From IMG/VR virus record IMGVR_UViG_3300025882_000001: a DNA stretch of 64,000 nt, one strand, 5' to 3'. Origin of the DNA: a virus. Both the position numbers and the translations under genes were made by a program. The notes beneath the pieces are model-generated. The model ran no database searches. It was given only the letters and a program-made list of their open reading frames with translations, and was not told where the DNA came from. Of this stretch, positions 1 to 64,000 are shown piece after piece. Each line of letters opens with the position of its first letter. The first letter of the stretch is position 1.

Positions 1-631
1 ATAGTTCTCGGATTGCTTCATTCGCAGCAAGCGCACTCTTCACATTTGCTCCAATACTCTTTGCGGCACCCATTGCTTTTGCTCCAGCCTTGGCTCCTTC
101 TGCAGCTTCTGCGGCTGCCTTTGCTCCACCTATCAATTCTTGAAGTGTCTTTCCACTCTTGGCTGCTGCTTTTGCTCCACCTGCCGCAGCTTTTGCTCCA
201 CCGGTAAGAGCTTGCGCTCCACCAAGAGCAGCCTTGGCACCTTTCGTAGCATTAAGAATACCAATAGGAAGTAGAAACGATGCAAGAAGTCCAGCTGCCT
301 TTCCAGCATTCTTGGCATTTTTCGTATACTCATTACTATACCAAGAATCTCTAAGTATTCCAAAAAGAAGAGCATCGAGTAAGCCTCCTCCAAAGGCAAG
401 TGCTTGCTTTCCAAATGTATTATTCAGCTTTGCATCGCCCCTGGAAGTATCCAGTCCATATTGCATGGCAATATTTTTTACTGCTTCTATTCCTTTTTTG
501 TTTAATGAAGTTGGGTCTTGATTATATATAGCTACTAGTTTTAAGTTGTCGGCTAATTGCTGTTGCTGAAGTGCTCCTAGAAATCGAGTACCAACATCTA
601 TTGGTGTACTAAATATTTGTTCGTAGTCCAT
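1..631 (-). CDS. Partial copy (cut by window edge) of the 270-aa Gly/Ala-rich putative ejection protein; full copy at 51717..52529
   Basis: ATG at 631; matches 51899..52529. Confidence 0.75.
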   Translation of the reverse strand, partial: MDYEQIFSTPIDVGTRFLGALQQQQLADNLKLVAIYNQDPTSLNKKGIEAVKNIAMQYGLDTSRGDAKLNNTFGKQALAFGGGLLDALLFGILRDSWYSNEYTKNAKNAGKAAGLLASFLLPIGILNATKGAKAALGGAQALTGGAKAAAGGAKAAAKSGKTLQELIGGAKAAAEAAEGAKAGAKAMGAAKSIGANVKSALAANEAIREL

Positions 632-640
632 TATTCCCCC

Positions 641-1294
641 TTAAAAACCAGAGCGGTATGTTTGATTATACCAGTCGGCTTGTTTTTCAAGATATTCTTC
701 TTCTGGAGTAGAAGTCTTATGAGACTTCTTCGCCAAGAAGTTTCCTAAAAGTCCTTTGAATTCGTAATCTGGATTTGTTCTTTGTCTTGCTGCTGTATAA
801 CTAGTAATCATGTCAAGAAAAGGATTTCCGGTCATCTTGGGTTGATACATTTCTTTTAACATTGATGTTATTAACAAACGGAAAGCGTTTTGCTGCCACT
901 CTTGATTTTCCATTTGTTTTCCAATGACATTATTATAGTTTTCTATAGTCTTCTCTAGGCTTTCATTTGTGCCGTATATCCCTTTTTTAATTTCTTCCAT
1001 TTCGTTTGGCTGAGAGATTGGAGAAGTTGGGATAGAAACCGGTATCGAAGGAGAAGATGGAGTTATAGTAGGATAAGTTGTACGCATATATTCTGCATAT
1101 TCTGGAACATTTGCCATCAAGTAGTTTTGTAACTCCTGAGCCACTTGCTGAGTTCCAGGAAGATATTTAGTAAATGTTTTTGGATCTGCTAATACAGAAG
1201 GATTAGCGAATATAAAATCATTATAACCTGATTTATATTTCTTATGTGACCGAAGCGCTTCAGCGACTTTATTTTGCATTGCATTAAAATCCAT
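641..1294 (-). CDS. Hypothetical virion protein, putative internal/ejection protein (217 aa)
   Basis: RBS (AAGGAG); Gln/Asn/Met-rich and helical; lies between the nozzle and the giant protein, where podoviruses place ejection proteins. Confidence 0.55.
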   Translation of the reverse strand: MDFNAMQNKVAEALRSHKKYKSGYNDFIFANPSVLADPKTFTKYLPGTQQVAQELQNYLMANVPEYAEYMRTTYPTITPSSPSIPVSIPTSPISQPNEMEEIKKGIYGTNESLEKTIENYNNVIGKQMENQEWQQNAFRLLITSMLKEMYQPKMTGNPFLDMITSYTAARQRTNPDYEFKGLLGNFLAKKSHKTSTPEEEYLEKQADWYNQTYRSGF

Positions 1295-2045
1295 TTTTAC
1301 TCCTTATATTAACTTTATATAAAAGATTTGTAAGACTTGGTACAAACACAGGTCTCTCATTTATAAGTCCATTTCGATAGTATTCATCAAGTTCTGCATA
1401 GTCGTTTGGATCATTAACCCTAATCTCATAGTTAACCTTTGGATATTTATTGATTAGCTTACTAATTCTATTCTCAACTTCTGGTGTATATTGTATCTGT
1501 TGTTTTGGATATTTTGAAGTTGAAGAATTTGGATAAGTATTTGCAGGAATTTTATTATTCTTAAAATACATAGAATACTCATTATTATTGAAAAAACCAG
1601 CATATGCTTGATTGGTTTCTAATTCTTTATTGCGTTGCATTGTGTCTTCAAAAACTAGATTAGACCTTTTAAGCATATTTCTGTATCCTTCAAGTTCTTT
1701 TTCATATTTTGCTTGAAGCTCTGCAAGATTGAGTCTATTCCCTGCTTCTATCCCTGCAACGGCTTTTCTTGTATCTGCTTCCAATTTAGCTACATCATAA
1801 GCGTTCTTTCTACTTTTTTCTCCTTCGGACTGTGTCACTTCTGTTCCATATAACCCGAGCAACGTATTTAATTTTTGACCGAGTAAGCCTGATATTAGAT
1901 TGGCTCCAGCCATTGTGTTGCTAAACGCCACATTCATCTGGTTACCCATCATGTTCGTAATTTCTGCCTGTTCTCGTTCCAAATCAGCTCTTATCTGATT
2001 ATAACGATCGGCAGTCTGACTAAGTGTTTCCCAAAATCCTGGCAT
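1284..2045 (-). CDS. Hypothetical virion protein, putative ejection protein (253 aa)
   Basis: RBS AAGGAGG; coiled-coil and Gly/Ala helical composition; operon position. Confidence 0.55.
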   Translation of the reverse strand: MPGFWETLSQTADRYNQIRADLEREQAEITNMMGNQMNVAFSNTMAGANLISGLLGQKLNTLLGLYGTEVTQSEGEKSRKNAYDVAKLEADTRKAVAGIEAGNRLNLAELQAKYEKELEGYRNMLKRSNLVFEDTMQRNKELETNQAYAGFFNNNEYSMYFKNNKIPANTYPNSSTSKYPKQQIQYTPEVENRISKLINKYPKVNYEIRVNDPNDYAELDEYYRNGLINERPVFVPSLTNLLYKVNIRSKNGF

Positions 2046-2057
2046 CTTTCCTCCTTA

Positions 2058-2672
2058 CTAAAGTCCTAAAAGCTTTAGAAGACCAGCTGGAGACTGTGTT
2101 CCGAAAAGCAATGCCGGAGACGCTCCAACAAGATTTCCGAAAAGTCCACCAAAGAATCCTGACTGATTTTGGCTTCTCTGCATTTGCATTGCAGCATCTG
2201 CCTGCATCTTCTGTAGTTGATAATTCAAAGCCGATTGTGAACCTTGCATTGCCGCAGTATTCTGAGCTGCAGCATTGGCAAGATTTCCCTGAAGACTGTA
2301 TCCCAATAATCCAGTACCAGTCTGATACGCATTGTTGAGATAACTATTGTATGCTTGACGAGTCCCTTCCAGATTACTGGCGAGAGAAGACTGAAGCTGA
2401 CCTGTAGCAAAAGGATTCTGACCAGCTGCCTGCATACGCATGCTGTTCAAGTATTGCTGAGCGGCAGCGTCTACACCAACTTTCTTCAGGTCATTATACA
2501 TACCTCTATTACGAGAACTATATGGATCAAGAAACTCTTCTCCCAGTGCAGTATATCTACTCGTATCAACCGAGTAAGTCTTTGGTGTATATGCCTGTGT
2601 CAGCTGTTGCGGAGTCATATTATACCCCTTCAACCTACTCTGCCCGAAAAGTGCATTTCCAAGCCATGACAT
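2058..2672 (-). CDS. Putative DNA ejection (pilot-type) protein; likely start ATG 2672 (MSWLGNALFG)
   Basis: Gln/Ala/Gly-rich with a GFFGGLFG C-terminal segment. The ATG at 2672 overlaps the upstream stop (TAATG); the longer 2693 start is a TTG. Confidence 0.6.
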   Translation of the reverse strand: MSWLGNALFGQSRLKGYNMTPQQLTQAYTPKTYSVDTSRYTALGEEFLDPYSSRNRGMYNDLKKVGVDAAAQQYLNSMRMQAAGQNPFATGQLQSSLASNLEGTRQAYNSYLNNAYQTGTGLLGYSLQGNLANAAAQNTAAMQGSQSALNYQLQKMQADAAMQMQRSQNQSGFFGGLFGNLVGASPALLFGTQSPAGLLKLLGL

Positions 2673-2941
2673 TATTTCACCTTCCTTATCCAATCAAACG
2701 GGATATTCAAGCGAGCCCAACCATCTGGAAACCTTGCTTCAAGATACAACTTCGTCTCACCTTCACTCTTCGTCTGAGTAAAACGAATATTGCTTGTTTC
2801 CGGTTTCTCAACATTGATGTCGCCAGTTCCAACGGATTGGAGTTTTTTATCTAGTTCATCGATCTTATTCCAGATTCGATGAAGTTCTTTGTTCATCTCT
2901 TCGAACGAATCGAGAGCCCTATAGGAACTTATTCGTTTCAA
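2672..2941 (-). CDS. Small virion-associated protein (89 aa)
   Basis: Translationally coupled to both neighbours; short coiled coil plus beta-rich C-terminus. Confidence 0.6.
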   Translation of the reverse strand: MKRISSYRALDSFEEMNKELHRIWNKIDELDKKLQSVGTGDINVEKPETSNIRFTQTKSEGETKLYLEARFPDGWARLNIPFDWIRKVK

Positions 2942-5900
2942 ATTTCCTCCTTCGTTACAAAAGAACGAATTACATAGCGTATTACCGAAATCGGTTCTTG
3001 CGATTCAATACTTATATGAAATACAGACTTCTGTACCGGTTTGCCATAGTATTCAGATGCCTTTTTGTTGTCAATATATATCTCCGATTGTACTCGTGTA
3101 TTTCCATTATAGGTTTGAATATCGTATATCTGCTTTTTATTCTTAATCCCGAAATCGGTAACATAATCAAGTTCCGTTGTGCGAACTCTTGATGTATAAG
3201 TGGAAACATCGCTTCCAAAAAGTTTCTGAGAAATTGCATAGGTGGTAAGATAACGACCATTGTTATAGGATATTGTTCTTACCAAGATTCCTGGAATTGT
3301 CGACACAGCTTTTGTCTCTGGAGGAATAATTATCGGAGGAAGAATTGGAATAGACGGCGATTCCAATGTTTCAATATCAGTAGAAACTGTGATTACAGCA
3401 TAGCCATCTTCAGTTGAATAGACTCCTTTCAGATAGGCGTCATACGCATCAGGCGTTTCAATCATATAAGTAGCCCATCTTCCAGTGCTGATTCCATACA
3501 AGAATACTATGATTTGCTGAAATTTTCCTGGAGCATCTACTGTCTCACCAATCACTGCGACAGCATTTCGATCCTGAATATATTCCACATACACATGACC
3601 AGTAAGCCATTTGAAAGAAGGAAACGCTGTTCCCTCGGCACTCAATTGAGAATAGTTGTTTTCTTTCATTGCTTCACCAATTGGAACTACTTTGTTTCCA
3701 TCTACAAGATAGAGATTGCCGTTGAAGTAGACAAAAATACCAGTTTCAGTAGCAACCACATGACTACGCTGAAGAGCACCACAAGACTTACTCGTATATT
3801 CAATAGCAAGAGTATCGGCATTGATGATAGAATACTCTTCCTTCCCGAAGGCATATATTCTTCCATTGTAAGGAATGAGAACATTCGGAACAAATCCAAG
3901 AACACAGTATTCTTCTTGATAGTTAAATATAGATGGTTGATAAGGTAAACTACGAAGCACAAGATTATCGGTATTGACATTAACCTTTGGATCAAGAGGA
4001 AAATAGACATTTCCTGCGTAGATTATACCATTGTACACACATTGGCAGTTTCTTCTTACGCTTACATTATTTACCGTCTCCGAGTATCCAGCGTCAATAT
4101 TGAAAGAAGCATAGCGTGTTCCATTATCATGTATAGTTGCTTTATAGAGACCAGTATCTGAATCAAAAGTAAAATTATCATAATTAAGTTCTTTTTCACC
4201 AACTAAGCGATATAACTCCTGTTCAACGCCATTCAGCATTTCTACGGCATATAAACGAACTGCTGTAATTCGGCGAGAAACTAAGTGCAACATTGCAATA
4301 TTTATATTCAAATCTGCTTCAATATTCCAAGTTCCAGTTCCGGGAACAGTATGATCCCAAACGACGTCTGAAAGTGGAGAAATACTAATTCCATCGTAGA
4401 CAAAAGCTATGCGGTAACGAACGCTAGTTCCATGTTCAAATCCAGTTCCTATCGTATCACGAAAAGTTAGAATATCTTCTTGAAAATGTAATTCACCAAC
4501 ATAAGACAAATCCACATTTGGTGGATCAAGTTCTTCAACATTGTAGAGCACTATATTATTAGCAAAAGCAAAAGCTATTGTTTCATGAATAAGATCAAAG
4601 ACTTTGTATTTCTCTGTTGTTTGTCCTTCTTCAATAGACGTTCCTTCTTTGGTGATCTCACCAACCAATAATGGAACATAGAACAAAGCAGAATTAGTAG
4701 CATTAGAATATTGCACATCTGCTGGACTGAAGTATACTAAATTGTTTTTAGATGGTGTAAGAATTGATTTACTCTCGTTGGCAAGAAGTGAATAATGAGT
4801 ACGCTGCTCTTTGTGGCTTCCAGGAAAAGAAGATAAATCCGAAGCGAAAACAGCAAATCTCGCACTTCCGTCAGATTCAACTTCAGGATTATTAAAGAAC
4901 TTTGTGAGATGAAAATATCTTCGGTAGTGAGTTGATCCAAGAAGAATATCAAAGAATTCGTAATCCCAGACATTCACAGGTTCTTGCCCATTCCAACAAT
5001 AATAAATATCTTGTGCTCTTACATCTGAATTAAAATATACATCTTCTTCTCCCTCATATAACGTATTAGGTGTAAGTGGCATAGCCCATATTATATTCGA
5101 ATTTACATAGCTTTGGCTACTAGAATCAAAAGTACTTATGTGTTGAAAGTATGCCATACCACATCCATAATGTGGTCTACTGTAATGTCTTATATCCTGA
5201 GACAGCGATTCAAATTCACAACCCAAATGCGAATTTAGCCACGTTTTTGCTTTGCAGGCAATTTCATAACCAACTATATTGTTTACATAATCTAATATAG
5301 TTAATGAGCCAATTAGATGAGCATTACTATGTATATCACCATTGTCTACGTAAGCGAATCCACAATATCCTGGAGAGTATATTTTAGTTACTTGCGAAAT
5401 ACCTGTAATATAATCTACATATTCATCATCGTTACTTACATCACGCAAATATAGTTCGTTTAATTTCAAATACAAGTCCAAGAACCCACACTCTGTATCT
5501 ATCGAACTATTTGCTCCGTTAGTATTCGAGACCGGCTCACTATTAGCAAATGCTTCATAAGGAATTCTCAAATAGCCAGCTTCTTCACCATTTGGACGAT
5601 ATTCATATCCATTTTCATTCCATCCTAATTTATAACCAGAACTTGTTATGAAATGTTGAGTTTGTACCCAATAACAATAACAGTCAATCTTCCTATACGG
5701 CATAAATGGAAGCTTGCTTCGATTCAAAGTATTTTCGGCACAAGATACTGTTATCTCTGGTTGATTATAAACGAATAAGTTTTTGCTGAAGGAGAAGAGC
5801 ATGTCTTCTTCCGTTGCAAGAGAATTGAGATAAACATTGTCTCCCATGTTATATGCCAAGAATACATAGTCTTTTGAAACTGCTATAGAATCTAATTTAC

Positions 5901-6702
5901 TTCCTACTGGATTGTTTGTTTCCATCACTTTTACATGAGCAAGAATAACATCGCTTCCTGCGCTAATTGACAATAGTTCTTCTGGATAAACACCGTTTTC
6001 TTGAAATACCGAACTCAGATTAAGTTTTGATATAAATAAGGAGCTTCCCTTATAATAGGCAAAATATATATGCACAGGATACCATATATTCCCTATCTCT
6101 ACTTTATCGTAACTCCACGCCAAGGGCAACGATGGAGCAAGAGGAAAAGAGCTATATGTTATATTCTCTTGTATATCATATAAATACAAATTACCAAAAC
6201 CGTACTGAGCATAGAGAATATATCTTTCGTTGATTGGAACAGCAAACTGAATATTTTCCTGAGTTGAATAACCATACTTGGAAGAAATCACATCTTCTTC
6301 GAAAATTATATCATTTCTATCAACTCCGATAAGGTCTCCTTTGGAATATCCATACCGCAGGTACTTCGTATGCCCACTGTCTTGAATAATGCTCATCTGG
6401 CGTCCAATAACGTCCATACAGGGACGATCTCCAGTTGGAGGACTAATGGTACCAACCCGAACTCCATCTACGTATACGTGCCCATTTATATCTTCAGAAA
6501 CGGCAATATCTTTTCCTTCAACGAATAAGTTTTTCTGCTGTATGTATGCGGTTCCAACTGCTTTGTCTTTGTTCTCTGGTACTGCCGTACTCAGTGAACC
6601 ATCGACTCTTGCATTCCAAAAAGACACAGCTCCGCCAGGAGCATCTGGTATCGCCGGAGCTGCGCCATTGAACGAGTTGAAAGGGACTATTTCTTTTGGC
6701 AT
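2938..6702 (-). CDS. Large tail protein, probable nozzle/stabilisation protein (1254 aa)
   Basis: Beta-rich, aromatic/acidic; C-terminal part has propeller-like segments (GRIYAFGK, VVATETGIFVYFNGNLYLVDGNKVVPIGE) typical of P22 gp10-like nozzles; position after the adaptors. Confidence 0.6.
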   Translation of the reverse strand: MPKEIVPFNSFNGAAPAIPDAPGGAVSFWNARVDGSLSTAVPENKDKAVGTAYIQQKNLFVEGKDIAVSEDINGHVYVDGVRVGTISPPTGDRPCMDVIGRQMSIIQDSGHTKYLRYGYSKGDLIGVDRNDIIFEEDVISSKYGYSTQENIQFAVPINERYILYAQYGFGNLYLYDIQENITYSSFPLAPSLPLAWSYDKVEIGNIWYPVHIYFAYYKGSSLFISKLNLSSVFQENGVYPEELLSISAGSDVILAHVKVMETNNPVGSKLDSIAVSKDYVFLAYNMGDNVYLNSLATEEDMLFSFSKNLFVYNQPEITVSCAENTLNRSKLPFMPYRKIDCYCYWVQTQHFITSSGYKLGWNENGYEYRPNGEEAGYLRIPYEAFANSEPVSNTNGANSSIDTECGFLDLYLKLNELYLRDVSNDDEYVDYITGISQVTKIYSPGYCGFAYVDNGDIHSNAHLIGSLTILDYVNNIVGYEIACKAKTWLNSHLGCEFESLSQDIRHYSRPHYGCGMAYFQHISTFDSSSQSYVNSNIIWAMPLTPNTLYEGEEDVYFNSDVRAQDIYYCWNGQEPVNVWDYEFFDILLGSTHYRRYFHLTKFFNNPEVESDGSARFAVFASDLSSFPGSHKEQRTHYSLLANESKSILTPSKNNLVYFSPADVQYSNATNSALFYVPLLVGEITKEGTSIEEGQTTEKYKVFDLIHETIAFAFANNIVLYNVEELDPPNVDLSYVGELHFQEDILTFRDTIGTGFEHGTSVRYRIAFVYDGISISPLSDVVWDHTVPGTGTWNIEADLNINIAMLHLVSRRITAVRLYAVEMLNGVEQELYRLVGEKELNYDNFTFDSDTGLYKATIHDNGTRYASFNIDAGYSETVNNVSVRRNCQCVYNGIIYAGNVYFPLDPKVNVNTDNLVLRSLPYQPSIFNYQEEYCVLGFVPNVLIPYNGRIYAFGKEEYSIINADTLAIEYTSKSCGALQRSHVVATETGIFVYFNGNLYLVDGNKVVPIGEAMKENNYSQLSAEGTAFPSFKWLTGHVYVEYIQDRNAVAVIGETVDAPGKFQQIIVFLYGISTGRWATYMIETPDAYDAYLKGVYSTEDGYAVITVSTDIETLESPSIPILPPIIIPPETKAVSTIPGILVRTISYNNGRYLTTYAISQKLFGSDVSTYTSRVRTTELDYVTDFGIKNKKQIYDIQTYNGNTRVQSEIYIDNKKASEYYGKPVQKSVFHISIESQEPISVIRYVIRSFVTKEEI

Positions 6703-7232
6703 TAGAATATTCTCTTTGGATTAAGTATTTCTCTTCGTTGTTCTTCAGCTGGTTCATCAACTACGCTTGTAAGTGGAAGTGGGAATCTGTTCTTCGTGAA
6801 GTTAATCGTTCCAGTATCGATTACTATACATTGGAAAGAAGCTGCTCCTTTGTCTTCGCCATTCGGATATTCCAGAGTATTGAATCCATAGATAACTACT
6901 TCAAACTCAGCAGATACTATATCGCTATCTAGATTTTCTGCTACATGTTGCATTCTCCAAAAAGGAATGGAAACAATAAAAATTCCATTTCCAGCGTTTC
7001 TACAATAAGTTGGACTATAGAGCAAAAAATATTGCGCACTTATATCAAACACTTGGTCAATGCGTCCTTTGGAAAATACGATAAAATCTCTTTCTAGTTC
7101 ATTTGCAAGAACACAGTGAAGTAAGACGGCTACATTGAAATCGGTTAAGTCGACTCCAGCCATCTCAGCATCGGTAATCTCATAGACATAGTTTCCAGTA
7201 GAAACTATAAATTCATTCAGAGTGCGTGCCAT
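6702..7232 (-). CDS. Hypothetical structural protein (176 aa)
   Basis: Coupled ORF in the tail cluster. Confidence 0.6.
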   Translation of the reverse strand: MARTLNEFIVSTGNYVYEITDAEMAGVDLTDFNVAVLLHCVLANELERDFIVFSKGRIDQVFDISAQYFLLYSPTYCRNAGNGIFIVSIPFWRMQHVAENLDSDIVSAEFEVVIYGFNTLEYPNGEDKGAASFQCIVIDTGTINFTKNRFPLPLTSVVDEPAEEQRREILNPKRIF

Positions 7233-7234
7233 TA

Positions 7235-8356
7235 TTATGGCTCCGGTTCAAGAACTACATCAACCACAATTGTAGTGTCATCTGTTGCAGTTGCTTTGTA
7301 GTCTCCTACCCAACTACGTCCACCACTTTGAAGTGTTTCTGGATTGTAATTGACATCTAGGTTATAGATTGTTATGGATTGATATCCAGGAACAGGCTTC
7401 TTAAATTTTGCATTTGCTACACCTCCCCGGTGATTAGTAAGATATGCCATTCCTGTTGGAGCAATGTGCGCATCAACAATGTTCCCAACATAAACAATGG
7501 GAGAAATTATTATATTTTCTGCACTGTCAATATCGTTCAAGGAAACATCAAAACTTTCTGTAATATAACCACCGTGATGTACAACATCCGGAGCAGGACT
7601 TAAACATAGATAATTAGAGTAACCACCACCGATTCCTCCAGCATGACTAGTAGCATTATTGTAAGCATCTATTTCGCTCTGAGTTGGTGAATATAAGTTC
7701 GTAAGATATTCTCTATTCTTAGAATTAATTACCGGATTTATTCTATCTGTCGTACTCCAACAATTAGGACCTGTGCCGCTTGACCATTGACTGTTTATGC
7801 TTTCTGAACTATGTATTCTACCTTTATGTATATATACTTTACCCCACATTCCAGTATAGGCATCTTTATATGAAAGTTCATAACCTAAATTCAGATTTTG
7901 AAAAATATCATTCAAAATATTATTACTTGAAAATGTTGTCTGAGGTGCTGCTGTTCCTACCGGTATTCCATCTATAAATACTATATTAAATTGAAACGGT
8001 GCAATATAAATTACATTAAATGTATTACCAAGAAACACTTCATCCCATGAAGTAGGAAGAAATGGAGTTTCCATAGCACTAAGAGATGGTAGATTCGTAA
8101 ATAGCTGATATTGTAAATCTCTTGCAATATACAGTGTTCTCATATCAACACTTTGCGTTCCACCTGGCTCTATAAACTCAAGTTTTAATTGATTTATAAC
8201 CGGTATCTCATAATTTGCGCAATAGTGATAGAAATAATTACTTAGGGGTTCTATGTTCGTCAAATCCATAGGATGAGAAGAACCAACTGTAATCTCTCTT
8301 TCTATCTCTCCAGTATAATCGTTGATATATGCATTCATTCTTACTGTGTCTGGCAT
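7235..8356 (-). CDS. Hypothetical tail/fibre-associated protein (373 aa)
   Basis: RBS GGAG; beta-rich Asn/Thr/Gly composition; tail cluster. Confidence 0.55.
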   Translation of the reverse strand: MPDTVRMNAYINDYTGEIEREITVGSSHPMDLTNIEPLSNYFYHYCANYEIPVINQLKLEFIEPGGTQSVDMRTLYIARDLQYQLFTNLPSLSAMETPFLPTSWDEVFLGNTFNVIYIAPFQFNIVFIDGIPVGTAAPQTTFSSNNILNDIFQNLNLGYELSYKDAYTGMWGKVYIHKGRIHSSESINSQWSSGTGPNCWSTTDRINPVINSKNREYLTNLYSPTQSEIDAYNNATSHAGGIGGGYSNYLCLSPAPDVVHHGGYITESFDVSLNDIDSAENIIISPIVYVGNIVDAHIAPTGMAYLTNHRGGVANAKFKKPVPGYQSITIYNLDVNYNPETLQSGGRSWVGDYKATATDDTTIVVDVVLEPEP

Positions 8357-8868
8357 TATTTGTCTCCTTGTATTTTCTCAATCAGGATTTCTATCCTGCT
8401 TCTGTTTGTATAGATTACCTGCTTCAGTAATCCGTTTATGTAGATTAAGAATCTTTGGAACGCTTCGTAGATTACGGTAAGCGCCCGAATACCTATTTTT
8501 TTAAGAAGCGAGTAAGTTTGCTTGTGCAGTATACCGATACTATATCTACGTGTTAGATTGAAACTCTTCTTCCAACTTATACTTCTGGGCTGTATACCAA
8601 AGACCTTCAACTTACTCGCTTGCTTGCACATTGTTATCTTTTTCTGGAAAGAAACAGAAATATCTCCAAACCTTTTTCCCATCTCTTTCTTCTCTTGATG
8701 TCCAAGGTTCAGTGGTACACGAAGACCAACAGATGTAGGAATCGCAGTTGCAATCTGAACTTCAGAATGCTTCGGCAATTCTTCTTTCTGCGGAACATGG
8801 AAAATCGGAATCGCAAACTTGTTGTGAGCAAAGATAAGTGTCTTTCCGAGTGGTTCTCTTCTCAACAT
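8356..8868 (-). CDS. Hypothetical basic protein (170 aa)
   Basis: Fills the gap exactly, with TGATG and TAATG overlaps at both ends. Confidence 0.55.
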   Translation of the reverse strand: MLRREPLGKTLIFAHNKFAIPIFHVPQKEELPKHSEVQIATAIPTSVGLRVPLNLGHQEKKEMGKRFGDISVSFQKKITMCKQASKLKVFGIQPRSISWKKSFNLTRRYSIGILHKQTYSLLKKIGIRALTVIYEAFQRFLIYINGLLKQVIYTNRSRIEILIEKIQGDK

Positions 8869-9473
8869 CAGAAGTATACCTGTGTAATTGTCGCAGGAGA
8901 ATTCCCGCTATTATATTTCGTTTTAACTGCCTGAAAAGCACCAGAGAACTTATTCGCATATAATTCAACAGTTCCAGGCTCCATAGGAAAGATTCCAGCC
9001 AACTCTGTAATCATCAAGTATAGTGCACAGAGCTGAACTTCAACATCAGATATGCTAGGAATTGATGTATTCCATGCTTCAATAGCATTTGGATCAATTT
9101 CAATTCCAGTGTCAGGTGGAAATGGCTTTATAGCTCCGCTTATACTTTCCCAATATTCTATTTCTAAATTATGATTTCCAACGGTTTCGTTTGTGATAAG
9201 TTCTCTATTGGAGTCGTATATCAATAGTTTTCTGTGTTTCACTTCCCAGTAGATATCGTCTCCAGAAGTATCTTTCACACTGTCTATCTTGACCGCTTTT
9301 TGTTCCAGAAGATCCCTATATTGACTTACACTAGTTGGTTTAAGCACAGTAGTCATTAGTCTTACTTCCCTGGAAATCTTCTCAAAAGCGATATTATAAA
9401 ATTGCACAAAAGCTTTTGCCGTAAGCTCCGGTATAATCAACTGAGCAAGTGCATATAGTTCACCGTTTGTCAT
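8868..9473 (-). CDS. Putative head-tail adaptor-like protein (201 aa)
   Basis: N-terminal MTNGELYAL helix pattern and helical C-terminus as in adaptor proteins; position after the capsid genes. Confidence 0.45.
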   Translation of the reverse strand: MTNGELYALAQLIIPELTAKAFVQFYNIAFEKISREVRLMTTVLKPTSVSQYRDLLEQKAVKIDSVKDTSGDDIYWEVKHRKLLIYDSNRELITNETVGNHNLEIEYWESISGAIKPFPPDTGIEIDPNAIEAWNTSIPSISDVEVQLCALYLMITELAGIFPMEPGTVELYANKFSGAFQAVKTKYNSGNSPATITQVYF

Positions 9474-10297
9474 TGTACTCCTCCTGGTGCTTGTGATAGA
9501 ACACCAAACCAGTCATAGTATTCCTGTCTCAAGTTTCTTATCCGTTGAAGAATATTCACAACATTCTCCATCGTTACCCGAAGCTTATCCGAAGCAGTAG
9601 CTTGTTCGCTTATAATTGTTTGAATTTTCTGCAGCTCTGCTGAAGCGAGTTCCACATCGTCTTTGTTGAGTCGCTTCTCCACATTTGAATAATCATAAGG
9701 TATCTTATCTGTAATCATCTTATTCACGAGGAGGGAAACATAGGCATTAAATACTTTATTGAGCTCAAATATAGAACAATACAGTGCCAATGGATACTTA
9801 TAGCGGTCATGCCAAATAAGTTTCCCACCACCTTCAATCCCATATTTCACAATCTCTGCACAATAGCGTTCTGTATCTTCAGCTCCTGCCGGGATTGGTG
9901 GATATGCGAATAAGTTTTTGCCTTCCAACCAGTAGTAGCGCTTCCCATACGAACCATCATTCAGCAGCGAATATGGATTCATTATCTGTTCCGGATTATC
10001 TACTCGGATTGCCAATTTTGGAATCTTGCCTCTCACATAGTAGACCTTTATCTCTTCATTATCTGCCGGAACATACTGAAGCATAGTAGAAAAGCTGGAG
10101 ACACCAGTAGCAGAGCTGGAGGAACGAGTGAGGATTACTGGCGTCTCCAATACCTTCAGTGCTTTCGGATTGACAATCCCAATACGATTGACTATATCTT
10201 CCATGCCAGACATAAGAACATTATCTTCTATGATAATATCCTTCGTTCCAAGAATGGAATTCACATAGTCCTGAATATCAATCCGATTCAGTATCAT
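9470..10297 (-). CDS. Putative head-tail adaptor/connector (275 aa)
   Basis: YYWLEGKNLFAYPPIP segment typical of podoviral adaptors; position. Confidence 0.5.
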   Translation of the reverse strand: MILNRIDIQDYVNSILGTKDIIIEDNVLMSGMEDIVNRIGIVNPKALKVLETPVILTRSSSSATGVSSFSTMLQYVPADNEEIKVYYVRGKIPKLAIRVDNPEQIMNPYSLLNDGSYGKRYYWLEGKNLFAYPPIPAGAEDTERYCAEIVKYGIEGGGKLIWHDRYKYPLALYCSIFELNKVFNAYVSLLVNKMITDKIPYDYSNVEKRLNKDDVELASAELQKIQTIISEQATASDKLRVTMENVVNILQRIRNLRQEYYDWFGVLSQAPGGVQ

Positions 10298-10686
10298 TAT
10301 TCTTTCACCGCATATCGAATTACTGCATTTCCAGTTGCAGCAGGAGTAAGAGTGATTGCAATGCGATAGAAGGGCGCTTTGATATTTCTTACATCAAGAG
10401 ATATTCCACATCCAGTTGTTGCAGCGGAAATAGCTGGATTTGTTCCGGTTACCATATCCGACCAATGCGTCCCATCTACTGAAATCTGCAACTTTATCGT
10501 GTCTGCAGTTACTGATATAGTCTTGGTTGAAGAAATAATTGCAGCGGGAAGAACAACATTCCCCTGAAAACTGGCAAGCGCAGAAGAATATATCGTCTGA
10601 GCACTCGTACCAGTAAAGGCAAGTGTTTCTTCGTAAGTTTTCCATCCAGTGTAGGTTGCTGCTCCAGTTACATCTGACCAAGCCAT
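10297..10686 (-). CDS. Putative capsid decoration/cement protein (129 aa)
   Basis: Small all-beta Thr/Ala-rich ORF immediately after the major capsid gene; LQISVDGTHW motif. Confidence 0.5.
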   Translation of the reverse strand: MAWSDVTGAATYTGWKTYEETLAFTGTSAQTIYSSALASFQGNVVLPAAIISSTKTISVTADTIKLQISVDGTHWSDMVTGTNPAISAATTGCGISLDVRNIKAPFYRIAITLTPAATGNAVIRYAVKE

Positions 10687-10695
10687 CTTTCCTCC

Positions 10696-12072
10696 TTATG
10701 CATTCCACTTCAACACAGCATGTGTCTCAGGAAGCGTAATTTGCATTCCAGCTTCAGTTATAATCTGATCAATACGACCGTCAATATCTGGAGCCTGAAC
10801 ATTGGTTTGATAGAAGGTATCACGGCTGATACCATTTCCGACAAGTGGACGATATGCAACCTGACCCAAATCGATTACCAAACAGTAGTCTTCCCACTGT
10901 TCCCTCAGTAGAGGATTGGCAACGAAATTGAAGTCGCCAAAGACACAACTTACTCGAGTAAGGTTGAAACCAAATTGAGATTTGACATTTTGAATATCCA
11001 ACTGAGCGGAACCACCAGCAAGAGTATTGCCCAAGAATGTTCCATTCCCCAGTTTGTTGAACCAAGAGATTAGTTTCCGAGAAGCCAAAACCAGTTTGCT
11101 TCCACTGTTTCCATTTTCCGGAGCGAACATATCTCTTGACCAGTCTACGAAGTTATTATATCCACTATTGGAATAACTGAATGTAGCAACATTACCATAC
11201 AGAGAAACAAAGGGAAGGATTCCCCAAGTATATCTTTTTACAGCGGCGTTTGTTTCTGCGTCTAATGCTCCAGTAGTTACATTTACGTTTCCCACTCCGA
11301 ACAGGAAGGCATGTTCCATATCCATCTTATGCTCACGCAGCTTCTCATCCCAAATTCGCATGAACTCATTTTTTCTTCCCCGAAATTCAGTAGCCATTGC
11401 AGAACCAGACATCATCGGGCAAGCAGTTTTGAATATTTGAGCATATCCTTCGGTCTGACTTAGAAAATCATACCAACTATCTGGAGCTCCGGAACCTTCT
11501 GGATATGCCGTTCCCACAATTTGTCCACGGGCATTAACTGGAAAAACTACATTTCCGGAGGCAATGGCAGCTTTACTGGTTGCAGTAAGGATAAACAATG
11601 GAGTCATAGTAACTTTGGTAAATCCACTACCAGTTGTAGCCGAAGAAACTCTTCCGTAGAATGTTCCAGTGTTAGAACCATTGGTAACATTTTCAATCGC
11701 CACTATCTGCCCTTGGACGAAAAATATTGGTGCTTGGGCTTCTGTGGTGGTCTTTCCACGAGAATCATACTTACAAGATACTTGCAGATCAGTAACACTG
11801 TTATAAGCTAATGTTGCTCCAGTAGAAACATAGAAATTTCTCCGTTGCCACTGGTGACGTTGTTCCATCATTTTGAATACAGGGTCGGGAGTTGCAATCT
11901 TCCGAAGCCGTGTAAGATAAGAGAAGAAGGGAGATTCCTGCGGTCGCAGTTCTGCAATCTCTCCACTCAGATCGAAAGTCCGACGCAGATTGTCGAGACT
12001 TATATTCACAGGAGGAACAGTAGTTTGAGTATAAGTTCCGCCTTGTGAAGTTGTGTAAAAGTTAGTAGCCAT
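10696..12072 (-). CDS. Major capsid protein (HK97 fold, SU10/DUF5309-like; 458 aa)
   Basis: Follows portal and scaffold; strong RBS (AGGAG). Motifs ELRPQESPFFSYL, NYAQIF-like GYAQIFKT, EHKMDMEHAFLFG and EAGMQITLPETHA match this capsid type. Confidence 0.85.
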   Translation of the reverse strand: MATNFYTTSQGGTYTQTTVPPVNISLDNLRRTFDLSGEIAELRPQESPFFSYLTRLRKIATPDPVFKMMEQRHQWQRRNFYVSTGATLAYNSVTDLQVSCKYDSRGKTTTEAQAPIFFVQGQIVAIENVTNGSNTGTFYGRVSSATTGSGFTKVTMTPLFILTATSKAAIASGNVVFPVNARGQIVGTAYPEGSGAPDSWYDFLSQTEGYAQIFKTACPMMSGSAMATEFRGRKNEFMRIWDEKLREHKMDMEHAFLFGVGNVNVTTGALDAETNAAVKRYTWGILPFVSLYGNVATFSYSNSGYNNFVDWSRDMFAPENGNSGSKLVLASRKLISWFNKLGNGTFLGNTLAGGSAQLDIQNVKSQFGFNLTRVSCVFGDFNFVANPLLREQWEDYCLVIDLGQVAYRPLVGNGISRDTFYQTNVQAPDIDGRIDQIITEAGMQITLPETHAVLKWNA

Positions 12073-12090
12073 TTTTCATTTCTCCTATTT

Positions 12091-13035
12091 TCAATATTGA
12101 GTATTCTTGTTGCTCAGTGCAATTGCTTGACGAATAAGTTCAAGTGTTGGGTCAGTTGCTCCTTCGGACTGAGCGTTATGCACTCCCATTGTGGGTGGTA
12201 TGCTTTGCGCTCTCTGTCTTTGCAGAAAATCCGGAGAAGGAACATTTGCTCCATAGGGATTGTACTGAGCTCCTGGATTTGGAGGCGGAGAGTACATAGG
12301 TCTTGGAACGGTTGGAGCTGGAGTTGTTCCACTTTGCTGTTGCATCTGTGCCTTCTGCAACTGATACAGCTGAAAGAGATTATCAAGCGTCACAGACTTA
12401 TCGTCCGACATTGTCTGAACAAAGTCCATAGCGGTATTGTAATCTACTCCATAATTGTTCATAACCGTACTAATCACGCTATCCAAAGCTGTCTTCACTT
12501 CGTTGGCACTTCTCAATTGTCCAATTTTCGCTTCCTGTTCTCTTTGCAAGGCTTCCAGTCGTTCCTGCTGTTTTGCTTGGAGCCACTCATTTTTCAGTGC
12601 ATTATACTGATTCATTCTGGTGTTGTAATCAATGAGTGCAGCCATATACTTTGCAGAATCCGAGTTTGGATCACTATATGCTTCCACCTGGCTGAAGTTA
12701 AATGGTCTTACAGGTGCAGGCGGTGGATCAGGAAATTCTTCGTCTTCTTCTTGTGTTTGGTTTTGGGTTTGCTGTGAAGCAGTATTAGCAAGTTGCTGCT
12801 GAATACTGTTCAGCTGTTGTTTCAATGCTTCATTCTCTTCCTGAAGCTTTTTGTACTGATTCTGGGCTTGATCAAACTGCGACTGCCAATATTGGTAACG
12901 AACCTGATCGTTATCCGAGGGCTGCGTAGCATTCTCGTCCTTTTTTTCGGGTGTTCCAAAGGAAGCCGAGTTTGTATCATCTTCCCAAGAGTCATCAATG
13001 GGTACTCCGAACATGTCATATTGTGGTTGTAGCAT
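12091..13035 (-). CDS. Capsid scaffolding protein (314 aa)
   Basis: Acidic, Gln-rich coiled coil with a Pro-rich tail, between portal and major capsid. Confidence 0.75.
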   Translation of the reverse strand: MLQPQYDMFGVPIDDSWEDDTNSASFGTPEKKDENATQPSDNDQVRYQYWQSQFDQAQNQYKKLQEENEALKQQLNSIQQQLANTASQQTQNQTQEEDEEFPDPPPAPVRPFNFSQVEAYSDPNSDSAKYMAALIDYNTRMNQYNALKNEWLQAKQQERLEALQREQEAKIGQLRSANEVKTALDSVISTVMNNYGVDYNTAMDFVQTMSDDKSVTLDNLFQLYQLQKAQMQQQSGTTPAPTVPRPMYSPPPNPGAQYNPYGANVPSPDFLQRQRAQSIPPTMGVHNAQSEGATDPTLELIRQAIALSNKNTQY

Positions 13036-15260
13036 TATTCCTCCTTTTGGGAATTTCGACGAGTTTGTTCTTCCACCATCATTCTTTGTGTTTCCAGGGC
13101 AGCGGCATTGCCGGCATTTCTGAGCGTATCATTTAATCTTGCACTGTATAGTTCTTCCGCCTTCCTCTGTTCAAGTGCGGTTTCACGCAACTTCATTCGT
13201 TCAGTTGATACAGCTTGATCAAGACGTGAATGGAAAAGTTCTCGTTCTCGAGTTTGAAGGTCTCCTTCAAGCTCTTTGATTTTTTCTTGTGCTTGTTGTA
13301 GTGCTTGCTGAAGTTGTTCAATGGTGTCAATACGACTCAGAACTCCTTCAATATCAAATACATCTGTTTTCTTAAGTACTTCTACTCTGTCAATGATTTG
13401 GTCTCGATACATGTCTCTATAGAATTCTAACTGAGCATAACGATTGGCTGGAAGTGTAGAACCAGGAATAACCATTAGGTCATACTTTCCTACGCTTACA
13501 TCGTTCATTACGCTTATCTGTTTTCCATAATCGTCATAGAGACGCTTATTGATAGCGAATTCAGAGAGAGAGTTGTTTGGCTGCAATATCCGAATCATCT
13601 TCTCCGCAATGTAGAATTCTTGAACGAAGCTAATAATAACTTTTCCCAGAAGAGTAAGTGCTTGTTCAATAACAGCTTGCTTTACTTTGATTCGTCTCTG
13701 CCCAAACTCATCGAGCATCATTATTCCACGATACGTATCTGGTGCCGCCTGAGGACTTCCCATCATGTTCTCAAACAGACCAAGTTCGTGGTCGATATCC
13801 TGTTTCGCCATGATCTCATTCTGATAGAGTTCATTGGGCATTGGTAGTGGAGCTACGGGAACGGGCTGACCTTCAGTGAAGTCAAGTTCGATTATTGCTC
13901 CGGGTTGAGCCCATTGTTCTTTTAGGGCTTCCACATCAGTTCCTCTTGGAACAAGTACTTTCACGTTTGTGGAAGTGGACGCATGCGCAACAATCAGAGA
14001 CCGAATCTTGTTGATATATTTCTGCATATCTTTCACCAGCCTGACATCGGACAGAGGGTATGGTGAACCGGTATGCATATTCATCAACGGGATTATCGGA
14101 TACTCTTCACAATTGAGCAAGCGTCGGTAAAGGGTCTTGTCTCCGGCAACGAAACCCATCTGAATCCGTTGCATAGGCACCTTTACCGCAGTAATCAATC
14201 CTTGCTCCGCAAGTTCCAGCATTGTGACTTGCTGAATTTGTGGAGGTTGAGGGGGTTGCATCCCCTGCTCCGCAATGGCTTGTGCATATTCTGGATTTTG
14301 CTGAGCAACTTGGATGAGTTGCTGATATTGGGCAAGAGCCTTTTCATACTCTGCCATAAGACGTTCTGCTGCCTGACGAGCAAGAACTTCTTCGGTAGTT
14401 ATGTTTCCGTTAATAATCCAAACTGGGCGCTGGAGGTATTCTTCAAACTTCTCAGGGGTAAGAGTATACTCTGCCCTGCTCCAGCTTTCGAATACTCGAA
14501 CCAATTCTACCCAGACCTTGGTATAACGCTCATAACCACGGATGTATTCACCATCGAAGAGATCCGGATTCTCAACTCCGGCAAATACGATAAGATTATC
14601 ACCCTTATTCCCAGTGTTGATCATATCACTGCGAAAACTGTTTCCACTTGCCGTATCGATTGCTTCAGTGTAGGATGGGTACAAACGCTGAAGTTGCCCC
14701 TTGGTGTAAGTGCGGCTGATGATAATATCAGATGCATCACTACAGAATTCATCTTGAGAATTCGGGTCAATATATACTTGAAGAGGATCGATTGCTTTGA
14801 ATTTCACTTCACCTCTTCCACCATCGGCATAAGGATCGATATACACAAGTAGAACGCCCATTCCCGTGACATAAAAGTCATCTATTGCTTTGGAGAGTTG
14901 TCTGTCACCTTGCGAAATATTCCAAATATACTGAATAAGTCCATTCATTGCTCCCGCTGTTTGATTGTCTGAATCTTCTGCAGCAGTTACTCGAAAAGTT
15001 GGATGATTGGAAGTAAGAATACCTTTTGCCAACTCTACTGCAGGATGAATACGATTGATAACAAGAGCTGCTTGAGAACGAGATTCAAGTATCTTAACAT
15101 CCTCTTCAGACCATTGTTTTCCATAGCGAAACTCTCTGTCCTCGACTGCCTGATTTGCCCAAATAGTTCTATTTCCAGAACTGAACTTCGCAAACAGTTC
15201 CTGAGTTTCTTCGGCATATTCCGTATCTTTTGAGTTTAATACATTTTTCTTTTTCTTCAC
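13035..15260 (-). CDS. Portal protein, P22-like (741 aa, GTG start)
   Basis: EDREFRYGKQWS...LVINRIHPAV N-terminal signature; long C-terminal coiled-coil barrel; follows terminase. Confidence 0.88.
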   Translation of the reverse strand: MKKKKNVLNSKDTEYAEETQELFAKFSSGNRTIWANQAVEDREFRYGKQWSEEDVKILESRSQAALVINRIHPAVELAKGILTSNHPTFRVTAAEDSDNQTAGAMNGLIQYIWNISQGDRQLSKAIDDFYVTGMGVLLVYIDPYADGGRGEVKFKAIDPLQVYIDPNSQDEFCSDASDIIISRTYTKGQLQRLYPSYTEAIDTASGNSFRSDMINTGNKGDNLIVFAGVENPDLFDGEYIRGYERYTKVWVELVRVFESWSRAEYTLTPEKFEEYLQRPVWIINGNITTEEVLARQAAERLMAEYEKALAQYQQLIQVAQQNPEYAQAIAEQGMQPPQPPQIQQVTMLELAEQGLITAVKVPMQRIQMGFVAGDKTLYRRLLNCEEYPIIPLMNMHTGSPYPLSDVRLVKDMQKYINKIRSLIVAHASTSTNVKVLVPRGTDVEALKEQWAQPGAIIELDFTEGQPVPVAPLPMPNELYQNEIMAKQDIDHELGLFENMMGSPQAAPDTYRGIMMLDEFGQRRIKVKQAVIEQALTLLGKVIISFVQEFYIAEKMIRILQPNNSLSEFAINKRLYDDYGKQISVMNDVSVGKYDLMVIPGSTLPANRYAQLEFYRDMYRDQIIDRVEVLKKTDVFDIEGVLSRIDTIEQLQQALQQAQEKIKELEGDLQTRERELFHSRLDQAVSTERMKLRETALEQRKAEELYSARLNDTLRNAGNAAALETQRMMVEEQTRRNSQKEE

Positions 15261-15514
15261 TTTGTTCTCCCAGATATTACATCTTCTTCAAATAGGTCTG
15301 TCGTTTCGCCTATGAAGCCAATTGCAGAGCTTCCAGGAAGGAGTTCTTCTTCTCCTGGAAACGCTTTCTCTATTATGAAGCGAATAAGTTCTGTGTTGTC
15401 TGTGGCAGAGATACCGTGTTCTTTCAACTCTTTCACCACAGCTCCCACTCTATTTGTCCAAACGATGCATCGGGCAATACCTTCGGCATCGATATCTTCT
15501 TCTTTCTTCTTCAT
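15257..15514 (-). CDS. Small hypothetical protein (likely start 15514)
   Basis: ATG overlaps the terminase stop (ATGA); its own stop overlaps the portal start. Confidence 0.6.
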   Translation of the reverse strand: MKKKEEDIDAEGIARCIVWTNRVGAVVKELKEHGISATDNTELIRFIIEKAFPGEEELLPGSSAIGFIGETTDLFEEDVISGRTK

Positions 15515-17040
15515 ACTACCATCCAACTCAACCGACCTCCATTCTTCGCAACATTCTGCTCCGAAACATTGCTATTTTTTCTTTTCGGAGGTCTGAAACC
15601 AAAGTTTGTCGCCATCCAAATACTGTCAAGTATATCGTCATGTTTTCCTCTGGGGAATGCCAAGAATTCCCTTTCTGCTTCTATATCGAGGGCTTGTCGA
15701 AAAATAAGTTTTCCCTGAGCCATTATCGGTACGAGACCAATCAATCGCTGAGACTTATTCGTCCGATGTGTGATTTTCTTTTCAATTCCAGGAATATAGA
15801 TATTTTCCTTCAACATCATCTGTCTTACCGCCTGCCGACACGCTTCTTGATAGGATTGCGACTCAATATATACACCACGATGGTGCCACTTCTTGTAGAG
15901 GTCAATAATCATCTGTGGATGCTCTGCAGGATTACATTTTCTTCTTACCATATCTACAACAAATTGGTATCCATCGGCATCAATACCAATGGTGGTCATC
16001 ACAGTATAGTCACTATGCCGAGAAAGAGCCGAAGCCAAGTCAATACCCATGAACAGATATACTAATCGTTTTTCTCCCAAATAGTCAATATACCATTCTC
16101 CGTTTACTTCTTCAATCTTTCCCTCATAGGTATGAATATATTCCGGTCGGAAAGGTGCATCTTCTGGAGCTTGGGGTTCATTCATATATTCTTGAAAGAA
16201 TCCAGAAATATTGCCCATGTGTTCGAAACCTTGTCGGATTTCTTCGATCTTTTCCATCGGATACATTTCTTCCCAGATACTCTTCCCATCGTCATCAATA
16301 ATCGATTTCCAGATTACTTTCCAATCCGGAGCATCCTTCACCCACTGAAGGAAACAATCTTCAGAAATAGTGGTACCAATTACGATTATTCTTCCATCCG
16401 GCTGAGAAAGAGAAGGAATCACAGCTTCCGTAATCCACTTTCGGTTGGAAGCACGAGATTCTGCAGTATTGGCATTCATTTCGGATTCGAAGTCATCAAG
16501 AACAATAATATTCGCACGAGTGTCATCTTTGATCAATCCCCGTACTTTCTGACCAGTACCAAGAGAAAGAACCCGAGCCCCATTGGCAAGAATAATATCA
16601 TCTTCTCTCCAGCGTTCCGCAGTGTTGGAACCGAGGTCTCCGAAGTATTTCCGAATTTTCCTATTGTGATCCAAAGTATTCTTAATTCGGGTAAGAAAGT
16701 TAATTGACTGACTGCGGGACTCGGAGATAAGAACAACGAATAAGTCTTTGTCTGGGGACTTATGGAGGACTTCCCAAAGGATGTAGATAAACGAGGCAAT
16801 CGTACTCTTCGCCATTCCTCTCGGCAGTGCAATCGCCAACTTCTTCGTTTCTCTATCCTGAAGGAGATCGTAGATTTCAAAGTGTACCTTCGGCATTGTC
16901 AAGGGTACCGACCTGGGAAGACAAGTGGTGGCAAAGATGGGAATAGAAATCCGCATCGCCATCTTCAATATCTCGAAGTCGGTTGCTTCGGGAAACTCTT
17001 TCTTCAATTCCTTCAGAATCAGAGAGAAATCAGATATCAT
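15511..17040 (-). CDS. terL: Terminase large subunit (509 aa)
   Basis: Walker A PRGMAKST, Walker B IIVLDDFE, coupling motif VIGT, nuclease GIDLAS and HDDILDS. Confidence 0.95.
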   Translation of the reverse strand: MISDFSLILKELKKEFPEATDFEILKMAMRISIPIFATTCLPRSVPLTMPKVHFEIYDLLQDRETKKLAIALPRGMAKSTIASFIYILWEVLHKSPDKDLFVVLISESRSQSINFLTRIKNTLDHNRKIRKYFGDLGSNTAERWREDDIILANGARVLSLGTGQKVRGLIKDDTRANIIVLDDFESEMNANTAESRASNRKWITEAVIPSLSQPDGRIIVIGTTISEDCFLQWVKDAPDWKVIWKSIIDDDGKSIWEEMYPMEKIEEIRQGFEHMGNISGFFQEYMNEPQAPEDAPFRPEYIHTYEGKIEEVNGEWYIDYLGEKRLVYLFMGIDLASALSRHSDYTVMTTIGIDADGYQFVVDMVRRKCNPAEHPQMIIDLYKKWHHRGVYIESQSYQEACRQAVRQMMLKENIYIPGIEKKITHRTNKSQRLIGLVPIMAQGKLIFRQALDIEAEREFLAFPRGKHDDILDSIWMATNFGFRPPKRKNSNVSEQNVAKNGGRLSWMVV

Positions 17041-17237
17041 TTGTTCGCATTGAGAGCAAATACTGCTCGTCTTATAGTTCTTGTATCATAACGAGACTTA
17101 TTCGCCAAAACATGTCTGGCATAAGCAAGAACATCGTTATATCCAGCGGCATGTGCCTGCGCAGTGAAAGCACCTTCCGTTCCCTTCTCGGAAATGCTTT
17201 TTGCGGCTTTGGCAATCCAATTAGATTTCTTTGCCAT
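17037..17237 (-). CDS. Small basic protein (66 aa), possible DNA-condensing/virion protein
   Basis: NWIAKA...GAFTAQA...RAVFA pattern; very basic; coupled to terL. Confidence 0.6.
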   Translation of the reverse strand: MAKKSNWIAKAAKSISEKGTEGAFTAQAHAAGYNDVLAYARHVLANKSRYDTRTIRRAVFALNANK

Positions 17238-18733
17238 TAGTATCCTTCCTTTCCGGTCAAATCCCAGAATGTTGCAAACACTGGGTTTCTCCCAGCAATT
17301 TTTTCATTTCGTAGATAATTGTACAGATTTTCCCATGTATCTCCAGTTTCTGGATCAAGCGGAGTACTACAACCTGGAGTAGCATAACTTAAATCTTTTG
17401 CAAGTGCAACCATTCGTCCAGTACCAGAATGAAGAGCGTTTGCAAGTTGCTGAAATGGTTTAAGATATTGCGCCGAAACACCTTGAACACTGAGATATGG
17501 ATCATTTCTATCAAAGCTTCCTGGAACAACTAACTGGTATGATTGCTGATGTGCCTTGCTCCCGAATTTTTTTGTCCAATATTCTGCAGCTTCTGGATAA
17601 GTAGCCGGATTAAGCCAAGAATATTCTTTCCCGAAAAGTTGAAAAAAACCACTCTTTCCTGGTATTTCTGGATTTTTCTTGCCTCCGCTTCTTCGATCAT
17701 AATTTTGAATTTGTTTTGCAGTGAGAGGAACATATTCTTTCACGTCTTCCAAATTTCTTGCCTTTCCTGCAGTTGCAGCCGGAATTACTTGAATCTGTTT
17801 TCCGTCTGGAGAATAATAAATTGTTCCGCTTTTTTGCTCTTCGAGAATGAGTGGATTTCCTTTTCCATATCTATTCCTTTTAATCATACTGAGGACATAC
17901 TCTGTTATTTCCGGAGAAGCTCCAGCCTGCCGGAGTATTTGATAATTCATATTATCGATATCCGTAGTATCTGCAGACCTTGATTCTTTCCTGATACGTC
18001 GTATTTCTTCTTCTGAATGTCCACTTGTTGGAGCGAAAAGAGTATCTGTGAAAGAAATTTCTCTTCCAGGCATAGTTGCAGATTTCTTAGCAGGAGAAGA
18101 GGAGAAAGAAAGACTTTTTCGCAAATTTCCCACAGCATTGCCTAACCAATCTCCAGTATTTTCTATAGCTTCTTCAATCCAGTTTCCTGCTTTTTCTGCC
18201 GCATATGCTCCTCCAGCAATACCGCCACCAACTATCTTGGCAATCGTATCCCACACATTTTCTGCTCCGCTTTCCACAACACTTGGAACCCTTTCTCTCG
18301 CCTCTCCGGTGATTTTCCCAATTTTTTCAAATACATTTTGTGAAAGCGAAGAAGCCTCTCTCTCTACTTTGTCAGCAACATCTTCAATCCAACTTCCAAC
18401 ATTTGCTGTTCCTCGGTCATAAGCTGCAATTATTTCTTTCTTCCTTTGAGAAAACGAAGTTTCAGTTCTTGTTTTTTTTCCTGGAAGCTCTACATCCTTC
18501 TTTGGAGGAACATACGGTTCCGGTTCCGGTTTCCACACTGGAATTACTGTTTCTGGGTGTTTCTGAAGATAATTTCTGCGATTTACAAGTTTATTGAACT
18601 CCTGAGCACCGGAATCATACGAATGTGCAGCTCCTTCATAAGTACCTCCACCGACTCTATACATTCGGTTAATTATCTCCTGAAGTTGCTCTTTGGTAGC
18701 ATATTTCAAGAAATCTTTAGTTGGTCTGGGCAT
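17237..18733 (-). CDS. Hypothetical protein (498 aa), possible internal virion protein
   Basis: Long ORF with RBS AAGGAGG; low-complexity Gly/Ala/Glu centre. Confidence 0.7.
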   Translation of the reverse strand: MPRPTKDFLKYATKEQLQEIINRMYRVGGGTYEGAAHSYDSGAQEFNKLVNRRNYLQKHPETVIPVWKPEPEPYVPPKKDVELPGKKTRTETSFSQRKKEIIAAYDRGTANVGSWIEDVADKVEREASSLSQNVFEKIGKITGEARERVPSVVESGAENVWDTIAKIVGGGIAGGAYAAEKAGNWIEEAIENTGDWLGNAVGNLRKSLSFSSSPAKKSATMPGREISFTDTLFAPTSGHSEEEIRRIRKESRSADTTDIDNMNYQILRQAGASPEITEYVLSMIKRNRYGKGNPLILEEQKSGTIYYSPDGKQIQVIPAATAGKARNLEDVKEYVPLTAKQIQNYDRRSGGKKNPEIPGKSGFFQLFGKEYSWLNPATYPEAAEYWTKKFGSKAHQQSYQLVVPGSFDRNDPYLSVQGVSAQYLKPFQQLANALHSGTGRMVALAKDLSYATPGCSTPLDPETGDTWENLYNYLRNEKIAGRNPVFATFWDLTGKEGY

Positions 18734-19514
18734 CTTTCTCCTCCTTTTGAGTAAGTTTAAGACGATCGGAGACTTTCTCCAGCTTCTTTAGGTCTTCCAC
18801 TTCGGACTCCACTTCGAAAGTTCGAGTGTCAATTTGTCGATCTTTCTCCTTCATTCCATACATATCCACAAAGTTTTCTGCAGCCCGAAGCATATTGGCA
18901 GCATCTTTCTTCTCCAATGCAACTTCTCTTGCCTCCAGAAGCATTTTTACTACCGCTTCTTCGGTAACTCCACAGTTTTCTAGTATTTTTCTGACTTCTT
19001 CTCTTACCATTCTGGTACACTCCTCGCTTTTATAGAACTGTTTTATCTTTGTCGCTCGCTGACTTTTCGGAGAAACGCACAAAATTTTGACAATTTCTCC
19101 CACATCGAGACCATTTGCCGCCATTCTTACTACTGCTCCCCGTAAAAGTGCCCCAGGAGTGGACTTATAATTGATATAATCCTCGGTTTGAGAGCGATTT
19201 TCGGTAAGAACGAGCATTTTTGCTCGGTCATGATAGTACCGAGACCCACTATTGGGGAGATGAAACTCTCCAAAAGCGCTTCTGAGGACGATTCCGGAGC
19301 GAATGAAGGAAATGGAGTAGATGGGAACCACGATTCCGTCATCGGAAAGGACAAAAAAGGGCACTTTCTCTGCAGTTTCCTGGGAATAGTGGATATCCTT
19401 CCAGTAGGAATAGGAAATCCCACGCTTTTTCGCCTCTTCTTCGTCAAAAGCTTGCCAGGTAATAGTCTGACCACCGAAAAGGTGGCGGTGTGAGACACGT
19501 CGTTCCATAATCAT
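18717..19514 (-). CDS. Putative terminase small subunit with N-terminal extension (265 aa)
   Basis: First gene of the late operon; C-terminal helical HTH-like and oligomerisation region (EKKDAANMLRAAENFVDMYG). Confidence 0.55.
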   Translation of the reverse strand: MIMERRVSHRHLFGGQTITWQAFDEEEAKKRGISYSYWKDIHYSQETAEKVPFFVLSDDGIVVPIYSISFIRSGIVLRSAFGEFHLPNSGSRYYHDRAKMLVLTENRSQTEDYINYKSTPGALLRGAVVRMAANGLDVGEIVKILCVSPKSQRATKIKQFYKSEECTRMVREEVRKILENCGVTEEAVVKMLLEAREVALEKKDAANMLRAAENFVDMYGMKEKDRQIDTRTFEVESEVEDLKKLEKVSDRLKLTQKEEKDAQTN

Positions 19515-19521
19515 GATTCAT

Positions 19522-19549
19522 AAATTAAACGAATTCTGGAATTTGTCAA
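19522..19549 (-). promoter_or_regulatory. Candidate sigma70-type promoter for the late (minus-strand) operon
   Basis: TTGACA (19549..19544), 16-nt spacer, TAATTT (19527..19522), just upstream of the ORF start. Confidence 0.45.
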
Positions 19550-19776
19550 GAAAAATTTTTAGGAAAGGCGAATAAGTTCCTTGTGGATACGCTTCGGGAG
19601 ATTCGGAAAGAAGTTGATCGGATTCTCAAAACATATTCCACACTTTGAGAAGATGAAATAACCCAGAGCATACCCAGGTCGAACGCGGATCGCTTTTGCA
19701 AACGCGGTTGACCTGCGTTGGCATCGCTGGTTGAGCAATTGCTTCCGGATTCTGAAATCGTTGAAGGAGGTGGAGC

Positions 19777-20088
19777 ATGGCTAGCTTCACAGTGTACACG
19801 TTCAAGACTACGGATTACGAAGAGAAGCCTGAGCTTTGGGATTGGGATGAAAATCGTCCGATCTCAAAAGAGGATTTGGAGCTTACGCAGTCTTCGTATG
19901 CTGAGTGTTGGGTTGCACCAGATGTTGATTTGTCCCAAAAGGGATGGATCAAGGTTCTGGATGCCGCTGGAAACCCTGTGGTATCTCAGTATGGGAACAT
20001 CCTTTGGGTGTTTCCGGAAGTTCGTAGAAGGAGACCTAAACCGTTCCCAAATAGGGCTCCGGGTCTTGATGCTGATGTGCCCTTTTAG
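19777..20088 (+). CDS. Small protein ending in DADVPF (SSB-tail-like); paralog of 22346..22663
   Basis: RBS AGGAGG; aligns by eye with the 105-aa ORF. Confidence 0.8.
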   Translation: MASFTVYTFKTTDYEEKPELWDWDENRPISKEDLELTQSSYAECWVAPDVDLSQKGWIKVLDAAGNPVVSQYGNILWVFPEVRRRRPKPFPNRAPGLDADVPF

Positions 20089-21067
20089 GGTGTGTCGTTG
20101 AGTGATAGTGCGGAGATCGTTTCGGTCTCCGCCTTGTTGCTATAACTCCTATCTGAGATGAGGAAGTCCGAGGAGGGGCTTCTTCGTCTCTTTTTTTTAA
20201 TCGCTCCGAAGAAGCAGTGGAATATGCCAAAAAACGAAAAATGAGATAGCTCTCGTGCACAATCGGAGTGGAAGCAGTATGAATACACTATTTCGATTCC
20301 ATTTGCTCCAGAGGGGCTTATTCTTTCGTTTTTGGAAGATTTCTTTTATTGAAGCGAATAAGCCTGTTGCTCTCTCCGGAGAGAAGGATGCTTTTTCGAC
20401 TTCTTCGAAAAGAGATGTCATCCCCTGGAAGAGTATTCCAGCAAAGAAAAGAAAAAAAAAGCATTTGTATTTAAAAAAAAAGAAAAGAAACGCTGGAGTC
20501 GTATGGAAGAGTATTCCAGCGAAGAAGTCTACTCTCTATGCTTTCCGACTGTTCGAAGAGAGTATTCTTCTTTCGGAGTAGAAGACTGGAGAAGTAGTCT
20601 TCTCTCCATCTAGAGAAGTAGTCTATTCTCTGAGAGAAGTAGAGAGAGAGAAGGCTTATTCGTATTCTTCTCAAATAGAGAAGACTGTTTCTTAGAGAAA
20701 GCGAATAAGTCTCTTCTTCTCCACTGGAATAGTAGTCTTCTCTCTGTTTCTAACTAGAGAGACTCTTCTTCTCTCTTTCTCTTTCTTTGGAGTATATACG
20801 TAGTATATACTCTTTCTTTCTCTGTTCTCTCTACTTCTTCTCGCGGTAGACTAGATAGAGTATACTACTACGCTATAGAAGTAGTAACGAATAAGTCTCT
20901 GTTATAGATATAGAGCTATAGAGAAGAAGAAGTAGCTTGAGCATCGCTTCCCAATAGGCTTCCTCGTCTTTTCCTTCGCTTTGAAGTAAAATAGTCTACC
21001 GAAGCAGTAAATGCTCAGTCAATTTCTCCCCGAATTCTTAATATTGAATTGCTGGAGGTAAGCAAAA
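20089..21067. other. ~1 kb non-coding control region with hairpins, GA/TC tracts and mirror repeats; candidate origin or genome end
   Basis: No credible ORF; repeated TGGAAGAGTATTCCAGC; palindrome 20790..20812; four CGAATAAG copies. Confidence 0.55.
21020..21036 (+). promoter_or_regulatory. Conserved early promoter-like motif, copy 1 (CAATTTCTCCCCGAATT)
   Basis: Same motif precedes the ORFs at 21068, 21743 and 22346. Confidence 0.6.
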
Positions 21068-21526
21068 ATGTTATGTTTTCATAAGATTAGAAATTCGGAT
21101 AATATGTCCGGATTCCGCCTTGGAGAAGTTCTAGGTGGAACTTCAGAATTCGATCCGATTCGGATCGAAGATTTTACCGGATTGACACAGAGACTTCCAG
21201 ACTTTGGAGAAGCTCTGTTAGAAAATTTTGCAGTTATTGCTTACGATAACTGCATTGGTATCAATACGAATATAGTGAATTATGAATGTCCAATACTGTT
21301 TAAGTCCAGATGTGCAGTTACGGTTTTGAAAATGGACTTAGCAGATGTAGAGAATCTGATTCAGATTCTGTCTGCTACTGGACTTAGATATTTCGTGTTT
21401 CCAGCAGAGTTCGGAACATTATTAGTGTATTGCTCTTTAGAATTGGAGCCAGAAATCGTATATTCTAGAGTAATGTACACAGAAAAACCAGGTGTTTATA
21501 CTGCCTGGTTTGATACAAACGCTTAA
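21068..21526 (+). CDS. Hypothetical early protein (152 aa)
   Basis: RBS GGAGG; preceded by the conserved motif. Confidence 0.7.
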   Translation: MLCFHKIRNSDNMSGFRLGEVLGGTSEFDPIRIEDFTGLTQRLPDFGEALLENFAVIAYDNCIGINTNIVNYECPILFKSRCAVTVLKMDLADVENLIQILSATGLRYFVFPAEFGTLLVYCSLELEPEIVYSRVMYTEKPGVYTAWFDTNA

Positions 21527-21533
21527 TTTGGAG

Positions 21534-21629
21534 CCGCTCCCGGGGCGCCGTCGCATATTAGAAAGCCGGGAGACCTGGACAGTGCTACGCTGCAAGCCTG
21601 TCCTTGTATATTGCAGCGATGCCGAGCGG
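21534..21629 (+). ncRNA. Candidate structured RNA: hairpin plus H-type pseudoknot
   Basis: Perfect stems 21537-43/21566-72, 21577-82/21598-603 and 21588-95/21611-18 in a GC-rich intergenic stretch. Confidence 0.4.
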
Positions 21630-21660
21630 AGCAGGCTTTGCTTGCTTCGCTCCATTTTGT
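21624..21660 (+). terminator. Intrinsic terminator
   Basis: 12-bp stem GAGCGGAGCAGG/CTTGCTTCGCTC (two G-U pairs), then a T-rich tract. Confidence 0.6.
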
Positions 21661-21696
21661 TTTAAATATTGGTAAAGCAAAGCAGTTTTGAAACGC

Positions 21697-21726
21697 TTTG
21701 CCAATTTCTCCCAGTATTTTGAAATA
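21697..21726 (+). promoter_or_regulatory. Conserved early promoter-like motif, copy 2
   Basis: TTTGCCAATTTCTCCCAGTATTTTGAAATA, 28/30 identical to copy 3; AAGCAAAGCAG upstream at 21675. Confidence 0.65.
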
Positions 21727-21742
21727 ATCGTAGGAGGATACG

Positions 21743-22177
21743 ATGAAAGAAGTAGAAAAGAGAGTAATCGACCAGCTGATGAGGCTGGAAGTTTTGTTCG
21801 ATAAAGTAGCGATACTTTGTCGAGCAATCGCAAGATATGGTCTATTTAATGGACAAGTCGATTATGATGGAGAGTTTAAGTTCTTTCCGTTCAGAGAAAA
21901 CGAAAGTTGTATAGACTTCGTTTATGATCCGGAAGCCTATGCACTTGAATTAAGTTGTGCGACTTATCCAGATGGAAATTGGTATTGTCTTTTAGTTTCA
22001 GAAGATGACCAGAATTCAGTAATGCTTGGTTTCAGCACTGAAACTGGTGATCTTATGGAGGTAGACCCAGATGATAATGAACATAGTTACATCTGGAATT
22101 CGAAAGAAAAGAATGAGCGTATTGCTCAGATTCGTAGTCTTGCAAGAGGCTATGATCCGATTGATGTTTATCTTTGA
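21743..22177 (+). CDS. Hypothetical early protein (144 aa), paralog of 22949..23410
   Basis: RBS AGGAGG; shared AI-x-x-(Y/F)GLF and C-terminal motifs. Confidence 0.8.
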   Translation: MKEVEKRVIDQLMRLEVLFDKVAILCRAIARYGLFNGQVDYDGEFKFFPFRENESCIDFVYDPEAYALELSCATYPDGNWYCLLVSEDDQNSVMLGFSTETGDLMEVDPDDNEHSYIWNSKEKNERIAQIRSLARGYDPIDVYL

Positions 22178-22183
22178 TTCGTT

Positions 22184-22224
22184 CGGAATGGAGTGAGACG
22201 TTTTGTTTCGCTCCGTTCCGTTTT
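22184..22224 (+). terminator. Intrinsic terminator
   Basis: 16-bp stem CGGAATGGAGTGAGAC/GTTTCGCTCCGTTCCG (with G-U pairs), then TTTT, directly after a stop codon. Confidence 0.7.
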
Positions 22225-22249
22225 CGAAAAAGACAAGCAAAGCAGCTGT

Positions 22250-22279
22250 TTTGCCAATTTCTCCCCGAATTTTGAAATA
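22250..22279 (+). promoter_or_regulatory. Conserved early promoter-like motif, copy 3
   Basis: TTTGCCAATTTCTCCCCGAATTTTGAAATA; AAGCAAAGCAG upstream at 22235. Confidence 0.65.
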
Positions 22280-22345
22280 TGTATCGTAAACAGTTTTCGA
22301 ATTCGTTTGCGATATAAATAAAGCAAAGTAACGAAGGAGGTTACG

Positions 22346-22663
22346 ATGTGCACGACAATTCACCTGTATCGAACAAATAGCCGGCGTGAAGAGCCAGTAA
22401 TTCGTTCGTTTGATCCGTTGAGCGTTCCAATCAGCGAGGAATTGCTTAACGATCCGCAACTCGGCAAATTCGCAAGAGCCGAGATTTGGATTGCCAAGGA
22501 TATTGACATGACTCCATTTGGTTGGAGTCGTGCCAAGAAAGCTGACGGAAGTTTCGTCAGTGAATCCGTCCTTGGCACAGTGAAATGGGAGTTTCCCGCT
22601 TCACAGCCGTTGGAACCGTTCCCAAGCAAACCGGTTCCAGCTGCAGAAGTTCCGTTTGCTTGA
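22346..22663 (+). CDS. Small protein ending in AEVPFA; paralog of 19777..20088
   Basis: RBS AAGGAGG; shared AE-x-W-x-A-x-D-x-D...GW...W-x-FP...PFP pattern. Confidence 0.8.
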   Translation: MCTTIHLYRTNSRREEPVIRSFDPLSVPISEELLNDPQLGKFARAEIWIAKDIDMTPFGWSRAKKADGSFVSESVLGTVKWEFPASQPLEPFPSKPVPAAEVPFA

Positions 22664-22670
22664 TCGTTTT

Positions 22671-22920
22671 GGAAGCGAAGAAGCCTAATGTCCGGAAAGA
22701 CTAGCGAAGTCACCGGAATATGCTCATTCGCTTCCTTATGTTTATCCTCCGATTGGCGATTTTTTGCGAATACGTGCTGCTTTGTTTCATTGATAGAGCC
22801 GTTTCAAAGCAGAGTATTCGCTTCCTGGGCAGCGTCTCTTCAGCTGTATGCCAGGCTGCTAGATGAGAGCAGTAAAGGCTCATCGAGGGCTTACCAAAGT
22901 GCCCATTTTATTTTTTTTAA
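22671..22920 (+). ncRNA. Candidate multi-hairpin intergenic RNA ending in a terminator-like element
   Basis: Stems 22671-79/22727-35, 22766-73/22814-21, 22777-84/22805-12, 22862-67/22879-84 and 22887-90/22901-04, then a T-run. Confidence 0.35.
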
Positions 22921-22948
22921 TCTGAATTAAAAAAGCAAAGGAGAAACA

Positions 22949-23410
22949 ATGAAAACAACGAAGAAAGAAGCGAAGAAGAAGATTGTTGAAAAACTTCATG
23001 CTTTATCTTCCAAGTTTCCAATTGCAGAAGATTTAATCGAAGCAATTGGAAAGTTCGGCTTGTTCAGCTGCGAGGCGTATAGGGATTGTTATGGAAGGTG
23101 GCATCTTTCTCCATATATCGCCTATATCGAAAACAAAAGGCGCCTATGGGATGAAGCAGAATCTTACTATATCGACGAAGGAAGACTATGTTTTGTATGC
23201 ATTGGGATGTGGAAATGGTGGTATACTCGTCTGAGAAATGGAAGACATTTCGTACTGCTTCAATTCGATATCGAAGACGGAAGCCTGATTAAAATAGTTC
23301 CAGATAAGGAGATCGATAGCTTCTGGAAAGGAAAGACGACAAACGAAAAAAGAAAAGAGATAAGAAATCTTATAAAAGCAAAGGAGAAGAAATGCAAGAC
23401 AAAAGAATAA
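22949..23410 (+). CDS. Hypothetical protein (153 aa), paralog of 21743..22177
   Basis: RBS AAGGAG; by-eye alignment. Confidence 0.8.
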   Translation: MKTTKKEAKKKIVEKLHALSSKFPIAEDLIEAIGKFGLFSCEAYRDCYGRWHLSPYIAYIENKRRLWDEAESYYIDEGRLCFVCIGMWKWWYTRLRNGRHFVLLQFDIEDGSLIKIVPDKEIDSFWKGKTTNEKRKEIRNLIKAKEKKCKTKE

Positions 23411-23850
23411 TACTTAAAGAAAAAGAATCTTATATCACTACAGATGAGAACGGATTGCTTATGATACAAAGAAGTGATGGAATTACACAATATCTTACAA
23501 CGGAGCAAGCACAAATTATCTTAGCTGTTAGTGATATTTGTCCATCAATTATAAAGACGCTAGATATCGATGAAAGAAAGCAGAAGGTATACGACTACAC
23601 CGAGATGGACACAGACTTGCTCGAAGGATATTGTGAAATATGTTATGAGCTTGGCATAAACTATTTCACTGGTCTTGCAACAAGACTAAATGGAAAGCTT
23701 CCCATAAGAGTAGCTTATCATTACAAAGATAAAGAAGAAGGTAATGATATGACAGTTATTGAATTAGAATCCGAGAAAAAGCCCTATCTCTTGATAAACA
23801 GAGATATGGACACAGGAAAAATAACAATTGAAATAAAGGAGAAAGAATGA
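23392..23850 (+). CDS. Hypothetical protein (152 aa), family with 23847 and 31748
   Basis: LTTEQAQIIL...KQKVYD...ELGI motif. Confidence 0.78.
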   Translation: MQDKRIILKEKESYITTDENGLLMIQRSDGITQYLTTEQAQIILAVSDICPSIIKTLDIDERKQKVYDYTEMDTDLLEGYCEICYELGINYFTGLATRLNGKLPIRVAYHYKDKEEGNDMTVIELESEKKPYLLINRDMDTGKITIEIKEKE

Positions 23851-24332
23851 AAAGGTATTCAACAATCTATCTGAAGCCACTTACTTCAGAGCCACAGAAC
23901 GATTCTCAGCCGTTTTTCTATGCAAGTGGAAATGGAACACTTGTCTATAGAGAAAACGAATCCGCTGCTCCCAAGAAAGTAACCACGAAAGAAGCAGAAG
24001 AGATAATAAAAGATTGTGGTTACATTCCGGTAAGCATTGATTGGAGTGTTCTCATTGGATTTGACAAAGAGAAACAAAAAGTTTTCGATCTCACAGGAAG
24101 ATCACCTGAAGAGATTGAAGAAACCGTCGAATTATATGAACGTCTCGGTATTTCCGTAGTACCGTGGATAACTACCGAGTTTCCCAATATAACTAAATGG
24201 TTAGTCGAAGGAAAAGAAGAAGACTTTCGTTCTTTCCAAGGAAGAGATAGGGAAGACGAAGATTGTCTAGTAATTTTTTACAATGTCGAAGAAAAGTATG
24301 CAAAAGTAAAAGTGTTCACGAAGGAGAAATAG
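23847..24332 (+). CDS. Hypothetical protein (161 aa), same family
   Basis: VTTKEAEEII...KQKVFD...RLGI motif. Confidence 0.8.
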   Translation: MKRYSTIYLKPLTSEPQNDSQPFFYASGNGTLVYRENESAAPKKVTTKEAEEIIKDCGYIPVSIDWSVLIGFDKEKQKVFDLTGRSPEEIEETVELYERLGISVVPWITTEFPNITKWLVEGKEEDFRSFQGRDREDEDCLVIFYNVEEKYAKVKVFTKEK

Positions 24333-24781
24333 TGAAGAAGAATTATGTAATTGCCACTATTATTGGCATTACGCTTCTTATTCCGTCAATATATTTCTAT
24401 TTCCGGGAAGATAGGCTTCCAAGTTGCGAGCTTGGAAGCAGTGTCTCCTCGGTGCATAAATATATGAAAGAAAACGGAATGACTCTCGTTGCCAAGAGAA
24501 GAAAGGAAGAAGAAACTTACTCGTCTCCAAAAGAAACCGTGAAAGTATATTACTTTCAAAAGCGAGTAAGTGTTGTAGAGATACTGCCGAAGTATAGAGA
24601 CAATAGAGAGAAGGAAGCGATGTTCCTGAATTCCTACTGGAATCTTATACGAGAATATGGACTTCCCAGTTTCGAATACGAATTCTCATCAATCTGGTTC
24701 GATGAAGAATTAAAAAAGTCAATTGTAATAAGCATAGAGCCAGTATTTTCAATTAAAAAAATAAGCTTACAAAAGCAATGA
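24332..24781 (+). CDS. Membrane-anchored or exported protein (likely GTG start 24332)
   Basis: RBS AAGGAG before the GTG; KKNYVIATIIGITLLIPSIYFYF N-terminal anchor. Confidence 0.65.
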   Translation: MKKNYVIATIIGITLLIPSIYFYFREDRLPSCELGSSVSSVHKYMKENGMTLVAKRRKEEETYSSPKETVKVYYFQKRVSVVEILPKYRDNREKEAMFLNSYWNLIREYGLPSFEYEFSSIWFDEELKKSIVISIEPVFSIKKISLQKQ

Positions 24782-24794
24782 TAAGGAGGAAACA

Positions 24795-25541
24795 ATGTTT
24801 AAGATACCAACAGCGAAAGACGCAGCGAATCAGGATAGGAATCGACAGGTAATATTTGTTCCGAATGTCAGGAAATATGCAAATAAGAATGAATACAAGG
24901 TATTGCTTTATAAGCTAAGCAACAAAGAAAATTTAGTCGATATTATCAACTTCGATAAAAGAACACTTAACTACAATGGTATCAACATAGAATACGGAGA
25001 TATTCATGTGTTTGATACGCTTGTGAATATAAGAAACTTTATAAAGGTATTCATTGCTCTACGACCATTTCTGGAGCACTATAACAAAATAGATCTCTTT
25101 CCATCGGAATATATTTTTCATGTTATCGATGATGAAGGACAATACGATCTGGATGACTTCATAATAAAGGATAAGGAAAATGTTTCTTTCTTTTCCTATA
25201 TCAACTATATCTGGGTTCCTTGCTATAATGAGAGCAGTGAAGATGAAGACAAAAACGATAGCGTGAAGTTAATGGAAAGCGCTTCGCTTATTATAATTCA
25301 CGAAAGACTTATAAGATTTAAGGCTTTATCGTATCGAAAGGATGTACCAGAAGACGATGAAATAGAAGTATTCATCAACAACCTGGGAAGAGAAAGAATG
25401 AGAGAATCGTTATCGGAGTTATTCTATATCATGGAGAAACCAAATTACGTTCACTATGAATTGGCAAGACCGCCAAAAGACCGCTATGAGAGTAGTATGG
25501 AGGTATACAATGAGCTACGAAAGAAGTTTCCAAGCTATTAA
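24795..25541 (+). CDS. Hypothetical protein (248 aa)
   Basis: RBS AAGGAGG; long ORF. Confidence 0.8.
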   Translation: MFKIPTAKDAANQDRNRQVIFVPNVRKYANKNEYKVLLYKLSNKENLVDIINFDKRTLNYNGINIEYGDIHVFDTLVNIRNFIKVFIALRPFLEHYNKIDLFPSEYIFHVIDDEGQYDLDDFIIKDKENVSFFSYINYIWVPCYNESSEDEDKNDSVKLMESASLIIIHERLIRFKALSYRKDVPEDDEIEVFINNLGRERMRESLSELFYIMEKPNYVHYELARPPKDRYESSMEVYNELRKKFPSY

Positions 25542-27006
25542 AGAAGAGAAGATAGCTTACCTGAACAATGTCTTTTCAGAATCGTTATACACAATTGAAA
25601 TAACTGATTATGTAAATCTGAAAGATAAAAACGATGAATTTCTTATGGATGCACTGGGAAGACATATTACAGAACATAATAAAGTCGATAATTCTGATCC
25701 GAATTATTTCGTCTTCAATGATAAGACTCGAGTTAAGAAGAGAGCAATTCTCCAAGAACTAATGATGCCAGATTCTTATAAGAAGTATGTTCAAAGTATT
25801 GGAGATACGTCCGGAAGATTGTTTCTTACTATTGATCCAGAATGGTTCAGACTTTGCTCGGATAAAGACTTTGTAAGCTGGAATTCATGTTTTAGTCCAG
25901 ATGGATGTTACCATTTAGTGCCTTACGAATTCAGTACTAGTATTAGTATAATGATGGCAATGATCACGAACTCTGATATGACAAGAATAATTGGTAGAAA
26001 GTGGGTCGTGATTCCGTATAGAAAAGATAGAAGCGGAGAAAAAGTGAAGATAGTAAAGGTACTTGAGATTCTTTGCCTGAAATCTTATGGAACTTTTCCT
26101 GTAACATATCAACAAGCAGTAAGTCGCTGGATAATCGAAAACATATTCGAAGATGAAAAAGATAATTGGAAGGTTTATAAATATTCCAAAGATGATGATA
26201 CCCTCATGGGATTGGAGATGAAAATTCTCGTAGAGAGTCACGATGGTGGCGGTTATTACAGCTATCTTTCTTCGAAACCGGATCGGCTCAAGGTAAAGAT
26301 ATACATGGACAATTCTTCCTATATACTTATTCCGAAAAGTCTTGCTCCATCGGAAGTCCCAGAAGGAAGAGTAACATTCTATGGACTTGATGAAGACGAA
26401 GAAGTATGTTATCATGAATTGGAAGACAGTAATGAAGATGAAGATTATTATGACGATGAACATTGGGGGTGCGCAAACTGCGGAGTAAGAATCGATCACG
26501 ACACATGCTACGAAATGTTTTTCAATGATAATGATCACGATTATGATACTAATTGCGAAGACTGTATCAATGAGCTTGCAATATTCGATCCTATGCTTGA
26601 TCGTTATTTTGAAAGAGAATGGTTCGAGGAACATAGAGAGCCTTTCTATATGGTCTATTCAACTTACAGAGGTTATCAAGAAATTCGAGATATTGTTAGT
26701 TTGGAATATACTGTTGAAAATACAATTAACTATCCGAATCTCTACTTCGTTGATCCAAACGACGAAAGCAAAGTCATTTACGAGACGAAGCTGTATATAA
26801 GAGACGCACAAATTGAACCATTTCTGAAGAAATTCGAAGGACTGGTAAGAAAAGAAAACGATGATTATATTGTGAAATTTAATGTTCAAGCAGCTATTAA
26901 CTTCGAAGGTCTTTCAAAACTTACCGGAGTTACATTCGAGGAAGAAATGGATGAGATAATTGCCAATGCACCAACACTTGCAGAAAGGAGAAACGAAGAT
27001 GAATAA
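25456..27006 (+). CDS. Hypothetical protein (516 aa) with a W-x-S-C motif and a CxxC...CxxC zinc finger
   Basis: SWNSCF motif; CANC...CEDC; exact start uncertain. Confidence 0.75.
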   Translation: MNWQDRQKTAMRVVWRYTMSYERSFQAIKEEKIAYLNNVFSESLYTIEITDYVNLKDKNDEFLMDALGRHITEHNKVDNSDPNYFVFNDKTRVKKRAILQELMMPDSYKKYVQSIGDTSGRLFLTIDPEWFRLCSDKDFVSWNSCFSPDGCYHLVPYEFSTSISIMMAMITNSDMTRIIGRKWVVIPYRKDRSGEKVKIVKVLEILCLKSYGTFPVTYQQAVSRWIIENIFEDEKDNWKVYKYSKDDDTLMGLEMKILVESHDGGGYYSYLSSKPDRLKVKIYMDNSSYILIPKSLAPSEVPEGRVTFYGLDEDEEVCYHELEDSNEDEDYYDDEHWGCANCGVRIDHDTCYEMFFNDNDHDYDTNCEDCINELAIFDPMLDRYFEREWFEEHREPFYMVYSTYRGYQEIRDIVSLEYTVENTINYPNLYFVDPNDESKVIYETKLYIRDAQIEPFLKKFEGLVRKENDDYIVKFNVQAAINFEGLSKLTGVTFEEEMDEIIANAPTLAERRNEDE

Positions 27007-27931
27007 GAAAGCGTTTCAGAAACTTCTGATTAAATGCTTGCGTGCCTCTACGACTGGCATTCGTTATCTGATTTGTCAATCAGTTAAGAAAACAAGTGTT
27101 CCTTACTTCACTGTGAAGAATTATGAAAATTATATTCTAATCGTTCCAATACGGAGAACAGAAAGCTGTTTCCTTCCGCTAGTCTGTAGTCATTACGATA
27201 CAGTACGACATGTAGAAGAGATTGAAGTCGTGATAGAAGGAGGACTTATTCGCAATAAAAAGAAAGCTGTTCTTGGCGGAGATGATCGGGCTGGAGTAGC
27301 TATTGCTTTGGCTATGATTTACAATAAAGTTCCTGCAATATATCTATTCTGTGACAAAGAAGAGACAGGTGGCTTTGGTTCATCAGAGTTTCTCTTTCAT
27401 GAACAGAATATAATCAAGACAGTAAACTGCTATATTGGACTAGACCGAAGAAATGGAAACGAAATAGCTCTCTATGACTATGCAAGCGAGGAACTAAATA
27501 ATATCTTCATCTCTGAAGGGTACAGAGAAGTCAGTGGGAGCTTCACAGACGTTTCTCACATTGCTGGAGAATATCCAAAGGCAACTGTTAACGTTTCGGT
27601 CGGTTTCCACAATGAACATACTGAGAAAGAATATGTTCAGTTCGAAGAATGTTATCTTTCTTTGGAACGAATAAGTCGTATAATACCGACACTTACCGGG
27701 AGATATTTCAACGATCTTCAGGTCTCATATAGAGACTATGGCTATGGCTTTGCTTATGGTAATAGTTTCAGACTTGATTACGACTATCCTCTTCCGAGAG
27801 TAATTGAAGAAAAGAAAGTAGATCGAGAAATATATGGAGAACTCATTGACCGATTATGCCTGGACTGTGAGTTTTATCATCCTGGAACAGAAAGTTGTGA
27901 TTTTGACTTCGAATGTCTTGACAATTTTTGA
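26960..27931 (+). CDS. M28/M20-like zinc peptidase (likely start ~26999)
   Basis: Metal-ligand set SHYD, GGDDRAG, DKEETG, LDRR, SFTD, GFHNEH in order. Confidence 0.85.
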   Translation: MPMHQHLQKGETKMNKKAFQKLLIKCLRASTTGIRYLICQSVKKTSVPYFTVKNYENYILIVPIRRTESCFLPLVCSHYDTVRHVEEIEVVIEGGLIRNKKKAVLGGDDRAGVAIALAMIYNKVPAIYLFCDKEETGGFGSSEFLFHEQNIIKTVNCYIGLDRRNGNEIALYDYASEELNNIFISEGYREVSGSFTDVSHIAGEYPKATVNVSVGFHNEHTEKEYVQFEECYLSLERISRIIPTLTGRYFNDLQVSYRDYGYGFAYGNSFRLDYDYPLPRVIEEKKVDREIYGELIDRLCLDCEFYHPGTESCDFDFECLDNF

Positions 27932-27973
27932 AGAAAAATAAATATGGTTCTCAAGAAACAATAAGGAGGAACG

Positions 27974-28906
27974 ATGCCAAAAACATCAATCAATCTCGAT
28001 GACTTCGCAACTGTAGTCGAAGCATCGAACGAACAAATGCCACGTGGAATAGCAATTGCTGTAACCGGTCTCTTCAAGCGAGGAAAAACCTATGGACTTT
28101 CTCGTTTTAACCCATCCGGAGACGTACGGAAAACTCTTTTCATTGACACGGAGAGATGTGTCTTGAAATATGAAGAGTATAATGGTATGACGGTTCTACC
28201 ATGTATCTCCTTTGCTCCGCCAAGAGATGGAGACGGCAAGATAATTCCACCAGAAGATCGCAACTATATCATCAATGGGAAGAACTTTAAGGCTTGGTCT
28301 TTTCAAGAGATATGTGCAATAGTTCATTCTCTGAAGGCATCTGGAATGCTTCATCAGCAGTTTGAACTTGTTGCCATTGACACTGTAGATAATCTGCAGA
28401 ACTGGGCAGAAGCATATCATCTTGAAAAGTATAATCAGAAACAACGCTCCTTGAAAGAGAAAGGAGAAGTAGTTGATTCCATAGGAGAGATTCCTTATGG
28501 CTCTGGTTGGAGCGATGCTCGAGATGAATTGGTAAGACCGCTTCTGCGAATGAAAGAAGAGGTGAACCAAGTCGGAGTAGATTTTGGTATCTCCATTCAC
28601 GCCAAGACTACAAGTCAAGTAAAGAACATCTATCAGCGTGACCCGGCTTTGAGAGCGGGAGTAACAAATGCGCTGTTTGGAGAGATGGACTTGATTGGCT
28701 ACGTGAACGTAGAAGATACTAATCTCCCAGATGGAGCCGAGTTCGGTGCAGTATTCCAAGGGAAATTGCATACGATTTCGTTTGTAGTAAGCGAAGAGAT
28801 AATGACTGGAGGCACAAGACTTAATCGTTTAGTAAACAAGACGCTTCCATTCTCTTATCAGGCACTTGTTAATGAATATAAGAAAAAGGAGGAAAAATGC
28901 CAATAA
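27974..28906 (+). CDS. P-loop ATPase, Sak4/AAA_24-like recombinase (310 aa)
   Basis: Walker A GLFKRGKT, LFIDTE, Walker B VAIDTV, H-A-K motif; directly upstream of an SSB-like gene. Confidence 0.8.
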   Translation: MPKTSINLDDFATVVEASNEQMPRGIAIAVTGLFKRGKTYGLSRFNPSGDVRKTLFIDTERCVLKYEEYNGMTVLPCISFAPPRDGDGKIIPPEDRNYIINGKNFKAWSFQEICAIVHSLKASGMLHQQFELVAIDTVDNLQNWAEAYHLEKYNQKQRSLKEKGEVVDSIGEIPYGSGWSDARDELVRPLLRMKEEVNQVGVDFGISIHAKTTSQVKNIYQRDPALRAGVTNALFGEMDLIGYVNVEDTNLPDGAEFGAVFQGKLHTISFVVSEEIMTGGTRLNRLVNKTLPFSYQALVNEYKKKEEKCQ

Positions 28907-29520
28907 TCCCATCACAGACCGGATCTGGTGGACGTATTCAGTCCCCTGGAGAAAACAGAGGGTTTCTTATTGACGTAATCGATCACACTGCGGGAACAGT
29001 GTATGATGTAATACTAGATTTCATTTTCGGATTCGAGAATGTTCCAGAAAACTGGACAAGAAAGATGAGAGTTTTTGCCAAGTTCGACCGGAATATGAAT
29101 AACGAGATAGATCCAGAGAGCAAGGATTTGAAAAGGCTCTATCGTATTCTCCAGCAAATGGGTTTTACCCGAATTGAAGGCGGGAAACTCTCTGGAATCG
29201 GAGTCAATGAGAAGGGAAAATTCGTAGATGAGAACGATAGACCAATAAAGGACATAGCTGGATTGCTCAAGACACTTGGAAGAGATAAGTCGTATCTTGT
29301 CTATATCGCCAAGGATTCCAATGGCTATGACCGAGTAATTGGTGTAATCGATGAAGAGCTTAACAAAAGTAACGATGCTTTCGCTGTCATGATGCAAGAG
29401 AATTATGCATATTGGATTGAAAGAAGTTTGAAAGCGGAAGCTTCTGATACGCATACCGAAAAAGGAGGAAAATCAGAAAGTAGCAATGACGACCTGATAT
29501 ATGTTCCAAGAGGTGATTAA
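28897..29520 (+). CDS. Putative single-stranded DNA-binding protein (207 aa)
   Basis: Between Sak4-like ATPase and primase; beta-rich N-terminus and acidic flexible C-terminus. Confidence 0.5.
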   Translation: MPIIPSQTGSGGRIQSPGENRGFLIDVIDHTAGTVYDVILDFIFGFENVPENWTRKMRVFAKFDRNMNNEIDPESKDLKRLYRILQQMGFTRIEGGKLSGIGVNEKGKFVDENDRPIKDIAGLLKTLGRDKSYLVYIAKDSNGYDRVIGVIDEELNKSNDAFAVMMQENYAYWIERSLKAEASDTHTEKGGKSESSNDDLIYVPRGD

Positions 29521-29521
29521 A

Positions 29522-31330
29522 ATGAAGTATTATGAACTGGCACAATATCGGGCAAGTAATCGCAATAAACTTATCAGAGCGGAGGATGTTGCTCATGTCA
29601 TCCTTGAGAAGGGGACGCAGTGTCCCCTTTTCCGCTCGGTATTTTGGTACGATGAAGGAATCGTAGAATATCTCAAGACGAATAAGTCTGTGTCTATGTA
29701 TCGGGGTATCCGAGGGATTGATATGATTCCTATCGATATCGATAAGGGCTACAACAGCGATGAATTCACGCAGGAGAAGCTTCTAAAGTTTATAGAGAAA
29801 CTTGAATCTCTTGGACTGGATGAGAATATGTTCCAGATATTCTTCAGTGGAACTGGCTTCCATATCTTCTTAGATAATTCTCTCTTCGACTTCCAACCGT
29901 CAGTATTTCTTCCGGAGCAGATCGCACAGACGTTAGTGAACGCTGGATTGATAGATGATCCAGTAATCATCCGTGGCAACCAACTTATTCGCATAGAAAA
30001 TAGCTTGAACGAAAAGAGTGGTCTTTTCAAAATTCCTCTTACTTTGGAAGAAGCAAAGACTCTTTCTCTGGAAAAGATTCGAGAGCTGGCGAAGACACAG
30101 CGTCTGGATTTTCAGTATCTGGAGATGGATGGAAGAAACCTATTGGAGAAGTATATTATCCCTTCATATATGTTTGAAGAAGGAAGCAAAGTTGTTCCCA
30201 ATGGATGGAAGAAAGAAGACGATAACTTCGAAGTGAATAGATATGCAGTGTGTATTCAGAAGCTCTACGAGCGTGGAGCAGTAGAAGGAAATAGAAACAA
30301 TGTAGTAATGCGCATTGCTTCACATTGTAAAAGACAAGGAATGCCAGAAGATTTCGCTATTGCTGGAATGTTGCATTGGAATCATAAGACGAATCAGTCT
30401 TTGGATGACCAGCAGGTGATTGAAAGAGTACGGCAAGTCTATCGCAAACCGTATCGGTATGGTTGCAATGATGCAATTCTTAAAGAATTCTGTTCACCAA
30501 TGTGTCTATTCTATAAGCACAAGAATCTGGATGCCAATAATCTGATGAATCTTACCGATTTGGATAAAGCATTTGAAGAGCGTCTGCAAATTATAGAGAA
30601 TAAAGACCGCTATATCAACCTGAAAGACATCTTCGGACTGGAAGTCGATTGCGTATTGTATCCAGGAGAACTTGTTGTCTTCCAAGGAGATACCGGTCTT
30701 AATAAAACTAGTATCATCCAGAACATAATGTTGGGCGTGAATATGGTTGACGATGTAGTTCGTCCCAAAGGGCTTCAGACAATCTACTACGGAACAGAAC
30801 TCTCAGCTGGAATTATTCAGATGAGAAATTATTGTATTGTAACTGGTTATACTGAAAATGAAGTCATTAAGCACAGAGACGAACTCTACAAGTATCATAC
30901 CGCTCTGGAGCACATTGCAGTTCAGACTGGAATACTCACAACTTCTGGAATAGAGCAACTGATTCTTGATTATCAGCCACAGGTTCTGGTAATAGATTAT
31001 TATGAACAAGTAGAGCATCCAGCTTGGGGAAGAAGTCCATCAATTGCAGTAGCAGATATTGCCAAATCACTTTCAGTAATGGCGCAGAAGTATAATATCA
31101 TCTTGATTGCCATATCACAAATCAATAGAGCTTCTGCGAATAACAATGGAATTCATTCTGGTTTCGGAAGTGGTGCAGTAGAAAAGACTGCAAGAAGATT
31201 GTTTACTATATCTGGAGACCAGAATAGTCCTTATCGTATAATAAATCATGTCAAAGCAAATTCAGATGTTCTTTGGAAGAACGTCGTATTGGAGCGTCAA
31301 GACAATTGGCGCTTCAAGAGAATAAAATAA
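29522..31330 (+). CDS. AEP-type primase fused to an SF4 (DnaB/RecA-like) helicase; likely start 29522
   Basis: AEP motifs PIDID, FSGTGFH, IRIENSLNEKSG; PriCT-like GNRNN; Cys cluster C..C..C; helicase GDTGLNKT, VIDY, SQINR. Confidence 0.88.
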   Translation: MKYYELAQYRASNRNKLIRAEDVAHVILEKGTQCPLFRSVFWYDEGIVEYLKTNKSVSMYRGIRGIDMIPIDIDKGYNSDEFTQEKLLKFIEKLESLGLDENMFQIFFSGTGFHIFLDNSLFDFQPSVFLPEQIAQTLVNAGLIDDPVIIRGNQLIRIENSLNEKSGLFKIPLTLEEAKTLSLEKIRELAKTQRLDFQYLEMDGRNLLEKYIIPSYMFEEGSKVVPNGWKKEDDNFEVNRYAVCIQKLYERGAVEGNRNNVVMRIASHCKRQGMPEDFAIAGMLHWNHKTNQSLDDQQVIERVRQVYRKPYRYGCNDAILKEFCSPMCLFYKHKNLDANNLMNLTDLDKAFEERLQIIENKDRYINLKDIFGLEVDCVLYPGELVVFQGDTGLNKTSIIQNIMLGVNMVDDVVRPKGLQTIYYGTELSAGIIQMRNYCIVTGYTENEVIKHRDELYKYHTALEHIAVQTGILTTSGIEQLILDYQPQVLVIDYYEQVEHPAWGRSPSIAVADIAKSLSVMAQKYNIILIAISQINRASANNNGIHSGFGSGAVEKTARRLFTISGDQNSPYRIINHVKANSDVLWKNVVLERQDNWRFKRIK

Positions 31331-31383
31331 TAGAAAGGAAGAGAAAATGAAATCAAAACCGAAAAGCTTCAAGGAGAAACAAA

Positions 31384-31776
31384 GTGAAAATTGACTACGA
31401 CTTAGATGAACTAGTAGAGAATGTAATAAGTGTTCTGAAAGAAATCGGTCTCGATTTTCTTCAAGAAGAAGATAGAGACGATCGTACAAATACACGTATT
31501 CTGAGCTTTGTCTACGACGGTGACATTATTAACGTAGTTATCTATGGTGAAAGCGATAGAAGATTCATGGTTCTGTATGCATACAGTGAGTCTGTTAATG
31601 GTAAAAGAGCTACAGCAGAATACGAAACATTTAGTTATACAGTAGCTGGAATTCCAGTAGATGATATGACACGTCTTGATAAGAGTTTCAGAACGTTTTC
31701 GAAAATGATTAAACTATATCGAGAAGAAGATAAAGCGGAGAAACAAAGTGAAAACAATATTTTATTTATTCCTTAA
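31384..31776 (+). CDS. Hypothetical protein (130 aa, GTG start)
   Basis: RBS AAGGAG. Confidence 0.7.
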   Translation: MKIDYDLDELVENVISVLKEIGLDFLQEEDRDDRTNTRILSFVYDGDIINVVIYGESDRRFMVLYAYSESVNGKRATAEYETFSYTVAGIPVDDMTRLDKSFRTFSKMIKLYREEDKAEKQSENNILFIP

Positions 31777-32338
31777 TACCTTATCTGGTAAAGGAAATGT
31801 TATTACAGATGACTATATAGGTATAATTCCGGTTGAAGGAATACTTGGTTACCGTGCTGGATTGAAATCTGATTATATTCCGCTTACAACAGAAGAAGCC
31901 AACAATATTTTGAAGAAAGCTGGCTATAGAGGAAATTACAATTGGAATAGGCTTAAATTCTATGATCCGATTGCTCAATACTTTTATGACAACTTCAAGA
32001 TAAATCACTCTTCTTTGATAGATTTATGTTACGAAAAAGAAGACAAAGGAATTGATCCTATACCGGTCATAAGAGAATTGATAAGAAACAAAGCCGATGT
32101 TATCAAGTCAACAAAAGTAGTTGATTTTTATTGTAGAAATAAAAAAGATAAAGGTAGATTATACATTGTCATTCTATACGAATACTATAACGATGAAATA
32201 ATCGGTATAGATGTATTTTTTGACAAGTACAAACAAAAAAAGGGAGGAACCCAATGCCGAAAGAAAAAGAAACCTTATTCGACATTGCAGCGCAGAAGAG
32301 AGAAGCTGAAGAGCTTGCTCGGTCGCTTGCAGAACTAA
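31748..32338 (+). CDS. Hypothetical protein, distant member of the 23392/23847 family
   Basis: LTTEEANNILKKAGY resembles VTTKEAEEIIKDCGY. Confidence 0.7.
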   Translation: MKTIFYLFLNTLSGKGNVITDDYIGIIPVEGILGYRAGLKSDYIPLTTEEANNILKKAGYRGNYNWNRLKFYDPIAQYFYDNFKINHSSLIDLCYEKEDKGIDPIPVIRELIRNKADVIKSTKVVDFYCRNKKDKGRLYIVILYEYYNDEIIGIDVFFDKYKQKKGGTQCRKKKKPYSTLQRRREKLKSLLGRLQN

Positions 32339-32787
32339 ACCTCAACGCAGAAGACGTTGAGCAACAATTGGCAGAAATCCAAGCCAAGCTAATAAAGAAG
32401 ATAAATAGTTTGGATTTCGTGTATATTAAACTTGATGCTGAAATTGAACAGCTGAAAATCTATAAGGAACTGTATCAAGATGAGCTCAAGAAAATCAATA
32501 GCAAGATGGAAAGTATTGAGAAGAGCAAAGACCGCCTTCTTCAGATGTTGGCAGACGCAAAGCTAGTTGATGTGAATAAGCCCCTGCGTACTCAGTATCA
32601 CACTTATTCGCTTACCAAAACTTATGGTGGTGTAGAAATAGTAGATGAAGAGCTACTTCCAAGTGACTACATTAAAACAAAGATTGAGCAGTATATTGAT
32701 ACTGCAGCCTTGCGGAATGACCTCATGGCTGGAAAAGAAATTCCAGGCGCAGTTCTTCCGGTGAAGATGAAGGTAAGGCGTCGGTGA
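32254..32787 (+). CDS. Siphovirus Gp157-like protein (177 aa)
   Basis: Long coiled coil, then VEIVDEELLPSDY...IDTAALRNDL..GKEIPGA signature; RBS GGAGG. Confidence 0.8.
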   Translation: MPKEKETLFDIAAQKREAEELARSLAELNLNAEDVEQQLAEIQAKLIKKINSLDFVYIKLDAEIEQLKIYKELYQDELKKINSKMESIEKSKDRLLQMLADAKLVDVNKPLRTQYHTYSLTKTYGGVEIVDEELLPSDYIKTKIEQYIDTAALRNDLMAGKEIPGAVLPVKMKVRRR

Positions 32788-33092
32788 GAATACTTCGACA
32801 AATGATGCTGAAGACCGAGTCCCTGATGTCTCATACCATGACGTATGCAATCATGCTATTCGAATCGATATTTTTTGGAATAGGAGTCTCTTGCTCAATT
32901 ATTGTTCCGAAGCTGGTTAAAGAGTATGTGGATGACGAAAACAAAGAATGCTTCGTGTATCAAATAATGTTTCTTGGAATATTTAACATTATCTATATCA
33001 TAATAGATGTAGAAGGAGCATACAAATCATATAGTTTCGGAATCGGACTTACTCCGATTACGCCAATCTTCACAATAGGATGGAGAAAATGA
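32784..33092 (+). CDS. Small membrane protein (102 aa)
   Basis: Two hydrophobic segments; start overlaps the upstream stop. Confidence 0.55.
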   Translation: MRILRQMMLKTESLMSHTMTYAIMLFESIFFGIGVSCSIIVPKLVKEYVDDENKECFVYQIMFLGIFNIIYIIIDVEGAYKSYSFGIGLTPITPIFTIGWRK

Positions 33093-33430
33093 GTGATACA
33101 AAAATGTCAAAGCGTGAGAAGCGCTTTCAGAATATTCTTAACACGAGAAAGGATATGTTCTCGGATGAAGAAATCGAGTTTTTGCAAAAGAACTTTCGCA
33201 GAGTAATTCCTCAAGAAGAGTTACTATCACTCCGAGACAAAGTCAATGTATATACTTTTGAGAATTGGGTAATGACACATGAGTCTCTCGGAATAAACGA
33301 CTTCATGAAAAGTCTTTACTATGCAATTCAGAGTGATGAATCCCAAGAATTACTTATATCAACCGTTTTTGTTCTAGCTCTGGAATGGAGCAGAGGAAAA
33401 GGAGAAAAAGATGGCAACGAAGACAAATAA
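33080..33430 (+). CDS. Hypothetical protein (116 aa)
   Basis: Coupled ORF. Confidence 0.7.
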   Translation: MEKMSDTKMSKREKRFQNILNTRKDMFSDEEIEFLQKNFRRVIPQEELLSLRDKVNVYTFENWVMTHESLGINDFMKSLYYAIQSDESQELLISTVFVLALEWSRGKGEKDGNEDK

Positions 33431-33707
33431 GAAACCGAGTGTCCCAAAAAGAAAGGTGCTATCCTTCGAAAAGTTTGTGGACACCATAAACAACGCTCCA
33501 TTGCTCATGCAAGCAGTGGATGATATGTTTAACAAGTTCGCAGATGAACTTGATGAGAAGGAAATAATCACACCAAACGAGCTTGTCTACAAGATATATG
33601 AAGAGATTGAGAAGAATAACAATACTCTTATAGCTGTGGTAGCTGCAGTAACGATATTCATGTCTAGCAGACCACATAAAGGAGAAAGTAAAAATGACAG
33701 TAATTGA
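33411..33707 (+). CDS. Small helical protein, YxxYEEIE family member 1
   Basis: YKIYEEIEKNN plus a hydrophobic C-terminal helix. Confidence 0.75.
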   Translation: MATKTNKKPSVPKRKVLSFEKFVDTINNAPLLMQAVDDMFNKFADELDEKEIITPNELVYKIYEEIEKNNNTLIAVVAAVTIFMSSRPHKGESKNDSN

Positions 33708-33957
33708 TTTCAACTCCGAAAACGGAAGAAAGATTCTTACATTGAATGAATTCAGTGATCTACTTAATGATGGAGAAACAATTAAAGGTGCACTGGATCA
33801 ATTCGATAAAGACCTTTCGAAAGAATTAAACGGACAAAAGCTTCCAATTGAAGAATTTTGTTACCGTGTGTATGAAGAGATCGAAAAGAAAGGTAACACC
33901 GCCTTCGAAGTATTCATTATAACGATGGCTGTTTTGTATGGAAAGATAGGAAAATGA
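33694..33957 (+). CDS. Small helical protein, YxxYEEIE family member 2
   Basis: YRVYEEIEKKG. Confidence 0.75.
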   Translation: MTVIDFNSENGRKILTLNEFSDLLNDGETIKGALDQFDKDLSKELNGQKLPIEEFCYRVYEEIEKKGNTAFEVFIITMAVLYGKIGK

Positions 33958-34277
33958 GTAGCATCGTTGGTGTTATAATAATCATTCTGCTTCTGATAGT
34001 AATCTACTTCTGTGGAAGAAAACTTCAGAAGCTTGAAGAAGCGAAGAGACGTCTTAAGAACTTCAATGACGATCTCTATATTAAAGTCAGTCAGTACCGG
34101 GAACATTTCTTAAAAGAGAAGAAGAAAGGCGATATGTATGACAAGATAATAAAAAAGTATAAGTACGCTCTCTTCTCTTGTGCGGACTGTAAGAAGATAG
34201 TCTCTAAGAAGAATACGCATTGGCTGGAAGAGAAGCCATATTGCGGAAAGTGTTATGGAAAAAGGAAAGACTCATGA
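33954..34277 (+). CDS. Membrane-anchored coiled-coil protein with C-terminal zinc finger (107 aa)
   Basis: N-terminal TM helix; CADC...CGKC. Confidence 0.72.
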   Translation: MSSIVGVIIIILLLIVIYFCGRKLQKLEEAKRRLKNFNDDLYIKVSQYREHFLKEKKKGDMYDKIIKKYKYALFSCADCKKIVSKKNTHWLEEKPYCGKCYGKRKDS

Positions 34278-34534
34278 ATGAAGAAAGAAAAATTCTCTCA
34301 CGGAAAGAATTCGAAGACCTTTATCAAGATAAGACCAACTTATTGATGTGCGCAATGATAGTTCTTATTGATTCCGGTATAGCGCACTGCAATGAAGATG
34401 ATGATGACGATATAGAGCTGATGAAGGTATCTTACAAAATATACGAGCAGATTGAGGAAAATAATATTCTTTTAGAAGTATTATCTTCTATTGCTTTGGC
34501 AATTGTAGGAAAATACGGAATATCTTTTCCATAG
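34274..34534 (+). CDS. Small helical protein, YxxYEEIE family member 3 (likely start 34274)
   Basis: YKIYEQIEENN; ATG overlaps the upstream stop. Confidence 0.72.
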   Translation: MNEERKILSRKEFEDLYQDKTNLLMCAMIVLIDSGIAHCNEDDDDDIELMKVSYKIYEQIEENNILLEVLSSIALAIVGKYGISFP

Positions 34535-34545
34535 AAGGAGAAAAC

Positions 34546-35124
34546 ATGAAGAAAGAGAAGTTCATAATCGGAATCGATCCGGGGATGAAGGGGGGCATTG
34601 CCCTCCTTTCTCTGGAGACGATGAAGGTTCATACCGCAATCCGAATGCCGATAGTTGGAGACAGCTTTGATTACGAATGGATCCGAAGGTTCTTCGAAAA
34701 GTATAAAAACGATGTGGCATGTGTTTGCATTGAGAAAGTTGGATATATGGGAAAAGATACTGCGTCTTCAATCGCAACACTTTGTTACCACGCTGGAATA
34801 CTCTATGGCATGGCTTATGCGATTGGGTTTAATGTCTCGGTCATGGCTCCAAGTTTCTGGAAGGCAAAGATTGGTCTTCCGGTAATTGGAACTAAGAGAG
34901 GTTCCAAGAATGAAACGCCGGAGCAAAAGAAAGCTCGTCTCCGAGAGAATGCCAAACTGAAAAAGAGAGCGAAAGGAAATTCAATAGTCTTTGCTTATGA
35001 GAAGCATCCGGAATTGAGAAGTGCTCAGGGTCAGCTTACCGATGGAGAAGCTGAAGCAATACTGATTGCAGATTGCTATATAAAGTTATGGCATACTGGA
35101 ACGGAAGATGAAAAAGGAATTTGA
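34546..35124 (+). CDS. RuvC-like Holliday junction resolvase (192 aa)
   Basis: IIGIDPG, CIEKV, P-x-x-WK and DGEAEAILIA RNase H-fold motifs. Confidence 0.88.
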   Translation: MKKEKFIIGIDPGMKGGIALLSLETMKVHTAIRMPIVGDSFDYEWIRRFFEKYKNDVACVCIEKVGYMGKDTASSIATLCYHAGILYGMAYAIGFNVSVMAPSFWKAKIGLPVIGTKRGSKNETPEQKKARLRENAKLKKRAKGNSIVFAYEKHPELRSAQGQLTDGEAEAILIADCYIKLWHTGTEDEKGI

Positions 35125-35482
35125 ATACGTTTATCAAAACGGAAACTGCTATTTCGTTGGGATAAGAAAGAGAAAGGGGGAAGTGAGCTATATTGAACGC
35201 TGGGAACGATTGCAGTATGGAGATAAAATAGTTTGCTATACTACGATTGGAATCGTTATTGCAGTGTTCAAAAGTCATCGCAATAGAAAGAAATTGAAGA
35301 TGGATGATTGCATCGATGGTTATAACAAAGGCTTTCTCGTCTTCAATTCTGGAAAGTTCGATATAGTCACTTGGTTAAAGAATTCTGAAATTGAGAGCTC
35401 ACTTCCCTTTCTCAGTTCTGAAGATTTCGCAGCGATAACAACGCTATTGGAATATATTCGAGAAACAAATGAAAACGAATAA
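35108..35482 (+). CDS. Hypothetical protein (124 aa)
   Basis: Coupled ORF. Confidence 0.65.
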   Translation: MKKEFEYVYQNGNCYFVGIRKRKGEVSYIERWERLQYGDKIVCYTTIGIVIAVFKSHRNRKKLKMDDCIDGYNKGFLVFNSGKFDIVTWLKNSEIESSLPFLSSEDFAAITTLLEYIRETNENE

Positions 35483-35873
35483 GTCTTTGCTGTGTGAGAA
35501 CTGCGGACATCTCGTACCGCAGATTGACGAGTTCGGACAGGAGAATGACCACTGTCCTTACTGCGGCTATATACTTATATCTCTGGAAGAAAAGGAGAAA
35601 CTAATGAAGAACATTGACAAATATCTTTCAATCATCGGCGATACGCAGAGAATCGTCGACAAGATGTATAACATGGAACTGTGCTGCAGTTTCATTCATT
35701 CGTGGTTTATGTATGACTTCTTCGATTGTATCTTAGAAGATGTAGAAAAAGAAGACCTGAAGTTAGATACAGTAGATGATATGATTCAGTATCTTCGCTG
35801 CTTCGCTCCAGAATCTTGTAATGATTATGAAAAGATATTAGAAGAGATAAGAAAGGAATTAGAAAAAAGATGA
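35469..35873 (+). CDS. Zinc-ribbon protein (134 aa)
   Basis: CENC...CPYC. Confidence 0.72.
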   Translation: MKTNKSLLCENCGHLVPQIDEFGQENDHCPYCGYILISLEEKEKLMKNIDKYLSIIGDTQRIVDKMYNMELCCSFIHSWFMYDFFDCILEDVEKEDLKLDTVDDMIQYLRCFAPESCNDYEKILEEIRKELEKR

Positions 35874-36046
35874 AAATATTATATTGTAGAGATTGTGGCT
35901 ATAGTGACGACGCCATAAACTTTCCCTACTATAGCCAAGAAACGAAATACGATAAAGATAAAGATGAATACACTATAAAAGGATGCTATGTTCCTTATTG
36001 TCCAAAGTGTAATAGAATTGATATTAGAAACGCATTCGTATTATAA
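35870..36046 (+). CDS. 58-aa zinc-ribbon protein missing from the ORF track (MKILYCRDCGY...YCPKCNRID)
   Basis: ATG overlaps the upstream stop (ATGA); two CxxC pairs; TAA at 36044-36046. Confidence 0.7.
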   Translation: MKILYCRDCGYSDDAINFPYYSQETKYDKDKDEYTIKGCYVPYCPKCNRIDIRNAFVL

Positions 36047-36067
36047 ATTACTTACAAAGGAAGAACA

Positions 36068-36367
36068 ATGTCAGAAGTAAATAAACAGCTAATACTATTT
36101 GCAAAAGCTGCTCTGAGTGATGCCTTCGAAAGAAGAATCTGTTGTGGATACACTTTCTCGTGGATTGAATATGCATTGGAAGAAGCACTTACTCAGCAGT
36201 ATAGTCAAGATGAAGATGAAGATGACATAACAAATGTAGAAGAGCTTTGTGAGTACCTTCATCGGAAACGCTCCGAAGCATGTGGCGAATACGATTTCGT
36301 GGTAGAGAATATGAGAAACTATCTTTTCAAACTCGAAGTCGAGAAACAAACCGAACGGAACGGATAG
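36068..36367 (+). CDS. Hypothetical protein (99 aa), last plus-strand gene
   Basis: RBS AAGGAAG; followed by a terminator. Confidence 0.72.
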   Translation: MSEVNKQLILFAKAALSDAFERRICCGYTFSWIEYALEEALTQQYSQDEDEDDITNVEELCEYLHRKRSEACGEYDFVVENMRNYLFKLEVEKQTERNG

Positions 36368-36373
36368 GTAACT

Positions 36374-36422
36374 GAGCCATTGTCTTCGCTTTGCGAAGCG
36401 ATGGCTCTATATTTTTTATTTT
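36374..36422 (+). terminator. Intrinsic terminator of the plus-strand block
   Basis: GAGCCAT..CTTCGC/GCGAAG..ATGGCTC stem (36374..36407), then a T-rich tail. Confidence 0.8.
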
Positions 36423-36558
36423 TGAGAAGTAAATAAGCAGCAAATGGTTGTTTTCAATTCTGACGCAATTTAAGGTATCTGTGGAGCAAATAGGTGCAAA
36501 ATAGTATAAACACTCCAGCTCAATTCCGATTGTTAATGTAGCACCCCTATTCTTTCGC

Positions 36559-36600
36559 CAAAAAAAAGAAACCGTCGATTTGACCAGGCAGGTTCGACGG
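36559..36600 (-). terminator. Intrinsic terminator of the late operon
   Basis: CCGTCGA/TCGACGG stem (36572..36600), then TTTCTTTTTTTT on the minus strand. Confidence 0.75.
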
Positions 36601-36639
36601 CAACCTTTGTTGGTTCGATTACCTCAGGTAACAAACACT

Positions 36640-37491
36640 TCAACGCAGATAAATCTTCTGCAGTTGAATATCGAATAAGTCTTTTCTCTTATCGTGGGTA
36701 TAGATTGTTTGTCTCAGCATTCCGATTGCAGATTCTTTTCCAGGACGCTCTTCAAAATAGCTATCGACTCCCTCTTCGGTCTTGGAAAGAAAACATCCAT
36801 TGATGGCAAACCAAGAAATTAGCCGACGGATTGTTCCATATGAGAAGTCGTTGTATTCACAGCGGTCAGTCTGCATCTGATGAAGATGTCCCATTACATG
36901 AACATCTGCAATATCCCAGCGGAATATATCATAGACTTTATTGATGGGATAACCTTCTCGGAAACCTCCACCACCGGTTCCATGACAGACTACAATCTTG
37001 ATGGGAGTACTTCTTCCTCGTTTCTCATCTCGGAAGTTGATACTTATCCAAGCTTTCTGATGAAGGTCTGGAACTCCAAGAGAGCTGGTGAGATAGCTAT
37101 TCACATCAAAACCATTATACTTCCGGTATTTGTTTTCATGGTTTCCAGAAATTAGTCCAATACACTTGTTCTGAATGGGTTCAATTATATTCAGGAATTC
37201 GTCTGCCTGCTTTCTGGGAAGGTCGTTTAGGTCTCGAATCTCGTATCTTTCTGCAATCTCCAATGGATTAAATCGGGGGTCATTGTAAGAAATCGCATCA
37301 ATATAATCTCCCATGCCAATCCAAGCATTGGCATCTTCCTGAATCATTTTCACTGCATGTTTCAGAGCATGTTCATTGCAGTTGGCAGCACCAAGATGAA
37401 CATCTCCAAGATAGTAGATTACGTATGGCTGGCTTATTTCACGTATGTTCTCATGAATTACTATTGATTGCAAAACTATTCTCCAAGACAA
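36640..37491 (-). CDS. Calcineurin-like metallophosphoesterase (283 aa)
   Basis: GDVHLG, GDYID, GNHE, CHG and GHLH motifs in order. Confidence 0.92.
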   Translation of the reverse strand: MSWRIVLQSIVIHENIREISQPYVIYYLGDVHLGAANCNEHALKHAVKMIQEDANAWIGMGDYIDAISYNDPRFNPLEIAERYEIRDLNDLPRKQADEFLNIIEPIQNKCIGLISGNHENKYRKYNGFDVNSYLTSSLGVPDLHQKAWISINFRDEKRGRSTPIKIVVCHGTGGGGFREGYPINKVYDIFRWDIADVHVMGHLHQMQTDRCEYNDFSYGTIRRLISWFAINGCFLSKTEEGVDSYFEERPGKESAIGMLRQTIYTHDKRKDLFDIQLQKIYLR

Positions 37492-38059
37492 GTGTATAGG
37501 TTACTATATCCGTTCCGAGGAATTGCTTCTGTCTCTTCACCAAAGCGATAAGATAAGCAAAATCATCTGGTGATTGGATAACTTGGCAGCCAGCCGAGAA
37601 CTTATCTACTGTCTTTGCGATGTCGAATTCCAAGGCACGGTGAATATCAATACCGAATAAGCCTGTATCTATCTTTCCGTTGAAGTCGTATTTCCCATCT
37701 TTGTTCACATCTCGGTAAACCGATACCGGCTTGATCTGCACAAGAGCAGTATATCCTTTGTGCTTTCCCAACCGATACGCACCACGATACTGACCTTCTT
37801 TCAGAATCGCAGTTCCGGAAGCATTCATAGGATTCTTCAGATAGAACAGACCTGGGTCGGTAGTTGCTGGGAAGTGAATTATTCTTTTTCTTTTTTCGAT
37901 GTCCAGATAAGCAACGCAGATGGTATCATCGAAAGCATTCACGGCATTAAGATTGCGAATGCCAACGATGTTCAAGTCGAATGGTTTACTTCCAGAGAAC
38001 CATACGTATCCTTTCTCTTCAATCACTCTCTTGAGTGCATCGTAAGTTGGAGCAATCAT
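37451..38059 (-). CDS. Putative endolysin with an L,D-transpeptidase (YkuD)-like catalytic motif (202 aa)
   Basis: NIVGIR...FDD...TTDPG...GQY...GIDIH...SAGCQV; His plus SxGC dyad; end of the late operon. Confidence 0.65.
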   Translation of the reverse strand: MIAPTYDALKRVIEEKGYVWFSGSKPFDLNIVGIRNLNAVNAFDDTICVAYLDIEKRKRIIHFPATTDPGLFYLKNPMNASGTAILKEGQYRGAYRLGKHKGYTALVQIKPVSVYRDVNKDGKYDFNGKIDTGLFGIDIHRALEFDIAKTVDKFSAGCQVIQSPDDFAYLIALVKRQKQFLGTDIVTYTLVLENSFAINSNS

Positions 38060-38385
38060 GATTCAAATCCTCCAACGCAGTTTGATTCCCAGGTTTCGTC
38101 TTCTGTTTCATCTTCTTTTAAGACAGTGACGATATAGCCATTGTAATTGTTAATTTCTACGCTATACAGCGCATCTGCATACTTGGGCATTGATTTCTTA
38201 ATGAGTCGGAAGAAGTGCTTTGCCAAGACTTCTTCGCCTACTTTTTCAATATCCACGAAAAGGTCTTCGCAGAGTGCACAACAGAGTGCAACTGCGTCAA
38301 ACGGCTTCTCAAAAGTGATTGCCAGCTCATATGACGGTCGGTATGGCGGATGGACATTGATTATTTTCGTATATTGCGTCTTCAT
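38056..38385 (-). CDS. Hypothetical protein (109 aa)
   Basis: RBS AAGGAGG; coupled. Confidence 0.7.
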   Translation of the reverse strand: MKTQYTKIINVHPPYRPSYELAITFEKPFDAVALCCALCEDLFVDIEKVGEEVLAKHFFRLIKKSMPKYADALYSVEINNYNGYIVTVLKEDETEDETWESNCVGGFES

Positions 38386-38567
38386 TGTTCCTCCTTCGAA
38401 ATGAGTTCGTTCTCTTGTATATAGCTTTGCATTTCTTCTTCGGTGGCAAAGGTTTGCACTTCTATTCCTTGGTCATCTGGAATATAAATTGCACCAACTC
38501 CAGCGACAATCTCGTAGTGATTATTCTGAATGATGAGTGCGTATCTGCTATAATTGATTATATCCAT
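38382..38567 (-). CDS. Small acidic protein (61 aa), paralog of 38898..39113; possible fibre chaperone
   Basis: FATEEEMQSYIQENEL. Confidence 0.65.
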   Translation of the reverse strand: MDIINYSRYALIIQNNHYEIVAGVGAIYIPDDQGIEVQTFATEEEMQSYIQENELISKEEQ

Positions 38568-38614
38568 TTTTAACTCCCAAGAACTATATTATAATTTTTG
38601 GTTGTAAACTGCCA

Positions 38615-38923
38615 TTATACTACCCAAGTACCCGAAAACAGTCTAAGCAGCACATTGTATCCGACAATGAAGCCAGCATTGCCAGCCAAGATGTCTACTA
38701 AGCTATCCAATCCCCGCTCTTTCACGAGTGTCCAGAAATGCTTTCCGCTTCGTGACCATTGCCGATATTCTACCCATACCGTAATCATAAATGCAGCGAT
38801 ATTCGGGAAGTATCCCAATCCCTGCGCCTTGCCGAGAAATGCAAACGCCCATGCGAGTATGCCCATCAAAAGCATTAGCCCAAAGTGTTTGTGAGTGTTA
38901 GTTATCATTTTCCACCTCCACAA
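38615..38923 (-). CDS. Small multi-pass membrane protein (~100 aa); holin candidate
   Basis: Three hydrophobic segments; close to the endolysin. Confidence 0.5.
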   Translation of the reverse strand: MWRWKMITNTHKHFGLMLLMGILAWAFAFLGKAQGLGYFPNIAAFMITVWVEYRQWSRSGKHFWTLVKERGLDSLVDILAGNAGFIVGYNVLLRLFSGTWVV

Positions 38924-39113
38924 TCTCTAAATCGTTATCTTCTATGTAGGCTAACATCTCTGCCTCGGTATCGAACCACAGCAATTCATAGCGAGTTCCT
39001 ACCGTATTCGGCTCCGCTGTTCCTGTGTGTAATACTTGATTGCCGTTTTTAATCATATAATACATTTTATTCTCCTGTGTATTCATCCCAATCTTCTGGC
39101 CATGTGCCACCAT
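38898..39113 (-). CDS. Small acidic protein (likely start MNTQENK), paralog of 38382..38567
   Basis: FDTEAEMLAYIEDNDL. Confidence 0.65.
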   Translation of the reverse strand: MVAHGQKIGMNTQENKMYYMIKNGNQVLHTGTAEPNTVGTRYELLWFDTEAEMLAYIEDNDLEIVEVENDN

Positions 39114-40095
39114 TAGCAGATAGCCATGCAGAGGGGATAATAGTCCAAGCTGCTTTGGTGAGTAGCACAGCTACATAAGCTTTTACCGTATCCCATCCTG
39201 GGTCTGTGGCGGTTGTGCCTGCGGTAATTGTGAATGGATATGCTCCGCTCCATGTTGCGATTGCTGCGTCATGAATTAACTGTGCATATTCTGCTGCTGT
39301 GGCAAACACCGTGCTACCCAAGAGTTGGATGCCATTGGTGCTGGTGATATTTAGCGGGTTTGTGCCATAGGATAGAGACGAGCCGATGTTGTTGAGGTAC
39401 ATAGCTGTAAGATCCATCCCAGTTATGTCACCAGTGATGACAACAACAGATGGGCTGGTGCCTCGGAGGACCAGGAATGTCAGCTTCATCCCCGTTATGT
39501 CACCTGTGATGACAGACGAGCCGATGTAGTAGAGGAGCAGGTATGTCAGCTTCATCCCCGTTATGTCACCTGTGATGACAGACGAGCCGATGTTGTAGAG
39601 GGACAGGGTTGTCAGCTTCATCCCAGTTATCTTGCCCGTGATGACAGACGAGCCGAGACTGTAGAGGGACAGGTATGTCAGCTTCATCCCCGTTATGTCA
39701 CCTGTGATGACAGACGAGCCGATGTTGTAGAGGGACAGGGTTGTCAGCTTCATCCCCGTTATGTCACCCGTGATGACAGACGAGCCGAAGTTGTAGAGGC
39801 GCAGGTATGTCACCAATTTGCGCCGAGGGATGGTAAGGCTTCCAGCGCCTTTGAAATAAATGTCTTGATTCGTGTTTGCAACGAGCGTTAGCGGAGTAGT
39901 AACAAAATCACCGCTACTGCCAATTTTAATGCTTGTGCCGCCAGCAGGTGTTACAGTTGTTGTTTCCGATACTTTAACACGAATGTAATCCGTGCCATCG
40001 CCAGAGGTGACTGTGAAGGTGGCAGGCATATTGCCGTAGTCCACCCTGCGATGCGCGCCGAGACCGAGACCGAGACCAAGACTACCGAATGGCAT
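39067..40095 (-). CDS. GC-rich leucine-rich-repeat protein, putative tail fibre/receptor-binding protein (342 aa)
   Basis: N-terminal GLGLGLG motif; about six to seven 22-aa repeats with LxxLxLxN pattern (LTTLSLYNIGSSVITGDITGMK). Confidence 0.65.
   Translation of the reverse strand: MPFGSLGLGLGLGAHRRVDYGNMPATFTVTSGDGTDYIRVKVSETTTVTPAGGTSIKIGSSGDFVTTPLTLVANTNQDIYFKGAGSLTIPRRKLVTYLRLYNFGSSVITGDITGMKLTTLSLYNIGSSVITGDITGMKLTYLSLYSLGSSVITGKITGMKLTTLSLYNIGSSVITGDITGMKLTYLLLYYIGSSVITGDITGMKLTFLVLRGTSPSVVVITGDITGMDLTAMYLNNIGSSLSYGTNPLNITSTNGIQLLGSTVFATAAEYAQLIHDAAIATWSGAYPFTITAGTTATDPGWDTVKAYVAVLLTKAAWTIIPSAWLSANGGTWPEDWDEYTGE
39421..39812 (-). repeat. Tandem 66-bp repeat array coding the LRR units
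   Basis: CAGCTTCATCCC recurs at 39481, 39547, 39613, 39679 and 39745; units at 39547 and 39679 are identical over 66 nt. Confidence 0.95.
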
Positions 40096-40511
40096 TATTT
40101 CTTCTTCCTTAAATTCTTTACTATTGGCTTTACCATCGATTGATACACTGTATCAACCACTCCCAGCATATCTCCAACATCCGTAATACCGAGTCTCTTC
40201 ATTGCCTTCGGTGCTTCCAATTGAGCAATCTCAGTTGCAGCAGTGGCTACAACCATTTGTTTTCCTTCATTGGAACGAATGTCAATATCGGATAATCCAG
40301 TTTTGTCATCAATGTAATTCAATACCTTCTCCGGATGCTCTTCGGCTTCCGCAGCGAGCGGAGCGACGATGTCCGAGATTTCCAGCCCAGCCCACAGTTT
40401 CTTCAGTTTCTTATACTGAACTATGATTGTGGAAATAAGGGCTGCCAGAGCGACTACCAAAGCTATTGCAGCTTCGATGTTTTGGGTGACTGTGTTGATG
40501 ATGTTTTGCAT
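40095..40511 (-). CDS. Holin-like membrane protein (138 aa)
   Basis: N-terminal TM helix followed by KKLKK; basic C-terminus. Confidence 0.5.
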   Translation of the reverse strand: MQNIINTVTQNIEAAIALVVALAALISTIIVQYKKLKKLWAGLEISDIVAPLAAEAEEHPEKVLNYIDDKTGLSDIDIRSNEGKQMVVATAATEIAQLEAPKAMKRLGITDVGDMLGVVDTVYQSMVKPIVKNLRKKK

Positions 40512-40525
40512 TGTTTCCTCCTATT

Positions 40526-40981
40526 TTATTCGAGTTTGTTTAACAAGTCGATGATATTCATCTGGCTTGATATAATAATATAAACGAGAAAGCCTGCTAT
40601 GGCAACTCCGATTATACGAATGAAGTTCCACCATTTCATGGCATTATCTCTACCTTTGGCAATAAATCCACTGATAACGCATTCAATCGACTTTCTTGCT
40701 TTGTCTTTCACTATTGTGTCGGCAACAAAGTCTTCTGCATGCTTACTGAACTCTTGATTATCGAGAATTGAAATCGCATCTTGAACCATATCTTCTCTAA
40801 TAAGATAGCGCTTGTCATTCTCTTCTCTTAAGACAAGTGCATTCTTATCCAGAATATGTTCCAGCTTCACAATTGCTCTACTGAGTTCGGAGATACTGTT
40901 CTTGAGTTCAGTAATATCTTCTCGGATTTCTGCCGTGAATGAGACAAGTTCGTCTCGGGTTACGAATTCCATACCATCCAT
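40526..40981 (-). CDS. Coiled-coil protein with C-terminal TM helix (151 aa)
   Basis: Heptad N-terminus; IIGVAIAGFLVYIII anchor. Confidence 0.65.
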   Translation of the reverse strand: MDGMEFVTRDELVSFTAEIREDITELKNSISELSRAIVKLEHILDKNALVLREENDKRYLIREDMVQDAISILDNQEFSKHAEDFVADTIVKDKARKSIECVISGFIAKGRDNAMKWWNFIRIIGVAIAGFLVYIIISSQMNIIDLLNKLE

Positions 40982-41691
40982 TAGTAGTTCCTCTGTGGTG
41001 TGATATATACTTTCTTTCCGGCTGTTCCGCCACCTGATACCGATAACATCTCATTGGGTGAGAGCATGATGTAGGTTTCAACTCCAGCAACAAGTGGCAT
41101 ACTGGCAAGAGGAACAATAGTATTGGAATCTTTCCAGGGGTCTCCAGATTCGGGGAAGTTTCCAATAAAGACGCCATCGTCAAAGGTGAGAATTCTTACG
41201 AGGTTGGCACAGCGTCCAGGACGATAGGAATTAAAGTAGGTGCGTACTGCAGAGCTGATACTATAAGAAGACTTATTCGCATCAAATGAACAAGAGATAA
41301 TGGTCTTTCCAAGAGCGTTATTGATTAAACCAATGTAATAAACAATCTTGGCAATCGTTTGGAATTCTGTCTTCAAATTGATAGTGAGAATAAGGTCAAC
41401 TTCTTTGCGTTCAATTGAATAACTTTCATCGCTATTTCCCACCGTGATATGCAGTTGAATATGATTCGCTTCATAGACGTTTCCAAGAGCATAGAGATAG
41501 AGATCGGTCTCTGCAGTTTCCTGAGTAGCAGTAATCTTTACATACGGTCTTGCTTCTTCGGAACTATCAAAAGATGGAGTAGTAACTACTCCGGTAGTAG
41601 TTGTAACCAACCTGGTGCGATAAGTATCCGGTATGAATACCGGAATCGGGGTGCCAAGCGCATCTGCTGCGCCAAGAGTTGTGAGTTTCAT
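40981..41691 (-). CDS. Hypothetical tail/fibre-associated protein (236 aa)
   Basis: RBS AAGGAG; Thr-rich beta composition. Confidence 0.6.
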   Translation of the reverse strand: MKLTTLGAADALGTPIPVFIPDTYRTRLVTTTTGVVTTPSFDSSEEARPYVKITATQETAETDLYLYALGNVYEANHIQLHITVGNSDESYSIERKEVDLILTINLKTEFQTIAKIVYYIGLINNALGKTIISCSFDANKSSYSISSAVRTYFNSYRPGRCANLVRILTFDDGVFIGNFPESGDPWKDSNTIVPLASMPLVAGVETYIMLSPNEMLSVSGGGTAGKKVYITPQRNY

Positions 41692-41707
41692 TTCTTTCTC
41701 CTTCTAT

Positions 41708-44700
41708 TTATTCTTCTGGTTTTTCTTTTCCAAAACCTTCCATGCCACTAAATGGGAGCCCAGTCATTCTGTCAATAAAAGATTTTGGATTAAGATAAGA
41801 TTTGTGTATATCTCTCGCCAAACGACCGAAGGGAAACATTGTCCAAACGGTATAATCAGTAAACTTCTGCCAGTTTCCAGACATCATGGAAGTTACCATC
41901 GCTGGAAATACTCGGATAATTGGGGGTGAAATTATCTGCAGTGGAGCAATATAGTAGGGATAGGTTCCAAAGAAAGCACTCTGTTTCTCTTTCTTGTCTC
42001 CAAATATCCATTCGGAAAGGTCTTTCAGCCAATTCCAAGGCGCAGGAAGAGCAGAATCAAAGAGCGAAAACATGAACGCATTTGCCAAAGCAAGAGTAAT
42101 CAAATCCATTGCCATCATGCGTTGGAACTTATCCATCTGCATCGTTCCTTCACGGAATCCATAGACCTTTGCTTGCTCGTATATCATACTTCTGGTATTC
42201 ATGGAGTTGTATGTCCAGAGTTGAAAACGAGTAAGTACCTTCCCCATTGCACTGCGAGCAATTGCAGGACGATAGGGAGCAGTATACAGGAACTGTGTAC
42301 ACTTTACCCCATCCTTCGCCAATCTGCTCAGAATCGGGTTAAAACGCCAATTTCCGTGTTCATCGAAAGAACCTTGAAGAGCTCCATTGAAGAGATTATA
42401 GAACTGGATGTAATGTGCCATGAAGGCATCAGTACGCAGCTCAACTTCTGGAGCACGCATGAACCACGAGACCTTACTATACAGCGCATCGGAAACATGG
42501 TGCTTCTGAGCAAGTGCCTTCAGAGAAACTTCGTCGAGCATTTCATCTCCAGCCAACTTCCGAGCATAATCATCAAAGAAGTTTTTCAGAGATTCGGTAA
42601 CATTGATATTCATCCCACCAGTTTCATTGATAAGGTATTCTTCAATCACACCTTCTTCGGCAACTGCTCTTTTCAAATCATTTCTATTTTTGAAAGTAGG
42701 CGAAAAAGTCTTTCTTATGTAGTCCATATCCCTTGCCTTTTTCAAGTTATCCAGACCAGCAGAGATGGCAGTCATCTGTGTTCCACCAAACATATTCGCT
42801 ACCATTGACTTCGTATGTGCCAGAAGCGAAGCCATCTCGTAGCGTGCTTCTGCTTGAGAAATCTTATTCAGTGTCCAGTAGTCAATCTTCTTCAATTCTT
42901 CCGGAATCTCTCCATTTACCTTGATAAGTCCAGTCATTCTTCCCAATTTGTAAAGAAGTTGAGATTGATAGGAATCGGTAAAGAAGAGATAAGGATTGTG
43001 TTTTAATTTCATATTGGGGTCATCCAACATATCACGAGTGATGACTGTCGGATTTCCAAGCGAATCCCCAATATAGAGTTTGAAGAACTTCACCCACGAA
43101 TCAGTAGCATCTCCAAAAGCATTGTTTACTTCAGCATCTACAATCAATTGCTTACTCAGGAGCCAAGCCATATTCTTGTGGAATGTTCTTATCACGTCTT
43201 TATTGTGGCTTACATATTCTTCCGGAACTCTACTATAGTCAATGAGCTCTATTCCTCTGCGTTCTTGTGAGAACATACGTTTCTTTCCAGCGAGTTCCCA
43301 AAGCAAAGCATCATCCTGATATGCCAACTTCCTCGCTTCACCTGTTCTCATCTCTTCCAAAGATAGCTCGTGAATTCTATCAGCTTCATGAATATGTTCG
43401 TCAATACGAAGGTTTTCATTAGAAGAATGAATGCGATTTATCAAGAAGAGATATTGGTGCGAAAGCTCATACTTCTCGGATACAATTCTCTGGCGTTCTT
43501 GCATGAGTTCCTGATACTTACTATATTGCTCTGCAGTGAGGTCATCAAGAGCTTCTCTTGTTGGAGCCATATCGTGTAGTAATTTATTAACTCTTTCTTC
43601 TTCTAGAATTATTGCTTGGAATTTATCTACGATTTCTTGAATCTGAGGAAGAATCTGTTTCTTCAACTGGGTTATGTCTTCGTTTCTATGAGGATAATAG
43701 TGTTCATAAGGAAGTTCTCCAGTCCAGGGAATCTTATCATCTGAGCGTCTTCGAACAATCTTGGAAAGTCTATTATTGAATTCTCCATCTGAACCCTTCG
43801 TAAGTTTGTCTGCTTCCAATATCTCTCGCTGCACTGCTGCGCTTTGAGAAAGACGATAGATACCGTCAATACCAATGTCTTGCATCGGAAATGGTTTTCC
43901 GGTAGCAAGAAGGTCATGCATATCCTGTCGGAATTTTTCAAGGTCAAAGAAAGGGATGTCTTTTAATATCTCATTCAGCCTTCTTTTCCCAAGTACTCTT
44001 CTGCTTATTCTCTCGCCAAACAGCTTTTCCGGAGTAGTTGTATATTTCTTCAAGAAGATGTTTTCGTTTTGGTCATCAAGTTTTCCTTTCTGAATAAGAG
44101 ATATATCTTTGTTGTATTTGGTAATGATGTCAGAGATACGTTCTCGAATTTCGTCTCCAGTGAGCTCAATTATTTCGGTTCCAGTATTGATTTTATACTT
44201 CTTTAGAAACACGTCCATATAGGTATTGCGAAACTTCTCAGCTTCCATCTTATAGAATAGCGCATTATCCGCAAAGGCATTAGATTTCCCAAACTCTCCC
44301 CGCAGTGCATACCAATCACTGAGAGTTTCTGCGGCGTGTTGGTCTCGAAGAATAGATTCATATTCCCATATTCTCTTTCCGTTTATTCCAGGCTGTTCAA
44401 GATAGGGTTCAATTTCTTGCGAGAATCTTCCAGCAAGCTGTTCTTCTTGACGAGTTCCTTCAAAGAGAATATTACCAATAGTATTCTGCAACGAACCGGC
44501 AAGCGATGTCGGAGCGAAACCCCATCCGGTCTTTATAGAACCATCGGAATCCACATACACAGTTTGAACCATGTTGGCTTTCATATTTGGCATAGTGAGA
44601 AGTCGTTTGTCAATTGCACTGGGAAAGAGGAAGTAATCTATCTTCCGAATCCAAGGTTGCTGTCCATATTTATCTCCGAATAATCTCTGAATTAGAGTTG

Positions 44701-47700
44701 GCTTCCGCATATTGTCCAAGATATCGCCAAAGGTTTTCCAGTCTTGAATAGTCATCTGCTTCATCGATTTATGGAAAAAATAACGAGTAAGTCCTTCTAT
44801 AGGGATGTCAGCATCTTTGGTGAATCCGTAGAACTCCAGATTCGTTCTAATCTTCGAGACGAGGTTCTCCAAGTCGAAATCTTTGTATTCTTCATATTCA
44901 GCAGCAGAAGCTGCCAACTTTGTTTGTTCCAGAAACATTCTTTTCTTTTCTTCTGCCAACGAAACAACTTCTTGTTCTTTTGCCAATCGCAGTGTCTTAT
45001 CAAGAGAATTGGAGAGGTCTTCCAACTCCTTCAAGCGGATTTTTACCTCGTTGTATTTCTGCTTAAGTTCCAAGTAATTCTTTGGTACGATTACTAACTT
45101 CTCTCCAGGCTTCACTTGAATTGGAACTCGGATTACTTCCTTAACTGGAGTTGGAACTTCTTCCTTTGTTGGAACTGGAACTGGAGTAGAGATAAGTGTT
45201 TCCGGAATTATATTGGAATTCGGAGTGAACATGTGTTTGGCTACATTGTCATACCACGTCTGCTGAATGCCATAGAAGGCTTCTTTCACTTTGAAAGGAA
45301 CTACAGAAGTTGCCAATCCCATACCGGTATGATTTGTGGCATTTCGCATCTCATAAATTCGCTCCACATACTTATCAATTGGTTCAAATCCAGTTACTCT
45401 CCCATTGGAATCTAAGATGGGCTGACGCATATAGGAATTGGGAAGCTTCGCTTGAAAACTACCCATCATAAAGATGTCATATATTTTCTGTAGTGTTGGA
45501 TCTCCCAGTGAGAGACGATACCACTTCTCATCGATGTCAGCAATCTCTCTTGGAACCATAACTTCTCCTGCGTCTCTGGAGATTTTCGATTTGTATGCGT
45601 TCACATGGCGGAAAATATCGTTCACATCCTTAAAGAAGCCTTTTCGGAAATAGGCTTTATCTTTCTGGAATACTTCACTGGCTATTCCCTTGAGAGCGTT
45701 GTAAGTAGTCATATCGATTAAGTCTTGCTGGATGAGTTCCAGAATCTTTGTTCGAATTCTGGTATAGACCTCCAGCGGATTCCCCTTATAGGATTCGTGA
45801 GGGAGAAACTTCTTCGCCTTTTCCAAAAACTTATTTATCTTCTCTTCCGAAAGGTCTGAAGTCCGCTTCATACTATTAAGGTCAGCATACAAATCAAGAA
45901 GTTCGTCGGCTACATGAGCAGATTTATCCAGGAAGTTCTTTCCGAGAAGCACATACACAACATCTTCATTCTTGGCATCTCTCCAGGCATACGGTTCCAA
46001 GTCCTGATACTTCTTTCCTTCTTTCTGATTTCTTATAGCTCTTCGTATGTCTTCAAGAAACTTCTTTTGATTCGCTGTGCCGCTTTTCTCAATGTATTGT
46101 ACCACTTCTTCAAAGTTACTTATGGCGATTGGATGTCGAGTCATCTCAAAAAGAATTTGTTCCCAATTTGGAACACCAGTCTTTTCTTTTTCAGAAATGG
46201 CTCGCAATGCTCTATAGACGTATGGTAACTTATCTCCATAGATATTTGTGAGATCGAAGTTCCAATCAACTCCACCAAGTACTCTTACTGCTCCGCCAAA
46301 GTAGGTAGAAGCACCGGTATACATACTATTATAGTTTTCTACTTGCATCTTTGTAGTGAAGTAATCATTCCAACCACCAAGAGCAGTATTAAGCTTCCGG
46401 AAGGGAGCCAGAGCTTGCAGATAGAGACGCATTGCGGGCTTTATCTTTTCCGTTCCAGTTGCTTCTTCCCGAACATAGTCTTCAAATTCTATCTCTTTTC
46501 CATTTTTCGTAATCTTGAAGAGATCGAAAAGCATGTGAATTGATGGGTCTTCGAATCTTGGAACTTCGTCAAAATCGGTAGGGTCTGCAACCTTGGTTAT
46601 AGCAACTGCCATCTTACGAATTGCCCAATCTACGCTCTTTTCTTTTTCTGCTTTGGGAGTTAGTTCGAAAACTCCATCTTTACTCTGAACTCGAATTGGC
46701 TTCCCGTTATCAAGTGCTGCATAGTAAGCTTGCTTCAGTGCAGTAGTCTCATTTACAACAGTTGCGAGTAAGTTTCTGCCATAGGTTGTGGCAATCGATG
46801 TCTTGGCAATTGTTCCAGGAGCTCCAAGAAGCGCTGGAGAACTCATTATCTGTTTCAACTTCTCCTTCTCCGGAGTCATCATACCAAAGACTTCTTCGTC
46901 TGCTTTCTTTCCAGTTTCTGGATCAACATATTTCTTAACTGCCTGACCACCCCACATATCATTGTTCTTCTTCATTTCTTTCAGCCAGCTGAGCTTCATT
47001 CCTTTTCCTTCGCCATTGTCCCGCCTTCCAGCGAACCAGAGATAATAACTATCTCCATCATCATCAGAACCGCCAGTAACTTCCTTGGCAGTAGAATGAA
47101 TCATTATCTCATTACTGTCAATATCCATGAAGCCCCTGAATCTCAGTATCTGCATTCCAGCCGGATTATCTTGTGGAACTCTTTGAACTGCGATATGATT
47201 AAAGAAATCTTGGAGAAACTTCAGAGAGAGGTCTTTAGGAATCTTTTTCTTTCCCTGTACCATATTCCAGAGGTCGCCAAGCTTATAAACTTTGTTGTTC
47301 AATTCAATATTGAGATTCCGAAGATTACGTCCAAGCATGAATTCGTCTCTAGCAATCTGTGTGTCTTCAAATGCCCAACCCCGATTCTTCACTTTATATA
47401 CTGAGTTTCCTATCTTGGGACGCAGTGCTCGGTTGATAATATATTTGTTGAACAAAGAAGAAACATAACGGACTGCATACTTGTCCCCAAGTGAAACATC
47501 GTGTTTCATTGCCACAAGCGTACTGATAACATCCTTATAGCTACTCTGCTTCGTATCAAAGTCTTCTGGAGAGAAGCCTTCAATGCTATCAAACATATCG
47601 TTGAAATCATTGAGATTAGATATCTTCTTTAGTAGTGTTTTAATTACCCTTGCATTTCCAGAGTAGAGAATTCTGGCAACACGGTCAATAGAAAGCTCAT

Positions 47701-50700
47701 CAATGTTTTCTGCAATCCATTTCAGGTCTTCGTCGGTGTATTCGTTTCTCGCTTCAATATCTTTATCAAACTTAAGATTCTTAAATTCGTTTCCCATTGC
47801 AGAACGAACGAGTAAGTTATCGATAATGTCTTCTCTTATTTCTTTGGAATGATTCAGGTGCACCAACATCTGTTTTGCCAGCGGATTAACATGGTTTATT
47901 CCGGCGGCATCGCTTATCTCAGAGAGCACTATTTTGATATCGTTTACATCTATGCCATAAGTATTTATATCGCCATCAACTACTGCTTTTCCATTCACTA
48001 TTTGAATCTTTGTTTTGCGTCTTGCACCAATCTGTTTAATAGCATTATCATCAGCTACCATATCTACACCATTGGCTTTCATCCATTCCTGAAGTGGTTT
48101 CGGAGCAACCTTCATCAGATATTTTCCGAGCATCATTCCGCCTTCTGGATCGGAGTGGACAATAAAACTCTTATTGGTTCTTCCAGAAATAGGAAGTCCG
48201 GCAGAAGCATTCAGAGCATCAAGAAACTGCTGAGAAACATAAACATTACCATCTTCTACTGATTCTTCAATTGTTGGATCAAGAGCACGCTTCGCTTGAA
48301 GAGCATAATTCACATCTGCAATTACAACTTTTATATTCCTGAGATCAGCTACTCCAGGATCGGCAATGAAGTCTTCTGGTTGTAATCCTATGCCCTGATT
48401 AAAGATTATTTGAAATCTCTTATTGATCTTGGACGAAGAATCAATGAATCCTTCTTTGGCAATGAAACTGAAATCAGTTGCCTGATTGAAATCACGCAGA
48501 TAGAGAAGTGTATTCTTGTATTGTGTTTCGTAGTAGTTTCTCCAGTATTTCTGCTGAGCATCATTTATCTTTCCTCCGATTATTTCCTTCAAGAAACGCT
48601 GATAATCTTCTTCGTGCATTTTCTTTAATTCTTCCAACGGAGTTCCGGTATACTTTGATATTTCTTGCTGAAGCTGTTCAAAGGAAAGGTCATCTACTTC
48701 TGGATGTTTGACAACAAAGTTGAATTCGCCTTTATCGTTTCTCCCGCCGATGTAGATATACTTGTTCACAACCTTCTTTCCAGTATTCGGGTCAGTTATA
48801 TTGGCATCTTCAAATCCACCTTCCATCTTCAGAATCATCTGACGAAGCATCCCACCATCTCGAAGCTTTTGGAATTCTTCATAGAAGTGTGGCATTGCAG
48901 CTTCAGTCTTCTCAATGTTTGAATACCAAGTTACTGTTTTAAGTGGCGAAGAAGTTCTTTGCTCCAATCCCTTCACCAGATTAAAGAGAGGTCGTCTCTT
49001 CGGAAGTAGTTGCGATACCTTCCGGTTACCAATAACTTCTCCGAACTTAATCGGAACAACTTTGAAGACGCCATTCTTCTCGTGGTTGATATAATAGTTG
49101 TCATTCATGTAGTCATAGTACTTTTTCATTATCACATACTTGTTAAGCACCGCATAATCGCTATCCACAATGTTCTCACGAAAGTGCTGTTTGTTTCGAT
49201 CAATCCACTTCAGAAGTATTTGCTTATCAGGATTCTTTCCAATCTCCAGAATGAAGTCATCAGTGATTTTCTGCACTGTCTTGTCATTTGCTTCTTCCGG
49301 AGTAAGAAGACGCTTGAAGGTATTAGCAATCTGCTGATTCCAGTTGGTTTCCGGAATATTTGATTTCACCATGATATCCGAAACAAAAGAACGATAAATC
49401 TCTTTCTGAAGATTGTTATCGGAAGTTGCGGATGCTTCTGTGGTCTTTATCCAGATACCAGTTCCCCTATCGTCATACCCTCGTGCTTGCATATATTGTT
49501 CAAAGTTTTTCCAATACGGATTGTCACCTCGGTCGTAAGAGTCTGGAGTGATAACTGTTGCTTCGGATTCAGTAATCTTATGAATCACATCAATATCCGG
49601 AGAAACCTTTCCTTCTGTGGGAACGAATGCTACTATATCATCTTGAAGAATTACATCTGGGTTTACTTCTTTCTTCCCTGCTCCAGCTATAGAGAACTCA
49701 TTTTCTCCATCGGTTACAAGGACAGTTGAAATAGAAAGCTGAGTAGTGCGAAAGCCATCGGCTTGATATAATTCTCCAGGAATTATTTGAGTAAGACGAG
49801 TTATTCCTTGACGTACTTCTTTCATTCTCTGACGCACGGTTCTATATGTTTCTACTATATTCTTCACAGTTTCTTCTGAAGGAGTAGGAAATCCATATTC
49901 TTCCATGTCTTGTTTAATGGCATCAACCAATGACCGAAAAGATGCTCTCTCTTGTTCTACCTTCACTTCTTTGTCAACCGCAGCTTCTATTCTTTGAGAA
50001 GCGGTTTCTGGAGTGGGAGGCGCTCCGGCACTGGGAATTGTAAGTAGTTCAATCTTATAGAACATCTGTGTTGGAGTTTCTGTAGTGGCAGTAAGTTTAT
50101 AGCGTTTTCCTTCAACTTCAACTACACCAGATTCTCCAGCTTTTAGTCCTATTCTTTCTGCTTTGGTAAGATCGACTGCAAGAACAGGATTCTTCTGAGA
50201 GATTGCAGATTTAATCTCTTGATTAGCTGTATCTATGGAAACCAGCTTCAGAGAAGGAGAAGTTGGAGTCGGAGTTGGAACAGTAATTGGTTCCAGTGTA
50301 TAAGTAACAAACTTCTTCGCTTTATCTATTCCAGAATTTGTTATCTTAAATTGTTTACCTTCGATGACAATAGCACTAGATTCTCCTTCGGCGAGACCAA
50401 TTTTCTTGGCTACTGGAAGAGAGCGAGTAATAGTATTCTTCCTTCCGGCAAGAATCTCTTGTCTATCTTTTGGAAAGATACGTGTTTGAACTTGTCCAGG
50501 AACTTTTGGTTCTTCGTATTGGAGAACTTCCGTTCCAACAATTTGTTCTCCAAGATTCTTTTGTTCCTCTCTTGCTTTGGCTATCTCTTCGTCAATTGCT
50601 TCTTTTTGTGCTTCAAGAGTTTCAATGTTCATATACATTTTGTCTACTAACTCATCCGGATAATCCTTCCCTTCAGGAATAATTGACGCAATAACAGAAC

Positions 50701-51709
50701 TGAGATAGTTTCTTTTCCGACTGGTACCAATGTATTTATCGAATAAGTCTGCTACATTCTTCTTTACTGCAGGAGAAGCTTCAGCATATCCTTCTACTCC
50801 ACTAACAGTATCCGGAAGTTTGGCAGTTGGTCTTAAATATGGCTGAATAAGCTTGTAAGCTTGTTTCTCTGCAGCAGGACGATCACGATAGGCAAAAAAT
50901 CCACCAATAAGGTATTGATATATCTGTTCTGGAGTTGTTTCTCTGCGCATTGTTGAGGGAAGACCATTCCACATTGCTCCAGTAAGAGTGCGAGCAATTG
51001 CCTGAGTGCTGAGACCAGCAGAAGCTCCCCCAATAAGAGCTCCCATCGCATTGGCAATCAATCTGTCTCCAGCTTCCATATACATTCCACCAGCCAGACC
51101 ATGAAGCATGGCATCAATTCCATACTGCCAGTTGGAAGTGGCTCCAGCTATTCCCAGACGAGCGGCACCTTCAACTACATCACCTACAACTGGATTCTTG
51201 AGTAATTTAAGAGCACTATTTACCGCTCCCATCTTTCCCAGTGTAGCTTCGGTAGCAACTTTCTTCGTTATACTGGAAAAATATTTCGTAGCGGTGGGAG
51301 TAATTTTTTTCATTACTGCATTCGAAACAAGCAGCGGAACTGATTTCCCAGCAACTGCCTTCGCTACTCCCCTGAGACCTGGAATGGGGACGAGAAAGCC
51401 GGCGTATCCTGCTGCCTGACCAACTGCTTTGGCAACCCTTTCCCATGGATTTACAGGGGCTTGTTCGCCTATTTTGAGAGTAGAGAACCCCTGTAGCCAA
51501 CCTTCGCCAAGGTAGCGAAGAGCTCGGAAGACATTAAAGTTTACTTCGTCTTCGGCAACTTCTCGAAAAGGAAGTTGATAGTAGGCGGCATGTTGCTTAA
51601 GAAGTTGAACCTGAGACTGGTTAAAGCGCTCAGGTTCCCTCATATAGTAGTTTATATACTGTTCCGTGATTGGCTTATTCATCCTCGGAACAAAATATGG
51701 ATATTGCAT
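41708..51709 (-). CDS. Giant multidomain virion protein (~3333 aa from ATG 51709) containing a two-barrel DNA-dependent RNA polymerase
   Basis: EDGNVYVS (D1166), LGKY (K1209), VDMVADDNAIKQIG (K1238), QRVPQ (R1523), GGSDDDGDS (D1562-D1566); numbering from the track's 51748 start. Last gene of the ejection cluster. Confidence 0.8.
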   Translation of the reverse strand: MQYPYFVPRMNKPITEQYINYYMREPERFNQSQVQLLKQHAAYYQLPFREVAEDEVNFNVFRALRYLGEGWLQGFSTLKIGEQAPVNPWERVAKAVGQAAGYAGFLVPIPGLRGVAKAVAGKSVPLLVSNAVMKKITPTATKYFSSITKKVATEATLGKMGAVNSALKLLKNPVVGDVVEGAARLGIAGATSNWQYGIDAMLHGLAGGMYMEAGDRLIANAMGALIGGASAGLSTQAIARTLTGAMWNGLPSTMRRETTPEQIYQYLIGGFFAYRDRPAAEKQAYKLIQPYLRPTAKLPDTVSGVEGYAEASPAVKKNVADLFDKYIGTSRKRNYLSSVIASIIPEGKDYPDELVDKMYMNIETLEAQKEAIDEEIAKAREEQKNLGEQIVGTEVLQYEEPKVPGQVQTRIFPKDRQEILAGRKNTITRSLPVAKKIGLAEGESSAIVIEGKQFKITNSGIDKAKKFVTYTLEPITVPTPTPTSPSLKLVSIDTANQEIKSAISQKNPVLAVDLTKAERIGLKAGESGVVEVEGKRYKLTATTETPTQMFYKIELLTIPSAGAPPTPETASQRIEAAVDKEVKVEQERASFRSLVDAIKQDMEEYGFPTPSEETVKNIVETYRTVRQRMKEVRQGITRLTQIIPGELYQADGFRTTQLSISTVLVTDGENEFSIAGAGKKEVNPDVILQDDIVAFVPTEGKVSPDIDVIHKITESEATVITPDSYDRGDNPYWKNFEQYMQARGYDDRGTGIWIKTTEASATSDNNLQKEIYRSFVSDIMVKSNIPETNWNQQIANTFKRLLTPEEANDKTVQKITDDFILEIGKNPDKQILLKWIDRNKQHFRENIVDSDYAVLNKYVIMKKYYDYMNDNYYINHEKNGVFKVVPIKFGEVIGNRKVSQLLPKRRPLFNLVKGLEQRTSSPLKTVTWYSNIEKTEAAMPHFYEEFQKLRDGGMLRQMILKMEGGFEDANITDPNTGKKVVNKYIYIGGRNDKGEFNFVVKHPEVDDLSFEQLQQEISKYTGTPLEELKKMHEEDYQRFLKEIIGGKINDAQQKYWRNYYETQYKNTLLYLRDFNQATDFSFIAKEGFIDSSSKINKRFQIIFNQGIGLQPEDFIADPGVADLRNIKVVIADVNYALQAKRALDPTIEESVEDGNVYVSQQFLDALNASAGLPISGRTNKSFIVHSDPEGGMMLGKYLMKVAPKPLQEWMKANGVDMVADDNAIKQIGARRKTKIQIVNGKAVVDGDINTYGIDVNDIKIVLSEISDAAGINHVNPLAKQMLVHLNHSKEIREDIIDNLLVRSAMGNEFKNLKFDKDIEARNEYTDEDLKWIAENIDELSIDRVARILYSGNARVIKTLLKKISNLNDFNDMFDSIEGFSPEDFDTKQSSYKDVISTLVAMKHDVSLGDKYAVRYVSSLFNKYIINRALRPKIGNSVYKVKNRGWAFEDTQIARDEFMLGRNLRNLNIELNNKVYKLGDLWNMVQGKKKIPKDLSLKFLQDFFNHIAVQRVPQDNPAGMQILRFRGFMDIDSNEIMIHSTAKEVTGGSDDDGDSYYLWFAGRRDNGEGKGMKLSWLKEMKKNNDMWGGQAVKKYVDPETGKKADEEVFGMMTPEKEKLKQIMSSPALLGAPGTIAKTSIATTYGRNLLATVVNETTALKQAYYAALDNGKPIRVQSKDGVFELTPKAEKEKSVDWAIRKMAVAITKVADPTDFDEVPRFEDPSIHMLFDLFKITKNGKEIEFEDYVREEATGTEKIKPAMRLYLQALAPFRKLNTALGGWNDYFTTKMQVENYNSMYTGASTYFGGAVRVLGGVDWNFDLTNIYGDKLPYVYRALRAISEKEKTGVPNWEQILFEMTRHPIAISNFEEVVQYIEKSGTANQKKFLEDIRRAIRNQKEGKKYQDLEPYAWRDAKNEDVVYVLLGKNFLDKSAHVADELLDLYADLNSMKRTSDLSEEKINKFLEKAKKFLPHESYKGNPLEVYTRIRTKILELIQQDLIDMTTYNALKGIASEVFQKDKAYFRKGFFKDVNDIFRHVNAYKSKISRDAGEVMVPREIADIDEKWYRLSLGDPTLQKIYDIFMMGSFQAKLPNSYMRQPILDSNGRVTGFEPIDKYVERIYEMRNATNHTGMGLATSVVPFKVKEAFYGIQQTWYDNVAKHMFTPNSNIIPETLISTPVPVPTKEEVPTPVKEVIRVPIQVKPGEKLVIVPKNYLELKQKYNEVKIRLKELEDLSNSLDKTLRLAKEQEVVSLAEEKKRMFLEQTKLAASAAEYEEYKDFDLENLVSKIRTNLEFYGFTKDADIPIEGLTRYFFHKSMKQMTIQDWKTFGDILDNMRKPTLIQRLFGDKYGQQPWIRKIDYFLFPSAIDKRLLTMPNMKANMVQTVYVDSDGSIKTGWGFAPTSLAGSLQNTIGNILFEGTRQEEQLAGRFSQEIEPYLEQPGINGKRIWEYESILRDQHAAETLSDWYALRGEFGKSNAFADNALFYKMEAEKFRNTYMDVFLKKYKINTGTEIIELTGDEIRERISDIITKYNKDISLIQKGKLDDQNENIFLKKYTTTPEKLFGERISRRVLGKRRLNEILKDIPFFDLEKFRQDMHDLLATGKPFPMQDIGIDGIYRLSQSAAVQREILEADKLTKGSDGEFNNRLSKIVRRRSDDKIPWTGELPYEHYYPHRNEDITQLKKQILPQIQEIVDKFQAIILEEERVNKLLHDMAPTREALDDLTAEQYSKYQELMQERQRIVSEKYELSHQYLFLINRIHSSNENLRIDEHIHEADRIHELSLEEMRTGEARKLAYQDDALLWELAGKKRMFSQERRGIELIDYSRVPEEYVSHNKDVIRTFHKNMAWLLSKQLIVDAEVNNAFGDATDSWVKFFKLYIGDSLGNPTVITRDMLDDPNMKLKHNPYLFFTDSYQSQLLYKLGRMTGLIKVNGEIPEELKKIDYWTLNKISQAEARYEMASLLAHTKSMVANMFGGTQMTAISAGLDNLKKARDMDYIRKTFSPTFKNRNDLKRAVAEEGVIEEYLINETGGMNINVTESLKNFFDDYARKLAGDEMLDEVSLKALAQKHHVSDALYSKVSWFMRAPEVELRTDAFMAHYIQFYNLFNGALQGSFDEHGNWRFNPILSRLAKDGVKCTQFLYTAPYRPAIARSAMGKVLTRFQLWTYNSMNTRSMIYEQAKVYGFREGTMQMDKFQRMMAMDLITLALANAFMFSLFDSALPAPWNWLKDLSEWIFGDKKEKQSAFFGTYPYYIAPLQIISPPIIRVFPAMVTSMMSGNWQKFTDYTVWTMFPFGRLARDIHKSYLNPKSFIDRMTGLPFSGMEGFGKEKPEE

Positions 51710-51716
51710 ATTTATC

Positions 51717-52529
51717 CTACTGCATATTCGGAAGTGGTGGCATTCCAACCATCATTGGGTTTTGCATACCCATTCCCATTCCCATTTGTGGAGGTATTGT
51801 TGGAGTCATGAAATCATGAGCAATGCCCATTGCTTGACTACCACGGACAAGAGCTTTAGCAATTTCCAAGAGAGCTTGAGAAGCAGACATCTGTGTGTAT
51901 AGTTCTCGGATTGCTTCATTCGCAGCAAGCGCACTCTTCACATTTGCTCCAATACTCTTTGCGGCACCCATTGCTTTTGCTCCAGCCTTGGCTCCTTCTG
52001 CAGCTTCTGCGGCTGCCTTTGCTCCACCTATCAATTCTTGAAGTGTCTTTCCACTCTTGGCTGCTGCTTTTGCTCCACCTGCCGCAGCTTTTGCTCCACC
52101 GGTAAGAGCTTGCGCTCCACCAAGAGCAGCCTTGGCACCTTTCGTAGCATTAAGAATACCAATAGGAAGTAGAAACGATGCAAGAAGTCCAGCTGCCTTT
52201 CCAGCATTCTTGGCATTTTTCGTATACTCATTACTATACCAAGAATCTCTAAGTATTCCAAAAAGAAGAGCATCGAGTAAGCCTCCTCCAAAGGCAAGTG
52301 CTTGCTTTCCAAATGTATTATTCAGCTTTGCATCGCCCCTGGAAGTATCCAGTCCATATTGCATGGCAATATTTTTTACTGCTTCTATTCCTTTTTTGTT
52401 TAATGAAGTTGGGTCTTGATTATATATAGCTACTAGTTTTAAGTTGTCGGCTAATTGCTGTTGCTGAAGTGCTCCTAGAAATCGAGTACCAACATCTATT
52501 GGTGTACTAAATATTTGTTCGTAGTCCAT
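51717..52529 (-). CDS. Gly/Ala-rich putative ejection protein (270 aa); N-terminal half resembles the giant protein's N-terminus
   Basis: GGAKAAA repeats, Met/Gly tail; adjacent to the giant gene. Confidence 0.7.
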   Translation of the reverse strand: MDYEQIFSTPIDVGTRFLGALQQQQLADNLKLVAIYNQDPTSLNKKGIEAVKNIAMQYGLDTSRGDAKLNNTFGKQALAFGGGLLDALLFGILRDSWYSNEYTKNAKNAGKAAGLLASFLLPIGILNATKGAKAALGGAQALTGGAKAAAGGAKAAAKSGKTLQELIGGAKAAAEAAEGAKAGAKAMGAAKSIGANVKSALAANEAIRELYTQMSASQALLEIAKALVRGSQAMGIAHDFMTPTIPPQMGMGMGMQNPMMVGMPPLPNMQ

Positions 52530-52538
52530 TATTCCCCC

Positions 52539-53192
52539 TTAAAAACCAGAGCGGTATGTTTGATTATACCAGTCGGCTTGTTTTTCAAGATATTCTTCTT
52601 CTGGAGTAGAAGTCTTATGAGACTTCTTCGCCAAGAAGTTTCCTAAAAGTCCTTTGAATTCGTAATCTGGATTTGTTCTTTGTCTTGCTGCTGTATAACT
52701 AGTAATCATGTCAAGAAAAGGATTTCCGGTCATCTTGGGTTGATACATTTCTTTTAACATTGATGTTATTAACAAACGGAAAGCGTTTTGCTGCCACTCT
52801 TGATTTTCCATTTGTTTTCCAATGACATTATTATAGTTTTCTATAGTCTTCTCTAGGCTTTCATTTGTGCCGTATATCCCTTTTTTAATTTCTTCCATTT
52901 CGTTTGGCTGAGAGATTGGAGAAGTTGGGATAGAAACCGGTATCGAAGGAGAAGATGGAGTTATAGTAGGATAAGTTGTACGCATATATTCTGCATATTC
53001 TGGAACATTTGCCATCAAGTAGTTTTGTAACTCCTGAGCCACTTGCTGAGTTCCAGGAAGATATTTAGTAAATGTTTTTGGATCTGCTAATACAGAAGGA
53101 TTAGCGAATATAAAATCATTATAACCTGATTTATATTTCTTATGTGACCGAAGCGCTTCAGCGACTTTATTTTGCATTGCATTAAAATCCAT
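52539..53192 (-). CDS. Duplicate of 641..1294
   Basis: Identical translation. Confidence 0.55.
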   Translation of the reverse strand: MDFNAMQNKVAEALRSHKKYKSGYNDFIFANPSVLADPKTFTKYLPGTQQVAQELQNYLMANVPEYAEYMRTTYPTITPSSPSIPVSIPTSPISQPNEMEEIKKGIYGTNESLEKTIENYNNVIGKQMENQEWQQNAFRLLITSMLKEMYQPKMTGNPFLDMITSYTAARQRTNPDYEFKGLLGNFLAKKSHKTSTPEEEYLEKQADWYNQTYRSGF

Positions 53193-53943
53193 TTTTACTC
53201 CTTATATTAACTTTATATAAAAGATTTGTAAGACTTGGTACAAACACAGGTCTCTCATTTATAAGTCCATTTCGATAGTATTCATCAAGTTCTGCATAGT
53301 CGTTTGGATCATTAACCCTAATCTCATAGTTAACCTTTGGATATTTATTGATTAGCTTACTAATTCTATTCTCAACTTCTGGTGTATATTGTATCTGTTG
53401 TTTTGGATATTTTGAAGTTGAAGAATTTGGATAAGTATTTGCAGGAATTTTATTATTCTTAAAATACATAGAATACTCATTATTATTGAAAAAACCAGCA
53501 TATGCTTGATTGGTTTCTAATTCTTTATTGCGTTGCATTGTGTCTTCAAAAACTAGATTAGACCTTTTAAGCATATTTCTGTATCCTTCAAGTTCTTTTT
53601 CATATTTTGCTTGAAGCTCTGCAAGATTGAGTCTATTCCCTGCTTCTATCCCTGCAACGGCTTTTCTTGTATCTGCTTCCAATTTAGCTACATCATAAGC
53701 GTTCTTTCTACTTTTTTCTCCTTCGGACTGTGTCACTTCTGTTCCATATAACCCGAGCAACGTATTTAATTTTTGACCGAGTAAGCCTGATATTAGATTG
53801 GCTCCAGCCATTGTGTTGCTAAACGCCACATTCATCTGGTTACCCATCATGTTCGTAATTTCTGCCTGTTCTCGTTCCAAATCAGCTCTTATCTGATTAT
53901 AACGATCGGCAGTCTGACTAAGTGTTTCCCAAAATCCTGGCAT
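53182..53943 (-). CDS. Duplicate of 1284..2045
   Basis: Identical translation. Confidence 0.55.
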   Translation of the reverse strand: MPGFWETLSQTADRYNQIRADLEREQAEITNMMGNQMNVAFSNTMAGANLISGLLGQKLNTLLGLYGTEVTQSEGEKSRKNAYDVAKLEADTRKAVAGIEAGNRLNLAELQAKYEKELEGYRNMLKRSNLVFEDTMQRNKELETNQAYAGFFNNNEYSMYFKNNKIPANTYPNSSTSKYPKQQIQYTPEVENRISKLINKYPKVNYEIRVNDPNDYAELDEYYRNGLINERPVFVPSLTNLLYKVNIRSKNGF

Positions 53944-53955
53944 CTTTCCTCCTTA

Positions 53956-54570
53956 CTAAAGTCCTAAAAGCTTTAGAAGACCAGCTGGAGACTGTGTTCC
54001 GAAAAGCAATGCCGGAGACGCTCCAACAAGATTTCCGAAAAGTCCACCAAAGAATCCTGACTGATTTTGGCTTCTCTGCATTTGCATTGCAGCATCTGCC
54101 TGCATCTTCTGTAGTTGATAATTCAAAGCCGATTGTGAACCTTGCATTGCCGCAGTATTCTGAGCTGCAGCATTGGCAAGATTTCCCTGAAGACTGTATC
54201 CCAATAATCCAGTACCAGTCTGATACGCATTGTTGAGATAACTATTGTATGCTTGACGAGTCCCTTCCAGATTACTGGCGAGAGAAGACTGAAGCTGACC
54301 TGTAGCAAAAGGATTCTGACCAGCTGCCTGCATACGCATGCTGTTCAAGTATTGCTGAGCGGCAGCGTCTACACCAACTTTCTTCAGGTCATTATACATA
54401 CCTCTATTACGAGAACTATATGGATCAAGAAACTCTTCTCCCAGTGCAGTATATCTACTCGTATCAACCGAGTAAGTCTTTGGTGTATATGCCTGTGTCA
54501 GCTGTTGCGGAGTCATATTATACCCCTTCAACCTACTCTGCCCGAAAAGTGCATTTCCAAGCCATGACAT
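53956..54570 (-). CDS. Duplicate of 2058..2672
   Basis: Identical translation. Confidence 0.6.
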   Translation of the reverse strand: MSWLGNALFGQSRLKGYNMTPQQLTQAYTPKTYSVDTSRYTALGEEFLDPYSSRNRGMYNDLKKVGVDAAAQQYLNSMRMQAAGQNPFATGQLQSSLASNLEGTRQAYNSYLNNAYQTGTGLLGYSLQGNLANAAAQNTAAMQGSQSALNYQLQKMQADAAMQMQRSQNQSGFFGGLFGNLVGASPALLFGTQSPAGLLKLLGL

Positions 54571-54839
54571 TATTTCACCTTCCTTATCCAATCAAACGGG
54601 ATATTCAAGCGAGCCCAACCATCTGGAAACCTTGCTTCAAGATACAACTTCGTCTCACCTTCACTCTTCGTCTGAGTAAAACGAATATTGCTTGTTTCCG
54701 GTTTCTCAACATTGATGTCGCCAGTTCCAACGGATTGGAGTTTTTTATCTAGTTCATCGATCTTATTCCAGATTCGATGAAGTTCTTTGTTCATCTCTTC
54801 GAACGAATCGAGAGCCCTATAGGAACTTATTCGTTTCAA
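54570..54839 (-). CDS. Duplicate of 2672..2941
   Basis: Identical translation. Confidence 0.6.
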   Translation of the reverse strand: MKRISSYRALDSFEEMNKELHRIWNKIDELDKKLQSVGTGDINVEKPETSNIRFTQTKSEGETKLYLEARFPDGWARLNIPFDWIRKVK

Positions 54840-57800
54840 ATTTCCTCCTTCGTTACAAAAGAACGAATTACATAGCGTATTACCGAAATCGGTTCTTGCG
54901 ATTCAATACTTATATGAAATACAGACTTCTGTACCGGTTTGCCATAGTATTCAGATGCCTTTTTGTTGTCAATATATATCTCCGATTGTACTCGTGTATT
55001 TCCATTATAGGTTTGAATATCGTATATCTGCTTTTTATTCTTAATCCCGAAATCGGTAACATAATCAAGTTCCGTTGTGCGAACTCTTGATGTATAAGTG
55101 GAAACATCGCTTCCAAAAAGTTTCTGAGAAATTGCATAGGTGGTAAGATAACGACCATTGTTATAGGATATTGTTCTTACCAAGATTCCTGGAATTGTCG
55201 ACACAGCTTTTGTCTCTGGAGGAATAATTATCGGAGGAAGAATTGGAATAGACGGCGATTCCAATGTTTCAATATCAGTAGAAACTGTGATTACAGCATA
55301 GCCATCTTCAGTTGAATAGACTCCTTTCAGATAGGCGTCATACGCATCAGGCGTTTCAATCATATAAGTAGCCCATCTTCCAGTGCTGATTCCATACAAG
55401 AATACTATGATTTGCTGAAATTTTCCTGGAGCATCTACTGTCTCACCAATCACTGCGACAGCATTTCGATCCTGAATATATTCCACATACACATGACCAG
55501 TAAGCCATTTGAAAGAAGGAAACGCTGTTCCCTCGGCACTCAATTGAGAATAGTTGTTTTCTTTCATTGCTTCACCAATTGGAACTACTTTGTTTCCATC
55601 TACAAGATAGAGATTGCCGTTGAAGTAGACAAAAATACCAGTTTCAGTAGCAACCACATGACTACGCTGAAGAGCACCACAAGACTTACTCGTATATTCA
55701 ATAGCAAGAGTATCGGCATTGATGATAGAATACTCTTCCTTCCCGAAGGCATATATTCTTCCATTGTAAGGAATGAGAACATTCGGAACAAATCCAAGAA
55801 CACAGTATTCTTCTTGATAGTTAAATATAGATGGTTGATAAGGTAAACTACGAAGCACAAGATTATCGGTATTGACATTAACCTTTGGATCAAGAGGAAA
55901 ATAGACATTTCCTGCGTAGATTATACCATTGTACACACATTGGCAGTTTCTTCTTACGCTTACATTATTTACCGTCTCCGAGTATCCAGCGTCAATATTG
56001 AAAGAAGCATAGCGTGTTCCATTATCATGTATAGTTGCTTTATAGAGACCAGTATCTGAATCAAAAGTAAAATTATCATAATTAAGTTCTTTTTCACCAA
56101 CTAAGCGATATAACTCCTGTTCAACGCCATTCAGCATTTCTACGGCATATAAACGAACTGCTGTAATTCGGCGAGAAACTAAGTGCAACATTGCAATATT
56201 TATATTCAAATCTGCTTCAATATTCCAAGTTCCAGTTCCGGGAACAGTATGATCCCAAACGACGTCTGAAAGTGGAGAAATACTAATTCCATCGTAGACA
56301 AAAGCTATGCGGTAACGAACGCTAGTTCCATGTTCAAATCCAGTTCCTATCGTATCACGAAAAGTTAGAATATCTTCTTGAAAATGTAATTCACCAACAT
56401 AAGACAAATCCACATTTGGTGGATCAAGTTCTTCAACATTGTAGAGCACTATATTATTAGCAAAAGCAAAAGCTATTGTTTCATGAATAAGATCAAAGAC
56501 TTTGTATTTCTCTGTTGTTTGTCCTTCTTCAATAGACGTTCCTTCTTTGGTGATCTCACCAACCAATAATGGAACATAGAACAAAGCAGAATTAGTAGCA
56601 TTAGAATATTGCACATCTGCTGGACTGAAGTATACTAAATTGTTTTTAGATGGTGTAAGAATTGATTTACTCTCGTTGGCAAGAAGTGAATAATGAGTAC
56701 GCTGCTCTTTGTGGCTTCCAGGAAAAGAAGATAAATCCGAAGCGAAAACAGCAAATCTCGCACTTCCGTCAGATTCAACTTCAGGATTATTAAAGAACTT
56801 TGTGAGATGAAAATATCTTCGGTAGTGAGTTGATCCAAGAAGAATATCAAAGAATTCGTAATCCCAGACATTCACAGGTTCTTGCCCATTCCAACAATAA
56901 TAAATATCTTGTGCTCTTACATCTGAATTAAAATATACATCTTCTTCTCCCTCATATAACGTATTAGGTGTAAGTGGCATAGCCCATATTATATTCGAAT
57001 TTACATAGCTTTGGCTACTAGAATCAAAAGTACTTATGTGTTGAAAGTATGCCATACCACATCCATAATGTGGTCTACTGTAATGTCTTATATCCTGAGA
57101 CAGCGATTCAAATTCACAACCCAAATGCGAATTTAGCCACGTTTTTGCTTTGCAGGCAATTTCATAACCAACTATATTGTTTACATAATCTAATATAGTT
57201 AATGAGCCAATTAGATGAGCATTACTATGTATATCACCATTGTCTACGTAAGCGAATCCACAATATCCTGGAGAGTATATTTTAGTTACTTGCGAAATAC
57301 CTGTAATATAATCTACATATTCATCATCGTTACTTACATCACGCAAATATAGTTCGTTTAATTTCAAATACAAGTCCAAGAACCCACACTCTGTATCTAT
57401 CGAACTATTTGCTCCGTTAGTATTCGAGACCGGCTCACTATTAGCAAATGCTTCATAAGGAATTCTCAAATAGCCAGCTTCTTCACCATTTGGACGATAT
57501 TCATATCCATTTTCATTCCATCCTAATTTATAACCAGAACTTGTTATGAAATGTTGAGTTTGTACCCAATAACAATAACAGTCAATCTTCCTATACGGCA
57601 TAAATGGAAGCTTGCTTCGATTCAAAGTATTTTCGGCACAAGATACTGTTATCTCTGGTTGATTATAAACGAATAAGTTTTTGCTGAAGGAGAAGAGCAT
57701 GTCTTCTTCCGTTGCAAGAGAATTGAGATAAACATTGTCTCCCATGTTATATGCCAAGAATACATAGTCTTTTGAAACTGCTATAGAATCTAATTTACTT

Positions 57801-58600
57801 CCTACTGGATTGTTTGTTTCCATCACTTTTACATGAGCAAGAATAACATCGCTTCCTGCGCTAATTGACAATAGTTCTTCTGGATAAACACCGTTTTCTT
57901 GAAATACCGAACTCAGATTAAGTTTTGATATAAATAAGGAGCTTCCCTTATAATAGGCAAAATATATATGCACAGGATACCATATATTCCCTATCTCTAC
58001 TTTATCGTAACTCCACGCCAAGGGCAACGATGGAGCAAGAGGAAAAGAGCTATATGTTATATTCTCTTGTATATCATATAAATACAAATTACCAAAACCG
58101 TACTGAGCATAGAGAATATATCTTTCGTTGATTGGAACAGCAAACTGAATATTTTCCTGAGTTGAATAACCATACTTGGAAGAAATCACATCTTCTTCGA
58201 AAATTATATCATTTCTATCAACTCCGATAAGGTCTCCTTTGGAATATCCATACCGCAGGTACTTCGTATGCCCACTGTCTTGAATAATGCTCATCTGGCG
58301 TCCAATAACGTCCATACAGGGACGATCTCCAGTTGGAGGACTAATGGTACCAACCCGAACTCCATCTACGTATACGTGCCCATTTATATCTTCAGAAACG
58401 GCAATATCTTTTCCTTCAACGAATAAGTTTTTCTGCTGTATGTATGCGGTTCCAACTGCTTTGTCTTTGTTCTCTGGTACTGCCGTACTCAGTGAACCAT
58501 CGACTCTTGCATTCCAAAAAGACACAGCTCCGCCAGGAGCATCTGGTATCGCCGGAGCTGCGCCATTGAACGAGTTGAAAGGGACTATTTCTTTTGGCAT
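54836..58600 (-). CDS. Duplicate of the 1254-aa tail nozzle-like protein
   Basis: Identical translation. Confidence 0.6.
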   Translation of the reverse strand: MPKEIVPFNSFNGAAPAIPDAPGGAVSFWNARVDGSLSTAVPENKDKAVGTAYIQQKNLFVEGKDIAVSEDINGHVYVDGVRVGTISPPTGDRPCMDVIGRQMSIIQDSGHTKYLRYGYSKGDLIGVDRNDIIFEEDVISSKYGYSTQENIQFAVPINERYILYAQYGFGNLYLYDIQENITYSSFPLAPSLPLAWSYDKVEIGNIWYPVHIYFAYYKGSSLFISKLNLSSVFQENGVYPEELLSISAGSDVILAHVKVMETNNPVGSKLDSIAVSKDYVFLAYNMGDNVYLNSLATEEDMLFSFSKNLFVYNQPEITVSCAENTLNRSKLPFMPYRKIDCYCYWVQTQHFITSSGYKLGWNENGYEYRPNGEEAGYLRIPYEAFANSEPVSNTNGANSSIDTECGFLDLYLKLNELYLRDVSNDDEYVDYITGISQVTKIYSPGYCGFAYVDNGDIHSNAHLIGSLTILDYVNNIVGYEIACKAKTWLNSHLGCEFESLSQDIRHYSRPHYGCGMAYFQHISTFDSSSQSYVNSNIIWAMPLTPNTLYEGEEDVYFNSDVRAQDIYYCWNGQEPVNVWDYEFFDILLGSTHYRRYFHLTKFFNNPEVESDGSARFAVFASDLSSFPGSHKEQRTHYSLLANESKSILTPSKNNLVYFSPADVQYSNATNSALFYVPLLVGEITKEGTSIEEGQTTEKYKVFDLIHETIAFAFANNIVLYNVEELDPPNVDLSYVGELHFQEDILTFRDTIGTGFEHGTSVRYRIAFVYDGISISPLSDVVWDHTVPGTGTWNIEADLNINIAMLHLVSRRITAVRLYAVEMLNGVEQELYRLVGEKELNYDNFTFDSDTGLYKATIHDNGTRYASFNIDAGYSETVNNVSVRRNCQCVYNGIIYAGNVYFPLDPKVNVNTDNLVLRSLPYQPSIFNYQEEYCVLGFVPNVLIPYNGRIYAFGKEEYSIINADTLAIEYTSKSCGALQRSHVVATETGIFVYFNGNLYLVDGNKVVPIGEAMKENNYSQLSAEGTAFPSFKWLTGHVYVEYIQDRNAVAVIGETVDAPGKFQQIIVFLYGISTGRWATYMIETPDAYDAYLKGVYSTEDGYAVITVSTDIETLESPSIPILPPIIIPPETKAVSTIPGILVRTISYNNGRYLTTYAISQKLFGSDVSTYTSRVRTTELDYVTDFGIKNKKQIYDIQTYNGNTRVQSEIYIDNKKASEYYGKPVQKSVFHISIESQEPISVIRYVIRSFVTKEEI

Positions 58601-59130
58601 TAGAATATTCTCTTTGGATTAAGTATTTCTCTTCGTTGTTCTTCAGCTGGTTCATCAACTACGCTTGTAAGTGGAAGTGGGAATCTGTTCTTCGTGAAGT
58701 TAATCGTTCCAGTATCGATTACTATACATTGGAAAGAAGCTGCTCCTTTGTCTTCGCCATTCGGATATTCCAGAGTATTGAATCCATAGATAACTACTTC
58801 AAACTCAGCAGATACTATATCGCTATCTAGATTTTCTGCTACATGTTGCATTCTCCAAAAAGGAATGGAAACAATAAAAATTCCATTTCCAGCGTTTCTA
58901 CAATAAGTTGGACTATAGAGCAAAAAATATTGCGCACTTATATCAAACACTTGGTCAATGCGTCCTTTGGAAAATACGATAAAATCTCTTTCTAGTTCAT
59001 TTGCAAGAACACAGTGAAGTAAGACGGCTACATTGAAATCGGTTAAGTCGACTCCAGCCATCTCAGCATCGGTAATCTCATAGACATAGTTTCCAGTAGA
59101 AACTATAAATTCATTCAGAGTGCGTGCCAT
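58600..59130 (-). CDS. Duplicate of 6702..7232
   Basis: Identical translation. Confidence 0.6.
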   Translation of the reverse strand: MARTLNEFIVSTGNYVYEITDAEMAGVDLTDFNVAVLLHCVLANELERDFIVFSKGRIDQVFDISAQYFLLYSPTYCRNAGNGIFIVSIPFWRMQHVAENLDSDIVSAEFEVVIYGFNTLEYPNGEDKGAASFQCIVIDTGTINFTKNRFPLPLTSVVDEPAEEQRREILNPKRIF

Positions 59131-59132
59131 TA

Positions 59133-60254
59133 TTATGGCTCCGGTTCAAGAACTACATCAACCACAATTGTAGTGTCATCTGTTGCAGTTGCTTTGTAGT
59201 CTCCTACCCAACTACGTCCACCACTTTGAAGTGTTTCTGGATTGTAATTGACATCTAGGTTATAGATTGTTATGGATTGATATCCAGGAACAGGCTTCTT
59301 AAATTTTGCATTTGCTACACCTCCCCGGTGATTAGTAAGATATGCCATTCCTGTTGGAGCAATGTGCGCATCAACAATGTTCCCAACATAAACAATGGGA
59401 GAAATTATTATATTTTCTGCACTGTCAATATCGTTCAAGGAAACATCAAAACTTTCTGTAATATAACCACCGTGATGTACAACATCCGGAGCAGGACTTA
59501 AACATAGATAATTAGAGTAACCACCACCGATTCCTCCAGCATGACTAGTAGCATTATTGTAAGCATCTATTTCGCTCTGAGTTGGTGAATATAAGTTCGT
59601 AAGATATTCTCTATTCTTAGAATTAATTACCGGATTTATTCTATCTGTCGTACTCCAACAATTAGGACCTGTGCCGCTTGACCATTGACTGTTTATGCTT
59701 TCTGAACTATGTATTCTACCTTTATGTATATATACTTTACCCCACATTCCAGTATAGGCATCTTTATATGAAAGTTCATAACCTAAATTCAGATTTTGAA
59801 AAATATCATTCAAAATATTATTACTTGAAAATGTTGTCTGAGGTGCTGCTGTTCCTACCGGTATTCCATCTATAAATACTATATTAAATTGAAACGGTGC
59901 AATATAAATTACATTAAATGTATTACCAAGAAACACTTCATCCCATGAAGTAGGAAGAAATGGAGTTTCCATAGCACTAAGAGATGGTAGATTCGTAAAT
60001 AGCTGATATTGTAAATCTCTTGCAATATACAGTGTTCTCATATCAACACTTTGCGTTCCACCTGGCTCTATAAACTCAAGTTTTAATTGATTTATAACCG
60101 GTATCTCATAATTTGCGCAATAGTGATAGAAATAATTACTTAGGGGTTCTATGTTCGTCAAATCCATAGGATGAGAAGAACCAACTGTAATCTCTCTTTC
60201 TATCTCTCCAGTATAATCGTTGATATATGCATTCATTCTTACTGTGTCTGGCAT
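59133..60254 (-). CDS. Duplicate of 7235..8356
   Basis: Identical translation. Confidence 0.55.
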   Translation of the reverse strand: MPDTVRMNAYINDYTGEIEREITVGSSHPMDLTNIEPLSNYFYHYCANYEIPVINQLKLEFIEPGGTQSVDMRTLYIARDLQYQLFTNLPSLSAMETPFLPTSWDEVFLGNTFNVIYIAPFQFNIVFIDGIPVGTAAPQTTFSSNNILNDIFQNLNLGYELSYKDAYTGMWGKVYIHKGRIHSSESINSQWSSGTGPNCWSTTDRINPVINSKNREYLTNLYSPTQSEIDAYNNATSHAGGIGGGYSNYLCLSPAPDVVHHGGYITESFDVSLNDIDSAENIIISPIVYVGNIVDAHIAPTGMAYLTNHRGGVANAKFKKPVPGYQSITIYNLDVNYNPETLQSGGRSWVGDYKATATDDTTIVVDVVLEPEP

Positions 60255-60766
60255 TATTTGTCTCCTTGTATTTTCTCAATCAGGATTTCTATCCTGCTTC
60301 TGTTTGTATAGATTACCTGCTTCAGTAATCCGTTTATGTAGATTAAGAATCTTTGGAACGCTTCGTAGATTACGGTAAGCGCCCGAATACCTATTTTTTT
60401 AAGAAGCGAGTAAGTTTGCTTGTGCAGTATACCGATACTATATCTACGTGTTAGATTGAAACTCTTCTTCCAACTTATACTTCTGGGCTGTATACCAAAG
60501 ACCTTCAACTTACTCGCTTGCTTGCACATTGTTATCTTTTTCTGGAAAGAAACAGAAATATCTCCAAACCTTTTTCCCATCTCTTTCTTCTCTTGATGTC
60601 CAAGGTTCAGTGGTACACGAAGACCAACAGATGTAGGAATCGCAGTTGCAATCTGAACTTCAGAATGCTTCGGCAATTCTTCTTTCTGCGGAACATGGAA
60701 AATCGGAATCGCAAACTTGTTGTGAGCAAAGATAAGTGTCTTTCCGAGTGGTTCTCTTCTCAACAT
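60254..60766 (-). CDS. Duplicate of 8356..8868
   Basis: Identical translation. Confidence 0.55.
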   Translation of the reverse strand: MLRREPLGKTLIFAHNKFAIPIFHVPQKEELPKHSEVQIATAIPTSVGLRVPLNLGHQEKKEMGKRFGDISVSFQKKITMCKQASKLKVFGIQPRSISWKKSFNLTRRYSIGILHKQTYSLLKKIGIRALTVIYEAFQRFLIYINGLLKQVIYTNRSRIEILIEKIQGDK

Positions 60767-61371
60767 CAGAAGTATACCTGTGTAATTGTCGCAGGAGAAT
60801 TCCCGCTATTATATTTCGTTTTAACTGCCTGAAAAGCACCAGAGAACTTATTCGCATATAATTCAACAGTTCCAGGCTCCATAGGAAAGATTCCAGCCAA
60901 CTCTGTAATCATCAAGTATAGTGCACAGAGCTGAACTTCAACATCAGATATGCTAGGAATTGATGTATTCCATGCTTCAATAGCATTTGGATCAATTTCA
61001 ATTCCAGTGTCAGGTGGAAATGGCTTTATAGCTCCGCTTATACTTTCCCAATATTCTATTTCTAAATTATGATTTCCAACGGTTTCGTTTGTGATAAGTT
61101 CTCTATTGGAGTCGTATATCAATAGTTTTCTGTGTTTCACTTCCCAGTAGATATCGTCTCCAGAAGTATCTTTCACACTGTCTATCTTGACCGCTTTTTG
61201 TTCCAGAAGATCCCTATATTGACTTACACTAGTTGGTTTAAGCACAGTAGTCATTAGTCTTACTTCCCTGGAAATCTTCTCAAAAGCGATATTATAAAAT
61301 TGCACAAAAGCTTTTGCCGTAAGCTCCGGTATAATCAACTGAGCAAGTGCATATAGTTCACCGTTTGTCAT
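60766..61371 (-). CDS. Duplicate of 8868..9473 (adaptor-like)
   Basis: Identical translation. Confidence 0.45.
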   Translation of the reverse strand: MTNGELYALAQLIIPELTAKAFVQFYNIAFEKISREVRLMTTVLKPTSVSQYRDLLEQKAVKIDSVKDTSGDDIYWEVKHRKLLIYDSNRELITNETVGNHNLEIEYWESISGAIKPFPPDTGIEIDPNAIEAWNTSIPSISDVEVQLCALYLMITELAGIFPMEPGTVELYANKFSGAFQAVKTKYNSGNSPATITQVYF

Positions 61372-62195
61372 TGTACTCCTCCTGGTGCTTGTGATAGAAC
61401 ACCAAACCAGTCATAGTATTCCTGTCTCAAGTTTCTTATCCGTTGAAGAATATTCACAACATTCTCCATCGTTACCCGAAGCTTATCCGAAGCAGTAGCT
61501 TGTTCGCTTATAATTGTTTGAATTTTCTGCAGCTCTGCTGAAGCGAGTTCCACATCGTCTTTGTTGAGTCGCTTCTCCACATTTGAATAATCATAAGGTA
61601 TCTTATCTGTAATCATCTTATTCACGAGGAGGGAAACATAGGCATTAAATACTTTATTGAGCTCAAATATAGAACAATACAGTGCCAATGGATACTTATA
61701 GCGGTCATGCCAAATAAGTTTCCCACCACCTTCAATCCCATATTTCACAATCTCTGCACAATAGCGTTCTGTATCTTCAGCTCCTGCCGGGATTGGTGGA
61801 TATGCGAATAAGTTTTTGCCTTCCAACCAGTAGTAGCGCTTCCCATACGAACCATCATTCAGCAGCGAATATGGATTCATTATCTGTTCCGGATTATCTA
61901 CTCGGATTGCCAATTTTGGAATCTTGCCTCTCACATAGTAGACCTTTATCTCTTCATTATCTGCCGGAACATACTGAAGCATAGTAGAAAAGCTGGAGAC
62001 ACCAGTAGCAGAGCTGGAGGAACGAGTGAGGATTACTGGCGTCTCCAATACCTTCAGTGCTTTCGGATTGACAATCCCAATACGATTGACTATATCTTCC
62101 ATGCCAGACATAAGAACATTATCTTCTATGATAATATCCTTCGTTCCAAGAATGGAATTCACATAGTCCTGAATATCAATCCGATTCAGTATCAT
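61368..62195 (-). CDS. Duplicate of 9470..10297 (adaptor/connector)
   Basis: Identical translation. Confidence 0.5.
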   Translation of the reverse strand: MILNRIDIQDYVNSILGTKDIIIEDNVLMSGMEDIVNRIGIVNPKALKVLETPVILTRSSSSATGVSSFSTMLQYVPADNEEIKVYYVRGKIPKLAIRVDNPEQIMNPYSLLNDGSYGKRYYWLEGKNLFAYPPIPAGAEDTERYCAEIVKYGIEGGGKLIWHDRYKYPLALYCSIFELNKVFNAYVSLLVNKMITDKIPYDYSNVEKRLNKDDVELASAELQKIQTIISEQATASDKLRVTMENVVNILQRIRNLRQEYYDWFGVLSQAPGGVQ

Positions 62196-62584
62196 TATTC
62201 TTTCACCGCATATCGAATTACTGCATTTCCAGTTGCAGCAGGAGTAAGAGTGATTGCAATGCGATAGAAGGGCGCTTTGATATTTCTTACATCAAGAGAT
62301 ATTCCACATCCAGTTGTTGCAGCGGAAATAGCTGGATTTGTTCCGGTTACCATATCCGACCAATGCGTCCCATCTACTGAAATCTGCAACTTTATCGTGT
62401 CTGCAGTTACTGATATAGTCTTGGTTGAAGAAATAATTGCAGCGGGAAGAACAACATTCCCCTGAAAACTGGCAAGCGCAGAAGAATATATCGTCTGAGC
62501 ACTCGTACCAGTAAAGGCAAGTGTTTCTTCGTAAGTTTTCCATCCAGTGTAGGTTGCTGCTCCAGTTACATCTGACCAAGCCAT
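62195..62584 (-). CDS. Duplicate of 10297..10686 (decoration-like)
   Basis: Identical translation. Confidence 0.5.
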   Translation of the reverse strand: MAWSDVTGAATYTGWKTYEETLAFTGTSAQTIYSSALASFQGNVVLPAAIISSTKTISVTADTIKLQISVDGTHWSDMVTGTNPAISAATTGCGISLDVRNIKAPFYRIAITLTPAATGNAVIRYAVKE

Positions 62585-62593
62585 CTTTCCTCC

Positions 62594-63970
62594 TTATGCA
62601 TTCCACTTCAACACAGCATGTGTCTCAGGAAGCGTAATTTGCATTCCAGCTTCAGTTATAATCTGATCAATACGACCGTCAATATCTGGAGCCTGAACAT
62701 TGGTTTGATAGAAGGTATCACGGCTGATACCATTTCCGACAAGTGGACGATATGCAACCTGACCCAAATCGATTACCAAACAGTAGTCTTCCCACTGTTC
62801 CCTCAGTAGAGGATTGGCAACGAAATTGAAGTCGCCAAAGACACAACTTACTCGAGTAAGGTTGAAACCAAATTGAGATTTGACATTTTGAATATCCAAC
62901 TGAGCGGAACCACCAGCAAGAGTATTGCCCAAGAATGTTCCATTCCCCAGTTTGTTGAACCAAGAGATTAGTTTCCGAGAAGCCAAAACCAGTTTGCTTC
63001 CACTGTTTCCATTTTCCGGAGCGAACATATCTCTTGACCAGTCTACGAAGTTATTATATCCACTATTGGAATAACTGAATGTAGCAACATTACCATACAG
63101 AGAAACAAAGGGAAGGATTCCCCAAGTATATCTTTTTACAGCGGCGTTTGTTTCTGCGTCTAATGCTCCAGTAGTTACATTTACGTTTCCCACTCCGAAC
63201 AGGAAGGCATGTTCCATATCCATCTTATGCTCACGCAGCTTCTCATCCCAAATTCGCATGAACTCATTTTTTCTTCCCCGAAATTCAGTAGCCATTGCAG
63301 AACCAGACATCATCGGGCAAGCAGTTTTGAATATTTGAGCATATCCTTCGGTCTGACTTAGAAAATCATACCAACTATCTGGAGCTCCGGAACCTTCTGG
63401 ATATGCCGTTCCCACAATTTGTCCACGGGCATTAACTGGAAAAACTACATTTCCGGAGGCAATGGCAGCTTTACTGGTTGCAGTAAGGATAAACAATGGA
63501 GTCATAGTAACTTTGGTAAATCCACTACCAGTTGTAGCCGAAGAAACTCTTCCGTAGAATGTTCCAGTGTTAGAACCATTGGTAACATTTTCAATCGCCA
63601 CTATCTGCCCTTGGACGAAAAATATTGGTGCTTGGGCTTCTGTGGTGGTCTTTCCACGAGAATCATACTTACAAGATACTTGCAGATCAGTAACACTGTT
63701 ATAAGCTAATGTTGCTCCAGTAGAAACATAGAAATTTCTCCGTTGCCACTGGTGACGTTGTTCCATCATTTTGAATACAGGGTCGGGAGTTGCAATCTTC
63801 CGAAGCCGTGTAAGATAAGAGAAGAAGGGAGATTCCTGCGGTCGCAGTTCTGCAATCTCTCCACTCAGATCGAAAGTCCGACGCAGATTGTCGAGACTTA
63901 TATTCACAGGAGGAACAGTAGTTTGAGTATAAGTTCCGCCTTGTGAAGTTGTGTAAAAGTTAGTAGCCAT
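62594..63970 (-). CDS. Duplicate of the major capsid protein gene
   Basis: Identical translation. Confidence 0.85.
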   Translation of the reverse strand: MATNFYTTSQGGTYTQTTVPPVNISLDNLRRTFDLSGEIAELRPQESPFFSYLTRLRKIATPDPVFKMMEQRHQWQRRNFYVSTGATLAYNSVTDLQVSCKYDSRGKTTTEAQAPIFFVQGQIVAIENVTNGSNTGTFYGRVSSATTGSGFTKVTMTPLFILTATSKAAIASGNVVFPVNARGQIVGTAYPEGSGAPDSWYDFLSQTEGYAQIFKTACPMMSGSAMATEFRGRKNEFMRIWDEKLREHKMDMEHAFLFGVGNVNVTTGALDAETNAAVKRYTWGILPFVSLYGNVATFSYSNSGYNNFVDWSRDMFAPENGNSGSKLVLASRKLISWFNKLGNGTFLGNTLAGGSAQLDIQNVKSQFGFNLTRVSCVFGDFNFVANPLLREQWEDYCLVIDLGQVAYRPLVGNGISRDTFYQTNVQAPDIDGRIDQIITEAGMQITLPETHAVLKWNA

Positions 63971-64000
63971 TTTTCATTTCTCCTATTTTCAATATTGAGT

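What the first reader, a model, noticed from the sequence alone, without database searches (positions are those of the whole stretch)
376..50748. Genome-wide over-represented non-palindromic motif CGARTAAGY
Seen by manual scan of the 51.9-kb unit (minimum counts). CGAATAAG, 26 copies: plus strand 5772, 6522, 9907, 12131, 15381, 16737, 19569, 20355, 20702, 20888, 27668, 29679, 35476, 36672, 37654, 50740; minus strand 2928, 8949, 15754, 17097, 20655, 27245, 29984, 32274, 32603, 41272. Of these, 22 continue with T. CGAGTAAG, 13 copies: 376, 1880, 2571, 3787, 8509, 8611, 10949, 10955, 24516, 24563, 42228, 44784, 47809. A zero-order model at an eyeballed ~38-40% GC expects about 3-4 in total. Copies fall in several reading frames (RIS, TNK, TYS, LIR, TLF) and on both strands, so no protein motif explains it. 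Five copies cluster in the 19.5-20.9 kb control region. Inference: a selected DNA signal, such as a Chi-like, uptake-like or HIP-like host word, or a binding site for a phage protein.
Basis: seen in the sequence. Interest (0 to 1): 0.7.

Follow-up and report, generated by a model that had tools for sequence, protein, structure and literature searches.

The report
Phage-private DNA word with dialects
An uncultivated 52-kb phage keeps 40 copies of the 9-letter DNA word CGARTAAGT, mostly inside its genes; relatives carry one- or two-letter variants and sampled bacteria do not carry it, so it looks like a self-recognition tag read by an unidentified phage protein.

Summary
The window is one circular 51,898-bp phage genome plus wrap-around. 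Markov orders 0-5 expect 3-7, and a codon-preserving shuffle gives 9.5±1.8. It is the top-ranked 8- and 9-mer. The word is sharp: CGA[AG]TAAG[T>C], with an A-rich 5' flank and a T-rich 3' flank.

Thirty-five of 40 copies lie in ORFs, in all five frames that avoid a TAA stop, and orientation is unrelated to transcription. Against a relative with 70% nucleotide identity, 17 of 21 well-aligned sites are kept, versus 12% of all 8-mers. Four kept sites swap A and G at the degenerate position.

Relatives carry dialects: CGARCAAGT, TGARCAAGT, TGAACAAGC. None of 322 bacterial genomes around the nearest MAG is enriched, so it is not a Chi-, uptake- or HIP-like host word.

Best reading: a phage-private tag on double-stranded DNA, read by a phage protein. 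Candidates are a TerS-like HTH protein (packaging) and the AEP primase-helicase (priming). Earlier scan notes describe similar words in other phages, and one primase reading there later fell.

The parts
376..383 (+). CGAGTAAG site (in ORF, antisense)
   Evidence: lost in M-clade relative
1880..1887 (+). CGAGTAAG site
   Evidence: kept in M
2571..2578 (+). CGAGTAAG site
   Evidence: kept in M as CGAATAAG
2928..2935 (-). CGAATAAG site, codons 3-5 of ORF 2672-2941
   Evidence: kept in M as G-form
3787..3794 (-). CGAGTAAG site
   Evidence: kept in M
5772..5779 (+). CGAATAAG site
   Evidence: kept in M
6522..6529 (+). CGAATAAG site
   Evidence: kept in M
8509..8516 (+). CGAGTAAG site
   Evidence: kept in M
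8611..8618 (-). CGAGTAAG site
   Evidence: kept in M
8949..8956 (-). CGAATAAG site
   Evidence: kept in M
9907..9914 (+). CGAATAAG site
   Evidence: lost in M
10949..10956 (-). CGAGTAAG site, overlaps 10955 as a palindrome, in the major head protein gene
   Evidence: searches agree that one member of the 10949/10955 pair is kept in M, but the two alignments differ on which
10955..10962 (+). CGAGTAAG site
   Evidence: see 10949: the two alignments differ on which member of the pair is kept in M
12131..12138 (+). CGAATAAG site
   Evidence: kept in M
15381..15388 (+). CGAATAAG site
   Evidence: kept in M
15754..15761 (-). CGAATAAG site in TerL gene
   Evidence: kept in M as G-form
16737..16744 (+). 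CGAATAAG site in TerL gene
   Evidence: kept in M; homologous D-clade site reads CGAACAAG
17097..17104 (-). CGAATAAG site
   Evidence: kept in M
19569..19576 (+). CGAATAAG site, non-coding, 55 bp upstream of the TerS-like gene start
   Evidence: kept in M
20355..20362 (+). CGAATAAG site, non-coding control region
20655..20662 (-). CGAATAAG site, left member of a divergent pair with 47-bp offset
20702..20709 (+). CGAATAAG site, right member of the divergent pair
20888..20895 (+). CGAATAAG site, non-coding control region
24516..24523 (-). CGAGTAAG site, left member of a second divergent pair with the same 47-bp offset (inside ORF 24332-24781)
24563..24570 (+). CGAGTAAG site, right member of the second pair
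27245..27252 (-). CGAATAAG site
27668..27675 (+). CGAATAAG site
29679..29686 (+). CGAATAAG site in primase-helicase gene
29984..29991 (-). CGAATAAG site in primase-helicase gene
32274..32281 (-). CGAATAAG site
32603..32610 (-). CGAATAAG site
35476..35483 (+). CGAATAAG site, codons 3-5 of ORF 35469-35873
36672..36679 (+). CGAATAAG site
37654..37661 (+). CGAATAAG site
41272..41279 (-). CGAATAAG site
   Evidence: kept in M as G-form
42228..42235 (+). CGAGTAAG site in the 3346-aa gene
   Evidence: kept in M
44784..44791 (+). CGAGTAAG site in the 3346-aa gene
   Evidence: kept in M
46765..46772 (+).
   Evidence: kept in M
47809..47816 (+). CGAGTAAG site in the 3346-aa gene
   Evidence: lost in M
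50740..50747 (+). CGAATAAG site in the 3346-aa gene
   Evidence: lost in M
19515..21067 (.). Control region between the leftward late operon and the rightward early operon. It holds 5 of the 40 sites, about 5 times the coding density. It is mostly non-coding, except the small early ORF 19777-20088.
18717..19514 (-). Candidate reader 1: 265-aa TerS-like protein with a central helix-turn-helix. It is the first gene of the late operon and lies directly upstream of TerL in relatives.
29501..31330 (+). Candidate reader 2: archaeo-eukaryotic-type primase (PriCT_1 helix bundle) fused to a DnaB-like helicase

Best explanation
CGARTAAGT is a phage-private recognition word. It is a roughly 9-bp asymmetric site, with A-rich 5' and T-rich 3' flanks, that a sequence-specific protein encoded by this phage lineage reads on double-stranded phage DNA. 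Purifying selection writes it into the genome about once per 1.3 kb, regardless of gene direction or reading frame.

It works like a DNA uptake sequence works for Neisseria: a self-tag that lets a DNA-handling machine find or prefer the phage's own DNA. It also drifts into lineage-specific dialects.

Shown here: the enrichment, the selection on the DNA itself, the positional conservation, the dialects, and the lack of enrichment in the sampled bacterial genomes.

Inferred: The word would then mark phage DNA for the packaging terminase, with the densest cluster next to that gene acting as the main entry site. The AEP primase-helicase is a close second at about 20%.
For: Enrichment: 40 copies against 3-7 expected under Markov orders 0-5, and 9.5+/-1.8 under a codon-preserving shuffle. 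It is the top-ranked 8- and 9-mer, with a sharp one-mismatch profile.

DNA-level signal: all five stop-free frames are used. The sense:antisense ratio of 13:24 fits the 2:3 ratio of usable frames. Minor codons CGA, TCG, TTA and ACG are used to spell the word.

Selection: against M-clade contig G024 (70% nt identity over 30 kb), 20 of 25 sites are kept, or 17 of 21 in well-aligned DNA, against 12% of all 8-mers. Four kept sites swap A and G exactly at the degenerate position.

Dialects: the D clade carries 11 CGARCAAGT and no CGARTAAGT, with one homologous site differing only by T to C. L168 carries TGARCAAGT. L159, L170, L165 and L163 carry TGAACAAGC, about 5 copies against 0.2-0.3 expected in each.

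Not a host word: 322 bacterial genomes show no enrichment. Phages sharing a dialect span 39-52% GC.

Orientation-neutral, double-strand character: strand order along the genome is random, the +:- count of 26:14 gives P=0.08, and the purine/pyrimidine flanks look alike on both strands. Pooled sites are more evenly spread than random, with a maximum gap of 3.6 kb (P about 0.01-0.03).

TerS-like candidate: its gene sits directly upstream of TerL in relatives. It has a predicted three-helix HTH with weak matches to Myb, Tc3 and phage E217 TerS domains. Its language-model neighbours are labelled small terminase. Its recognition helix is the most variable stretch of an otherwise conserved region. 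Five sites cluster from 55 bp upstream of its start codon.
Against: No reader protein is demonstrated. The TerS-like assignment rests on gene order, weak fold matches (Z 4-5.5) and a language-model lead. Its recognition-helix variants do not map one-to-one onto dialects: three different helices go with TGAACAAGC. I know of no dsDNA phage with packaging signals dispersed through the genome, and pac sites are normally single. The true host is unknown, because the nearest MAG only carries short phage fragments. A host outside the sampled phylum could therefore still own the word. The primase-helicase tree fits the dialects equally well.
Confidence: 0.6

Rival explanations
1. Priming sites. The word is the template recognition or primer-start sequence of the phage's AEP primase-DnaB helicase fusion. 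Copies on both strands would set where DNA synthesis starts.
For: The gene at 29501-31330 carries a PriCT_1 helix-bundle domain. In AEP prim-pols this kind of domain binds the template recognition site, and an 8-nt site was reported for phage NrS-1 (PMC8718748). No DNA polymerase gene was found, so priming for a host polymerase would matter. Spacing per strand is 2-3.7 kb, which is in the Okazaki range. The plus-strand copies are more regular than random (CV P=0.02). The dialect groups are compatible with the primase tree. The conserved core begins with GA, a plausible purine start.
Against: Known AEP and DnaG-type sites are 3-4 nt, and the NrS-1 8-mer was later found dispensable in favour of GTG. 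The minus strand has a 13.5-kb gap and no regular spacing. There is no polarity switch around any candidate origin. Flanks that look alike on both strands suggest duplex recognition. Relatives at 35-36% primase identity (L160, L164) show no convincing word. An analogous primase reading of another phage word in this scan was later marked as fallen. That is an unchecked note and I do not know the reason.
Confidence: 0.2
2. Dispersed operator, silencer or roadblock sites. A monomeric phage DNA-binding regulator, as with the stoperators of Cluster A mycobacteriophages or the P1 C1 operators, would bind the 40 sites to control transcription or block translocating host enzymes.
For: The word is asymmetric and sharply defined, with more than 20 dispersed copies and lineage-specific variants. 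That matches stoperators (PMC9283540; PMC6550527). Density is highest in the divergent control region. Many early proteins are unannotated and could include such a regulator.
Against: Stoperators lie in short intergenic gaps and are co-oriented with transcription, and reversing them abolishes function. Here 35 of 40 sites are inside ORFs, and orientation is random with respect to transcription. No repressor, integrase or partition gene was detected in the roughly 60 proteins scanned. The early genes are not conserved between dialect-bearing clades.
Confidence: 0.12
3. Modification or nicking motif. The word would be the target of a phage-encoded DNA-modifying enzyme or site-specific nickase, as with the localized nicks of T5 or Pseudomonas phage tf.
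For: A sharp 8-9-bp asymmetric motif with one R position looks like an enzyme recognition sequence. From my own knowledge, nick consensus words in phage tf are also far more frequent than chance.
Against: No methyltransferase, glycosylase or HNH/nickase gene was found in this genome. From my own knowledge, known nick motifs sit on one strand only, whereas here the split is 26:14. Modification targets are not normally selected to be abundant. Strong avoidance of GGCC, CGCG, ATTAAT and TTTAAA suggests largely unmodified DNA.
Confidence: 0.06
4. Host-owned word or host-factor site (Chi-like, uptake-like, or a host DNA-binding protein that the phage exploits).
For: Density of about 1 per 1.3 kb, coding-embedded copies, even spread and dialects all resemble DUS/USS (PMC3630211). 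The host is not identified, so only one phylum was sampled.
Against: There are 635 CGARTAAGT per Mb in the phage, against at most about 20 per Mb in 322 genomes. The bacterial counts are mostly below the reversed-word control. In the nearest MAG the matches pile up on short phage-like contigs. 119 unrelated viral loci that share one extended copy carry only 1-3 sites each. The same dialect occurs in phages of 39-52% GC. There is no strand skew of the Chi or KOPS kind.
Confidence: 0.04

Closest known systems
DNA uptake sequences of Neisseriaceae and their dialects (DUS, read by ComP; PMC3630211), and USS of Pasteurellaceae
   Same: Both are short non-palindromic words at about one copy per kb. 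Both occur in either orientation, are written through genes in several frames, are spread more evenly than random, and drift into lineage-specific one- or two-letter dialects. Both serve, or here are inferred to serve, as a self-tag for a DNA-handling machine.
   Different: DUS/USS belong to bacterial chromosomes and are read by the competence machinery. This word belongs to a lytic-looking phage lineage and is not enriched in the 322 bacterial genomes sampled. Its reader and the process it serves are unknown.
Stoperators/operators of Cluster A mycobacteriophages (L5 gp71-type monomeric repressor; PMC9283540, PMC6550527)
   Same: Both are phage-private, asymmetric, sharply defined sites, with more than 20 copies dispersed over the genome.
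   Different: Stoperators are 13-mers in promoters and short intergenic gaps, and they are strictly co-oriented with transcription. Here 35 of 40 sites lie inside ORFs, orientation is random, and no repressor or lysogeny genes were found.
Template recognition sites of primases (T7 gp4 GTC-type sites; AEP prim-pols pRN1 ORF904 GTG; NrS-1 TTTGGTTA/GTG, PMC8718748)
   Same: The phage encodes an AEP primase with a PriCT_1 helix bundle fused to a helicase. Copies lie on both strands at kb-scale spacing.
   Different: Known sites are 3-4 nt and are not selected for abundance. Here the word is 9 nt with flanks that look alike on both strands, and the minus strand has a 13.5-kb gap.
pac sites bound by small terminase (P22, SPP1, P1)
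   Same: A TerS-like HTH protein is the first late gene. The densest cluster of sites starts 55 bp upstream of it. From my own knowledge, P1 pac is also built from repeated short words.
   Different: Known pac sites are single, local elements. No dsDNA phage is known to carry dozens of dispersed copies.

Membership tests
Chi-like / KOPS-like host word | Strong over-representation in the host chromosome | tested here: not met
   None of 322 genomes is enriched: the nearest MAG, 20 relatives, and 300 genomes of the same phylum. Counts are at or below the reversed-word control. The true host is unknown, so this holds only for those searched.
Chi-like / KOPS-like host word | Orientation skew that follows replication or end-entry direction | tested here: not met
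   The +:- count is 26:14 (P=0.08). Strand order along the circle is random, with 20 switches against 18.7 expected.
DUS/USS uptake sequences | Resident in the chromosome of a naturally competent bacterium and read by its uptake machinery | tested here: not met
   The word is private to a phage lineage. There are no competence genes in the phage.
DUS/USS uptake sequences | About 1 copy per kb, both orientations, inside genes, even spread, dialects | tested here: met
   1 per 1.3 kb, 35 of 40 in ORFs, maximum gap P about 0.01-0.03, and five dialects in relatives.
HIP1-type iterated palindrome | Palindromic word | tested here: not met
   CGARTAAGT is not its own reverse complement.
Cluster A mycobacteriophage stoperators | Asymmetric site, more than 20 copies dispersed over the phage genome | tested here: met
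   40 copies of an asymmetric 9-mer.
Cluster A mycobacteriophage stoperators | Located in promoters or short intergenic gaps and co-oriented with transcription | tested here: not met
   35 of 40 sites are inside ORFs. The 13 sense to 24 antisense split matches the ratio of usable frames.
Cluster A mycobacteriophage stoperators | Cognate immunity repressor in a temperate phage | tested here: inconclusive
   No repressor, integrase or partition gene came up in Pfam or PHROGs scans of about 60 proteins. Most early proteins have no annotation.
Primase recognition sites | Phage encodes a primase with a template-reading module | tested here: met
   PriCT_1 plus DnaB_C in 29501-31330; PHROG primase hit.
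Primase recognition sites | Sites serve each lagging-strand template: regular spacing per strand or polarity switch at the origin | tested here: inconclusive
   The plus strand is regular (CV P=0.02). The minus strand is not, with a 13.5-kb gap. There is no polarity switch.
Primase recognition sites | Primer synthesis starts at the word on single-stranded template | not testable with these tools
   This needs an in vitro priming assay or junction mapping. Public reads were not available.
pac site / small-terminase binding sites | A small terminase that binds the site | tested here: inconclusive
   The 265-aa protein is TerS-like by gene order next to TerL, by a weak HTH fold match that includes phage E217 TerS at Z 4.5, and by Atlas neighbours at 0.91. 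No Pfam or PHROG hit was found. Binding was not tested.
pac site / small-terminase binding sites | Single local site at which packaging series start | tested here: not met
   Sites are dispersed over the whole genome. Only 5 of 40 lie in the cluster beside the gene.
Restriction-modification or other modification target | Cognate methyltransferase or modifying enzyme encoded nearby; the motif is avoided or neutral in frequency | tested here: not met
   No such gene was found. The motif is about 10-fold enriched rather than avoided. Modification itself cannot be tested here.

The most novel reading that the evidence does not exclude
A family of uncultivated phages that carry a virion RNA polymerase uses a genome-wide self word, a viral counterpart of bacterial DNA uptake sequences. 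The word is read by the phage's own packaging or replication machinery. It is kept at about one copy per kb by selection, or by competition between co-infecting genomes, and it diverges into dialects that could isolate lineages from one another.
Probability: 0.35. Interest if true: 0.85.

Novelty: new variant of a known kind. Interest (0 to 1): 0.62.

Why it matters
If a phage machine reads a private word scattered through the whole genome, then self-recognition of viral DNA is encoded differently from the textbook single pac, cos or origin site. That holds whether the purpose is packaging, priming or protection.

The dialects would give a simple sequence marker for lineage boundaries. They might also mark incompatibility between co-infecting relatives.

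The word also constrains codon choice in dozens of genes. That matters for genome recoding and for interpreting synonymous conservation in phages.

Earlier notes of this scan report comparable private words in other, unrelated phages and a halovirus. The phenomenon may therefore be general and still undescribed in the literature I could search.

Tried and rejected
Chance or composition: rejected by Markov orders 0-5 and a codon-preserving shuffle.

Protein motif: rejected, because five frames and both strands are used.

Small mobile insert or MITE: rejected. The copies lie in frame in conserved genes, with no length change against a 70%-identical relative.

Hairpin-displayed motif: rejected. 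Flank pairing energy is no better than at 2000 random positions.

Promoter or terminator: rejected, because orientation is unrelated to gene direction.

Recombination hot-spot: the block boundaries between the window and its 95-99% relatives show no obvious association with sites (by eye only).

Host word. Unrelated phages sharing the word: 119 viral loci holding one extended copy carry only 1-3 sites each.

Literature: no paper holds the word or its variants, and I found none on dispersed terminase sites.

Mapping dialects onto the TerS-like recognition helix or onto the primase tree: both are compatible and neither is decisive.

Weak words in the most distant primase relatives (GAATTGGC, GAATT[TA]GC, GAATACAAG): z scores are within the range of top words in control loci, so I do not claim them.

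Foldseek of the TerS-like model against PDB gave no match at E<=0.001.

Full report
WHAT THE WINDOW IS
The 64-kb window is one circular 51,898-bp genome followed by a repeat of its first 12.1 kb. It is a tailed phage. I found large terminase, portal and major head protein.

The replication block comprises an AAA_24 ATPase, an AEP primase (PriCT_1) fused to a DnaB-like helicase, Gp157 and a RuvC-like resolvase. Scans of about 60 proteins found no DNA polymerase, methyltransferase, integrase or repressor.

Genes run leftward from 1-19.5 kb, rightward from 19.7-36.4 kb, and leftward from 36.6-51.9 kb. Strong Shine-Dalgarno sites are visible. No phage record in the INPHARED collection matches at DNA level.

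THE OBSERVATION
Per genome unit there are 26 CGAATAAG, of which 22 are followed by T. There are 14 CGAGTAAG, because 46765 was missed, and four of these lie on the minus strand.

Expectation for both strands is 2.0-4.6 and 1.1-2.7 respectively under Markov orders 0-5. Shuffling synonymous codons within each gene leaves 9.5 +/- 1.8 copies, maximum 15, against 40 observed.

The word and its extensions head the list of over-represented 8- and 9-mers. It is sharply defined. Every position except the fourth (A or G) and the ninth (T, sometimes C) is fixed. One-mismatch neighbours sit at background, apart from CGAAGAAGT at 12 vs 2.2. The flanks are A-rich for three bases upstream and pyrimidine/T-rich for about six bases downstream. 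The same purine-then-pyrimidine pattern therefore appears on either strand.

IT IS A DNA-LEVEL SIGNAL
Thirty-five of the 40 copies lie inside ORFs. All five reading frames that do not create an in-frame TAA are used. The split of 13 sense to 24 antisense matches the 2:3 ratio of usable frames. Minor codons (CGA 15% of Arg, TCG 11% of Ser, TTA 11% of Leu, ACG 14% of Thr) are used to spell the word.

The flanks do not pair into hairpins. The order of + and - copies round the circle is random, and the 26:14 excess of + is not significant. Promoter, terminator, RNA-level and replichore-polarity readings therefore do not fit.

Pooled over both strands, the copies are spread more evenly than random, with a maximum gap of 3.6 kb (P about 0.01-0.03). 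Taken separately, only the plus strand is regular, and the minus strand has a 13.5-kb gap. Five copies lie in the non-coding DNA of the control region between the two divergent operons. That is about five times the coding density.

SELECTION AND DIALECTS
Relatives found through the large terminase fall into tiers. The 84% tier (M clade) carries the same word at an even higher density.

I aligned 30 kb of the window with an M-clade contig at 70% nucleotide identity. In that alignment 20 of 25 sites are still a site at the homologous position. In well-aligned DNA the figure is 17 of 21, against 12% for all 8-mers. Four of the retained sites have exchanged A and G at exactly the degenerate position (a first 10.8-kb alignment gave 8 of 10). 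M has further sites where the window has one- or two-mismatch near-sites, so copies are gained and lost by point mutation.

The 64% tier (D clade, 49% GC) has no CGARTAAGT at all but 11 CGARCAAGT in 33 kb. At one homologous position in the terminase gene the two clades differ by just that T/C.

Contigs reached through homologues of the primase-helicase and of the TerS-like protein extend the series. L168 carries TGARCAAGT. L159, L170, L165 and L163 carry TGAACAAGC, about 5 copies against 0.2-0.3 expected in each, and L159 has GAACAAG at 15 vs 2.6. L037 carries GAACAAGY. The most distant relatives (L160, L164, L161) carry nothing convincing. The shared core is GA-R-Y-AAG.

NOT A HOST WORD
The window's own assembly is not held. 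The nearest bacterial genome (G001) carries only short phage-like fragments, and its matches to the word pile up on those contigs. G001, 20 relatives and 300 further genomes of its phylum have at most about 20 CGARTAAGT per Mb, mostly fewer than a reversed-word control. The phage has 635 per Mb.

Phages sharing the TGAACAAGC dialect range from 39 to 52% GC, which argues against a host-set word. Of 119 unrelated viral loci that contain one extended copy, none has more than three. The Chi-, uptake- and HIP-like host options are therefore not supported, with the caveat that the true host is unknown.

WHO READS IT
Only a few proteins are conserved between the window and a TGAACAAGC-dialect phage. 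They are TerL, a 265-aa protein (18717-19514), the AAA_24 ATPase, a roughly 200-aa protein, the primase-helicase, Gp157 and a 102-aa protein. The early genes are not conserved.

The 265-aa protein is the first gene of the late operon and lies directly upstream of TerL in relatives. In the window a 498-aa ORF has been inserted between them, and that ORF is absent from close relatives. The protein's model (mean pLDDT 68) has an N-terminal beta domain and a helical part. Residues about 115-180 of that part match three-helix HTH domains weakly: R2 Myb, Tc3 transposase, c-Myb, and the small terminase of phage E217 (Z 4-5.5). Foldseek gave nothing significant. Its language-model neighbours include clusters named small terminase (0.91).

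The predicted recognition helix is the most variable stretch of an otherwise well conserved region. However, three different helix sequences accompany the same dialect, so there is no clean code.

The primase-helicase is the other natural candidate. Helix-bundle domains of AEP prim-pols bind template recognition sites, and an 8-nt site was reported for phage NrS-1. That site was later found to be replaceable by GTG. The primase tree is also compatible with the dialect groups. Neither candidate is proven, and public reads that might have shown ends, nicks or starts could not be obtained.

READING
What is shown:
- a phage-private, sharply defined, orientation-neutral word;
- kept at its positions by purifying selection on the DNA;
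- densest in the control region;
- evolving into dialects.

What is inferred: a phage-encoded protein reads it on duplex DNA for a process that does not care about transcription direction. I compare its behaviour to DNA uptake sequences and their dialects, because both would act as a self-tag for a DNA-handling machine.

I rank the readers as follows:
- TerS-like HTH protein, packaging tag: about 25-30%.
- Primase-helicase, priming or loading sites: about 20%.
- Dispersed regulator or roadblock sites: about 12%.
- Modification or nicking motif: about 6%.
- Host factor: about 4%.
- Something else: the remainder.

Stoperators of Cluster A mycobacteriophages are the closest phage precedent. They are intergenic and co-oriented with transcription, which this word is not.

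EARLIER SCAN NOTES
Notes of this scan describe comparable private words in other phages: TGTGGGCA in one large group, CCTTATCG in a halovirus, and a 17-mer in a cyanophage-like virus. Several of them were read as primase sites, and one such reading is marked as having fallen on a later check. These are unchecked AI notes. They made me keep the primase reading modest, and they show that the scan has met this kind of feature before on other DNA.

VERDICT
The feature is real and selected, and I could not find it described for this lineage. The mechanism is open.

Noticed in passing
window 1-51898 (whole genome): Strong avoidance of short palindromes typical of restriction sites: GGCC 1 vs 50 expected, CGCG 4 vs 45, ATTAAT 1 vs 14, TTTAAA 2 vs 15. 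Several 6-mers containing GGCC or CGCG are absent. This suggests unmodified DNA under pressure from host restriction systems.
   Followed up: partly
window 2523, 3988, 4522, 4932(-), 9090, 17351, 19945, 25832(-), 26750(-), 33794, 46919, 48275: A second over-represented word, TGGATCAA, occurs 12 times against 1.5 expected, although GATC as a whole is under-represented at 97 against about 187. I did not check whether relatives keep it.
   Followed up: no
window 17253-18730 (ORF 17237-18733, 498 aa): This ORF is a clean insertion/deletion. Several 95-99% relatives join 17252 directly to 18731, which places the TerS-like gene next to the 66-aa ORF and TerL. The only family hit is a faint tape-measure-like one.
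   Followed up: partly
window 18344, 22673 and others: CGAAGAAGT occurs 12 times against 2.2 expected. At two places it sits in the same AAGCGAA-AAGCCT context as the true site at 20355. It may be a weak variant of the word.
   Followed up: no
window 20100-21060: Repeat-rich DNA with no credible gene, between the two divergent operons. It contains several hairpins with GAGTA or GTAGT loops, a homopurine mirror repeat, and pyrimidine tracts around a palindrome. It is a candidate origin and/or early promoter region.
   Followed up: no
window 20655-20709 and 24516-24570: Two divergent pairs of the word have exactly the same 47-bp offset (39-bp spacer). Each spacer can form a short hairpin. One pair is non-coding and the other lies inside a small ORF.
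   Followed up: partly
window 39376-39878: Six tandem 66-bp units lie inside the 342-aa gene 39067-40095.
   Followed up: no
window 24795-36400: No DNA polymerase gene was recognised. The 516-aa protein (25456-27006) has no Pfam, PHROG or PDB sequence match. Replication may rely on the host polymerase or on the AEP domain.
   Followed up: partly
G001 contigs C236, C131, C20, C197, C224: The nearest bacterial MAG holds fragments of this phage or a close relative as short separate contigs (87-99% identity). No flanking host DNA was seen, so this is probably a binning carry-over rather than a prophage.
   Followed up: partly
L169:7-960: One relative with the TGAACAAGT-type word carries an N6/N4 DNA methyltransferase gene just upstream of its replication block. 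The window has no counterpart.
   Followed up: no

Follow-up and report, generated by a model that had tools for sequence, protein, structure and literature searches.

The locus studied here raises the question of why an uncultured phage should keep a perfect A-rich mirror repeat in gene-free DNA ahead of its early genes, and whether the symmetry of this repeat is of any use to the phage. The window, that is, the whole 64,000-nt stretch of DNA that was analysed, wraps on itself (position 641 = 52539) and holds a phage genome of ~51,898 bp, and the sequencing runs that contain this phage come from activated sludge, digesters and wastewater. An initial annotation had described a homopurine mirror repeat bracketed by two identical GAGTA-loop hairpins and followed by related hairpins, and had read it as a supercoil-sensitive element that unwinds to expose hairpins to an N4-type virion RNA polymerase or to a primase. 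All of these elements were found in the window sequence at the positions given (Table 1).

The mirror lies in a non-coding hub. The TerL of the window phage is at most 27% identical to those of cultured phages, a similarity search of cultured-phage DNA returned no match to the hub, to the hub of locus L060 or to the L060 portal gene, and no Rfam family came near its gathering score for the hub stretch. A coding role for the ORF at 20255-20581, which runs across the element, was rejected because the strain indels are not multiples of three. A region of 821 nt in the hub is the most hairpin-dense place of the genome, with 18 perfect hairpins (stem of at least 5) vs. 8.5 +/- 3.1 in shuffled sequences, and AGAAG/CTTCT words that alternate in orientation account for much of this density. 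The hairpins reported to follow the mirror do exist, at 20555, 20589 and 20612, where they are part of chained, overlapping AGAAG/CTTCT inverted repeats. AGTA(G/T)TC words occur at 20432, 20510, 20561, 20593, 20617 and 20731, and the copies of the AGTAGTCT repeat unit, as read from their sequences, share no hairpin register.

Table 1. Positions of the features discussed, counted from the first base of the window.
Feature	Position	Strand	Remarks
Leftward block	from 19514	-	putative terS, 498-aa ORF, TerL, portal, other genes
498-aa ORF	17237-18733	-	between putative terS and TerL
Putative terS, 265 aa	18717-19514	-	
Rightward block	starts 19777	+	
Small gene	19777-20088	+	left of hub
Two terminator-like hairpins	20110 and 20155-20199		between small gene and hub
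Non-coding hub	20200-21060		~860 bp, from small-gene terminators to first early-gene box (21021-21038)
Left hairpin CTGGAAGAGTATTCCAG, CTGGAA-GAGTA-TTCCAG	20425-20441	+	strain-specific insertion, 3 of 15 contigs
Left arm GCAAAGAAAAGAAAAAAAAA	20441-20460	+	pyrimidines on - strand
Left core arm AAAGAAAAGAAAAAAAAA	20443-20460		exact mirror at 20473-20490
Spacer GCATTTGTATTT	20461-20472	+	tandem G-Y-ATTT unit
Right arm	20473-20492	+	exact mirror of left arm
Outer stem-loop CGCTGGA...TCCAGCG	20491-20521		stems 20491-97 and 20515-21; encloses right hairpin
Right hairpin TGGAAGAGTATTCCA	20504-20518		
Short-repeat field, lineage-specific	20555-20745		AGTA(G/T)TC words and overlapping AGAAG/CTTCT inverted repeats
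Hub centre	20778-20823		palindrome core GTATATACGTAGTATATAC (20792-20810) between mirrored pyrimidine arms TCTCTTTCTTT / TTTCTTTCTCT
Conserved box AATTTCTCCCCGAATTCT	21021, 21703, 22256		ahead of three successive early genes
First early ORF	21068		right of hub
Primase-helicase gene	29501-31330		8.5 kb from hub
Giant virion protein, 3346 aa	41708-51748		

Contigs from RNA libraries cover both flanks of the hub but hardly cover 20210-20915, a stretch that is itself variable between strains, and the RNA contigs of the upstream small gene end at 20087-20191, within the terminator zone. This sparse cover by assembled contigs points weakly to a hub that acts as DNA and not as abundant RNA, and on the same weak evidence an abundant non-coding RNA was set aside as the product of the hub. 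A contig of 461 nt from a single RNA run links 20191 back to 19761, suggesting a 431-bp unit, tandem or circular, that comprises the small gene and its terminator; close relatives carry other genes in the place of the small gene (19761-20191 area). A further repeated unit of ~80-100 nt (GTATGAATAC ... TTGCTCCAG ... TTTTCG), found at 20260-20345 in the window and at 1700-1890 in L003/L004, varies in copy number and has recombinant forms between strains.

The mirror is longer than first described, since its arms extend at their outer ends to 20 nt (GC...CG), giving an element of 52 bp; the core arms consist of A and G only, and the spacer is mixed. It is the sole mirror with arms of at least 10 nt and a spacer of at most 20 nt in the 51,898-bp genome, and the longest mirror arms in 20 Markov-1 genomes were 8-15 nt, mostly 9-10. 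The outer 12-mer, AAAGAAAAGAAA, is itself mirror-symmetric, so that the element is also a direct repeat of AAAGAAAAGAAA spaced by 36 bp; the whole is a true mirror, because the run pattern is 3/4/9 in one arm and 9/4/3 in the other. For two A-rich 18-mers with two G each, an exact mirror is expected by chance in about 1 of 150 cases, a low but appreciable frequency. The element might be neutral low-complexity DNA in a hypervariable spacer, with a symmetry that reflects chance and shared ancestry. A-rich tracts of two letters mirror-match more easily than ordinary sequence, and the element is confined to one species-level clade, whose members, as close relatives, share it by descent.

Comparison of strains bears directly on this neutral reading. 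The sample of the species-level clade comprised 15 contigs from at least 14 assemblies, gathered by DNA similarity, by TerL, and by a flanking pattern that did not include the mirror. The A-rich element is present in all 15, including all five of those found independently through TerL or DNA similarity, and only two alleles were seen, A9...T3/T3...A9 and A8...T4/T4...A8. Allele A (A9, GCATTTGTATTT, A9) occurs in 10 contigs and allele B (A8, GCATTTTGTATTTT, A8), in which both A-runs are one base shorter, in five. The two are separated by at least three mutations, and each is perfectly arm-symmetric and of the same total length; the covariation between the alleles represents a single event. The element is an invariant island amid dense insertions and deletions, with three right-edge variants located 13 nt beyond its edge. 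Neutral drift accounts poorly for an element that stays invariant in such surroundings, for a multi-step allele change that preserved both symmetry and length, and for the symmetric pyrimidine repeats of other phages, described below, whose differences are mirrored, and we regard it as improbable.

The flanking hairpins behave very differently from the element that they bracket. Four alternatives were found at the left edge, namely no hairpin, CTTAC-GTA-GTAAG, the TGGAAGAGTATTCCAG of the initial annotation (in the window, L009 and L048 only), and GGAGTCGTAT-CC-ATACGACTCC (L041). The right hairpin is swapped for GGAGTCGTAT-AG-ATACGACTCC in two contigs, and in L043 its stem is broken without compensation. 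Several of the edge indels are inverted copies of the adjoining sequence, i.e., palindrome-creating insertions. At 20425, the window also lacks ~165 bp that are present in most relatives. The left and right hairpins of the window belong to a 23-nt direct repeat (20426-20448 and 20504-20526; 22 of 23 positions identical, 78 bp apart), which is probably the edge of a partial 78-bp duplication. The scaffold of G001 has two copies of the element 155 bp apart with a gap between them, which fits a tandem duplication of a 78-bp unit, of which the left hairpin of the window would be a remnant edge. On the right side, the predicted minimum-energy fold is the outer stem CGCTGGA/TCCAGCG, which excludes the TGGAA/TTCCA hairpin. 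Hence, both of the supposedly identical bracketing hairpins are present in the window, but they vary between strains and the right one competes with an outer stem; being present, absent or replaced from strain to strain, they are not a conserved design. They may best be seen not as designed parts but as polymorphic by-products, left behind where a 78-bp stretch was partially duplicated and where palindrome-creating insertions arose at the edges.

The outer stem itself invites another explanation. On the - strand it is followed by TTTCTTTTCTTTTTTTTT, a terminator-like arrangement, and the right half of the element could be an intrinsic terminator for leftward transcription, with the stem CGCUGGA/UCCAGCG followed by UUUCUUUUCUUUUUUUUU, that insulates the packaging/late operon against transcripts coming out of the hub. 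The - strand RNA has a predicted fold of -9.8 kcal/mol (z = -3.2), and a U-rich stretch adjoins the stem on its downstream side; the stem is retained in strain variants with a replaced inner hairpin (L013), although it was within the retrieval pattern, so that its presence in the retrieved contigs is not independent. However, the 17-nt loop is atypical, a consensus terminator scan made no call, and neither the second U-run nor the symmetry is explained. No leftward RNA was seen among the RNA contigs, which are nearly absent over 20492-20915. We regard a terminator as improbable, too.

The proposal that the mirror opens the duplex as H-DNA, and that the GAGTA-loop hairpins then extrude as promoters of a virion RNA polymerase or as priming sites, was modelled on phage N4. 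Hairpin promoters of the N4 virion polymerase have a stem of 5-7 bp and a 3-nt loop and are extruded with the help of SSB. The window phage resembles N4 in having small hairpins in non-coding DNA ahead of early genes and a giant virion protein. In contrast to N4, the hairpins here have 5-nt loops, differ from strain to strain and are not placed before early genes, and the protein carries a two-barrel signature. The 3346-aa protein had no PHROG, Pfam or PDB hit, including to N4/T7-type polymerases, and no T7/N4-like (HDS-type) motif; its single DDDGD motif suggests that it may be a two-barrel polymerase. A distance of 550-640 nt separates the hairpins from the first early gene downstream, and strains that are 97-99% identical differ in whether they have the hairpins, which does not favor a role as promoters or priming sites. 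Nor is the element outstanding as an unwinding site: when the 51,851 windows of 48 bp are ordered from the least stable duplex upward, it comes 256th.

A different candidate for the early promoters is the conserved box AATTTCTCCCCGAATTCT, which stands ahead of each of three successive early genes and is not present in the hairpin field; these boxes are likely the early promoters. By eye, no promoter of the Bacteroidota type (TTTG ... TAnnTTTG) was found in the element. RNA and DNA contigs join 22254 to 21020 through the box, so that early-gene cassettes seem to be reshuffled at it, and similar CCCCGA boxes precede early genes in L025 and L058. The small early gene at 22346-22663 (window 22325-22750) stands out on RNA-library contigs for its k-mer depth, by far the highest at 135-1742 vs. 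10-60 for its neighbours in four metatranscriptomes.

In favor of the hairpin-promoter proposal, gp66, a virion polymerase of the crAss type, uses single-stranded or denatured DNA as a template but duplex DNA hardly at all, and no motif for early promoters was identified for this enzyme (bioRxiv 10.1101/2020.03.07.982082). Given this template preference, a pre-melted entry site would not be absurd for a two-barrel virion enzyme. The crAss-like phage phi14:2 likewise has long non-coding stretches that head early genes at its leading end, together with a two-barrel virion polymerase, but its regions are highly transcribed, whereas RNA-library contigs hardly cover the hub (10.1101/2020.03.07.982082). 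A link between the hub palindrome and a giant polymerase was also considered and rejected: the RNA polymerase core matched none of five records carrying the 19-bp palindrome, and G003, a palindrome-carrying phage that was read whole, has no giant protein. Taken together, with a polymerase that is not of the N4 type, hairpins that come and go in near-identical strains and can be broken uncompensated, a different conserved box ahead of each of the three early genes, a palindrome-carrying phage without the polymerase, and nearly no RNA cover over the region, this proposal can be given very little credence.

Beyond the clade, the hub could be compared in two relatives at 63-64% TerL identity, L025 and L058 (from a MAG), whereas the group at 84% TerL identity falls outside the comparison, since none of its contigs extends to the hub. 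Both relatives keep the architecture of a small + strand gene with a terminator, then 700-900 gene-free nt with short repeats, then a central palindrome between CTTTCTTT tracts, a CCCCGA-type box and the early genes. The repeats differ by lineage, being AGTAGTCT in the window, GTACTATGC in L058 and TACGCTAT in L025. The A-rich mirror is missing from both, and a search of IMG/VR found the mirror pattern confined to the clade; the element is therefore lineage-specific, and it must be dispensable for the core function of the hub. Conservation in relatives, which the initial annotation had named as a check, thus extends to the symmetry of both alleles throughout the clade but not to relatives at 63-64% TerL identity.

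As for the host, a 99%-identical phage contig (L057 = G001 contig 236) was binned in a Flavobacteriales MAG, and L058 in a MAG labelled Saccharibacteria; such binning gives a lead but is not proof of a host. The motif CGA(A/G)TAAG(T) is present in 40 copies in 51.9 kb vs. ~6 by Markov-4 expectation (e.g., at 20355, 20655, 20702, 20888, 17097 and 19569), in every frame and on either strand, with antisense orientation to genes favored ~2:1, and eight of the 26 copies of CGAATAAG are intergenic. It also occurs in relatives at 84% TerL identity, and those at 63-64% are enriched for (C/T)GAACAAGT instead. As a possible host motif, CGAATAAGT showed no enrichment in the phage-holding MAG outside phage-like contigs.

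What the distant relatives do share is the centre of the hub. The palindrome core GTATATACGTAGTATATAC is identical in L058 (63% TerL identity) and was found in 52 IMG/VR contigs (loci L059-L107), of which 48 lie outside the clade. Its carriers include several phage groups that are unrelated in their proteins, and the core almost always lies between T/C-rich tracts. For example, G003, a complete phage of 65 kb that carries the 19-mer, has only an endolysin-like protein in common with the window phage. In 39 of the 48 non-clade contigs, a perfect pyrimidine-only mirror starts at a distance of 14-39 nt past the palindrome; its arms measure 12-23 nt and its spacer 5-7 nt, and nine different arm sequences occur. 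All nine have asymmetric run patterns and are therefore true mirrors, and none contains adjacent C. For at least seven of the nine, a reading as a single simple tandem repeat in two phases is impossible, and differences between close relatives in the pyrimidine arms are mirrored in both arms. In the rest of the same loci (455 kb), only two mirrors of at least 12 nt were found, both of mixed bases, and a further 181 kb held none. That nine arm sequences should differ and yet always be symmetric after the same palindrome argues that mirror symmetry is selected. On its - strand the A-rich mirror has the sequence TTTCTTTTCTTTTTTTTT ..., which closely resembles the pyrimidine arms seen elsewhere, whereas its spacer of 12 nt (allele A) or 14 nt (allele B) is longer than their 5-7 nt. 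In the family to which the window phage belongs, pyrimidine arms (TCTCTTTCTTT / TTTCTTTCTCT) stand on either side of the palindrome.

The hub probably serves replication initiation or packaging; a role in early transcription is also conceivable. In an alternative reading, the mirror is incidental, and the element acts as a spacer that is AT-rich and intrinsically bent or easily opened, within an iteron site bound by protein; this site would be an origin used by the primase-helicase or a pac/cos site of the terminase. Here A-tract phasing and fixed length would matter, and the two A9 runs start 21 bp apart, i.e., two helical turns. In the lambda ori and the SPP1 pac, repeats occur together with a palindrome and with bent or AT-rich DNA. 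The hub likewise has lineage-specific repeats on either side of a conserved palindrome in three lineages, and an element whose length is the same in both alleles. It also lies 0.7-1.5 kb upstream of the putative terS and its TerL-portal operon, so that, in its repeats, AT-rich or bent segment, central palindrome and nearness to packaging genes, it is similar to SPP1 pacL-pacC-pacR and to lambda cosB with its IHF bend as well as to lambda ori. Repeats and a palindrome close to the putative terS would suit a packaging site; an origin used by the primase-helicase would likewise agree with the repeats, the pyrimidine tracts and the AT-rich palindrome.

As a lead only, the 265-aa protein can probably be assigned as the small terminase: it stands directly before TerL in L058, and its language-model features resemble small-terminase (Terminase_2-type) clusters. 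The 498-aa ORF between the two in the window, which is 616 aa in L025 and missing in L058, looks like an insertion because of this absence.

An iteron site, however, leaves unexplained both the joint change of the two arms between the alleles and the perfect mirroring of nine different pyrimidine arms. In lambda and SPP1, mirror symmetry is not known to play a role, and in contrast to those systems the hub, known from sequence alone, has no initiator gene adjacent to it, the replication genes being 8.5 kb away. Lineage-specific repeats do lie by the element, but it is not the least stable duplex of the genome. The assembled contigs yielded no mapped genome end, the contig ends of relatives scattering over 19.5-26.7 kb; the 19-mer loci are not located at contig ends either. 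GC skew was rejected as an indicator of an origin, being uninformative because it tracks gene orientation in the window and in G003. An incidental mirror within an iteron site is therefore possible but, in our view, rather unlikely.

In light of these comparisons, we hold, tentatively and at somewhat less than an even chance, that the 52-bp A-rich element is an H-DNA motif kept symmetric by selection within the ~860-bp control hub upstream of the early genes. Copying from a template gives rise to direct or inverted repeats and not to mirrors, which argues for a selected symmetry. To our knowledge, the sole reader of such symmetry is the pyrimidine-purine-pyrimidine triplex. PMC12214015 gives H-DNA formation as the only firmly established property of homopurine-homopyrimidine mirror repeats, and describes long mirrors in the human genome as arising by tandem-repeat expansion. 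Such expansion fails as an explanation for most of the pyrimidine arms. The part of the initial annotation that supposed a functional non-B-DNA element of the H-DNA type thus gains from the symmetry of both alleles and from the analogous pyrimidine mirrors in 39 of 48 contigs, and loses from the absence of the mirror in relatives at 63-64% TerL identity.

From these patterns we infer how a triplex might form and act. Negative supercoiling would arise in circularised phage DNA and behind rightward polymerases that start from early promoters at least 530 bp downstream, and would allow the T-rich strand of one half to fold over and pair with the purine strand of its partner half, in T.A.T triads with a few isolated C+.G.C triads among them. 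Such a triplex would absorb supercoils, leave half of the purine strand single-stranded and block polymerases. Transcription-driven negative supercoiling extends ~1.5 kb upstream of start sites, and H-DNA stalls polymerases and destabilises neighbouring DNA (PMC11667243). The element, 530 bp upstream of the rightward promoters, is inside the range of this backward supercoiling (PMC11667243), and stalling and instability would explain the indel scars at its edges.

The element resembles known H-DNA motifs (PMC11667243; PMC12214015) in its purine-only arms and exact mirror symmetry, in being T.A-rich with isolated G/C, which favors T.A.T triads near neutral pH, and in the clustering of indels at its edges, as expected of a polymerase-stalling, instability-prone motif. 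By contrast, the known long motifs are mostly expanded simple tandem repeats of eukaryotes, whereas this one, for which sequence is the only source, is short, non-tandem and phage-borne, with a mixed spacer of 12-14 nt and a symmetry that appears to be maintained by selection.

Several features weigh against H-DNA. The spacer is long for such a structure, and long A.T runs are stiff and reluctant to form it. Further, the element is 330 nt away from the palindrome, and its strand is opposite to that of the pyrimidine mirrors in other phages; it may therefore not be the same module. It is nevertheless plausible that the A-rich mirror is the form that a selected H-DNA-type module takes in this lineage, within a hub that acts at the level of DNA.

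A broader and rather speculative reading, which we think unlikely but worth stating, is that a widespread group of uncultured phages with unrelated proteins shares a hub of two supercoil-driven non-B-DNA devices, a conserved 19-bp AT-rich palindrome (potential cruciform) and a homopurine/homopyrimidine mirror (potential H-DNA) in which compensatory changes preserve the symmetry. The A-rich mirror would then be one version of the mirror device and would work as a torsion-sensing switch, opening DNA for replication or first transcription. If true, it would provide the first evolutionary (covariation) evidence of H-DNA as a selected functional structure in a virus. H-DNA is mostly viewed as a by-product of repeat expansion and a source of instability, and positive evidence of selection on it is scarce; here, symmetry is kept through sequence change, in two alleles of one element and in nine arm variants beside the same palindrome elsewhere. 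The comparison also corrects the N4 analogy and marks out a conserved, previously unannotated cis-acting hub in phages without cultured relatives, and it makes directly testable the question of whether any genome uses a DNA triplex as a working part.
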